Shown here in pieces: positions 1-37,218 of a DNA stretch of 37,218 nucleotides (positions are counted from its first letter, which is position 1; every line of letters begins with the position of its first letter). The stretch is from Gallionellaceae bacterium CG11_big_fil_rev_8_21_14_0_20_60_62. Its GTDB lineage: Bacteria; Pseudomonadota; Gammaproteobacteria; Burkholderiales; Gallionellaceae. The stretch is taken from NCBI GenBank assembly GCA_002787455.1, contig PCWU01000051.1:19217-56434 (forward strand). Direction: 5' to 3'. The position numbers were made by a program, and so were the translations under genes. Under the pieces are notes generated by a model. The model did not search any database and was not told the DNA's origin. It worked only from the letters and a program-made list of their open reading frames with translations.

Positions 1-1
1 C

Positions 2-826
2 AAGCGCAATGTGCCGGAGGGACTTTGGTTCAAGTGCCCGGATTGTCAGGCGGTGCTGTATCACGCCGACCTGGAAAAGAACCTCAGCGTCTGTCCGAAA
101 TGCAACCATCACCATCGCATCACGGCGCGCACCCGCCTCGATTGGTTGCTGGACGGTGAAGGACGGTTCGAGATCGGGGCGGAGATATTGCCGGTCGATA
201 CGCTCAAGTTCAAGGATCAGAAGAAATACACCGAGCGTCTGGCTGCCTCCAAGAAAACTACGGGCGAAGACGATGCGCTGATCGTGATGCAGGGCAGCGT
301 TCATGCGCTGCCGGTTGTCGCCGCCGCGTTTGAGTTCAGTTTCATGGGCGGCTCGATGGGATCGGTGGTCGGCGAGCGTTTCGTGCGCGGTGTGCAAGTC
401 GCGCTGGAGCAGCAGTGCCCCTTCGTCTGCTTTGCCGCCAGCGGCGGAGCGCGCATGCAGGAAGGTCTGTTGTCGCTGATGCAGATGGCCAAGACCAGCG
501 CCGCGCTCACGCAACTGAGCGAAGCCAGGCTGCCATTCATCTCCGTGCTCACCGACCCGACCATGGGCGGCGTCTCCGCCAGCTTCGCCTTCCTTGGCGA
601 TGTGGTCATCGCCGAACCCGGTGCGCTGATCGGTTTCGCCGGTGCGCGCGTGATCCAGCAGACCGTGCGCGAGACCCTGCCGGATGGTTTTCAGCGCGCC
701 GAGTTTCTGCTTGAGCATGGCCACGTCGACATGATCGTCGATCGCCGCCGGATGCGCGACCAACTGGTGACACTGATCACCCTGTTGACCAAACAGGATG
801 CGGCGACGAAGCTGGAAGCGGCGTAA
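2..826 (+). CDS. accD: Acetyl-CoA carboxylase carboxyltransferase beta subunit (5' end outside the window)
   Basis: Frame open from base 2 ([15 protein letters not shown]...CPKC zinc finger); [29 protein letters not shown] motifs; precedes folC. Confidence 0.97.
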
Positions 827-842
827 TGACACGTAAGGCGAT

Positions 843-946
843 CACCACAGAGACACAGAGACACAGAGGAATAGCCTTGCCTTCCACCCCGGGCTTCTGT
901 GGTGTGTCGGTTTTTGTCTCCTCGGTGCTTCTGTGTCTCTGTGGTG
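843..946. repeat. Inverted-repeat element with arms of tandem 8-bp CACAGAGA units
   Basis: Left arm CACCACAGAGACACAGAGACACAGAGGA (843-870) matches the reverse complement of 919-946 at 25/28; extra partial arm CTTCTGTGGTG at 894-904. Confidence 0.9.
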
Positions 947-963
947 TGTATTAGGTTTTTTTT

Positions 964-2274
964 GTGGAATCTCGAACACTTCCCGACTGGCTGACCCACC
1001 TCGAATCGCTGCATCCCAAAACGATTGCGCTCGGCTTGGAGCGCGTGGCGCAAGTCAGGCAGCGGCTCAATCTTCATCCTGATTTCCCCGTTATCGTCGT
1101 CGGCGGCACCAACGGCAAAGGCTCGGTGTGCGCGATGCTGGAAGCCATTCTGCACGCCGCCGGATACAAGGTCGGCTGTTATACCTCGCCGCATCTGCTG
1201 GATTACAACGAGCGGGTGCGAATCGCCAAACAACAGGCAAGTGATGCGGAGTTGTGTGCTTCATTCGAAAGAATTGAACAGGCGCGCGTAGGTCGGGCTT
1301 CAGCCCGACTGGATGATGTCGGGCTGAAGCCCGACCTACAGCTTACCTACTTTGAATTCGGCACGCTGGCGGCGATGCAGCTTTTTATCGAGCACAAGGT
1401 GGATGTCGTCATCCTTGAAGTGGGACTGGGCGGCAGACTGGATGCGGTGAACGTGTTCGATGCCGACGTTTCGGTGGTAACCAGCGTGGACATCGATCAC
1501 ATTGATTATCTTGGCGAGACACGCGAGCAGATCGCGTTTGAAAAGGCTGGCATCTTCCGCCGGGGGCGCGTGGCGATCTGCGCCGACAGCGATGTGCCGC
1601 AGGCGATAAGCAAACATGCACAGGAGATCGGCGCCGAATTGTGGTGCATGGCCAGTGAATTTGGTTTTAGGGCACATCAGGGGCAATGGGATTTCTTTGG
1701 CCAATCCGGTGAACGCCATGCCATGCCAGTGCCGGCTTTGCGCGGCGCGTTCCAGTTGCACAACGCGAGTGCGGCATTGGCCGCTCTGGATGCTTTGAGG
1801 GATTGTTTGCCGGTGAATATGGAAGCAGTGCGGCGGGGACTGGTTGAGGTGGAGCTTCCCGGCCGTTTCCAGTTTGTGCCGGGGCAACCGCAGTTGATTC
1901 TCGATGTGGCGCACAACCCTCATGCGGCGCGTTCGCTGGCGCAGAACCTGGCCAATCTGCCGCCGGCGAAAACGTTTGCGGTGTTCGCCATGCTCAAGGA
2001 CAAGGATGTGGCCGGGGTGGTTGCGGCGCTGGACGCGCATATTGATGTGTGGCTGGTCGCCGGGATCGATGCGCCGCGCGGCGCGACGGCGGCGGAACTG
2101 CGGCGGGTTCTGGAAAAACAGGGGGTGCGAGGCGAGATCGTGACCTGTTTGGCCATCGCGAATGCCCTGTATGAGGCCGGCAATCGCGCATGTGAAAATG
2201 ATAGAATCGCAGCCCTTGGATCATTCTATACGGTAGCGGAAGTGATGCGGCTGCGCGGTGTGCGTGGCGCTTGA
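964..2274 (+). CDS. folC: Bifunctional folylpolyglutamate synthase/dihydrofolate synthase with an in-frame REP doublet
   Basis: GTNGKGS P-loop, YTSPHL, LTYFEFGTLAA, LEVGLGGRLDAVN, DVAHNPHAA; accD-folC-dedD-cvpA-purF synteny; GTG start. Confidence 0.97.
   Translation: MESRTLPDWLTHLESLHPKTIALGLERVAQVRQRLNLHPDFPVIVVGGTNGKGSVCAMLEAILHAAGYKVGCYTSPHLLDYNERVRIAKQQASDAELCASFERIEQARVGRASARLDDVGLKPDLQLTYFEFGTLAAMQLFIEHKVDVVILEVGLGGRLDAVNVFDADVSVVTSVDIDHIDYLGETREQIAFEKAGIFRRGRVAICADSDVPQAISKHAQEIGAELWCMASEFGFRAHQGQWDFFGQSGERHAMPVPALRGAFQLHNASAALAALDALRDCLPVNMEAVRRGLVEVELPGRFQFVPGQPQLILDVAHNPHAARSLAQNLANLPPAKTFAVFAMLKDKDVAGVVAALDAHIDVWLVAGIDAPRGATAAELRRVLEKQGVRGEIVTCLAIANALYEAGNRACENDRIAALGSFYTVAEVMRLRGVRGA
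1288..1339. repeat. GTAG-type REP doublet (REPIN-like) inside folC
   Basis: GTAGGTCGGGCTTCAGCCCGAC (1288-1309), 8-bp spacer, then the perfect reverse complement GTCGGGCTGAAGCCCGACCTAC (1318-1339); each unit is itself a hairpin. Confidence 0.93.
2199..2207 (+). promoter_or_regulatory. Possible extended -10 (TG-A-TAGAAT) internal promoter for dedD-cvpA-purF
   Basis: TGATAGAAT inside the folC 3' end, ~85 bp before the dedD ATG; motif match only. Confidence 0.35.
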
Positions 2275-2290
2275 GCTTTTCGATTCGACT

Positions 2291-2887
2291 ATGGCAAAAC
2301 AAATCACGACCGACGGCGAATTTACCTTACGGCGCCAGGCCAGACGCCGGCTGATCGGCGCAATTGCGCTGATGCTTGGCGTTGTTATTTTTCTGCCCAT
2401 GATATTCGACCCGGATCCGGCATCGACCGCGGTCGGCGACATCGAATTGCGCATCCCAGAACGGACGGAGGTGGCGCCTGTGCCGCAGGCGGCGCAGGAG
2501 GGGGCGCCAAAAGTTGAACTTGCCGTGCCGGACGAAAAACCCGTTCCAGTCGAGTTCCCCGTCGAGACTGCCATTGCGCCAGTGACGGCCCCGCCCGCCA
2601 AAATCGAGACGACTGTCAAACGCGAGACGTACGTTCCTCCGGCTCCCGCGAAGGTGCCGGGCAAACCTTCCGGCTGGGTGGTGCAGGTCGGTGCCTATTC
2701 AAAAGAAGAAGCGGCCAAACAGATGGTGGACAACCTGAAAAAGCGCGGCTACCCGGTCTATACCGAGCGCGCCGGCAGCATGTTGCGCGTGCGGGTGGGA
2801 CATTATCCGGACAGGAAGGCAGCCGAAAAGACACTTCGCAAGCTGGAAGCCATCGGTTTGCACCCGAATGTGCTCAGTCCGGAATAA
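2291..2887 (+). CDS. dedD: SPOR-domain cell division protein DedD
   Basis: ARRRLIGAIAL plus TM helix, Pro/Ala-rich linker, C-terminal SPOR domain (WVVQVGAYS...RVRVG); lies between folC and cvpA; ATG 2291 chosen over the upstream GTG that overlaps folC. Confidence 0.9.
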   Translation: MAKQITTDGEFTLRRQARRRLIGAIALMLGVVIFLPMIFDPDPASTAVGDIELRIPERTEVAPVPQAAQEGAPKVELAVPDEKPVPVEFPVETAIAPVTAPPAKIETTVKRETYVPPAPAKVPGKPSGWVVQVGAYSKEEAAKQMVDNLKKRGYPVYTERAGSMLRVRVGHYPDRKAAEKTLRKLEAIGLHPNVLSPE

Positions 2888-2893
2888 GCGCGC

Positions 2894-3373
2894 ATGTCGG
2901 TCTTTGATATTGCGGTGTTGGTGATTATTGCCCTGTCGGCTGTGCTCGGCTGGTGGCGCGGGTTTATGTACGAGCTGTTTTCCCTGCTTGGCTGGGTGGC
3001 GGCGTATATCGTGGCGCGCACTTCATCGGCGCAACTGCTGCCCTACATTCCGTTGGCGATTGCGGATCCTGGCCTGCGCGGGGCAACCGCTTTTGCCGCC
3101 ATGTTTATTGCTATCCTGATCGTGGCGGCGATTTTTGCCTGGTTTCTGTCGAAACTGGCCAAGTTTGCCGGTCTGGCCGGGCTGGACGGCAAATTTGGCG
3201 CAATGTTCGGTGTCGCGCGCGGGGTGCTGCTGGTGCTGGCGCTGGTGTGGCTGGGCGGCCTGACCAGTCTGCCGCAGCAATCCTGGTGGAAGAACGCCTG
3301 GAGCAGCAAACCCCTGCAGCAGGCGGCGCAATATGCGAAAGAATATGTGCCGACAGATATCGTGCCAAAGTAA
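2894..3373 (+). CDS. cvpA: CvpA (colicin V production) family membrane protein
   Basis: RGF..E..SL..W motif, LDGKFGAMFGVARG, four hydrophobic segments; directly upstream of purF. Confidence 0.93.
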   Translation: MSVFDIAVLVIIALSAVLGWWRGFMYELFSLLGWVAAYIVARTSSAQLLPYIPLAIADPGLRGATAFAAMFIAILIVAAIFAWFLSKLAKFAGLAGLDGKFGAMFGVARGVLLVLALVWLGGLTSLPQQSWWKNAWSSKPLQQAAQYAKEYVPTDIVPK

Positions 3374-3406
3374 TCCGACAAAATTTATCTTAAAGCGGGA
3401 AAGACC

Positions 3407-4933
<1,527 letters not shown>

Positions 4934-4937
4934 GCGA

Positions 4938-4967
4938 TTGACAGTGCATGGCGGACAGTGCTAATTT
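4938..4967 (+). promoter_or_regulatory. Sigma70 promoter for the metZ leader
   Basis: TTGACA (4938-4943), 18-bp spacer, TG-C-TAATTT extended -10 (hexamer 4962-4967), just before the riboswitch. Confidence 0.65.
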
Positions 4968-4972
4968 TCACC

Positions 4973-5024
4973 CGCGCCGATTTGAGGAACAGCTTGCGGG
5001 CGCATTACAAATACAGCTAAAGCG
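4973..5024 (+). ncRNA. SAM-II (SAM_alpha-like) riboswitch aptamer
   Basis: GCGCC-GATTT...CTTGC-G-GGCGC...AAATACAGCTAAAG: P1 GCGCC/GGCGC, ATTT/AAAT pseudoknot pairing and the AGCTAAA tail match the SAM-II pattern; upstream of a methionine gene. Confidence 0.85.
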
Positions 5025-5028
5025 GGGG

Positions 5029-5066
5029 AACCCGGTTTGGCGCTAAGCTTTCCGGGTTTTTGTTTT
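5029..5066 (+). terminator. Intrinsic terminator-like hairpin between the aptamer and metZ
   Basis: AACCCGG (5029-5035) / CCGGGTT (5052-5058) followed by TTTGTTTT. Confidence 0.6.
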
Positions 5067-5077
5067 GAGGAGCAATC

Positions 5078-6256
5078 ATGTCGGATAAAAATTCTTATCA
5101 GCCGGAGACCGTGGCAGTGCGCGCGGGGAGCGAGCACAGCCAGTTCCACGAGCACAGCGAGGCGTTATTCCTGACTTCAAGCTTCACCTTCGACAGCGCG
5201 CAGCAGGCGGCGAAGCGCTTCATCGGCGAAGAGCAGGGCAACATCTATTCGCGCTTTACCAATCCCACCGTCACCATGTTCGAGCAGCGCCTGGCTGCGC
5301 TGGAAGGCGCGGAACAATGCGTGGCGACAGCGAGCGGCATGGCCGCGATTCTCTCGACCTGCATGGGGTTGTTGCAGGCGGGTGACCATCTGGTCGCGTC
5401 GCAGAGCATCTTCGGCTCGACAGTGAACATGTTTAACAACGTGTTCAAAAAATTCGGCGTGGAGACGACCTTCGTTTCCGCCACCGATCCCGCGCAATGG
5501 CAGGCGGCGGCGCGCCCGAACACAAAACTGTTTTTTCTGGAAACACCGTCCAATCCGCTCACCGAGATTTCCGACATTGCGGCGATTGCCGCCTTCGCGA
5601 AGCAATGTGGCGCGTTGCTGGCGGTGGATAATTGCTTCTGCACGCCTATCCTGCAACGCCCGCTGGAATTCGGCGCGGACATCATCATCCATTCCGCCAC
5701 CAAGTACATCGACGGCCAGGGCCGCGTGCTGGGCGGTGCGGTGCTGGGCAGCAAAAAACTGATGGAGCCGGTGTACAGTTTCCTGCGCACCGCCGGGCCG
5801 ACCATGAGCGCGTTCAACGCATGGGTGTTCCTGAAAGGGCTGGAAACCCTGAAGCTGCGCATGGATGCGCACAGCGCCAACGCTTTGCAACTGGCGCAAT
5901 GGTTGGAGAAACAGCCTAATGTGGCGCGCGTGTTGTATCCCGGTCTGCCGTCGCATCCGCAGCATGCGCTGGCGATGAAACAGCAAAAGACCGGCGGCGG
6001 CATCGTGGCGTTCGATGTGAAGGGCGGCAGGGACGCTGCCTGGCGCGTGATCGACAACACAAGGATGCTGTCCATCACCGCCAATCTGGGCGACACCAAG
6101 ACCACCATCACCCATCCGGCGACGACAACGCACGCCCGCATCTCGCCGGAAGCGCGCGCGGCGGCGGGCATCAGCGATGGCTTGATCCGCATCGCGGTCG
6201 GGCTGGAAGCGGTGTTGGATATTCAGAACGACTTGGCGCGGGGGCTGGGTAATTAA
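5078..6256 (+). CDS. metZ: O-succinylhomoserine sulfhydrylase
   Basis: EHSEALFLTSSF, YSRFTNPTV, ETPSNP, HSATKYIDGQGR (PLP Lys), ANLGDTKTTITHPATTTH; GAGGAG RBS. Confidence 0.95.
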   Translation: MSDKNSYQPETVAVRAGSEHSQFHEHSEALFLTSSFTFDSAQQAAKRFIGEEQGNIYSRFTNPTVTMFEQRLAALEGAEQCVATASGMAAILSTCMGLLQAGDHLVASQSIFGSTVNMFNNVFKKFGVETTFVSATDPAQWQAAARPNTKLFFLETPSNPLTEISDIAAIAAFAKQCGALLAVDNCFCTPILQRPLEFGADIIIHSATKYIDGQGRVLGGAVLGSKKLMEPVYSFLRTAGPTMSAFNAWVFLKGLETLKLRMDAHSANALQLAQWLEKQPNVARVLYPGLPSHPQHALAMKQQKTGGGIVAFDVKGGRDAAWRVIDNTRMLSITANLGDTKTTITHPATTTHARISPEARAAAGISDGLIRIAVGLEAVLDIQNDLARGLGN

Positions 6257-6275
6257 TATGCAACAAAAGGCAAAA

Positions 6276-6361
6276 TTAGCCACAGAGAACACAGAGTTCA
6301 CAGAGAAAAGCGCGGACAGGTTTCTGTTTTCCTTTACGGCCTCTGTGATCTCTGTGGCTAA
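6276..6361. repeat. Inverted-repeat element with arms of tandem 9-bp CACAGAGnn units
   Basis: TTAGCCACAGAGAACACAGAG (6276-6296) matches the reverse complement of 6341-6361 at 20/21; three 9-bp units on the left arm. Confidence 0.9.
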
Positions 6362-6374
6362 AAGGTTTTAACAG

Positions 6375-6866
6375 ATGGATGTGCTGGCTGCACAGGTTGG
6401 AGGCGCGCTCAAGGCGTATGGGTTGATGCTGGCGACGGCGGAATCGTGCACCGGCGGCGGGGTGGCGCAGGCGATTACCGGCATCGCGGGGAGTTCTGCC
6501 TGGTTTGAGCGCGGTTTCATCACCTATTCCAATCAGTCGAAACAGCAAATGTTGGGCGTGGCGGAAGCGACGTTGATCGGCCATGGTGCAGTGTCCGAAG
6601 TGACGGTGCGCGCGATGGCGGCGGGCGCGCTGGAACACAGTGCGGCGCAGGTGGCGTTGGCGGTAAGTGGCATCGCCGGGCCGGACGGCGGCACGCCGGA
6701 CAAGCCGGTCGGCACGGTCTGGTTCGCTTGGGGAATCAGACACGGCGCGACGTTTGCTTGTTTGCACCACTTGTCCGGCAACCGTGCCGAAGTGCGCGCG
6801 CAGGCAGTGCGGATTGCGCTGCAGGGGGTGTTGGCGCTCTTGCAGCAGACAACTGCCAGCGCCTGA
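6375..6866 (+). CDS. pncC: CinA C-terminal domain protein / NMN deamidase PncC
   Basis: TAESCTGG, GSSAWFERGFITYSN, GAVSE, SGIAGPDGGTPDKPVGTVW; upstream of recA. Confidence 0.92.
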   Translation: MDVLAAQVGGALKAYGLMLATAESCTGGGVAQAITGIAGSSAWFERGFITYSNQSKQQMLGVAEATLIGHGAVSEVTVRAMAAGALEHSAAQVALAVSGIAGPDGGTPDKPVGTVWFAWGIRHGATFACLHHLSGNRAEVRAQAVRIALQGVLALLQQTTASA

Positions 6867-6867
6867 C

Positions 6868-7006
6868 GGGCACCGCTAATAATCCAAATTTCGTCGCAAT
6901 ACAGCGTTGCTCTCAAAAATTACTCTTTACATATCATGCATATGCTGCGTCGCAATTTTTTGCTCGCGCCTGGTCTTGCTTGGAACTTTGAATTATTAGA
7001 GGCCCC
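6868..7006. mobile_element. MITE-like nested-hairpin element with terminal inverted repeats
   Basis: CTAATAATCCAAATTTC (6876-6892) matches the reverse complement of 6983-6999 at 15/17; GGG.../...CCC ends; inner pairs AAAAATT/AATTTTT and CATAT/ATATG; AT-rich, non-coding. Mobility is inferred. Confidence 0.7.
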
Positions 7007-7018
7007 TGAAATCACTTA

Positions 7019-7032
7019 AGAACGAACGTTCT
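7019..7032. promoter_or_regulatory. Putative non-canonical LexA (SOS) box GAAC-N4-GTTC
   Basis: AGAAC-GAAC-GTTCT with palindromic half-sites, ~57 bp upstream of the recA ATG and next to the expected -35 region (candidate -10 CACAAT at 7055-7060). Confidence 0.8.
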
Positions 7033-7088
7033 GTACAACTCCAAATTGCTGTGCCACAATCTGCCACCATTTTTTGAAAGGGAACACC

Positions 7089-8111
7089 ATGGATGACAAC
7101 AAAAGCAAGGCGCTCGCGGCGGCATTGAGCCAGATCGAAAAACAGTTCGGCAAGGGCTCCATCATGCGTCTGGGCGAGGGCGAGGTAATCAAGGATATCG
7201 AGGTGGTGTCCACAGGCTCGCTGGGGCTGGACATCGCGCTGGGCGTCGGCGGTCTCCCGCGCGGCCGCGTAATCGAGATTTACGGTCCTGAATCCTCCGG
7301 CAAAACTACGCTAACCCTGCAAGTCATCGCGGAGATGCAGAAGCTGGGTGGCACGGCGGCCTTCATCGATGCCGAACATGCGCTCGATCCGCTTTACGCG
7401 CAGAAGCTTGGCGTCAAAGTGGAAGACCTGCTGATTTCGCAGCCGGACAATGGCGAGCAGGCGCTGGAAATCGTCGATATGCTGGTGCGTTCCGGCTCGG
7501 TGGATATTGTGGTGGTGGACTCGGTTGCCGCGCTGACCCCGCGTGCCGAAATCGAGGGCGAGATGGGCGATGCGCAGATGGGATTGCACGCGCGCCTGAT
7601 GTCGCAAGCCTTGCGCAAACTCACCGCCAACATCAATCGCTCCAAAACCATGGTCATCTTCATCAACCAGATCCGCATGAAGATCGGTGTGATGTTCGGC
7701 AATCCGGAAACCACCACCGGCGGCAATGCACTCAAGTTTTATGCTTCCGTGCGCCTCGACATTCGTCGCACCGGCGCGATCAAAAAAGGCGACGAGGTCA
7801 TCGGCAACGAGACGCGCGTTAAAGTGGTGAAGAACAAGGTCGCGCCGCCGTTCAAGGAAGCACATTTTGATATCCTGTACGGAGAAGGCATTTCGCGCGA
7901 AGGTGAGATCGTTGAGTTGGGCGTGCAGAACAAGATCGTCGAGAAATCGGGCGCCTGGTACGCCTACAACGGCGAGAAGATCGGCCAGGGCAAGGACAAC
8001 GCGCGCGAATACCTGCGCAATAATCCGGAGATTGCGGTCGAGATAGAAAACAAGGTGAGGGCGGCGCTTGGCGTTGCCGCCCTGGGCGCCGGTGAAGGCG
8101 AAAAAGCCTGA
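7089..8111 (+). CDS. recA: Recombinase RecA
   Basis: GPESSGKTT Walker [47 protein letters not shown]; ATG 7089 after AAAGGG. Confidence 0.99.
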
Positions 8112-8562
8112 GCTGACATTGCGGGTTCGCGCCATGCGCTATCTGGCGCGGCGCGAACACAGCCGCGCCGAACTGCAGGCCAAGTTGTCGCCCCATGTGC
8201 AGGAAGGTGAAGATCTCGATGAGGTGCTGGACGATCTGGAAAAGCGCAACTGGCTGTCCGACGCGCGCGCTGCCGCGCAACTGGTTGAGATTAAACGTGG
8301 TCGCTTCGGCACGCAGCGTATCGCGCACGAGCTGCGCATGAAGGGAATCGACGAGAATCTGATAGACGAAGCGTTGCCGCAACTGAAAGCCACCGAACTC
8401 GACGCGGCACGCGAGGTGTGGCAACGCAAGTTTGCTTCACTACCCCGGGACGCCAAAGCAAAAGCGCGCCAGATACGATTTCTGCAATCGCGCGGTTTCT
8501 CCGTCGAAGTCATCCTCAAAGTGTTGAAATCTGCCGCCGCCGGCATTGACGACGAAGGCTGA
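8092..8562 (+). CDS. recX: Recombination regulator RecX (start uncertain)
   Basis: [30 protein letters not shown]; overlaps the recA 3' end. Confidence 0.93.
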
Positions 8563-8650
8563 GAGCCATGCCTGAATAGCCTGCCAAATGGTATGATTCG
8601 CGCCGTGATGCCGCCTGCAAGGCGGTGTGTTTAACCAGGGGAAAGCAGTT

Positions 8651-8781
8651 GCCCGCAGATTACACAGATTACGCAGATTTCCACAGATAAAACAACAAGA
8701 ACCACTGGATCAGCTTACTCACCTTTGGCGTGGTCCGGCACTCATTCTGGATCACCGGAAAATTTGCGTTAATCTGCTGGC
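8651..8781. repeat. Inverted-repeat element with arms of tandem 9-bp CRCAGATTA units
   Basis: Left: CGCAGATTA CACAGATTA CGCAGATTT C CACAGATAA (8654-8690); right arm AAATTTGCGTTAATCTGCTGGC, terminal 12 bp match at 11/12. Confidence 0.8.
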
Positions 8782-8831
8782 TGAACTGCGTTTTTAAGGT
8801 TTATTGAACAATCATGGCTAGCGGTGATCCG

Positions 8832-11492
8832 ATGAAAAGCAGTGAGATTCGCCAGAAATTCCTCGACTATTTTGCCTCCAAAGGCCATACCGTCGTACCA
8901 AGCAGTTCGCTGGTGCCGCACGAAGACCCGACGCTGTTGTTCACCAACGCGGGGATGAACCAGTTCAAGGATGTGTTCCTCGGTTTCGACAAGCGACCCT
9001 ATACCCGCGCTACGTCTTCGCAAAAATGTGTGCGCGCCGGCGGCAAGCACAACGACCTGGAAAACGTCGGTTACACCGCACGTCACCACACCTTTTTTGA
9101 AATGCTGGGCAACTTCAGCTTCGGCGATTACTTCAAGCGTGATGCCATCAATTACGCATGGGAGCTGCTGACCGAAGTATTCAAACTGCCCAGGGAAAAA
9201 CTCTACGTCACCGTGTATGCCGAGGATGATGAGGCATACAACATCTGGACCAAGGAGGTCGGTCTGGAAGTCTCCCGCGTGATCCGCATCGGCGACAACA
9301 AGGGCGCGCGCTACGCGTCCGACAACTTCTGGATGATGGGCGACACCGGCCCCTGCGGCCCCTGCACCGAAATTTTCTACGACCACGGCGCGCACATCCC
9401 CGGCGGTTTGCCCGGCACGCCGGAAGAAGACGGCGACCGCTATATCGAAATCTGGAACAACGTGTTCATGCAGTACAACCGCGACGAAGCCGGCGTGATG
9501 CATCCGCTGCCCAAGCCTTCCGTCGATACCGGCATGGGGCTGGAGCGCATCTCGGCGGTGCTGCAAGGCGTACACGCCAACTACGAGATCGACCTGTTTG
9601 TCAGTCTCATTGACGCTGCGCGACGTGAGTTGTGGGCGGTTGCAATAGACGATAGTTTTGCTGCACCACTTAACGACTCATCCTTTGACTCTCCGTCATT
9701 GCGAGTCATCGCAGACCATATCCGCTCATGCGCTTTCTTGGTCTCTGACGGAGTGATTCCTGGTAATGAAGGCCGTGGCTATGTACTGCGACGAATCACA
9801 CGACGCGCAATCCGTCACGGTTACAAGCTCGGTGCTCGAAGACCGTTCTTTTATCGGCTTGTGATAGAGCTCGTCCGTCAGATGGGTGATGCTTATCCTA
9901 ATTTAGCTGCCAATCAACAGCGAGTGATGGATGTGTTGAAGCAAGAAGAAGAACGTTTCTTTCAGACCATCGAACACGGCATGGCCTATCTCGAAGCCGA
10001 TCTGGCCGAGATGGAAAAGACGGGCGTAAAGGTATTCAACGGAGAAATCGCCTTCAAGCTGCACGACACCTACGGCTTCCCGCTTGATCTGACCGCCGAC
10101 ATCTGCCGCGAGCGCGGGGTTACGGTGGACGATGCCGCCTTCAATGCCGCGATGGCGCGCCAGAAGGAACAGGCGCGCGCCGCCGGCAAATTCAAGATGG
10201 CCGCAAATCTCGACTATTCCGGCCCGGCGACCACCTTCCACGGTTACGACACGCTGGAACACAATGGCAACATACTTGCCTTGTACAAGGATGGCACCGA
10301 AGTGAACGAACTGGTCGAAGGCGACCTAGGCGTGGTGGTGCTGGACGACACCCCGTTCTATGCCGAATCCGGCGGCCAAGTCGGCGACAGCGGCGAACTG
10401 CGCAGCGTGCACGGCATCTTTGCAGTCGAGGATACACAGAAGATTCAGGCGGCGGTGTTCGGCCACCACGGCGTGGTGAAGACCGGCAAGCTTTCCGTGG
10501 GTAATGGCGTGAATGCGCGCGTGGACATGCAGGCGCGGGCGCGGACCGAGCGCAACCATTCGGTGACACACCTGATGCACAAGGCTTTGCGCGAGGTGCT
10601 GGGCGCGCATGTGCAACAGAAGGGGTCGCAGGTCGATGCCGACAAGACGCGTTTCGATTTCGTGCAGAACCAGCCGATGACGGATGCCGATATCCGCCGC
10701 GTGGAGGCGCTCGTCAATACGGAGATCCTCGCTAATAGCGCGACCGAAGCCAGCGTGATGCGCATTGAGGATGCGCAGAAGACGGGGGCAATGATGCTGT
10801 TCGGCGAGAAGTACGGCGACGAAGTGCGTGTGCTGTCCATCGGTAGTTCAAAAGAGTTGTGCGGTGGGACGCACGTAAAGCGCACCGGCGACATCGGCCT
10901 GTTCAAGATCGTGGCCGAAAGCGGTGTCGCGGCCGGCATTCGCCGCATCGAAGCGGTGACCGGCGAGGGCGCGCTGGCGCGGGTGCAACAGCAGGAAGAT
11001 CAATTGCAGCAAGTGGCCGATGCGGTAAAAGTGCAACCACAGGAAGCGGCGGCGCGTGTCGCACAGATCATTGATCACGTGAAAATACTGGAGAAGGAGC
11101 TTGCCGCACTGAAATCGAAACTCGCTTCCGCGCAGGGCGACGAATTGGTCGCGCAAGCCCAGGACATCAGCGGGGTGAAAGTGCTGGCTGCCAGGCTGGA
11201 CGGCGCCGATGTGGCGACCCTGCGCGAGACCATGGACAAGCTGCGCGACAAGCTGAAGTCCGCGGCGATTGTGCTGGCTGCGGTGAATGAGGGTAAAGTG
11301 AGTTTGATCGCGGGGGTGACGGCTGATGCGACCGCGAAAGTGAAGGCGGGCGAGTTGGTGAATTTCGTCGCGCAACAAATCGGCGGCAAGGGCGGCGGCA
11401 GACCGGATATGGCGCAGGCGGGGGGCACGCAACCGGAGCATCTGGCCAAAGCGCTGGCCTCGGTTCCGGATTGGGTAAAGTTGAAACTTTGA
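8832..11492 (+). CDS. alaS: Alanine--tRNA ligase (alternative start 8814)
   Basis: [50 protein letters not shown]...ELCGGTH editing motif, [15 protein letters not shown]. Confidence 0.99.
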
Positions 11493-11494
11493 TC

Positions 11495-11529
11495 GAATAG
11501 ACGCGTAATTGCCCGTCTGTTCTTGTGTT
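11495..11529 (+). terminator. Possible alaS terminator hairpin
   Basis: GAATAGACG (11495-11503) / CGTCTGTTC (11514-11522) followed by a weak TTGTGTT tail. Confidence 0.35.
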
Positions 11530-11620
11530 CGGGGTTAACGCAACCGGAGTAAATTGACCGGAGTCCATCGGGGATCGGAGTGGGGCTTTCAAACCATAGC
11601 GGACGCTCAAGGGAGAATCG

Positions 11621-12079
11621 ATGCTGATGCAGACCGGCGATACGATTTTGCTGGTGGAAGACGAGGAATCTTCGATCCTGTTGGTGCAGCAGGCGGTGGT
11701 CGCTTGTTCCGGCAATCTGCATTTGGCGGTGGTGCCGGACAGCGTTGCCGCGCTGGATTGGCTTTCGGCCGAAACCTCCCATGGTCATCCGGTGCCGCGC
11801 CTGATTCTGATTGATCTTAAATTACCCAAACTGATTGGTCTGGCGGTGTTGCGCACGCTGCGCATGGATCGGCGATTGCAGCAAGTTCCCGTTGTGGTTT
11901 TTTCGCAAAGCCATGAACCGCCGGATGTGGTGCTGGCTTACCAGATTGGCGCAAACAGCTTCGTACAGAAACCCGGAACCCTGGCGGAATTCAGCCAGTT
12001 AATGGGTGAATTGCTGGCGTTGGGCTGGTTGGGCGAGGCCGGTTTGGGCAAGCCTTTGTCGCAAAGCCTGTCGACATGA
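11621..12079 (+). CDS. Single-domain response regulator (Rcp1-like receiver)
   Basis: ILLVEDEE, LILIDLKLPK (phospho-Asp), GANSFVQKP; GGGAG RBS; ATGA overlap with the next gene. Confidence 0.88.
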   Translation: MLMQTGDTILLVEDEESSILLVQQAVVACSGNLHLAVVPDSVAALDWLSAETSHGHPVPRLILIDLKLPKLIGLAVLRTLRMDRRLQQVPVVVFSQSHEPPDVVLAYQIGANSFVQKPGTLAEFSQLMGELLALGWLGEAGLGKPLSQSLST

Positions 12080-13857
12080 AAGTGTTGCGAACTTTGTTTG
12101 TCGCCACTGCCGGGGCGGATGCGGACCGCGTCGTCCAGGCTTTTGCCGCAAGCGGTTATCGGCTGACACCCTGCCATGCGGTAAATATGCCTTCACTCAA
12201 GGCGTGCCTGCGCGAACTGCCGCAGATCATCTTCATTTTTCCCGGGTCAAGATTATCGATTGAAAAAGTGGTTGCCGTGCTGCGCGCGGGAGAGATGGAT
12301 ATCCCCTTTATTGTCCTGCTGCGTGAGCCGGGCCAACTCAATTTAACCGAGACGATGCAATTGGGCGCGCAGGATTGCGTGGCGCTGGAAGACAGTCAGC
12401 GCCTTGTGCCCACAGTGGAGCGCGAACTGGTGGCAGCTGTTTTACGCTATAACCTGCGCGAACAGATCGTCACCGACCACCTGTTGCAGGAAATCGACCA
12501 GTACATTCTGCATAAATATCCGATGCACGAGGTGGCCGGCCGCATCTGCCAGCGGATGGTTGATTTGTTTGGTTTCAGTTTGGTCTGGCTGGGCATGAAG
12601 GCGGCTGATGGAACGATCGAAATCAGCGACGCGGCGGGGGCGAAAAATTATTTGAAAAATATCGCGGTGAGCTGGGACGATACGCCGCGGGGGGGCGGAC
12701 CGGCCGGGGTTGCGGTGCGCGAGAATCGGCCGGTCGTGCTGAGCACCGATGCGCCGCAGTTTGCACCGTGGCGCGCGCGCGCGGAACAACACGGCCTGCG
12801 CCGTATCCTGGCTATCCCGTTGGGCTTGCATGGCGAAGTCATTGGCGTGCTGCTGATGTATTCGGCGCAGGAGAGCGCTTTTGATTCCTTTGCCGTCAGC
12901 CGGCTTTCCGCGTTTGCCGCGCGCGTCACCGTGGCGATTATCGAGGCAAGGGAACAACAGGAATTGCGCCTGATGGAAGTCGCCATGCGCAATGCTTCTA
13001 ACGCCATGTTTATTACCGATTACGCGGGGAAGGTGGAATGGATGAACCAGGCGCTGACCCGCATCAGCGGCTATACGCGGGAGGAAATCATTGGGCGTAC
13101 ACCGCACGTTTTTTCATCCGGGCTGCATGAGCCGACTTTTTGGCAGGAGATGTGGTTGCGCATCGCCAGTGGCCAGGATTGGCGCGGAGATATCGTTAAC
13201 CGGAAAAAATCGGGGGAGCTGTATACGGTCACCCAGAGTATCTCGCCCCTGTTCGGGGAAAAAGGAGAGCTGATCAATTTTCTGGCGGTGCAGCAGGATA
13301 TTTCGGAAAAGCGCCGCCTGGAGGAAGAGATTCACTATCTCGCCTATCACGATGCACTGACCGAACTGCCGAACCGTATGCTGTTCCAGGACCGGCTGCA
13401 GCAGGAGATCATCCAGGCCAAACGCAACAAAAGCGAATTTGCCGTCCTGTTTATTGATCTTGACGGCTTCAAGGCGGTGAACGACGCGCGCGGACATGCG
13501 ACTGGCGACAATCTGCTGCAGATTGTCGCGCAGCGTTTGCGCGGCTGCGTGCGCGAGGGTGATACGGTGGCCCGCCTCGGGGGCGATGAATTTACCATTC
13601 TGCTGCGCGGGGTGGGGCATGGTGAAGGCTTGCATCGCGTGTTGCGCAAGATCATCAAATTAGTGGCGCAACCGTATGAACTGGGCGAGCACGCGGAAAC
13701 AGTGACGGCCAGCATCGGCATCAGCCTTTATCCGCAAGATGCCACCGGTGTCGAAAAGCTGCTGATCCATGCGGATGAAGCGATGTATCGCGCGAAACAG
13801 GGCGGCAAGAATCGCTGGGTGATCTATGGGCAGGCGGACGTCGTCATGCCCGATTGA
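12076..13857 (+). CDS. Diguanylate cyclase: degenerate receiver-GAF-PAS/PAC-GGDEF
   Basis: HDALTELPNR, FIDLDGFKAVND, REGD-TVARL-GGDEF (intact I-site and A-site), ADEAMYRAK; GAF (GPAGVAVRENRPV...LAIPL); PAS (GYTREEIIG...DISEKR). Confidence 0.92.
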   Translation: MKVLRTLFVATAGADADRVVQAFAASGYRLTPCHAVNMPSLKACLRELPQIIFIFPGSRLSIEKVVAVLRAGEMDIPFIVLLREPGQLNLTETMQLGAQDCVALEDSQRLVPTVERELVAAVLRYNLREQIVTDHLLQEIDQYILHKYPMHEVAGRICQRMVDLFGFSLVWLGMKAADGTIEISDAAGAKNYLKNIAVSWDDTPRGGGPAGVAVRENRPVVLSTDAPQFAPWRARAEQHGLRRILAIPLGLHGEVIGVLLMYSAQESAFDSFAVSRLSAFAARVTVAIIEAREQQELRLMEVAMRNASNAMFITDYAGKVEWMNQALTRISGYTREEIIGRTPHVFSSGLHEPTFWQEMWLRIASGQDWRGDIVNRKKSGELYTVTQSISPLFGEKGELINFLAVQQDISEKRRLEEEIHYLAYHDALTELPNRMLFQDRLQQEIIQAKRNKSEFAVLFIDLDGFKAVNDARGHATGDNLLQIVAQRLRGCVREGDTVARLGGDEFTILLRGVGHGEGLHRVLRKIIKLVAQPYELGEHAETVTASIGISLYPQDATGVEKLLIHADEAMYRAKQGGKNRWVIYGQADVVMPD

Positions 13858-13870
13858 GCCGTGCCGGCAA

Positions 13871-14884
13871 TCAACGATCCCCGGGCGGCGGGATGTGTTG
13901 CGCGACGGTTTGCGGCGTCAGCTTCAGCATGCAGTCGAAGTGGCCGAGCGGGCATTCGCGTTTGAAGCAGGGGCTGCAGGGCAAATCAAGCTTCAGAACC
14001 TGTGCCCGCGCTGACAGCGGCGGGGTAAATTGCGGGCTGCTGGAACCGAAGATCGCCAGCAGCGGACGGTTTAGCGCGGCCGCGATGTGCATCAATCCGG
14101 AGTCGTTGCTGACGACCAGATCGGCCCCCGCCAGCAGCGCGATTGCCTCGGCCAGATCGGTGTCGCCGCACAGATTTCGCGCCCGCCGATTGCCCAAGGC
14201 GACTATCTTTTCGCCCAGTTCCCTGTCCTTGGGCGAGCCGATCAGCCATACCTGATAACCTCTACCAAGCAATTGTTGCGCCAGTTCGGCATAGTAGTGC
14301 GCTGGCCAGCGTTTGGCCGGTCCGTATTCCGCGCCGGGGCAAAACACGGCAATCGGCCGGTCATGCGAAAGTTTGAATTTGGCCAGCGCGGCAGCCTGTT
14401 CTTCCGCGGAGATTTGCAGCCGTGGCGCGGGCACCGGGCGTGCCACTTCTGTCCCCTTGGCTTCGGCCAGCGCGGCGAAGCGTTCCACCATCAGCGGCAG
14501 TTTGGTTCTGCTCAAGCGGCGCGCATCGTTGAGCAGACCGAAGCGGGCTTCGCTGATGAAGCCGGTGCGCAGGGGAATATTGGCAAAGTAAGGCAGCAGT
14601 GCGGATTTCCAGGAGTTGGGCAGCACGATGGTCTGGTCATAGCCGCCGGCACGCAACTGCGCCCCCAGTTTTCGCCGCGCCCCCAACGCCAATGAACCGT
14701 GGGCAAACGGGTTGGGAATGATCGTGTGCACCTGCGGCATCAGGCGCAGGAGTTTTTCCGTCCAGGGCGGCGCGAACACGTCGATTTGCGCCCCGGGATG
14801 GCGCTGATGCAACCGCTCCAGCATCGGTTGCATCAGCACGCAATCACCCACCCAACTGGGGGTGACGACGAGAATTTTTTTCAT
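13871..14884 (-). CDS. waaF: Lipopolysaccharide heptosyltransferase II
   Basis: MKKILVVTPSWVGD, LPNSWKSAL, CPGAEYGPAKRWP, NDSGLMHIAAA; start set at 14884 because the longer ORF overlaps the upstream gene. Confidence 0.95.
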   Translation of the reverse strand: MKKILVVTPSWVGDCVLMQPMLERLHQRHPGAQIDVFAPPWTEKLLRLMPQVHTIIPNPFAHGSLALGARRKLGAQLRAGGYDQTIVLPNSWKSALLPYFANIPLRTGFISEARFGLLNDARRLSRTKLPLMVERFAALAEAKGTEVARPVPAPRLQISAEEQAAALAKFKLSHDRPIAVFCPGAEYGPAKRWPAHYYAELAQQLLGRGYQVWLIGSPKDRELGEKIVALGNRRARNLCGDTDLAEAIALLAGADLVVSNDSGLMHIAAALNRPLLAIFGSSSPQFTPPLSARAQVLKLDLPCSPCFKRECPLGHFDCMLKLTPQTVAQHIPPPGDR

Positions 14885-14930
14885 TGGATGTGAAACGAAT
14901 AGATTGGAGTAATCCCGGCCGTTGTTGGAT

Positions 14931-15131
14931 TTAATGATGGCCTTTTGGTAACTCGCCTTTGAACTTGTACACCGTACCGCAATACGGGCAGGTCGCCTCG
15001 CCCAGTTTTTCCACCGGGATGGCAACGCGCGGGTGGGCGCTCCACAAACTGACTGCCGGGGTCGGGCAAAACAAAGGCAGAGCCGATGCGGTCACTTCGA
15101 CGTAACGCTGCTTGAGCGGGGTATCTGACAT
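14931..15131 (-). CDS. zf-CHCC zinc-finger domain protein
   Basis: LPLFCP...WSAHPRV...CPYCG; GGAG RBS; directly follows ilvE. Confidence 0.88.
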   Translation of the reverse strand: MSDTPLKQRYVEVTASALPLFCPTPAVSLWSAHPRVAIPVEKLGEATCPYCGTVYKFKGELPKGHH

Positions 15132-15151
15132 GATTTCTCCTGAACGTGGAT

Positions 15152-16072
15152 TTAAACGTGCGCCAGCCAGTCGGCGTACTTCGGGTTCTTGCCGCTGACG
15201 ATGTCAAAGAATGCCTGTTGCAAGCGGGTGGTGACAGGGCCGCGGCTGCCGCTGCCGATAACCCGGGTGTCCAGTTCACGGATCGGCGTCACTTCCGCCG
15301 CGGTGCCGGTGAAGAAGGCCTCCTCGGCACAATACACTTCGTCGCGGGTGATGCGCTTCTCGATCAAATCGATTCCCATGTCACTGGCCAGCGTCAGAAT
15401 CGAGTCACGCGTGATGCCTTCCAGGCAGGAGGTCAGATCGGGCGTATAAAGCTTGCCTTTCTTGACGATGAAAATGTTCTCACCCGCTCCTTCCGCGACA
15501 TAGCCGTCCACATCCAGTAGCATCGCCTCGTCATAGCCGTCCTGCGCCACTTCCTGGTGGGCAAGGATGGAATTGGTGTAAGTGCCGACCGATTTGGAGC
15601 GGCACATATTGATGTTGACGTGGTGGCGGGTGAAGCTGGACGTCTTGACGCGGATTCCATTGGCCATCCCTTCCTCGCCCAGATAGGCGCCCCACGACCA
15701 GGCGGCGATGGCGACATGCACGCTGATGTTGGTGGCGGCGATACCCATCCCCTCGGAGCCGAAGAACACGATGGGGCGGATGTAGCAGGATTCCAGCTTG
15801 TTGGCGCGCACCACTTCCTTTTGCGCCTCGATCAGCGTCTGTTTATCGAACGGCATCTTCATCTTGAAAATATAGGCCGAATTGAACAGGCGGTCGGTAT
15901 GCTCCTGCAGGCGGAAAATCGCGGTACCCTGCGTTGTCTTGTATGCCCGCACCCCTTCGAATACCCCCATGCCGTAGTGCAGGGTATGGGTCAGCACGTG
16001 GGTGGTGGCATCGCGCCAGGGGACGAGTTTGCCGTCGTGCCAGATGAAGCCGTCGCGGTCGGACATGGACAT
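15152..16072 (-). CDS. ilvE: Branched-chain amino acid aminotransferase
   Basis: HTLHYGMGVFEGVRAY, YIRP, EGAGENIF, LEGITR, FFTGTAAEVTPI. Confidence 0.97.
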   Translation of the reverse strand: MSMSDRDGFIWHDGKLVPWRDATTHVLTHTLHYGMGVFEGVRAYKTTQGTAIFRLQEHTDRLFNSAYIFKMKMPFDKQTLIEAQKEVVRANKLESCYIRPIVFFGSEGMGIAATNISVHVAIAAWSWGAYLGEEGMANGIRVKTSSFTRHHVNINMCRSKSVGTYTNSILAHQEVAQDGYDEAMLLDVDGYVAEGAGENIFIVKKGKLYTPDLTSCLEGITRDSILTLASDMGIDLIEKRITRDEVYCAEEAFFTGTAAEVTPIRELDTRVIGSGSRGPVTTRLQQAFFDIVSGKNPKYADWLAHV

Positions 16073-16241
16073 GGTGTGGTTCCTTGGGGTTGAATCATCA
16101 ATTTGAAGGGCGCAATTCTAGCCTTTTCCATGCCGATATTGAAGCGCGCCGGGAATTGTTATGCATGCCTCTATCTCTTTCGGCATATTCCCTTTATCAC
16201 GGCTTCGTGCAATCATCCCGCACGTGAACAAGGGAGGCCGT

Positions 16242-17558
16242 GTGGCGCAACATATCAGCTCGCAGGAAATCAAGCCGGGTGTACTGGATTCGCAGGAAGA
16301 CAAGCTGCGCAAGAGCCTGCTCATCTTCACTGCCGCCTTTATGACCTTTGCCGTCATGCTGTGGCTGGCGATCTACTGGGCGATGGGGGTGCAATTCTCC
16401 AGCAATGTGCCGCTCGGCTATCAATTAATTTCGGTCGGTTCGCTGCTGTATTACATGAGGACCCGCAATTTTGTGGTTTTCCGTTTTATCCAGCTTTCTC
16501 TGTTCCTGTTCGCCCCCTTCATCATGCAGTGGAGCATGGGGAGTTCAGTGACCTCGAGCGGGGTGACGCTGTGGGCCTTGTTGGCGCCGATCGGCGCGTT
16601 GGTGGCGGCGAACTGGCGCGAATCGATTCCTTGGTTCTTTGCATACATCGTGCTGACCGCGGTGTCTGGTTTTTTTGACTACATGCTGGGAAACGGCGGC
16701 AGCGGTGGTATTCCGATGAACACCATCGGCCTGTTTTTCGCCCTTAATTTTGCCGCGATGTCCTCCATCCTGTATTTCCTGGTGCGGCATTTCGTCATCG
16801 AGACGGAAAAAATCAAGGAACAACTCGATCGGCAACATGCCTTGCTGGCGGAAGAGCAGAAGAAATCGGAGCGTGTGCTGTTCAATGTGTTGCCGTCGAA
16901 TATCGCCGAGCGCCTGAAGAGCAAAGAGGGGCTGATCGCCGACGGTTATGCGGATGTGACGGTGATGTTCGCTGATCTGGTCAACTTCACCCAACTGACC
17001 GAGCAGATGTCGCCGGAGCAGATGGTGGGCCTGCTGAATGAACTGTTCTCCGAATTTGACGAACTGAGCGAGAAGTTTGGTCTGGAAAAGATCAAGACCA
17101 TCGGTGATGCCTACATGGTGGTGGGCGGGTTGACGCGCGATCGACAGGACTACGCGCACGATATCGTGAACATGGCGCTGGCAATCATCGAGTGCGTGGC
17201 CAGGCACCCGCTTGCCGCCAAGCTTGATCTGGGGGTGCATGTCGGGATCGCTACCGGGCCGGTGGTGGCCGGCGTGATTGGCACCAAACGCTTCATCTAT
17301 GACTTGTGGGGCGACACGGTGAACATCGCCAGCCGACTGACGGACGATGCCAAAGCCGGCCACATTCTCACCGACAAACTGACCTATAACCGCCTGCGCC
17401 ATGATTTTTTGTTTGAGCCGCCCTGTGTGATGAACATCAAGGGCAAGGGCGAGATGGTGTCCTACCGGCTGGTCACCCGCGCGGATATGCAGGATATTTC
17501 CGGCAAAACCAATATCTATCAGTTGCCGCCCAAAGACAGCGCGCCTGCAACAGCCTGA
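16242..17558 (+). CDS. Membrane-anchored class III adenylate cyclase (about six TM helices)
   Basis: VMFADLVNFT, EKIKTIGDAYM, YDLWGDTVNIASRL, KGKG; Lys/Asp specificity pair indicates ATP; GTG 16242 after AGGGAGG (alternative ATG 16161). Confidence 0.9.
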   Translation: MAQHISSQEIKPGVLDSQEDKLRKSLLIFTAAFMTFAVMLWLAIYWAMGVQFSSNVPLGYQLISVGSLLYYMRTRNFVVFRFIQLSLFLFAPFIMQWSMGSSVTSSGVTLWALLAPIGALVAANWRESIPWFFAYIVLTAVSGFFDYMLGNGGSGGIPMNTIGLFFALNFAAMSSILYFLVRHFVIETEKIKEQLDRQHALLAEEQKKSERVLFNVLPSNIAERLKSKEGLIADGYADVTVMFADLVNFTQLTEQMSPEQMVGLLNELFSEFDELSEKFGLEKIKTIGDAYMVVGGLTRDRQDYAHDIVNMALAIIECVARHPLAAKLDLGVHVGIATGPVVAGVIGTKRFIYDLWGDTVNIASRLTDDAKAGHILTDKLTYNRLRHDFLFEPPCVMNIKGKGEMVSYRLVTRADMQDISGKTNIYQLPPKDSAPATA

Positions 17559-17575
17559 TTTCTCCAAAAAAGTAG

Positions 17576-17711
17576 TGGCCCGCGAAAAACACGAAAATCC
17601 CTCAAGCGTTCATTTGGCCATAACGGTTGGCGAGTTCACCCCCGAGGTGAGTTATGAAAAACCGCATAAGCAGTTGGTTTATTACCTGCTCCCCGTGGTT
17701 TTCGTGGACCA
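17576..17711. repeat. Degenerate inverted-repeat element with 9-bp CRCGAAAA units and a central hairpin
   Basis: TGGCCCGCGAAAAACACG (17576-17593) matches the reverse complement of 17694-17711 at 15/18; central TCACC-CCCGA-GGTGA (17636-17650); between convergent genes. Confidence 0.7.
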
Positions 17712-17727
17712 AAAGAGGTTTTTGGGT

Positions 17728-20421
17728 TCATTCGCCCAGCAGTTCCTGCCATAGTCTGGTGACCGCCACAGTATCGACTTGCCCCGGGTCAATCCGGCAC
17801 GGAGTTTGATTGTTAAGCCGCAGCTGATGCTGCAAGCGGCGCAGCTCGCGATAGATTGCGTGCACCGATTTGCTGCTTTGCGCATCAATCAATCCCAGCT
17901 CGCTTGCCGTCTGCAACAACCACAGATTTCCGTAGTTGTTGGTCAGTTGCGGATATTCTGGGGCGTGGGCCAGCACCAAAAACTGCACCATGAACTCGAT
18001 ATCGACCATGCCGCCGCGGTCGTGCTTGATGTCGAACAACGCGCTGTGGTTGGGATGGCCGTCGTGCATCTTGCGCCGCATCTCGATCACTTCGCGTCTC
18101 AGTCGTTGCATATCCCGCGGCAGACAGAGGATTGCCGTGCGAATCTGCTCGAAACGCGCGCCGACCACCGCATCCCCGGCGCAGAAACGCGCGCGCGTCA
18201 GTGCCTGATGTTCCCATACCCAGGCATTTTCACGCTGGTAGGCCGCGAAGGCTTCGAGCGAGCTGACCAGCAATCCGCTGTCGCCGTTCGGGCGCAGGCG
18301 CAGGTCGGTTTCATACAGGCGTCCAGCCACGGTATGGCTGGATAAAATCGTATTGATACGCTGCGCCAGCCGCGCGTAGATTTGCCCGGCATCGGTCTGC
18401 TCGTCGTCGTACAGGAAAACCAGGTCGAGATCGGAGGCGTAGCCCAGTTCCCGCCCGCCCAGTTTGCCGTAGGCGATGATCGCGAAGCGCGGCTGCTCGC
18501 GGTGTTTCTGGCGCAGCTTATCCCAGCACAGGCGCAACACGTGGCGCAGAACCAGGTCGGCCAGATCGCTTAAATGGTCGCTCAATTTTTCCAGCGGCAG
18601 CACGCCCTGCAGATCCATCGCCAGCAGGTGGAAAGTCTGCGCTTGCTGGAACTGGCGCAGCACGTCCATCTCGCGTTCGGTATCGCCGCGAAGGGACTCC
18701 AGTTGCGCGGCCAACTGCGCGTCGAGTGCCGGCCAATCCGGCGCAACATACAGTTCGCGCGTGTCGAGCACCTCGTCCAGCAGCATCGGATGCTGCGCCA
18801 GGTAGTCGCCCGCCCAGGCGCTCGCCGCGAGGATGCGGATCAGGCGCGGCAAGGCTTGCGGATATTCGGCCAGAAAAGCCAGATACGAGGCGCGGCGCGC
18901 GATGGCGTCGAGCAGCATCAGCGCGCGGCGCAGGGCATCGTCGCGGTTGGCTTCGGTCGCGCACAGGCGGATGAAGGCGGGCAGCAGGCTGTCCATGCGC
19001 AGGCGGCTGCTTTCCGGGAGTTGGCGGTAGCGGTTGCTGGCGCGCAATTGCAGTAAGGTATCAGCCTGCGCGCGGGCATCCGTGTAACCCAGTGCGGCCA
19101 AGGCTGTCGCCAGGGTCTCGCCGGTCATCCCTTCCCGCCATAAATCGTCATCTGCCTGCTCCTGTTTGTTGCCAAACACCGCTTCAAACCGCGAGTTGAC
19201 GAAGGCGCGCAAAGGGGAGAGCACGTCAAGCAATCCGGCATAGTCGGCATAGCCCATGGCCCGCGCGATGATCGCGCGCCGCTCATCGTCTTCCGGCAAC
19301 ATCTGGGTTTGCTGGTCGTCGAGGTATTGCAAACGGTGTTCCAGCCTGCGCAGAAATCCATAGCTTTGTTCCAGCCGCTGCACAATGTCTGTTTGCAACT
19401 CGCCTTTCTCACCCAGCAACTGCAGCACCCGGCACGTCGGCCGCTCGCGCAATTGCGCGTCGCGACCGCCGCGAATCAACTGAAACACTTGGGCGATGAA
19501 TTCGATCTCGCGGATGCCGCCCGGCCCCAGCTTGATATTGTCCTGCCTTTCGCGCCGCACCACTTCCGCCCGGATTTGCGCATGCAGTTTGCGCATCGAA
19601 TCAACCGCGCCAAAATCCAGGTACTTGCGAAACACAAAAGGTTGCACCAGTTGTTCCAGTTCGGCGCTGTGCCGGTCCTGCGGCGGCGAAATCACGCGCG
19701 CCTTAATCCAGGCATAGCGTTCCCATTCTCGCCCCTGTGCGACCAGATATTCTTCCAGTGCGGCAAAGCTCATCACCAGCGGCCCGCTGTCGCCGTAGGG
19801 GCGCAGGCGCATATCGACGCGGAACACATAGCCGTCCGCGGTCAGGTCGTTGATGAGGGCGATGATGCGGCGGCCGAGACGGCTGAAGAATTCGTGATTG
19901 GACAGGCTGCGCGCGCCGTCCGTCTCCCCCTCTTCGGGATAGACGAAAATCAGGTCAATGTCGGAGGATACGTTCAATTCGCCGCCGCCAAGTTTTCCCA
20001 TGCCGATTACCAGCATCTGCTGCGGCGTTTTGCTGTCGGCGCCGAGCGGCTGGCCGAATTGTGCGGTCAGGCTATCCATGCAGCACTGCTGTGCGCGCTG
20101 GGCGCTGATCTCTGCCAGCGCGGTCATCGCCTGCATCACTTCGTTCAGATCGCACAACCCGCCCAGATCGCGCAGGATCAAGTGCAGCATCACGCGCTTG
20201 CGCAGGAGGCGCAATGCGCGAGCGAGCCCGGCTTCGTCGCTTGCGGGCAATTCTTTCAGCCAGCGCGCGATCAGCAGCGCATCGGCAGGAAGCCGGTGTT
20301 GCGCGCGCAACACACCAAGCCAGTCCGGCTCGGCATCCAGCAGGCGGGAGAGATAATGGCTGCAATGCCGCGCATGCGAGATCAGCGCGTCAAAATCGTC
20401 AATTTGCGGGAGGGGACTCAT
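17728..20421 (-). CDS. glnE: Glutamine synthetase adenylyltransferase/adenylyl-removing enzyme
   Basis: Two nucleotidyltransferase domains: GMGKLGGGELNVSSDIDLIF / RVDMRLRPYG and YGKLGGRELGYASDLDLVF / ETDLRLRPNG. Confidence 0.97.
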   Translation of the reverse strand: MSPLPQIDDFDALISHARHCSHYLSRLLDAEPDWLGVLRAQHRLPADALLIARWLKELPASDEAGLARALRLLRKRVMLHLILRDLGGLCDLNEVMQAMTALAEISAQRAQQCCMDSLTAQFGQPLGADSKTPQQMLVIGMGKLGGGELNVSSDIDLIFVYPEEGETDGARSLSNHEFFSRLGRRIIALINDLTADGYVFRVDMRLRPYGDSGPLVMSFAALEEYLVAQGREWERYAWIKARVISPPQDRHSAELEQLVQPFVFRKYLDFGAVDSMRKLHAQIRAEVVRRERQDNIKLGPGGIREIEFIAQVFQLIRGGRDAQLRERPTCRVLQLLGEKGELQTDIVQRLEQSYGFLRRLEHRLQYLDDQQTQMLPEDDERRAIIARAMGYADYAGLLDVLSPLRAFVNSRFEAVFGNKQEQADDDLWREGMTGETLATALAALGYTDARAQADTLLQLRASNRYRQLPESSRLRMDSLLPAFIRLCATEANRDDALRRALMLLDAIARRASYLAFLAEYPQALPRLIRILAASAWAGDYLAQHPMLLDEVLDTRELYVAPDWPALDAQLAAQLESLRGDTEREMDVLRQFQQAQTFHLLAMDLQGVLPLEKLSDHLSDLADLVLRHVLRLCWDKLRQKHREQPRFAIIAYGKLGGRELGYASDLDLVFLYDDEQTDAGQIYARLAQRINTILSSHTVAGRLYETDLRLRPNGDSGLLVSSLEAFAAYQRENAWVWEHQALTRARFCAGDAVVGARFEQIRTAILCLPRDMQRLRREVIEMRRKMHDGHPNHSALFDIKHDRGGMVDIEFMVQFLVLAHAPEYPQLTNNYGNLWLLQTASELGLIDAQSSKSVHAIYRELRRLQHQLRLNNQTPCRIDPGQVDTVAVTRLWQELLGE

Positions 20422-20510
20422 GCCGGTTCGGTTAAAATGGGCCGGGCTTCATTATAGTCTTCCCTGTTTTTACTTTTTCTTTTCTGTCCGATTTTGCCGC
20501 GAGGTAAGCG

Positions 20511-23500
20511 ATGCTGAAAACACTCCTGCGCCACACCGCACTCGGCACCTGGTATGCCGCGCGCATCGCGGTGCTGTTTGTGATCGTCTCGATGGCGGCG
20601 GGAGTGGCTTTTTTGCAATTCTCGATATTTCCCGGCATCGAGCGATTTCACGGCGATATCGAGCTGGCGGCCAGCACCGCGATCGGCCGCCCGCTGAAGA
20701 TCGAGCGGATCGAGGCGGACTGGGACGGCTGGCGCCCCAGCCTGTTGTTGACGGGGGTCAGCATCCGCGACGATCAGCGGCGGGTGGCGCTGGAACTGCC
20801 GTCAATGCGCAATACGGTGGCATGGAGCAGTTTGCTGCTTGCCGAATTGCGTTTCCACAGCCTGCAACTGGACAATCCGCAACTGCTGATCCGGCGCGAT
20901 GTGTCCGGGCGTTTGTATGTGGGCGGTATCGAGTCCGATCCGCAGTCGTCGCTGGCGTCGGATGCGGCGACGGCGGATTGGCTGCTGCACCAGACGCTGA
21001 TTGTGGTGAAGGCGGGACAGATCGTTTGGCGCGATGATCTGCGCGGCGCCCCCCCGGTTGCGCTCAAACAGATCGGGCTGAAGGTTGAGAATCGTTTTGA
21101 TCGCCACCGGTTCACCTTGCACGCCACGCCGCCTCCCCGCCTGGCCGCGCCGCTTGAGTTGAGCGGCGATTTGGTTGGAGATACTTTTTCCGGCGCTGAT
21201 AATTGGCACGGCAAGTTGTCTGCCCGTATTCGTCGGGCCGATATCGCGGCGGCGCGCGTCTGGCTCGAATTGCCCCTGCACCTGCAACAGGGACGCGGCG
21301 ATTTGGAGGTGTCGTTGAATCTGGCTCGCGGCAGCGTTGTCCGGATAGACAGCTCGGTTGATTTGCGCGATGTGAGGGCACAGTTGAGGCCGGAGTTGCC
21401 CGTGCTGGCATTGCGCAATATCAAGGGGCAGCTGGGCTGGGAGCAATTGCGCAACGGTTTCGAATTTGCGGCCAATGATTTTTCCCTGCGCATGAACGAC
21501 GGTTTTGTTTTGCCGCGCACCGATTTTTTGCTCAACTGGAATGCCCGTGACGGCTATCGTTCCGCCTCGGGCGAGGTCCGGGCGAACACCCTTAACCTGC
21601 CCGATGTGCAGCATTTGCTTGACTATTTTCCGCTGCAGACGGAAGTGAAACAGCAGGTTGCCGAGTTGGGTCTGCAGGGTCGAGTGGCCGGTCTGCGGGC
21701 AAGTTGGCAGGGTGATTACGAAAAACTGCTGCGTTACCGGATACGCGCCCAGTTTGAAAATATCGGCATGCGTCAGAACGGCAAGCTGCCGGGCTTTTCC
21801 GGCTTGAGCGGCAGTGTTGACGGCAACGACAACGACGGTGTGCTGTCGCTGGACAGTCGCCGGTTCGGTTTGCAGGCCCCGGATTTTCTGGCCGAGCCGT
21901 TGCAGTTTGATCGCCTGTCGGGTCGGTTGGACTGGCAGCACAGCACGCGCCGGGGATGGGATCTCAAGCTCAACGACATCAGGGTGGACAATGCCGATCT
22001 GGCAGGCGTGATCTTTGGCGCGTATCAATTTTCCGACGGCCCGGGTATCGCCGATCTGACCGCCAGTTTCAATCGGGTGTCGGTGCCGCATGCCGCGCGC
22101 TACTTCCCCCTGCATGCTTTTGGCGAGGCGACCTATCACTGGTTGCATACCGGTTTGCAGGCAGGAGTGGCCGACAAGCTCCAGGTGCGGGTGCGCGGCG
22201 ACCTGCGCGATTTCCCTTTTGCGGATGACAAGAACGGGCTGTTCAAACTCACCGCCAAAGCCTCCGATCTGGCAATCCAGTTCGACCCGGACTGGCCCCG
22301 TATCGAACAGGCACAGGCGGATTTTTTGATTCATGGCAGCTTGCTGGAAGTGAAAGCCGGACGTGCCGTGACTGCCGGAGCGGCGCTGCAAAATGTGCGG
22401 GTGGCTTTGCCCGACACGCTGGCGGGGAAGGAGCTGATGATGGTGGTGGATGGCGAGGCGGCGGATGAAACCCGGCGCACCATTGATTACGTCCGCCATA
22501 GTCCGCTCAACGCCTATCTCGGCGGTCACGCCGACGAGTTCAAGGCGCGAGGCACGGGACTTCTTAAATTACATCTGGAGATTCCGCTCGGCCACAGCGC
22601 GCCGAGCAGGGTGAACGGCAGTTACCGCATCGATGACAACGTGCTCGACCTGGGGCCATCTGTTCCCGAATTGCAGCAGGTGAGAGGGACGATCTCGTTC
22701 AGCGATGAAACCATCCGAAGCGGCAATCTGACGGCGCAGATACTCGGCGGTCCGGCCCGTGTTGATGTACGCGGCGGCGACGGGGTTTTGAAGGTCCGCG
22801 CCGACGGCAGGCTGGATGCGGATGTTTTGCAGAAAGACTATGCCTACTCTTTGCTGCAGCGCTTGCACGGTCAAACCGACTGGCAGGCGGAAATCGACGT
22901 GCGCGGCAAAGTGGCCGAAGTGCGGGTCAGTTCCGACTTGCTCGGCTTGGCTGCCGATTTACCCCGGCCATTCAATAAAGCGCCGGATGAGCGGATTAAG
23001 CTGCGCTTCGAGCAGAAAGCTGCGGCGGAGGGAAAGACCAATCTGACCTTGCGTTACGGCGAAATTTTCGCGGCTAATCTGTTGCGCAGTGCAAGCGCGG
23101 ATGGCGCAAGCGAAATCCGGCGCGGCACGATCGTGTTGGGCCGTGCGGAGAATGTGCCGAAGCGGGATGGCATCTGGATTCTGGGCCGGCTTGCGCACCT
23201 CGATCTGCAAGGCTGGAGCGGCTGGTCTGAGTTGCCCCGGCGCGAAGGGATGTTGCCGAATATTGCCGGTATCGACGTGACCTTCGAGCAGATCGCCGGA
23301 TTTGGCAACCGCGTGCGTGACCTCAATATTCGCGGCAGCGGACGCAACGGCCTGATCAGCACGCGTCTCACTTCACCCCAGATCAACGGCGATCTGATCT
23401 GGCAGCCGCAGGATCAGGGAAAGCTGCTGGTGCGGCTGAAACAGTTGAAATTGGGCGAGAGCGGGGGCGACCCGGGCGTGACTGTCGTTGAGGCGCCCGA

Positions 23501-24341
23501 ATCCGCGCCGTCGGCGGGTGCGGTTTCGATGCCGGTGATTGATATGGCGGTGGAAAATTTAAGCTGGAAAGGGAGAAGCCTGGGCAAACTTGAGTTATTG
23601 CTGGAAGCGGAAGCGGCGGATGTGGTGCTGAAATCCCTGCGTTTAACTAACCAGGATGGGCTGGCGGAAGCCAGCGGGCGCTGGCGCACCGCGGAAAACA
23701 AAACGCAAATCGATGTCAGGATTGAGATTTCGGATTCCGGCAAGCTGTTGGGGCGCTCCGGATATCCGGGCAGTGTGGCGGGCGCCAAAGGCGTGTTTGA
23801 GAGCGCGCTGACCTGGCCGGGCGCGCCGTATGAATTCAATTATCCCGGTCTGTTCGGTTCGGTTCGGGTCAAGGTGGGGAAAGGACGTTTCCTGCAAGTC
23901 GATCCGGGAGCGGGCAAGCTGCTTGGCGTGTTGAGTCTGCAGGCAATCCCCAAACGCATCTCGCTCGATTTCACCGACATATTCAGCCCCGGCTTCCAGT
24001 TCGACAGTATTGCCGGATTGGCACTGATCGAAAACGGCATGCTCAAGACCGAAGATTTTACGATGCAGGGCACGGCAGCCAAAGTCACCCTGAAGGGGGA
24101 GGTGGATCTGCAGCGCGAGACACAGCAACTGCAAGTACGGGTGTATCCCGCGCTGGGTGACAGTGTTTCGCTGCTGTCCTTTGCCGCCGGGCCGGTGGTG
24201 GGGGTGGGCGTGCTGCTGGCCAGCAAACTATTGCGCAACCCGCTCGATAAGCTGGTCGCGTTTGACTACAATGTGAGCGGAAGTTGGGCGGATCCCGTGG
24301 TCGAACACGTCGCGCCAAATCCGCCGCCCGCAGCGGAATAA
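20511..24341 (+). CDS. yhdP: YhdP family AsmA-like lipid transport protein
   Basis: 1276 aa, N-terminal TM helix, beta-rich body, C-terminal GKLLGVLSLQAIPKRISLDFTDIF and YNVSGSWADP; yhdP-nitrilase-tldD synteny. Confidence 0.9.
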   Translation: MLKTLLRHTALGTWYAARIAVLFVIVSMAAGVAFLQFSIFPGIERFHGDIELAASTAIGRPLKIERIEADWDGWRPSLLLTGVSIRDDQRRVALELPSMRNTVAWSSLLLAELRFHSLQLDNPQLLIRRDVSGRLYVGGIESDPQSSLASDAATADWLLHQTLIVVKAGQIVWRDDLRGAPPVALKQIGLKVENRFDRHRFTLHATPPPRLAAPLELSGDLVGDTFSGADNWHGKLSARIRRADIAAARVWLELPLHLQQGRGDLEVSLNLARGSVVRIDSSVDLRDVRAQLRPELPVLALRNIKGQLGWEQLRNGFEFAANDFSLRMNDGFVLPRTDFLLNWNARDGYRSASGEVRANTLNLPDVQHLLDYFPLQTEVKQQVAELGLQGRVAGLRASWQGDYEKLLRYRIRAQFENIGMRQNGKLPGFSGLSGSVDGNDNDGVLSLDSRRFGLQAPDFLAEPLQFDRLSGRLDWQHSTRRGWDLKLNDIRVDNADLAGVIFGAYQFSDGPGIADLTASFNRVSVPHAARYFPLHAFGEATYHWLHTGLQAGVADKLQVRVRGDLRDFPFADDKNGLFKLTAKASDLAIQFDPDWPRIEQAQADFLIHGSLLEVKAGRAVTAGAALQNVRVALPDTLAGKELMMVVDGEAADETRRTIDYVRHSPLNAYLGGHADEFKARGTGLLKLHLEIPLGHSAPSRVNGSYRIDDNVLDLGPSVPELQQVRGTISFSDETIRSGNLTAQILGGPARVDVRGGDGVLKVRADGRLDADVLQKDYAYSLLQRLHGQTDWQAEIDVRGKVAEVRVSSDLLGLAADLPRPFNKAPDERIKLRFEQKAAAEGKTNLTLRYGEIFAANLLRSASADGASEIRRGTIVLGRAENVPKRDGIWILGRLAHLDLQGWSGWSELPRREGMLPNIAGIDVTFEQIAGFGNRVRDLNIRGSGRNGLISTRLTSPQINGDLIWQPQDQGKLLVRLKQLKLGESGGDPGVTVVEAPESAPSAGAVSMPVIDMAVENLSWKGRSLGKLELLLEAEAADVVLKSLRLTNQDGLAEASGRWRTAENKTQIDVRIEISDSGKLLGRSGYPGSVAGAKGVFESALTWPGAPYEFNYPGLFGSVRVKVGKGRFLQVDPGAGKLLGVLSLQAIPKRISLDFTDIFSPGFQFDSIAGLALIENGMLKTEDFTMQGTAAKVTLKGEVDLQRETQQLQVRVYPALGDSVSLLSFAAGPVVGVGVLLASKLLRNPLDKLVAFDYNVSGSWADPVVEHVAPNPPPAAE

Positions 24342-24377
24342 TCCTCAATCCACTTAATCACGAAAGAAACAGCCGCC

Positions 24378-25250
24378 ATGACTCCCTTGTCCATCGACTC
24401 CACCCAGTCACGCATCGCCGCGCAGCAAAGCGCGTTTAAGGTTGCCGCCGTCCAGATGGCCTCGGGCCCCAGGGTGGAAGGCAATCTCAATGAAGCGCGG
24501 CGTCTGATCGCCGATGCCGCCGCCAAAGGGGCGAAGCTGGTGGTTCTGCCGGAGTTTTTTGCCATCATGGGCATGGATGAAACGGACAAGGTGAAGGTGT
24601 GCGAAACGCCGGGAGAAGGCGTGATCCAGCAGTTCATGCGCGAACAGGCGCGCCGGCACAAGATATGGTTAATAGGTTCGCTGCCGCTGCAGGCGACAGC
24701 GCCGGACAAAGTGCGCAACAGCCTGCTGGTGTTCGACGAAAGCGGCACCCAGGTGGCGCGCTACGACAAGATTCACCTGTTCAACCTGACCCTGGGCAAC
24801 GAAAGCTATAACGAGGCGCAGACCATCGAGGCGGGCGACAAGGTGGTGGTGGTGGACAGCCCGTTCGGGCGCATCGGCCTCGCCATCTGCTACGACCTGC
24901 GTTTCCCGGAACTGTTTCGCACCATGCCGGATGTGGACCTCATCGTGCTGCCGGCGGCATTTACCGCGACCACCGGCAAGGTGCACTGGGAGCCGCTGGT
25001 GCGCGCCCGCGCCATCGAGAATCTGTCATACGTCATCGCCGCCGCGCAGGGCGGCTATCACGTGAACGGGCGCGAGACGCACGGCCACAGCATGATCGTC
25101 GATCCGTGGGGACGCATCCTCGACGAGTTACCGCGCGGCTCCGGCGTGGTAATGGCCGAAATCAACGCGTCCTATCAGAAGAGCCTGCGCGCCAGCCTGC
25201 CCGCGCTGTCGCACCGCAACATCACCTGCAACTGCTGCGACCAGGCATGA
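24378..25250 (+). CDS. Carbon-nitrogen hydrolase (Nit1 / deaminated glutathione amidase family)
   Basis: E-K-C triad in [22 protein letters not shown]; RARAIEN; [10 protein letters not shown]. Confidence 0.93.
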
Positions 25251-26689
25251 GCGGCCACAGCGCACTGCAACTCGCGCAACGCACCCTGCTCGACGCGCAT
25301 GGACTGGGCGAGCGAGATTTACAACAGGTGTTTGGCACCCTGCTGGCGCACCGTGTCGATTACGCCGACCTGTATTTCCAGTACAGCCGTGCCGAGAGCT
25401 GGTCGCTGGAGGAAGGCATCGTCAAATCCGGCAGTTTCCATATCGACCAGGGCGTCGGTGTGCGTGCGGTCAGCGGCGACAAAACCGCGTTTGCCTATTC
25501 CGACGATATAACTTTGAGCGCGCTACAGGAAGCGGCGCTGGCGACGCGTGCCATCGCGCGCCAGGGCGGCAGGCAGAAAGCTGCCCATTTGCATACGGCC
25601 CGCGCGCGCCGCTTGTATCTGCCGCAGGATCCGATTGCCACCTTGAACGCCGATGAAAAGGTGGCCCTGCTGGAGAAACTGGAGCGCATGGCGCGCGCGC
25701 TTGATCCTCGCGTGACCCAGGTGATGGCCAATCTGTCCGGCGAATACGAGGAAGTGCTGGTAGCGCGCGGCGACGGTTTGCTGACTGCCGATATCCGTCC
25801 GCTGGTGCGCCTGTCGCTGCAAGTCATTGTCGAAAGCGAAGGACGGCGCGAACAGGGTTCGGCCGGCGGCGGCGGACGTTTCGATTACCGCTATTTCAGC
25901 GACGAAGTGTTGCAGCGCTACGCGCAGGAAGCGGTGCACCAGGCCACTGTCGCGCTGGTGGCGCGTCCGGCACCGGCGGGTAACATGACCGTGGTGCTCG
26001 GTTCCGGCTGGCCCGGCATCCTGTTGCACGAGGCGGTCGGGCACGGACTCGAAGGCGACTTCAACCGCAAGGGCAGCTCGGCCTTTTCCGGCCGCGTCGG
26101 CCAGCGCGTGGCGGCGAAGGGTGTCACCGTGGTGGATGACGGCACCATTTGCGACCGGCGCGGCTCGCTCAACATGGACGACGAGGGCAACCCGACCCAG
26201 CGCACTGTGCTGATCGAGGACGGCATCCTGCGCGGTTACCTGCAGGACAGCCTGAACGCGCGCCTGATGAAGGTCCCGCTAACCGGCAACGCGCGGCGCG
26301 AATCGTTCGCCCACCTGCCGATTCCGCGCATGACCAACACCATGATGCTGGCCGGCGACAAGACGCCGGAAGAAATCATCGCATCAGTCAAACATGGCCT
26401 GTATGCCGCCAACTTCGGTGGCGGCCAGGTTGATATCACCAGCGGCAAATTCGTGTTCTCCACCACCGAGGCGTACATGATCGAGGACGGTAAGATCACC
26501 TATCCGGTCAAGGGCGCGACCCTGATCGGCAGCGGACCGGAAGCGCTGACGCGCGTCAGCATGATAGGCAACGACATGGCGCTTGATCCCGGCGTGGGTA
26601 CTTGCGGCAAGGAAGGGCAGAGCGTGCCGGTCGGCGTGGGCCAGCCGACGCTGCGCATCGACGGACTGACCGTGGGCGGCACCTCCTGA
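25247..26689 (+). CDS. tldD: Metalloprotease TldD
   Basis: [22 protein letters not shown] (HExxxH), [21 protein letters not shown]; ATGA overlap with the nitrilase stop. Confidence 0.96.
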
Positions 26690-26708
26690 TTCGGATGACG
26701 AGGGGAAT

Positions 26709-27098
26709 ATGACGACATATGCTTTGCTGGCAATCGGTTTTGGCGCCGCTCTGGGTGCCTGGCTGCGCTGGGGCTTGGGCTTGTGGCTCAATCCCGCATT
26801 GTCTGAATTGCCGCTCGGCACACTGGCCGCCAATCTCGTCGGCGGCTACCTCATCGGCGTCGCCATCGCGTTTTTTATGCAACATCCCGGTATCGCGACC
26901 GAGTGGCGGCTGTTCATCATCACCGGATTTCTCGGCGGTCTGACCACCTTTTCCACGTTTTCCGCCGAAACCGTGACGCTGTTGCTGCGCGGGCAATACG
27001 CATGGGGCAGCGCCATCATCGTGACCCATCTCGGCGGTTCCCTGCTGATGACGGTGCTGGGGATACAGACGTTCAAATGGCTACAGGCGGGAGGCTAA
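26709..27098 (+). CDS. crcB: Fluoride efflux channel CrcB/FluC
   Basis: [35 protein letters not shown]. Confidence 0.96.
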
Positions 27099-27099
27099 A

Positions 27100-27411
27100 A
27101 TGCAAAGCATCTATCTCAAATTCTACCTGAGCGAGAAGCATCATCATCGCGGCAAGCTGCTGTCTGAATGGTTGCTTGAGCAAGGCCGGGCGCAGGGCGT
27201 GCCCGGCGGCTCGGTGTTTCGGGCGATTGCCGGTTTCGGCCGGCACGGCCATCTGCATGAAGAAACCTTTTTCGAGCTGGGTGGAGAGTTGCCGATGCAG
27301 GTGGAATTCGTGCTGACGGCAGACGCGGCGGAACATCTCCTCAAGACACTGCGCGAGGAGAAACTGCAACTTCCATTTGTGCGCTATGCGGTGGAAAGCG
27401 GGCTGACCTGA
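27100..27411 (+). CDS. DUF190 PII-like protein
   Basis: GGSVFRAIAGFGRHG, LPMQVEFV; usual partner gene of crcB. Confidence 0.88.
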   Translation: MQSIYLKFYLSEKHHHRGKLLSEWLLEQGRAQGVPGGSVFRAIAGFGRHGHLHEETFFELGGELPMQVEFVLTADAAEHLLKTLREEKLQLPFVRYAVESGLT

Positions 27412-27479
27412 ACGGTCAGCCCGCTTGGCAGGCAGGGTTTCCCCGGGGGGTGCAAAAAATCTGCGGGCCAACCCGGCGC

Positions 27480-27497
27480 GTCGGGCTAAAGCCCGAC
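27480..27497. repeat. Single degenerate REP of the folC family
   Basis: GTCGGGCTAAAGCCCGAC, 17/18 identical to folC 1318-1335, followed by GTGC rather than CTAC; between convergent genes. Confidence 0.8.
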
Positions 27498-27501
27498 GTG
27501 C

Positions 27502-27861
27502 TTACTTGCCGGACAGCAGCAATTTGATCTGTGCTTCGGCTGCGACCCAGTAATCCATGGAGCTGCCCTTGAAACTGTTTTTTTCGGCCAGAAAGTAAGC
27601 CGCTTCCTGCACCATGCAGTAACGCTGTTCGGCACTGGGGGCGGCGGCTTTCTTGCTTGCGCTTTGGGCGCGTGGCGCGGCGGCCTTTGTCACTGCGGGG
27701 CTGGCTTTGGTTGCCGCAGCTTTGGGCGTTGCAGCTTTTGCTGTTGCGGCCTTGGCAGTGGTTTTTGCGGGTGCCGTTTTGGCGGCGGTTTTGGCCGCGG
27801 ATGCGGTGCTCTTGACGGTGCCCGTCTTGCTGGTGCTGGTTGCTTTTTTGGTGGTTGCCAT
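27502..27861 (-). CDS. DUF2934-domain protein with a Lys/Ala/Thr-rich histone-H1-like N-terminus
   Basis: RYCMVQEAAYFLAEKNSF...DYWVAAEAQI C-terminal motif; AAKTA/KAAT low-complexity repeats. Confidence 0.82.
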   Translation of the reverse strand: MATTKKATSTSKTGTVKSTASAAKTAAKTAPAKTTAKAATAKAATPKAAATKASPAVTKAAAPRAQSASKKAAAPSAEQRYCMVQEAAYFLAEKNSFKGSSMDYWVAAEAQIKLLLSGK

Positions 27862-27972
27862 GTTGATCCCCTGATTAAAAAATTTGCCGATGCGCGGAGT
27901 CGCCGTGTGGCTGACCCCGTTCGAGGCGCGGGATTATACAGCGATTTATCTTAACGCCTTGTTATATCTACG

Positions 27973-28728
27973 TTACAGTGTAAGGACGCCGCCCGGACAT
28001 GAGGTGGATTGTTCGACGCGGGTGATGGTCGGCAACAGATTGAGGCCGCTGTTTGCCTTCAGTTCGGTGGCGCGTTCGCGCATCTCTTCCACTTCTATCT
28101 CAACCGTATCGCCTGCCGTGGCAAAGGCGATCACATTGCCGCTGTCGCATGAGGGAAACATCAGTGCGCGGCCGTCGAAGGCGGTTTCGATGTGGGCGAA
28201 GCCGCCCTTTACGCCGCGACTCAGGCCGAGCAGGTTGACCGCGAGGATGCCCTGTTCCGTCAGGCGGGCGCGGCAGGACTGGTAGAACGGCAGGGTGTTC
28301 AGCTCGCCCGGACGCGCGCGTTCGTCGAAGCCGTCGACCAGGATCAGATCGAATTTCTTGTCCGTGCCGAGCATGTATTGCGCGCCGTCGCCCAGCACCA
28401 GATGGATGCGCTTGTCGTCTTCCGGCAGCTTGAAATACTGCTTCGCCGCCGCCACCACGCGCGGTTCGATCTCGACGATGGTCAGCTGTGCCAGCGGCAG
28501 ATTGCGGTAAATGAACTTGGTCAGCGATGCCGCGCCCAAACCGATCAGCAGTACCTTGCGCGGAAAGCGCCGCTCGTCGCGCATCAGCAGCGGCGCCATC
28601 ATCTCTTTGGTGTAGTCCAGTTCCAGGTTCCACGGCCGCGCGATGCGCATCGCGCCCTGGATCCAGCGCGAGCCGAAATGCAGATAGCGGACGCCCGCTT
28701 CCTCGCTGATGTCGATGGGGAAACTCAT
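27973..28728 (-). CDS. Spermidine synthase-like SAM-dependent transferase
   Basis: IDISEEAGVRYLHFGSRWIQGAM, LLIGLGAASL, VEIEP, DLILVDGFD; ATGA overlap with nnrD. Confidence 0.85.
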   Translation of the reverse strand: MSFPIDISEEAGVRYLHFGSRWIQGAMRIARPWNLELDYTKEMMAPLLMRDERRFPRKVLLIGLGAASLTKFIYRNLPLAQLTIVEIEPRVVAAAKQYFKLPEDDKRIHLVLGDGAQYMLGTDKKFDLILVDGFDERARPGELNTLPFYQSCRARLTEQGILAVNLLGLSRGVKGGFAHIETAFDGRALMFPSCDSGNVIAFATAGDTVEIEVEEMRERATELKANSGLNLLPTITRVEQSTSCPGGVLTL

Positions 28729-29636
28729 TGCGGCGCGATCTGGTTCAGCAGCCACCGCGCCCACTCGGTCACTTCGGTTGCGCTCATGCCCAGCGTGGCT
28801 TGCTGCTGCGCCAATGCATCACCCGCCGCGCCGTGCAGATGCACCGCGAGCAACAGCGCCTTGTCGGGCGCGATGTCTTGTGCGATGAAGGCGGCAATCA
28901 TTCCCGCCAGCACGTCGCCCATGCCGGGCGCGCTCATCCCGGGATTGCCGGTGGCGTTGCGGTACAGTCTGCCGTCGCGCGTGGCGATCAGGCTGTTCGC
29001 ACCTTTCAGCACCACGCTGCCGCCAAGTTTCCGTGCCAGACTCAAGGCGGAGCGGGCGCGATCTTGTTGGATGTCTTCCGTGTTGCAACCGAGCAGGCGC
29101 GCCGCTTCGCCGGGATGAGGGGTGAAGACGGCAGGCGCTTTGCGCGTGTGCAGCAGGGTGCGCAGGTCGGGTCGCAGGGCAATCTGATTCAGCGCGTCGG
29201 CATCCAGCACGGACGGCAGGTCGAGCACCAGCGCGTCGTGCAGCAGCTTTTGTGCGGCCAGACTTTGCCCCAGACCGCAGCCTATCAGCAGCACAGGAGG
29301 ATTGATATTGCCTTTCTCGTTCACTCCCTCGCCCGCTTGCGTGAGAGGGTTGGGGTGGGGGAATGATTTCAGCGCATCACCCGCGCCTTGCACCATCAGC
29401 TCCGGCACATTCACATCAACCGCCGGCGCGTTATCCGCCAGCAGACCGACATGCACACAGCCGGCGCCCATCTTCAGCGCCGCCCGCCCGGCAAGCAAAG
29501 CCGCGCCGACCATGCCTGCAGCACCGCCGATGACCGTGACCGCCCCGAACAGGCCTTTATGGCTGTCTTTGGGGCGGGTTTTGAGAAAGGCGGCGACTTG
29601 TTTCCGGCTGATCGCGGCGGGACGTTTGTTGTGCAT
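28725..29636 (-). CDS. nnrD: ADP-dependent NAD(P)H-hydrate dehydratase (YjeF C-terminal domain only) with an in-frame palindromic insert
   Basis: [51 protein letters not shown]. Confidence 0.92.
29324..29361. repeat. CCCTC-type palindromic repeat inside nnrD (encodes [12 protein letters not shown])
   Basis: CTCCCTCGCCCGCTTGCGTGAGAGGGTTGGGGTGGGGG: imperfect hairpin CCCTC.C.CGC/GCG.G.GAGGG plus a G-rich tail. Confidence 0.8.
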
Positions 29637-29662
29637 GGTGTATTCCTCAATTTTCGCGTGGC

Positions 29663-29683
29663 GGCTGCATTATAATCGCAGCC
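29663..29683. promoter_or_regulatory. Overlapping divergent -10 boxes (ATTATAAT) within a palindrome between nnrD and purL
   Basis: GGCTGC-ATTATAAT-C-GCAGCC; TATAAT reads on both strands. Confidence 0.5.
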
Positions 29684-29713
29684 CGTTCTCATTCAGCCCA
29701 AAGTGATCGCGCC

Positions 29714-32700
29714 ATGTTCCTCACCTCGATTGGCAAATCCGCGCTTTCCGCCTTCCGTCTCGACAAGCTGCGCGCCGCGCTGGACGCCGCCCGTTGCGGG
29801 GTAACTGTCGCAGAGACGCGCCATATTTATTTCATCGAACTCTCCGCCGAACTTTCCGCCAACGAGGCGGCTTTGCTGCATCGTCTGCTGAATCTGAATA
29901 GCGGCGCAGGCGAGCCGAAGAACGCGGGGCAGGCGCAGCGCCTGCTGGTCATTCCGCGCCTCGGCACGATTTCGCCGTGGTCATCCAAGGCTACCGACAT
30001 CGCCAGGCATTGCGCGCTGCCGCAGGCGACGCGCATCGAGCGTGGCGTGATGTACTACCTCGGGGCCAGGAGCGGCAAGGCGCTGAGCGCCGCCGAACAG
30101 CAGGCCGTGCTGCCGCTGCTGCACGACCGCATGACCGAATCCGCGCTCACCGACATCGCCGGCATCGAAGCCAAACTGTTCAGCCACGGCACGCCGCAAC
30201 CCTTGTCCTCGGTGGACATCCTCACGGCCGGCCGCGCCGCGCTGGAAACCGCCAACCGTGAACTCGGTCTGGCGCTGTCCGCCGACGAGATCGACTATCT
30301 GGTGGAGAACTTCACCCGGCTGCAACGCAATCCCACCGACGTCGAACTGATGATGTTCGCGCAGGCCAACTCCGAGCACTGCCGCCACAAGATATTCAAC
30401 GCCGACTGGATCATTGACGACGAGCAGCAGGCCATCTCGCTGTTCGGCATGATCCGTAACACACACAAGCTGCATCCGCAAGGCACGGTGATCGCCTATT
30501 CCGACAACTGTTCCGTGATCGAGGGGGCAGAGGTCGAGCGCTTCTATCCGCGCGCCGACGGCGGCTATGCCTACAGCCGCGAATTCACGCACACCCTGAT
30601 GAAGGTGGAGACGCACAACCACCCGACCGCCATCGCGCCGTTCGCCGGCGCAGCTACCGGCTCCGGCGGCGAGATTCGCGACGAGGGCGCCACCGGCACC
30701 GGCTCCAAACCGAAAGCGGGGCTGGCCGGTTTCTCCGTATCCAACCTGCACATCCCAGGTTTCGGGCAGCCGTGGGAAGCCGGTCCGGTCGGCAAGCCGG
30801 GCCGCATCGTTTCCGCTTTGCAGATCATGATTGACGGCCCGCTTGGCAGCGCCGCCTTCAACAACGAATTCGGCCGTCCCAATCTGGCCGGCTATTTCCG
30901 CACTTTCGAAGAGACCGTCAACGGCGAAGTGCGCGGCTATCACAAGCCCATCATGCTGGCCGGCGGTGTCGGCAACATTGCGGCAAATCACACACACAAG
31001 CACGAGCTGCCGGAAGGCGCCTTGCTGATCCAGCTCGGCGGCCCCGGCATGCTTATCGGTCTGGGCGGCGGCGCGGCATCCAGCATGGACACCGGCGCCA
31101 ACGCCGAGAACCTGGACTTCGATTCCGTCCAGCGCGGCAACCCCGAGATGGAGCGGCGCGCGCAGGAAGTCATCGACCGCTGCTGGCAACTGGGCGAGAA
31201 CAATCCCATCCTGTCCATTCATGACGTGGGCGCGGGCGGCATCTCCAACGCGCTGCCGGAGCTGGTGCACGGTGGCGGCAAGGGCGCGCGTTTCGAACTG
31301 CGCAGTGTGCCTTCCGAAGAGCGCGGCATGTCGCCGATGCAGATATGGAGCAACGAGGCGCAGGAGCGTTACGTGCTCGCCATCCCGGCGGAACGTCTGG
31401 ATGAATTCAAAGCCATGTGCGAACGCGAGCGCTGCCCCTTCGCCGTGCTGGGTCGCGCCATCAGCGAAGACCGGCTCATCGTGCACGACACCGAATTCGA
31501 CAACGATGCGGTCGATATGCCGCTGTCCGTTCTGCTCGGCAAGCCGCCCAAGATGACGCGCAAAGTGCGGCGCGAAAAAGTCGCGCTGCCGAAATTCGAT
31601 ACCGCCAACATCGTGCTGAAAGAAGCCGTTAAGCGCGTGCTGCGCTTGCCAAGCGTTGCGGACAAGACCTTCCTGATTGCTATCGGCGACCGCACCGTGG
31701 GCGGCTACACCGCACGCGACCAGATGGTCGGCCCGTGGCAGGTGCCGGTGGCCGATGTGGCCGTGACCACGATGGGTTATCACACCAACCTGGGCGAAGC
31801 CTTCGCCATCGGCGAACGCGCCCCCATCGCTGTCATCGACGGTCCTGCTTCCGGTCGCATGGCTATCGGCGAGGCGCTCACCAACATCGCCGCCGCGCGC
31901 ATCGACCGGATCGGCGACATTAAACTCTCCGCCAACTGGATGGCCGCCGCCGGCCACCACGGCGAGGATGCCGCACTGTTTGACACCGTGAAAGCGGTGG
32001 GCATGGAGTTGTGTCCGCAGCTCGGCATCAGCATCCCGGTCGGCAAAGACTCCATGAGCATGAAAACGAGCTGGGTCGAAGACGCAGCGAGTTTCGGCGG
32101 AGACTCACCTGCAAAGCAGGTTAGTCATAGCCAAAACGCCCCGGAAAGAAAAGAAGTCACCGCACCACTGTCGCTCATCGTTTCCGCCTTCGCGCCCGTG
32201 CCGGACGCCCGCAAGACGCTCACCCCGCAACTCGCCGCCGAGACCGACACCGCCGTGTTGCTGTTCGACCTCGGCTGCGGCCGCAACCGCCTCGGCGGCT
32301 CCGCGCTGGCGCAGGTGTACAAGCAGGTGGGCGACGTTGCGCCGGACGTGGATGACGCCGCCAAACTAAAAGCCTTGTTCGACCTGATCCAGCGTTTCAA
32401 CCGCGAGGGCAAGCTGCTGGCCTATCACGACCGTTCCGACGGCGGCCTATTCACCGCGCTGTGCGAGATGAGCTTTGCTTCGCACATCGGCCTCGACATC
32501 CGCCTGGACGAACTGAAGGGCGATGACCTCGCCGTGCTGTTCAACGAGGAACTCGGCGCGCTGGTGCAGGTGCGCCACGCCGATCTGGCCGAGATCTTCG
32601 TGCTGTGCGAAGAAGCGGGATTGAGCAACGTGCACGAGGTGGCGCGCCTGAACACCGGCGGCACGATCAACATCTCGCGCGGCAAAACGCAACTCTACAA

Positions 32701-33751
32701 CGAGAACGCGATCACCCTGCGCCGCCTCTGGTCCGAGACCACTTACCAGATGCAAAAGCTGCGCGACAACCCGGTCTGCGCGCAACAGGAATACGACCGC
32801 ATCCTCGACGCCAAGGACTCCGGCCTGCATGTGAAGCTGACTTACGACGTGAATGAGGACTTTTTTGTGGGTCGGGATTCACCCAAAGGGTGCGAGAACC
32901 CCTGCGGGGCATCCCGACAAGACGGCATCGGACTGAAGTCCGGCCTACACATTCAGCACTCGACATTCAGCACCGGTCTTGCCCGTCCAAAAATGGCCAT
33001 CCTGCGCGAGCAGGGGGTGAACGGCCACGTCGAGATGGCCGCCGCCTTCGATCGCGCCGGCTTCGCCACAGTCGACGTGCATATGAGCGACATCATCAGC
33101 GGCCGCGCGACACTGCAAGACTTCAAGGGTTTCGTCGCCTGTGGCGGTTTCTCCTACGGCGATGTGCTGGGGGCGGGCGAGGGCTGGGCAAAATCCATCC
33201 TGTTCAATCCGCGCGCGCGCGACGAGTTCGAAGCCTTCTTTAAGCGCAGCGACACTTTCGCGCTCGGCGTGTGCAACGGCTGCCAGATGATGAGCAACCT
33301 GCACGAGATCATCCCCGGTGCCGATAACTGGGCGCACTTCAGCCGCAACCAGTCGGAGCAGTTCGAGGCGCGCTTTGTGATGGTGGAAGTGCAGCCATCG
33401 CCTTCCATCCTGTTCGACGGCATGGCCGGTAGCCGCATGCCCATCGTTGTCGCGCACGGCGAAGGCTATGCCGATTTCGGCAACACCCAGCGCCTGCATG
33501 CCGCACAGCCCGCGGTCACGCTGCGCTATATCGATCACTACGGCAAGCCGACCACCACCTACCCGCTCAACCCCAACGGCTCGCCGCAGGGCATCACCGG
33601 ACTTACCACGCCGGATGGCCGCTTCAGCATCATGATGCCGCACCCGGAGCGCGTGTTCCGCGCCGTGCAGAACTCGTGGTATCCGAAAGAGTGGAACGAG
33701 AACGGCGCCTGGATGCGCATGTTTCTGAATGCGCGGAAGTGGGTGGGGTAA
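29714..33751 (+). CDS. purL: Phosphoribosylformylglycinamidine synthase (large PurL) with two in-frame insertions
   Basis: [44 protein letters not shown], glutaminase domain GVCNGCQ and MMPHPER. Confidence 0.98.
32091..32137. repeat. Hairpin insertion 1 in purL
   Basis: GACT-C-ACCTGC-AAA-GCAGGT-T-AGTC (32102-32126) enclosed by GTTTCGGC/GCCAAAAC (7/8). Confidence 0.65.
32867..32948. repeat. REP doublet in purL interrupted by a nested 30-bp double hairpin
   Basis: GTGGGTCGGGATTCA[30 bp]TCCCGAC, 8-bp spacer, ATCGGACTGAAGTCCGGCCTAC; removing the 30 bp restores a 52-bp element colinear with the folC copy. Confidence 0.88.
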
Positions 33752-33778
33752 GGCTGCTGTTGCCCCCGATTGGCCGCG

Positions 33779-34387
33779 TCAGAAGTTGTAGATGCCAATG
33801 TAGTGCGTGGTTTCCTGCTGCTCATTTTTGATCGCGGTGATGGTCAACCAGAAGGGGTGGAGGATGCGGCCCTCCTTGGTTCTGATGCGAATCTCGCCGC
33901 TCCAGGTTCCCGCGGTCAGCAGGCGCTTCCACATTTCCTCATAAAATTTCCGGTCATGCATTCCGGATTTGAACATGCGCGGATTTTTTCCGACAATTTC
34001 TTCCAGACTGTATCCCAGTTTGGCCAGGAATTTTTTGTTGGCGCGGATGATATTGGCGCCGGCATCGGTGATCAGCGCGGGATCCTTGATTTCAAATGCG
34101 ACCGCAGCGATGCGCAAATCGTCCTCGATCTGTTTGCGCTCGGCGATGTTCTGCACCAGAGGCCGAAAAATGAAGTAGTAAAAAATAGGAATCAGCAGCA
34201 GCGAGAGCACGGCGGCATCCAGCAGGGCGCTGATTGTTTTGTGCGTGGGCGGCAGCCATTGCATGATGTTCATCACAAAGGCTTCGATGAAGAAAACCGA
34301 TCCGATCAGAATGACCAATAATCGTTTGACGGACTGGTATTTCCTTCCGGAACGCGGCGGTTTTAACGCGGGCAAGCGGTTGGGCAT
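33779..34387 (-). CDS. Two-TM plus PAS/PAC protein with no output domain
   Basis: Two hydrophobic helices, ERKQIEDDLRIAAVAFE linker, GYSLEEIVGKNPRMFKSG...WSGEI PAS/PAC; stops at HYIGIYNF; GAGGGGAG RBS. Confidence 0.82.
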   Translation of the reverse strand: MPNRLPALKPPRSGRKYQSVKRLLVILIGSVFFIEAFVMNIMQWLPPTHKTISALLDAAVLSLLLIPIFYYFIFRPLVQNIAERKQIEDDLRIAAVAFEIKDPALITDAGANIIRANKKFLAKLGYSLEEIVGKNPRMFKSGMHDRKFYEEMWKRLLTAGTWSGEIRIRTKEGRILHPFWLTITAIKNEQQETTHYIGIYNF

Positions 34388-34591
34388 GCTCTTCTCCCCT
34401 CGGTTGCACAGACGGCCGGATCGAAAGAAATTTTCGTTTTCAGACTTTCTTGCGGCGCCGGACCGTGCCGTGAAAATTGTTGGTGTGAATCATACACTCC
34501 GCGGGCGTGGCTGCCATCCACCCGGGTTTGCCGTGGCGGATTAAAGGCGGCGGATTCAACTCTGAAGTGAAACTTTTAGGAAAAGGAAGGC

Positions 34592-35248
34592 ATGATGAAA
34601 AAGGAATTTTGGCTGGAACGGTGGCAGCGGGCGGAAATTGGTTTTCATCAGGACGAGGTCAATCCACATCTGCCGCGCTATTGGCCGGAGCTGAAACAGC
34701 AGGGCTGCCTGGTATTTGTGCCGCTTTGCGGCAAGAGCCTGGATATGCTGTGGCTGCGCGATCAGGGGAATACGTTGCTGGGCGTGGAGTTGAGCGAAAT
34801 CGCGGTGCGCGACTTCTTTCAGCAGCAGGGCAAGTCTCCGGCGCGTGAAGTTGCCGGCAAGTTCCATTGTTGCGAGGCGGATGGCATCCGTGTCCTGTGC
34901 GGAGACTTCTTTGATTTAAACAAAACGGAAGTGGCGCAGGTAAAGGCAGTGTATGACCGCGCATCACTGGTGGCCCTGCCGCCGGAAATGCGGCAGCGGT
35001 ATGCGCGCCATCTGGCCGGGATTCTGTCGCCCGCGACGCAAATCCTGCTGGTGACTTTCGATTACCCGCAGGAGGAGATGGCGGGGCCGCCATTCGCGGT
35101 ATCAGCAGACGAGGTGCGGGCGCTCTATGGCCGCTATGCGGAGATTCGCCTGCTGCAAAGGGAAGATGTGCTGGAACAAAATCCGCGTTTCGTGCAACGC
35201 GGCGTGACGCGGATGGAGGAAAGCATCTTCCTGCTCACCCTGCGCTAA
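34592..35248 (+). CDS. tpm: Thiopurine S-methyltransferase
   Basis: FWLERW...IGFHQ, VFVPLCGKSLDM, GVELSE, YDRASLVALP, GPPF. Confidence 0.95.
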   Translation: MMKKEFWLERWQRAEIGFHQDEVNPHLPRYWPELKQQGCLVFVPLCGKSLDMLWLRDQGNTLLGVELSEIAVRDFFQQQGKSPAREVAGKFHCCEADGIRVLCGDFFDLNKTEVAQVKAVYDRASLVALPPEMRQRYARHLAGILSPATQILLVTFDYPQEEMAGPPFAVSADEVRALYGRYAEIRLLQREDVLEQNPRFVQRGVTRMEESIFLLTLR

Positions 35249-35407
35249 TCAATTCCCGGCGGACTTCTTTTCCGTGGCACATTCCGGACATTCTTCGCCC
35301 GGCTCGAACAGAATGCCATGTTTTGGACAGCGTTGCAGGATGACAGTCTTGCCGTCGTGTTCTCCGGCGGGAGTGTTGCTGTCGGGGGCGGTGTCGGAGG
35401 CAGTCAT
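35249..35407 (-). CDS. Small hypothetical protein (52 aa) with a CPKH-X9-CPEC putative zinc ribbon
   Basis: AGGAG RBS 6 nt before ATG 35407; fills the gap between tpm and djlA; four potential metal ligands. Confidence 0.6.
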   Translation of the reverse strand: MTASDTAPDSNTPAGEHDGKTVILQRCPKHGILFEPGEECPECATEKKSAGN

Positions 35408-35558
35408 TTTATTCTCCTGTGCGTGCGTGTGCGCCATTGGACGGCACGGGATGTCTACGGCGCAACTTTAGACGCGCCCCGGGTTGCCTGTCAATGGCGC
35501 TAAAACGCTGGTGCGGCGCGGGTATAATCCCACCCTGTTTTATTTGTCCGGAGTTGTT

Positions 35559-36332
35559 GTGTTCAAACTGATCGGTGTCGTGGCGGGTTTTTATTTTCTC
35601 GGCGGGTGGGGGATTTTGCTCGGTTTATTCCTGGGGTCGATCATTGACCGGGTGCGCGCGCTGGGCGAGGGCGCACTGAACCCTTTGCAGAATGCGCTGC
35701 GGCAGACGGTGTTTCTGGAAACGGTATTTCTTGCGATGGGCAAGCTGGCGAAGGCGGACGGGCGGGTTTCGGAAGACGAGATCGCGCATGTCGAACAGTT
35801 CATGCAGAAACTCGGCATGACGCCGGCGCACCGCCAGCAGGCCATTGCCTGGTTCAAACAGGGCACGGCAGCGGAATTTGAGATCGAGCCGGCCTTCCGC
35901 AAGTTCATGGCGGTCTGTGGCCACACGCACAATCTCAAGGAGATGTTGCTGATCTATCTGATCGTGATGGCACTGGCGGACGGGGATTACCATGCGGAAG
36001 AAGAGAAATTACTGACTGCGATCGCCGGCTATCTCGGTTATGGCCCGGAGGCATTCAAGCGTTTGCTGGACATGGTGTTGAACCAGTCTCATTTCGCCGG
36101 CGGGCAAGTGAGCAGCGAAACGGCGCTGGACGATGCCTACAAGGCGCTGGGCGTGAGCCGCGACAGCACGGATGCGGAAGTCAAACGTGCCTGGCGCAAA
36201 CTGATGAGCCAATATCATCCCGACAAATTGATGGGCCAGGGGCTGCCGGACGACATGATCAAGATGGCGACCGAGCAGGCAAAAGAAATTCAGCTTGCTT
36301 ATGATCTGATCAAAAAGGAACGCAGTCTGTGA
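35559..36332 (+). CDS. djlA: Co-chaperone DjlA (TM-TerB-like-J domain)
   Basis: GKLAKADGRVSEDEI; C-terminal J domain AYKALGV...LMSQYHPDKL; GTG 35559 after GGAG, TATAAT at 35523-35528. Confidence 0.93.
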   Translation: MFKLIGVVAGFYFLGGWGILLGLFLGSIIDRVRALGEGALNPLQNALRQTVFLETVFLAMGKLAKADGRVSEDEIAHVEQFMQKLGMTPAHRQQAIAWFKQGTAAEFEIEPAFRKFMAVCGHTHNLKEMLLIYLIVMALADGDYHAEEEKLLTAIAGYLGYGPEAFKRLLDMVLNQSHFAGGQVSSETALDDAYKALGVSRDSTDAEVKRAWRKLMSQYHPDKLMGQGLPDDMIKMATEQAKEIQLAYDLIKKERSL

Positions 36333-36345
36333 CGCAAATTCTTCT

Positions 36346-37218
36346 TCAGCGCGGTTCGATCTGCCACAGATGCTGCGACACTGAAAACCAGGCGCCGAGC
36401 CAGCCGAGGTAGGCTGAAAAAACCAGCAAGGCAAGGCTGTCGGCAGGGGTCAATGATTGCAGGGCAAAATTGCTGGCATACAGCCGGGCCAGATCACCGA
36501 GCGAGGCGTTCAATACGAACAGGATGCCGGAAACCAGCAACCAGGCGGAGATGCCGCCGAGCAAGCCTTGCAGCATGCCGAAGTAGAGGAAGGGGCGGCG
36601 AATGAAGGTGTCGGTGGCGCCGATGAGTTTGGCCACCTCGATCTCCTGGCGTCGGGTCAGAATCTGCAGGCGGATGGTGTTGAACGTGATGGCGACCAGG
36701 GCAAAGCTCAGCATGGCAGCCAGCAGCGCAACCGCCAGCCGTCCAAAATCCAGCATCGCTTCCAGTTTGCGCAACCAGGCCGAATCGAGTTGGGCGTGCT
36801 CGACATTCGGGTAGCCTTGCAACGCGTCGCGCAGCGCTTCGAGTGCGGCCGGTTCTCGCGTTTTGGGATGGACGATATACGCATCCGGCAGGGGGTTTTG
36901 TGCCAGCCCGGCAGTGACGTCCGCCAGTCCTGTACTTTCCTGCAATTGTTTTAGCGCCGCATCGCGCGACACAAATTCAACCGCAGCGATTGCATCGTGC
37001 CCGCGCAATTTTTCACCCAATTTTTCAATCGCGGTGGCGCTCGTACCACTGGCCAGATAAAGACTGATCTGCGGTGTCGTGCCGAGCCGTGCGTCGAGAC
37101 TCTGCATGCTTTGCAGCAGGACGTAGCCGCCGACCGGCAGGCTCAATGCGATGCCGGTGACAAGGATGCTGAGCAGGGATGCGCCCGGGGTCGACAGCAG
37201 ACGCTGCAGGCTCTCGCG
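36346..37218 (-). CDS. ftsX: Cell division ABC permease FtsX (5' end outside the window)
   Basis: GIALSLP, NPLPD, NTIRLQILTRRQEIEVAKLIGATDTFIRRPFLYFG; frame open to the window edge. Confidence 0.95.
   Translation of the reverse strand, partial: RESLQRLLSTPGASLLSILVTGIALSLPVGGYVLLQSMQSLDARLGTTPQISLYLASGTSATAIEKLGEKLRGHDAIAAVEFVSRDAALKQLQESTGLADVTAGLAQNPLPDAYIVHPKTREPAALEALRDALQGYPNVEHAQLDSAWLRKLEAMLDFGRLAVALLAAMLSFALVAITFNTIRLQILTRRQEIEVAKLIGATDTFIRRPFLYFGMLQGLLGGISAWLLVSGILFVLNASLGDLARLYASNFALQSLTPADSLALLVFSAYLGWLGAWFSVSQHLWQIEPR

Follow-up and report, generated by a model that had tools for sequence, protein, structure and literature searches.

The window analysed here, a stretch of 37,218 nucleotides (37 kb) of housekeeping-gene DNA, carries ten palindromic elements. 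An earlier note had placed about ten such elements in this core-gene DNA, four of them in frame in FolC, NnrD and PurL; all ten were found at the positions given there, and the four inserts proved to be in frame without stop codons (a net gain of 14 aa in FolC, 19 aa in NnrD and 19 aa at 32088 in PurL, with +33 aa at the second PurL site). Six unrelated repeat families account for the ten elements. Known kinds make up three of these: GTAG REPs, BoxC, and a MITE of 141 bp that duplicates 4 bp of its target. The other three comprise the periodic-arm elements, an array of heptamers and an orphan hairpin.

Four periodic-arm elements lie between genes. The first (843..946; 8-nt period, CACAGAG word, GxxExxY-type) occupies the accD–folC gap with arms at 843–870 and 919–946; it is missing in the related genomes G020 and G069, and the G054 copy has its spacer inverted. 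The second, a 125-bp insertion (6248..6372; 9-nt period, arms 6276–6361), sits at the metZ–cinA stop/start junction and supplies the present metZ stop codon. This site is empty in G054 and G020 and has no flanking direct repeat; five of 28 alleles are filled, with four arm variants (G008 has another variant), and the arms in the window match those around a GxxExxY gene at the rarA–serS junction. The third, a 170-bp insertion with a CGCAGAT word (8634..8803, arms from 8651), lies in the recX–alaS gap. G054, G008 and G020 lack the insertion, and a 5-bp direct repeat marks the junction; G054 has close copies at other sites. Arms of this type stand on both sides of GxxExxY genes in G046, G058 and G018. 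The fourth is degenerate (17576..17710, ends approximate; CACGAAA word) and separates a cyclase gene from glnE; it is missing in G054, and in G060 a GxxExxY gene lies between arms of this type. Comparison of empty and filled periodic sites revealed a 5-bp direct repeat at two, none at 6248 and an ambiguous junction at two, with variable flanks. Among elements shared with G054, the spacer was inverted in three of six.

Two further elements are intergenic. The cinA–recA gap holds a member of the 141-bp MITE family (6868..7006), which ends in inverted repeats; its 4-bp target duplication has one mismatch here, and the site is empty in G020 and G069. A decayed GTAG REP locus (27430..27499, ends approximate; intact hairpin 27480–27497) lies in the DUF190–DUF2934 gap, which exceeds the equivalent gap of five relatives by 51–66 bp, and was assigned by its match to the REP family.

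The remaining elements interrupt genes. A GTAG REP dimer (1288..1339, plus strand) is in frame in folC; it is a perfect dimer, and the REP members at 27480 and 32867 are decayed. A BoxC/TMECO-type repeat (29324..29361, plus strand), recognised by consensus match, is in frame in the minus-strand gene nnrD. In purL, an orphan nested hairpin at 32091 (32088..32144, plus strand, ends approximate) has related copies in the genus. The second purL element had been described as a GTAG-family REP locus. A REP dimer is indeed present, and the element proved to be a three-layer composite, comprising the dimer and a nested 30-bp hairpin (32867..32948, plus strand) and a heptamer array of CAGCACT type (32949..32973, plus strand; four-helix-bundle cassette family). 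Both parts are in frame.

An unbiased local hairpin scan gave high scores only to 843 (28-nt arms), 1288 (22-nt perfect arms) and 6276. The weakness of the other seven in a plain hairpin scan, together with terminator-like A-rich and T-rich flanks around the intergenic elements, would suit chance hairpins, terminators or assembly errors, a reading that we regard as extremely improbable and that was refuted by multi-copy families and clean empty sites. The seven degenerate elements were confirmed through family membership and empty orthologous sites. In the 1.26-Mb genome to which the window belongs, we counted 38 GTAG REP loci, 15 BoxC, 10 CGTC-type, three orphan 32091-type and two 6868-type loci, each with 0, 0 and 0 in three Markov controls. 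The three periodic-arm variants gave 17 (controls 2, 2, 2), 26 (3, 6, 4) and 3 (1, 1, 0) loci. A heptamer scan of this genome, which was too strict, found none, and loose patterns (the periodic word, REPs and RPE-like cores) had a high background and were dropped. The main families are thus multi-copy against near-zero controls, and every one of the ten sites is empty in some relatives, so that two of the three checks proposed in the earlier note, copy number and polymorphic sites in sister genomes, came out largely in favour of its reading. Identical DNA occurs in public aquifer and groundwater runs, seven of which may be its own source, indicating that the sequence is not an assembly artefact. 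Rfam returned zero families at gathering score for the window.

The third check of the earlier note looked for a distinct nuclease or transposase gene at each repeat type, and it too gave a largely favourable outcome. Four of the six families bracket a gene of their own in sister genomes (RAYT, GxxExxY, DUF559 and a four-helix bundle); none was found for 6868 and 32091, and the four-helix bundle is not a known nuclease. The window's own genome yielded no match to TIGR04256, PF04480, PF01797 or TIGR02436 and no real tblastn remnant, which at 54% completeness does not amount to absence of the genes.

Inverted repeats flank 98 of 133 GxxExxY loci compared with 2 of 443 shifted control windows, the other 35 loci falling below the arm threshold; named GxxExxY records with arms come from many bacterial phyla and one archaeon. 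The 10 genomes that carry the cognate gene have a median of 14.5 arms per Mb, compared with 1.5 in the 47 that lack GxxExxY genes altogether; where completeness reaches 90% or more, the medians are 18.8 (n = 5) and 1.1 (n = 23). The arm word also changes in step with the protein tree (position 7, three changes versus 10.7 when shuffled). Both statistics are overstated because the genomes are kin. The pairing of arm and gene is not strictly one to one, since G018 (143 arm matches) and G051 (118) are arm-rich with GxxExxY genes of other subtypes only, and G023 has 51 matches with no GxxExxY gene found. The catalytic residues D65 and K77 never vary among 110 GxxExxY sequences, in which E75, Q89 and Y93 are conserved to at least 90%. 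The predicted fold is nearest to Cas4 SSO0001 (Z 8.1, rmsd 3.6 over 99 residues), and the proteins, which match PF13366 only, are predicted to have a Cas4/RecB-like PD-(D/E)XK fold.

The BoxC repeat stands on both sides of 27 of 30 DUF559 (PF04480) genes and in 0 of 56 controls, with a search pattern composed after the DUF559 flanks had been seen. The window copy shows the C-rich stem, loop and two G-rich stems of BoxC and has two mismatches to the published consensus (PMC4666352), which the G054 copy fits fully. In E. coli, the BoxC/PIT/TMECO triplex repeat is described, in the available part of that paper, as always intergenic and unlinked to mobile elements (Holder et al. 2015, PMC4666352), and the word "endonuclease" is absent from that text. 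In contrast, seven of the 15 BoxC loci in the window's genome lie in frame in ORFs, the repeat brackets DUF559, and entire DUF559 cassettes are in frame within HrpA.

The three GTAG loci are members of the REP/RAYT system, being GTAG-tagged palindromes that form dimers and flank RAYT in sister genomes, a pairing that is already known. The window's own REP lies on both sides of RAYT in two of 20 short RAYT loci (G058 and G051), most of the others carrying different GTAG variants, and flanks none of the 30 top-scoring PF01797 loci. The heptamer word brackets TIGR02436 genes in G011, G004, G022 and G046; we know of no nuclease activity for the four-helix-bundle protein. The 6868 element, first taken for a nested hairpin with terminal repeats, has the terminal repeats and is a standard MITE of constant length, 141 bp. 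Matches occur in 58 of 60 genus genomes, and a perfect 4-bp duplication was present at 36 of 74 end pairs, most copies being counted in both orientations, versus ~3 expected by shuffling. Terminal repeats, constant length and target duplication are common to this family and prokaryotic MITEs as far as these are covered in the available part of PMC10969869. No partner gene and no long element with 6868 ends was found among the loci examined. At E<=0.1, 24 of 60 genus genomes contain kin of the orphan hairpin, which lie within larger repeats and, in frame, in other proteins; no partner gene was found for this family.

The earlier note had suspected an undescribed system, and its interpretation is supported in part. 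Half of the families are known kinds, and intragenic REPs have been reported, including two in-frame dimers in PurL of Opitutus terrae (Di Nocera et al. 2013, PMC3733652). That paper, in its available part, deals with HUH transposases only, and no GxxExxY, DUF559 or four-helix-bundle partner or loop reuse by unrelated families appears there. The GxxExxY–arm, DUF559–BoxC and four-helix-bundle–heptamer pairings were not found in the literature, searched largely without subscription papers. GxxExxY searches returned unrelated papers only, with nothing on repeats; no DUF559 title or abstract start concerned repeats; and no description of Vsr-type partners or shared-site reuse by repeats was found. 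The pairings offer testable DNA targets for two large nuclease families of unknown function, GxxExxY and DUF559, and a candidate partner for the long-unexplained BoxC repeat.

Repeat–gene–repeat layouts, presence or absence at every site, and more arms with a matching GxxExxY gene are directly observed. From these sequences we infer nuclease-driven movement. Each partner protein would recognise its own repeat and help to copy it to new sites; GxxExxY and DUF559 would bind and nick at their arms, with host repair or recombination completing insertion, which would account for the spacer flips and for the apparent absence of target duplications of fixed length. For the 6868 MITE, an ordinary DDE transposase is the more likely agent. 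Selection probably explains why the survivors lie at stop/start junctions and in a small number of surface loops.

The best model for how the GxxExxY and DUF559 pairs may work is, by analogy, Ssn, arranged as NTS–ssnA–NTS (Chenal et al. 2025, PMC11893778). As described in the available part of that paper, Ssn likewise consists of a small one-domain nuclease gene between copies of its hairpin repeat, with many dispersed gene-less copies and repeat-specific cutting; that the enzyme moves the repeat is put forward there only as a hypothesis. The systems differ in that Ssn is a GIY-YIG nuclease (cd10448), whereas GxxExxY belongs to PF13366, PD-(D/E)XK, and DUF559 to PF04480; GxxExxY arms are periodic words and Ssn repeats, on the same partial source, single hairpins. 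Since Ssn shows that pairs of this kind can be sequence-specific single-strand cutters, GxxExxY, whose arm word varies with the protein, could comprise new, very small site-specific nucleases.

Ssn also lends weight to a different reading, in which movement of the repeats is not the work of the partner genes, the arms serve as an RNA-level or domesticated signal (a hairpin insulating the inserted gene, or a target limiting DNA uptake as in Ssn), and copies spread by other transposases, template switching or recombination. The shown role of Neisseria Ssn, with the same layout, is to restrict transformation (PMC11893778, available part). The GxxExxY cassettes seen in the genus occupy gene junctions and read in the same direction as any neighbours that could be recognised, and some genomes are arm-rich without a matching gene. 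Spacer flips, too, are possible by template switching with no dedicated enzyme. The relation of arm density to the cognate gene, the agreement of arm word and protein tree and the retained catalytic residues argue against this reading, but they show recognition rather than movement and so only weaken it; we consider it unlikely, though well short of negligible.

The in-frame inserts share a few loops, and this reuse of the same loops in PurL, FolC and NnrD by unrelated families is new here. Three PurL loops hold insertions in 16 of 62, 10 of 60 and 22 of 56 alleles (together 48 in the genus), each filled by two to five unrelated families; a separate count at the 32088 loop gave 10 filled alleles of 59. 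The FolC and NnrD loops are likewise filled by unrelated families: 13 of 19 genus FolC alleles are empty and three others have CGTC-type or BoxC inserts, and 25 of 44 NnrD alleles are filled. At the 32867 loop, the layers form a series of heptamer only (six alleles at 32949), heptamer plus REP dimer (G008 and G020, without the nested piece) and the addition of the nested hairpin, and G069 and G073 are empty. Unrelated families fill the same few loops likely because an opened loop keeps being reused. At one PurL loop, K-E-V-[I/T] ends all 10 filled alleles and none of 49 empty ones. The filled alleles are scattered on the purL tree (nine changes), and their single origin by whole-gene descent as one clade was rejected (p-AU 2e-92). 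Flanks are shared clearly at this loop and moderately at a second, the shared tract being only ~9–15 nt; NnrD sharing is mixed with background similarity.

Alternatively, the loops may be a few insertion-tolerant positions that received independent insertions, with the flanking residues produced by convergent repair. The scatter of filled alleles fits such an origin, as do the lack of flank sharing at the FolC and 32867 loops and the FolC model, in which the insert lies in a coil between two helices. The FolC insert contains the sole run of at least three residues with pLDDT <50 (113–121). The residue shared by the filled PurL alleles, E, also occurs in Salmonella PurL, which shows that the structure accepts it at that position. 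However, reaching E from the usual codon takes two base changes, and GAA is used in 10 of 10 genus alleles; outgroup PurL sequences, covering mainly the C-terminal half, have indels in ten position bins, several of them element-free in ~60 genus alleles; and the layered alleles show reuse directly. We give tolerant positions a substantial, though less than even, chance.

Under the reading that we favour, an opened loop would act as a landing pad where later arrivals insert into earlier elements or displace them, and the opened allele may persist or pass between species by recombination. Taken as a whole, it appears fairly probable that the elements are gene-less copies of six families, that the four partner proteins likely copy their own repeats and that opened loops serve as landing pads. 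More tentatively, and with the odds somewhat against it, several undescribed minimal selfish elements (~110–125-codon genes for GxxExxY, DUF559 and the four-helix bundle) may spread gene-less repeats without a classical transposase, the families competing, nesting and evicting one another in once-opened loops of essential enzymes, and the opened allele moving between species as a tiny recombination patch. Rickettsia palindromic elements are a precedent for in-frame insertion in metabolic genes (PMC10969869, available part), which FolC, NnrD and PurL fit; the families inserted in frame here are the REP, BoxC, heptamer and orphan ones, 6868 is intergenic, and the likeness noted is one of location. 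The ~60 alleles, empty, filled or layered at the same positions, form a natural experiment on peptide-loop gain in essential enzymes.

Translation of the loops is likewise inferred. RNA-library contigs span all four in-frame inserts unaltered, with no joint skipping them; in two of the libraries, coverage extends evenly across intergenic DNA, which points to possible DNA content, so that bridging contigs are not proof of expression. Joints omitting 843 and 6276 also occurred in these contigs at 90% likeness, with related species as their probable source.

Each of the ten short self-complementary elements that the earlier note had proposed was found in the window: four with periodic arms (843, 6276, 8651 and 17576), three GTAG REP loci (1288, 27480 and 32867), one CCCTC-type repeat (29324), and the elements at 6868 and 32091. 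Strong arms were present in three of the ten, and the remaining elements were degenerate. The window is located on contig C117 of its own genome, G000 (1.26 Mb, 165 contigs, 54% complete), and an identical sequence was recovered from public sequencing runs. Judged by translation motifs, its housekeeping genes are presumably accD, folC, purF, metZ, cinA, recA, recX, alaS, ilvE, glnE, nnrD, purL and others, with Pfam support for FolC, NnrD, PurL and AlaS. The proposed repeat families held up in genome-wide arm counts, as G000 contained 38 GTAG REP, 15 BoxC, 10 CGTC-type, 3 32091-type and 2 6868-type loci (Markov controls, 0 for each), together with three periodic arm variants at 17, 26 and 3 loci (controls, 0–6). 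By a coding-score heuristic, 9/38 REP and 7/15 BoxC loci lie in frame within long ORFs; the periodic arms are nearly all intergenic, and one in-frame copy appears genuine. Three more short perfect hairpins were seen at 13505–13529, 14803–14837 and 27396–27426, the last of which overlaps a stop codon, is kept in the sister genomes G054 and G008, and is probably a terminator-like feature.

The earlier note had also proposed that each repeat type brackets a distinct gene, and this stood for four partner genes: RAYT, GxxExxY, DUF559 and TIGR02436. RAYT (PF01797) was matched in 42 of 61 genomes. Two of 20 fetched short RAYT loci are surrounded by the REP of the window and most others by different GTAG variants; the pair is the known REP-RAYT system, as described in PMC3733652. 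The CCCTC-type repeat at 29324 is a BoxC/TMECO repeat (PMC4666352). DUF559 was matched in 39/61 genomes, and BoxC flanks 27 of 30 DUF559 genes on both sides. Whole DUF559 cassettes also lie in frame within HrpA in 12 of 18 fetched regions and six other loci (L102, L105, L107, L109, L110, L113, L602, L603, L605–L611 and L613–L615), and in two methyltransferase-like genes (L604 and L612). At one HrpA position, many genomes of the genus carry an entire DUF559 nuclease domain joined by linkers derived from BoxC.

In the genus, GxxExxY genes (TIGR04256; 14/61 genomes) lie between inverted arms of three types, 6276, 8651 and 17576. In a motif-free test that drew on the genus, the phylum and a named collection, and kept 133 of 146 loci once duplicates, partial matches and short-flank loci had been removed, an inverted-arm score of at least 14 was reached by 98/133 GxxExxY loci versus 2/443 shifted windows. 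One arm pattern, counted across 69 genomes, was about tenfold denser in genomes with the cognate gene (61 genomes with both data), with G018, G051 and G023 as exceptions. The arm word also clusters on the GxxExxY protein tree. A T at residue 6 occurs solely in proteins whose arm word has G at position 5 (45 versus 0; 82/110 proteins). That the arms are passive or act at the RNA level is a main rival reading, which we consider rather unlikely. The confident structure model (pLDDT 94.6) has a predicted PD-(D/E)XK fold; its closest structural matches are Cas4 and RecB-like nucleases, at a modest Z of 8.1 that is no evidence of function. The nearest named record to a genus GxxExxY protein is from a Sideroxydans genome (92%), which makes Gallionellaceae the probable lineage. 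At the rarA–serS junction, eleven genomes carry the cognate cassette (L064–L066, L068, L070–L072, L074, L075, L078 and L618). Most of these cassettes are intact, those of G019, G020 and G054 are broken, and extra gene-less arm pairs are stacked next to several copies.

TIGR02436, a four-helix-bundle gene known from 23S rRNA intervening sequences, exceeded its cut-off in 20/61 genomes. Inverted 7-base arrays were seen by eye at most of 28 such loci, four of them with the word found at 32949 in the heptamer array of purL (32949–32973). The proposal of one gene per repeat type found no support at 6868 and 32091. The former is a 141-bp MITE with 4-bp target duplications; the expected partner of such an element is a DDE transposase, and none was found among the loci examined. 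The latter, a nested hairpin, is dispersed: copies occur within larger repeats as well as in frame in other proteins, and no partner gene was found for it. It takes the place of the central loop in 6868-type and similar larger elements (L588; L199–L213), and may therefore insert into other repeats. None of the four partner genes lies in the assembled part of G000, a genome 54% complete. Pairings of GxxExxY, DUF559 and the four-helix-bundle gene with dispersed repeats were not found in a literature search that took in little of the subscription literature. The design of a repeat with its own small gene is already known from REP-RAYT and SRM-Ssn, and in-frame inserts have precedents in RPEs and in REPs, including PurL of Opitutus terrae (PMC3733652, PMC11893778 and PMC10969869).

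Every element was missing at the orthologous place in some relatives, bearing out the presence/absence polymorphism that the earlier note had anticipated. The metZ–cinA junction lacks the element in 23/28 alleles, and G054, about 91% identical, is without exactly the 125 bp inserted at 6248. Five arm variants fill this junction across six genomes. The 170-bp recX–alaS element occurs in the window only among 26 alleles examined, and elements 17576 and 27480 are both missing from G054. In two comparisons of an empty with a filled site for CGCAGAT-type elements, a 5-bp direct repeat was evident; the 6248 junction had no direct repeat. The spacer is inverted in three of six periodic elements common to G000 and G054, including 843, and at one further common site the two genomes carry different arm variants. 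Two further MITE-like families (~150–165 bp) are each present in one genome and absent from the other (L418 and L431 versus G000 contigs C31 and C138). In alaS, a non-palindromic segment (9640–9730), 39 nt longer than and unlike its G054/G008 counterpart, seems to be a replaced patch and not an inserted repeat.

Within enzymes, the same loops are filled by several families. The FolC loop (1288) is empty in 13/19 alleles and otherwise holds GTAG, CGTC or BoxC types; AlphaFold models this insert as a coil flanked by two helices, and the only run with pLDDT <50 falls within it. The NnrD loop (29324) is short in 19/44 alleles, with inserts mostly of BoxC and also of CGTC and GTAG type. PurL (1294 residues) has insertions at three loops (16/62, 10/60 and 22/56), and its two window loops are empty in 49/59 and 28/48 alleles. 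Outside the three loops, two inserts of element size were found, along with four copies of a single non-palindromic insert of 8 residues and a few minor alignment artefacts, and outgroup PurL indels are spread over ten bins. Four orphan-type and six BoxC alleles at the 32091 loop all end in K-E-V-[I/T], the E of which occurs in 0/49 empty alleles. On a tree of flanking DNA (57 alleles), these ten filled alleles need nine changes, and a single clade is rejected. Their common tract covers ~9 nt at one flank and ~6 nt at the opposite flank; farther out, their similarity to each other is no higher than to empty alleles. The PurL 356 loop shows weaker flank sharing, and the FolC and 32867 loops show none. 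Alleles of the 32867 loop form a series from the heptamer only, through the heptamer plus a REP dimer, to the triple layer of the window.

As a rival that concerns the hotspots only, independent insertions filtered by selection might account for the shared loops; we regard this explanation as possible and somewhat doubtful. The observed layouts, polymorphism, arm density–gene link and layering lead us to favour, with moderate confidence, partner-driven spread of the repeats with reuse of opened loops. In such partner-driven spread, the partner protein would recognize and nick at the repeats and copy them in trans, and the longer proteins with in-frame inserts would be translated. A second FolC loop near the C-terminus (L004, L018 and L023) carries 32–53-residue inserts of another family, absent from the window, and the purL loop matching 32867 is also filled by a repeat family with a TTCGAC-AGCTCAG core (L544, L545, L551 and L557).

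What the first reader, a model, noticed from the sequence alone, without database searches (positions are those of the whole stretch)
32867..32948. Nested insertion in PurL: a 30-bp double hairpin inside a REP loop, frame preserved
Seen: left REP GTGGGTCGGGATTCA|TCCCGAC is split at its loop by 30 bp (32882-32911) containing CACCC-AAA-GGGTG and CCCC-TGC-GGGG, with CA on both sides like a 2-bp duplication. Removing it gives a 52-bp doublet with the same 8-bp spacer length and reading frame as the folC copy. The right arm shows a compensatory G-C to A-T change relative to folC. The insert sits just before the glutaminase domain ([11 protein letters not shown]). Inference: a very small element that targets REP hairpins, and at least two successive insertions tolerated in PurL.
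Basis: partly seen in the sequence, partly recalled or inferred. Interest (0 to 1): 0.75.

Follow-up and report, generated by a model that had tools for sequence, protein, structure and literature searches.

The report
Thirty-base hairpin element nests in repeats
A 30-base two-hairpin DNA unit sits in frame inside a palindromic repeat inside the purine-synthesis gene purL, and copies with the same exact ends occur in dozens of different repeat sites across one bacterial family, so it is likely one of the smallest mobile DNA elements, likely choosing its landing site by base pairing and moved by an enzyme not yet found.

Summary
The nested unit is real, but its ends are 32880-32909, not 32882-32911: the CA belongs to the unit and there is no target duplication. 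It is a family: a second copy lies in this genome, its left end occurs in 104 of 317 genomes of the family, and the full pattern in 0 of 391 other genomes of the order. Read on the minus strand it is a C(GNA)G mini-hairpin, a 6-nt linker TTCTYG and a variable hairpin, inserted 3' of YR in 56 host-site classes, only about half the copies in REPs. New: linker base Y covaries with the target's last base (C-G 16, T-A 28, T-G 9, C-A 1 classes; also within genomes, p=0.002), like a guide. Empty, REP-only and other-repeat purL alleles exist: the linker is an insertion hotspot. Likely a non-autonomous single-strand (HUH-type) element; no mover or autonomous parent found. The scan noted other nested double-hairpin units on other DNA, none matching this sequence.

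The parts
29714..33751 (+). purL (large FGAM synthase), 1345 aa, open across all insertions
   Evidence: insert lies between the synthetase part and the glutaminase domain (Pfam GATase_5 from residue 1091; gap against solved PurL chains)
32867..32879 (+). 5' part of left REP (GTGG foot, stem, start of loop)
   Evidence: uninterrupted core on contig C44
32880..32909 (-). the 30-nt mobile unit (corrected ends); adds 10 codons; stop-free in all six frames
32899..32909 (-). hairpin A, conserved left end: 4-bp stem with C(GNA)G triloop (GCA here)
   Evidence: left free in the search, 25 of 30 loci (one per genome) have a GNA loop and none the inverted loop; stem pair 3:9 is T-A in 180 and C-G in 30 of 214 copies
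32893..32898 (-). linker TTCTYG; its Y (C here, at 32894) is the putative guide base for the target's last base
32880..32892 (-). hairpin B, variable right end; the unit ends exactly at its foot
   Evidence: 26 loop sequences seen, G.T mismatches outnumber A.C 44 to 7 on this strand
32910..32911 (-). target dinucleotide (TG on the minus strand) 5' of the unit; host REP sequence, not a duplication
   Evidence: YR at 50 of 56 site classes against 23% background
32910..32918 (+). 3' part of left REP
32919..32926 (+). 8-bp spacer of the REP doublet, near-identical to the spacer of REP-only purL alleles
32927..32948 (-). right REP of the doublet (degenerate)
32949..32973 (+). third layer: remnant of heptamer-type tandem repeats, also seen alone in this linker in relatives
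   Evidence: L008, L012, L013, L017 heptamers only; L002 REP plus heptamers
1288..1339 (+). uninterrupted 52-bp REP doublet in frame in folC (comparison copy)

Best explanation
The 30-bp segment is a copy of a family-wide, gene-less two-hairpin unit that sits with exact ends and no target duplication in many unrelated host sites, and it likely moves as single-stranded DNA by peel-and-paste, cut and joined in trans by an unidentified HUH (Y1-type) enzyme, with its linker likely pairing with the target's last bases. Shown: the ends, the lack of duplication, many distinct host sites, filled and empty hosts side by side, the YR target motif, the strand asymmetry, and the linker-target covariation. 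Inferred: the minus strand folds as DNA; hairpin A plus TTCT is the recognition end; linker YG pairs with the host's YR to fix the left cut; the foot of hairpin B fixes the right cut; a 30-nt circle is the intermediate. Repeats are likely over-represented as hosts because they expose single strands, tolerate insertion and then multiply the unit as a passenger. In purL it survived because 30 is a multiple of three, it has no stop codon, and the inter-domain linker tolerates extra residues; no function for the added peptide is proposed.
For: Family: 31 copies in 16 of 69 genus genomes, control 0; left end 294 matches in 104 of 317 family genomes, control 7; linker plus hairpin B 191 matches in 80 of 317, control 0. 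Exact ends: register test; two subfamilies of one host repeat are each seen filled and empty in the same genomes with no base gained or lost. Independent sites: 214 clean copies fall into 56 host-site classes (26-66 by threshold). Target: -1 is A or G in 54 of 56 classes, -2 is T or C in 52 of 56. Covariation by class majority: C-G 16, T-A 28, T-G 9, C-A 1, other 2 (Fisher p 2e-6). It holds at all five thresholds and within hairpin-B and loop-A strata (p 0.009 to 1e-5), and in the 16 of 76 genomes that carry both linker types (16:3 against 9:20, CMH p 0.002). This genome's two copies fit (C-G in purL, T-A on C24). Strand: GNA loop only on the minus strand; G.T over A.C 44:7. GCGNAGC-type mini-hairpins are unusually stable as DNA and the RNA counterpart tested is much weaker (PMC13037366, passages). 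Precedent for guides: RAYT cuts CT/CA chosen by the last bases of the tetranucleotide at the hairpin foot (PMC8266576, passages); IS608 inserts 3' of a target that pairs with a guide (PMC5934647, passages). A head-to-tail dimer joins the unit's own TG end to a left end (L404).
Against: No mover found: 0 Y1 genes in this 54%-complete genome; of 41 Y1 and 4 Y2 loci from ten high-copy relatives, only one had the unit nearby, and there it sits inside REPs; no recurring neighbour gene among 103 loci; no long element with these ends among 234 left ends (one left end, L220, lacks hairpin B and has no long ORF after it by eye). Geometry differs from both models: RAYT cuts between the two bases whereas the junction here is after YR, and the IS608 cross pairs at -3/-4 are not met (target is T-rich, linker is T-rich). 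Host classes are not fully independent and the unit is too short for a tree, so lineage could produce the covariation; the first base of hairpin B and the unit's last base also track the target. No orientation bias by GC skew (51 against 52 of 103). No excised allele in 8 laid runs, all contigs. Five copies in the REP class follow T or C instead of a purine.
Confidence: 0.55

Rival explanations
1. No dedicated enzyme: the unit is copied between hairpin repeats by replication template switching or microhomology-driven repair, using the shared YR as microhomology. The target base is then inherited from the donor flank, and linker Y tracks it only by descent.
For: The unit's own end is usually YR like the target; units ending in A follow A in 18 of 18 classes. 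Products that look like template switching exist: a palindromic doubling (L074), a doubled hairpin B (L404), loop inversions in hairpin B and copies inverted in place. No enzyme was found. An earlier scan note favoured copying errors for a similar unit (not tested by me).
Against: Ends are exact in unrelated hosts that share at most two bases; in 11 classes the unit ends in G while the host base is A, and in 12 the penultimate bases differ. Hairpin A and the linker are conserved in sequence while hairpin B is conserved in structure only. The covariation is in complementary phase and holds within strata and within genomes.
Confidence: 0.2
2. A true enzyme-driven single-strand element, but without guide pairing: two subfamilies (linker C and linker T) are moved by enzymes or in lineages that prefer G or A by protein contact.
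For: Haplotype structure is visible: with linker T, units whose hairpin B starts with T follow A in 20 of 21 classes, those starting with C follow A in 7 and G in 13. The T-rich -3/-4 preference has no partner in the linker.
Against: Both types occur in the same genomes and even the same REP family (this genome). Linker Y leaves 2 exceptions where the hairpin-B base leaves 8.
Confidence: 0.15
3. The unit moves through RNA or by an RNA-guided recombinase (IS110/bridge type, which is known to target REPs), with a 2-base core.
For: G.T bias also fits G.U pairs in RNA; IS621 and related elements insert at REPs (PMC3184786, passages); YR-like dinucleotides lie at both junctions.
Against: The core is not duplicated; a 30-bp double-stranded circle is too small to form (general knowledge); the GNA triloop is a DNA-type motif; 56 unrelated targets do not fit one programmed guide; no Rfam match at gathering score in 8 loci.
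Confidence: 0.1

Closest known systems
REP/REPIN elements with RAYT (TnpA-REP) transposases (PMC8266576, PMC3333891, PMC3733652; passages)
   Same: Gene-less hairpin DNA, strand-specific, a few bases 5' of a hairpin foot pairing with a cut dinucleotide; in-frame copies inside genes are known. The host doublet itself is such a REP, and a Y1 gene flanked by the same REP exists in G091 (L178).
   Different: No GTAG/GTGG foot; two unlike hairpins in one 30-nt unit instead of inverted REPs; junction after YR, not between C and T; constant exact ends; no cognate gene flanked by the unit.
PATEs and other hairpin-only derivatives of IS200/IS605 (PMC3119063, passages); IS608 model (PMC5934647, passages)
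   Same: No terminal inverted repeats, no target duplication, two hairpins, insertion 3' of a short motif that stays outside the element, guide-like pairing.
   Different: Shorter than the 52-bp terminal-only PATE named there; hairpins reach the very ends instead of lying sub-terminal; one central linker instead of two guides; the -3/-4 cross pairs are not met; no parent IS with these ends found.
Double-hairpin elements (DHEs) of fungal mitochondria (Paquin et al. 2000, not read; as described in PMC10085805, passages)
   Same: Short GC-rich two-hairpin units, presumed mobile, mover unknown.
   Different: Bacterial chromosome; no sequence comparison was made; a guide-target rule is not mentioned in the passages seen.
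SMR-A small mobile repeats of Haloquadratum (PMC3119063, passages) and REP-targeting IS1397/IS621 (PMC3184786, passages)
   Same: Insert preferentially into the palindromes of other mobile repeats; SMR-A makes no duplication and has no known mover.
   Different: SMR-A is about 110 bp with terminal inverted repeats; IS1397 and IS621 are full, transposase-coding elements.

Membership tests
GTAG-type REP doublet (host, 32867-32948) | GT[AG]G foot followed by a palindrome, in an inverted pair | tested here: met
   37 full REP matches in this genome
GTAG-type REP doublet (host, 32867-32948) | cognate RAYT gene flanked by the same REP | tested here: met
   in relative G091 (L178); not found in this 54%-complete genome
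REP/REPIN (the 30-nt unit) | GT[AG]G tetranucleotide at the hairpin foot | tested here: not met
   the foot of hairpin B is CTYG
REP/REPIN (the 30-nt unit) | foot bases select the cut dinucleotide by pairing | tested here: inconclusive
   covariation fits the pairing but the junction is one base off the RAYT cut and lineage is not excluded
REP/REPIN (the 30-nt unit) | copies flank their own RAYT gene | tested here: not met
   41 Y1 loci from ten genomes: unit seen in one, inside REPs; sample, not exhaustive
PATE / IS200-IS605 derivative | no terminal inverted repeats and no target duplication | tested here: met
PATE / IS200-IS605 derivative | insertion 3' of a conserved 4-5 nt target | tested here: inconclusive
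   strong YR, weaker T at -3/-4
PATE / IS200-IS605 derivative | ends shared with an autonomous tnpA/tnpB element | tested here: not met
   none among 234 left ends or 45 Y1/Y2 loci; 144 matches were unlisted and only partly fetched
PATE / IS200-IS605 derivative | orientation bias to the lagging-strand template | tested here: inconclusive
   GC-skew proxy 51 against 52; weak proxy, passenger copies included
PATE / IS200-IS605 derivative | single-strand circular intermediate made by a HUH enzyme | not testable with these tools
   needs biochemistry or small-circle sequencing; one head-to-tail dimer seen
MITE | terminal inverted repeats and target site duplication | tested here: not met
Fungal mitochondrial DHE | two adjacent hairpins with compensatory changes | tested here: met
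   resemblance of layout only
Fungal mitochondrial DHE | shared sequence or insertion motif with described DHEs | not tested
   DHE sequences were not fetched

The most novel reading that the evidence does not exclude
A self-guided 30-nucleotide single-strand transposon, close to the smallest possible: one C(GNA)G hairpin for recognition, one six-base linker whose YG pairs with and programs the target, and any closing hairpin (13 to about 30 nt seen) to set the right end. It is moved by a still unknown nuclease of this family and parasitises other selfish repeats and itself.
Probability: 0.4. Interest if true: 0.85.

Novelty: new variant of a known kind. Interest (0 to 1): 0.62.

Why it matters
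How REP-sized hairpin DNA moves in vivo is still open. This unit gives an unusually clean natural data set: exact ends, dozens of distinct targets, filled and empty sites, and one base that predicts the target base. That yields a sharp test (change linker C to T, expect G targets to switch to A) and a defined 30-nt bait for finding the enzyme. If the rule holds it is a minimal scarless, DNA-guided insertion system with a variable cargo hairpin. Separately, the PurL synthetase-glutaminase linker is shown to be a recurrent sink for at least four repeat types (15 of 30 alleles carry inserts), a simple case of selfish DNA adding protein sequence. In-frame repeats in genes are already known, so that part is ordinary.

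Tried and rejected
2-bp target duplication: rejected. Cut between Y and R (register -1): rejected because hosts rebuild only in register 0 where the bases differ. Autonomous parent: a hairpin-B half-site search hit mostly unrelated repeats and one unrelated IS-like end; left-end searches gave short units. Y1 and Y2 loci: no unit-like ends. Neighbour-gene clustering of 477 ORFs from 103 loci: only generic families in 3-4 loci. IS91-type ends (CTTG/CTCG motif, recalled, not from a call): the motif is internal, not at a junction. Hairpin targeting by energy: rebuilt sites fold better than their shuffles (-4.8 against -3.0 kcal/mol) but not better than random genome 44-mers (-5.4); 45 of 56 lie inside a predicted stem, with no control for that count. 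Repeat status by BLAST: 23 of 56 empty sites found uninterrupted, but the control was spoiled by overlapping and orthologous loci and was dropped. GC-skew orientation: no bias. AlphaFold model of the PurL C-terminal part: mean pLDDT 42, uninformative, not used. Rfam: nothing at gathering score. Viral contigs: 3 matches, one real copy in a REP, two that look like chance. RNA runs hold the insert as contigs, which does not show transcription. purL tree: REP-bearing alleles do not group, support is weak in most deep forks, so the order of REP and heptamer layers is open. Linker conservation is biased by the search patterns; only (31 of 31 with an 8-nt gap) is unbiased.

Full report
Observation. 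The sequence is as described. purL runs 29714-33751 without a stop. The insert lies between the synthetase part and the glutaminase domain, where solved PurL chains have a short linker. Removing 30 bp leaves a 52-bp REP doublet laid out like the folC copy. Contigs of four DNA runs, which may be the source of this genome, match across the insert with no difference.

The unit is a family. A second copy lies in this genome, also in a REP loop (C24:20478-20507). With the gap between the hairpins left free, 31 copies were found in 16 of 69 genus genomes, all with the same gap length, and 0 in the control. The left end gave 294 matches in 104 of 317 family genomes against 7 control matches. Linker plus right hairpin gave 191 matches in 80 of 317, control 0. 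A strict scan of GTDB contigs gave 76 loci; 72 record titles name Gallionellaceae, its genera or Gallionellales, and 4 carry broader labels. That the window belongs to this family is my inference from these hits. None of 391 genomes from other families of the order matched.

Ends. The 5' CA is nearly fixed and changes together with its stem partner (TA with TA, CC with GG), while the 3' flank varies. Rebuilt empty sites favour ends at 32880-32909 (36 of 107 found against 22; 15 against 3 among informative copies, 6 both, 34 neither). In four genomes a host repeat with two subfamilies is seen both filled and empty, each insertion exact. So there is no duplication and no loss.

Anatomy. On the minus strand the unit reads hairpin A (CCYC-GNA-GRGG), linker TTCTYG, hairpin B. 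With hairpin A left free, 25 of 30 loci (one per genome) have a GNA loop and none the inverted loop; by hand I count 132 of the 150 rows listed. Hairpin B varies in loop and stem (26 loops) and in length: of 234 left ends, 171 give 30 nt, 26 give 29, 16 give 31 and five give 46 (20 copies without a clean 12-15 nt hairpin B were left out of the 214 used below). Stem mismatches in hairpin B are G.T rather than A.C on this strand, 44 to 7 by class. That reflects either selection on the fold or single-strand deamination; both mark this strand as special.

Targets. The 214 copies fall into 56 host-site classes. By my reading about half the copies are in GTAG/GTGG REPs of several families; others are in different repeats, in the unit itself (L124, L213-L216, L404) or in unclassed sites. 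Many copies are passengers of hosts that multiplied, so classes, not copies, are the unit of count, and even classes are not fully independent. The two bases before the unit are YR in 50 of 56 classes against 23% background.

Linker-target covariation. The variable linker base predicts the target's last base: C-G 16, T-A 28, T-G 9, C-A 1, other 2. This holds at clustering thresholds giving 26 to 66 classes, within hairpin-B and loop-A strata, and among the 16 of 76 genomes with both linker types (CMH p 0.002). T-G cases may be wobble pairs or later C-to-T decay. The geometry (last two bases at a hairpin foot pairing with a dinucleotide) matches what was shown for RAYT guides (PMC8266576, passages), but RAYT cuts inside the dinucleotide and the junction here is after it. 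IS608 inserts 3' of its target like this unit, but its -3/-4 pairs (PMC5934647, passages) are not met. Descent could mimic the pattern: other bases of the unit track the target too, less well.

Mover. Not found. This genome (54% complete) has no Y1 match. Nine of ten high-copy relatives have Y1 genes, but none is bounded by the unit; in one locus it sits inside the REPs around a RAYT-like gene. Four IS91-type loci showed nothing. No neighbour gene recurs. The host REP does have a cognate Y1 gene in G091.

The purL linker. Of 30 genus loci including this one, 15 have the plain 11-12 residue linker, 4 heptamer repeats only, 3 the REP doublet without the unit, 7 other repeat families (two of these with a broken frame near the linker), and 1 (this one) REP plus unit plus heptamer remnant. 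Three metagenome contigs add REP-only alleles. One REP-plus-heptamer allele has 34 residues against 44 here. Nesting shows the unit came after the REP. REP-bearing alleles do not group on a purL tree with weak deep support, so the linker patch may have been exchanged between species or lost repeatedly. The unit also lies in frame in recG of G317 and in a 622-aa ORF of G277. In-frame REPs in genes, likely neutral in linkers, are known (PMC3733652, passages).

Literature. Nine searches returned no paper describing this unit. I read passages only of PMC3733652, PMC8266576, PMC3119063, PMC6006769, PMC10085805, PMC5934647, PMC3333891, PMC13037366 and PMC3184786, and no supplements. PMC3733652 has no main-text mention of Gallionella or Sideroxydans; its supplementary lists may bear on novelty. 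Closest in kind are PATEs (shortest named 52 bp), REP/RAYT and mitochondrial DHEs. The scan's own notes hold other nested double-hairpin units in other genomes and none like this sequence.

Verdict. That this is a real, mobile, family-specific unit is close to certain. The single-strand, guide-paired mechanism is my best reading at about 0.55. It is a new variant of hairpin-only mobile DNA and is not filed as a REP, PATE or MITE.

Noticed in passing
window 843-946 and 6276-6361: Long inverted repeats built from CACAGAG-type heptamers; the same kind of repeat hosts the unit in other genera.
   Followed up: no
window 1288-1339: A perfect 52-bp REP doublet lies in frame in folC; relatives' folC alleles were not checked.
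   Followed up: partly
L155, L217, L400, L401: A second, longer hairpin family shares the TTCTYG plus hairpin-B module but has a long left hairpin; it interrupts or replaces hairpin A, and in L217 it is itself the host. The linker plus closing hairpin may be the shared working core.
   Followed up: partly
L213-L216 (G123, G281, G321): A 46-nt variant with a long hairpin B sits upside down inside a 30-nt copy, itself inside a REP loop: three nested layers.
   Followed up: partly
L404 (G168:C324): A head-to-tail dimer of the unit and, 500 bp away, a copy with hairpin B doubled with its loop inverted.
   Followed up: partly
L210:652-2844 (G317): recG carries an in-frame insert of about 50 residues made of nested repeats including the unit.
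   Followed up: partly
L003, L004, L005, L006, L009, L010, L021: Other repeat families entered the same purL linker independently; L010 has a stop and L021 a frame break close to the linker.
   Followed up: partly
L137-L141 (G134): An IS-like end sits in the loop of a palindromic repeat in five loci, four at contig ends; family not determined.
   Followed up: no
runs X2, X7, X12, X14, X6, X17, X18 laid on window 32870-32949: A contig at depth comparable to this allele in most of these runs carries another REP-plus-unit copy with 5 differences, possibly a third copy in this organism missing from the assembly; a relative's purL with a different, shorter linker occurs in most of the same runs.
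   Followed up: no
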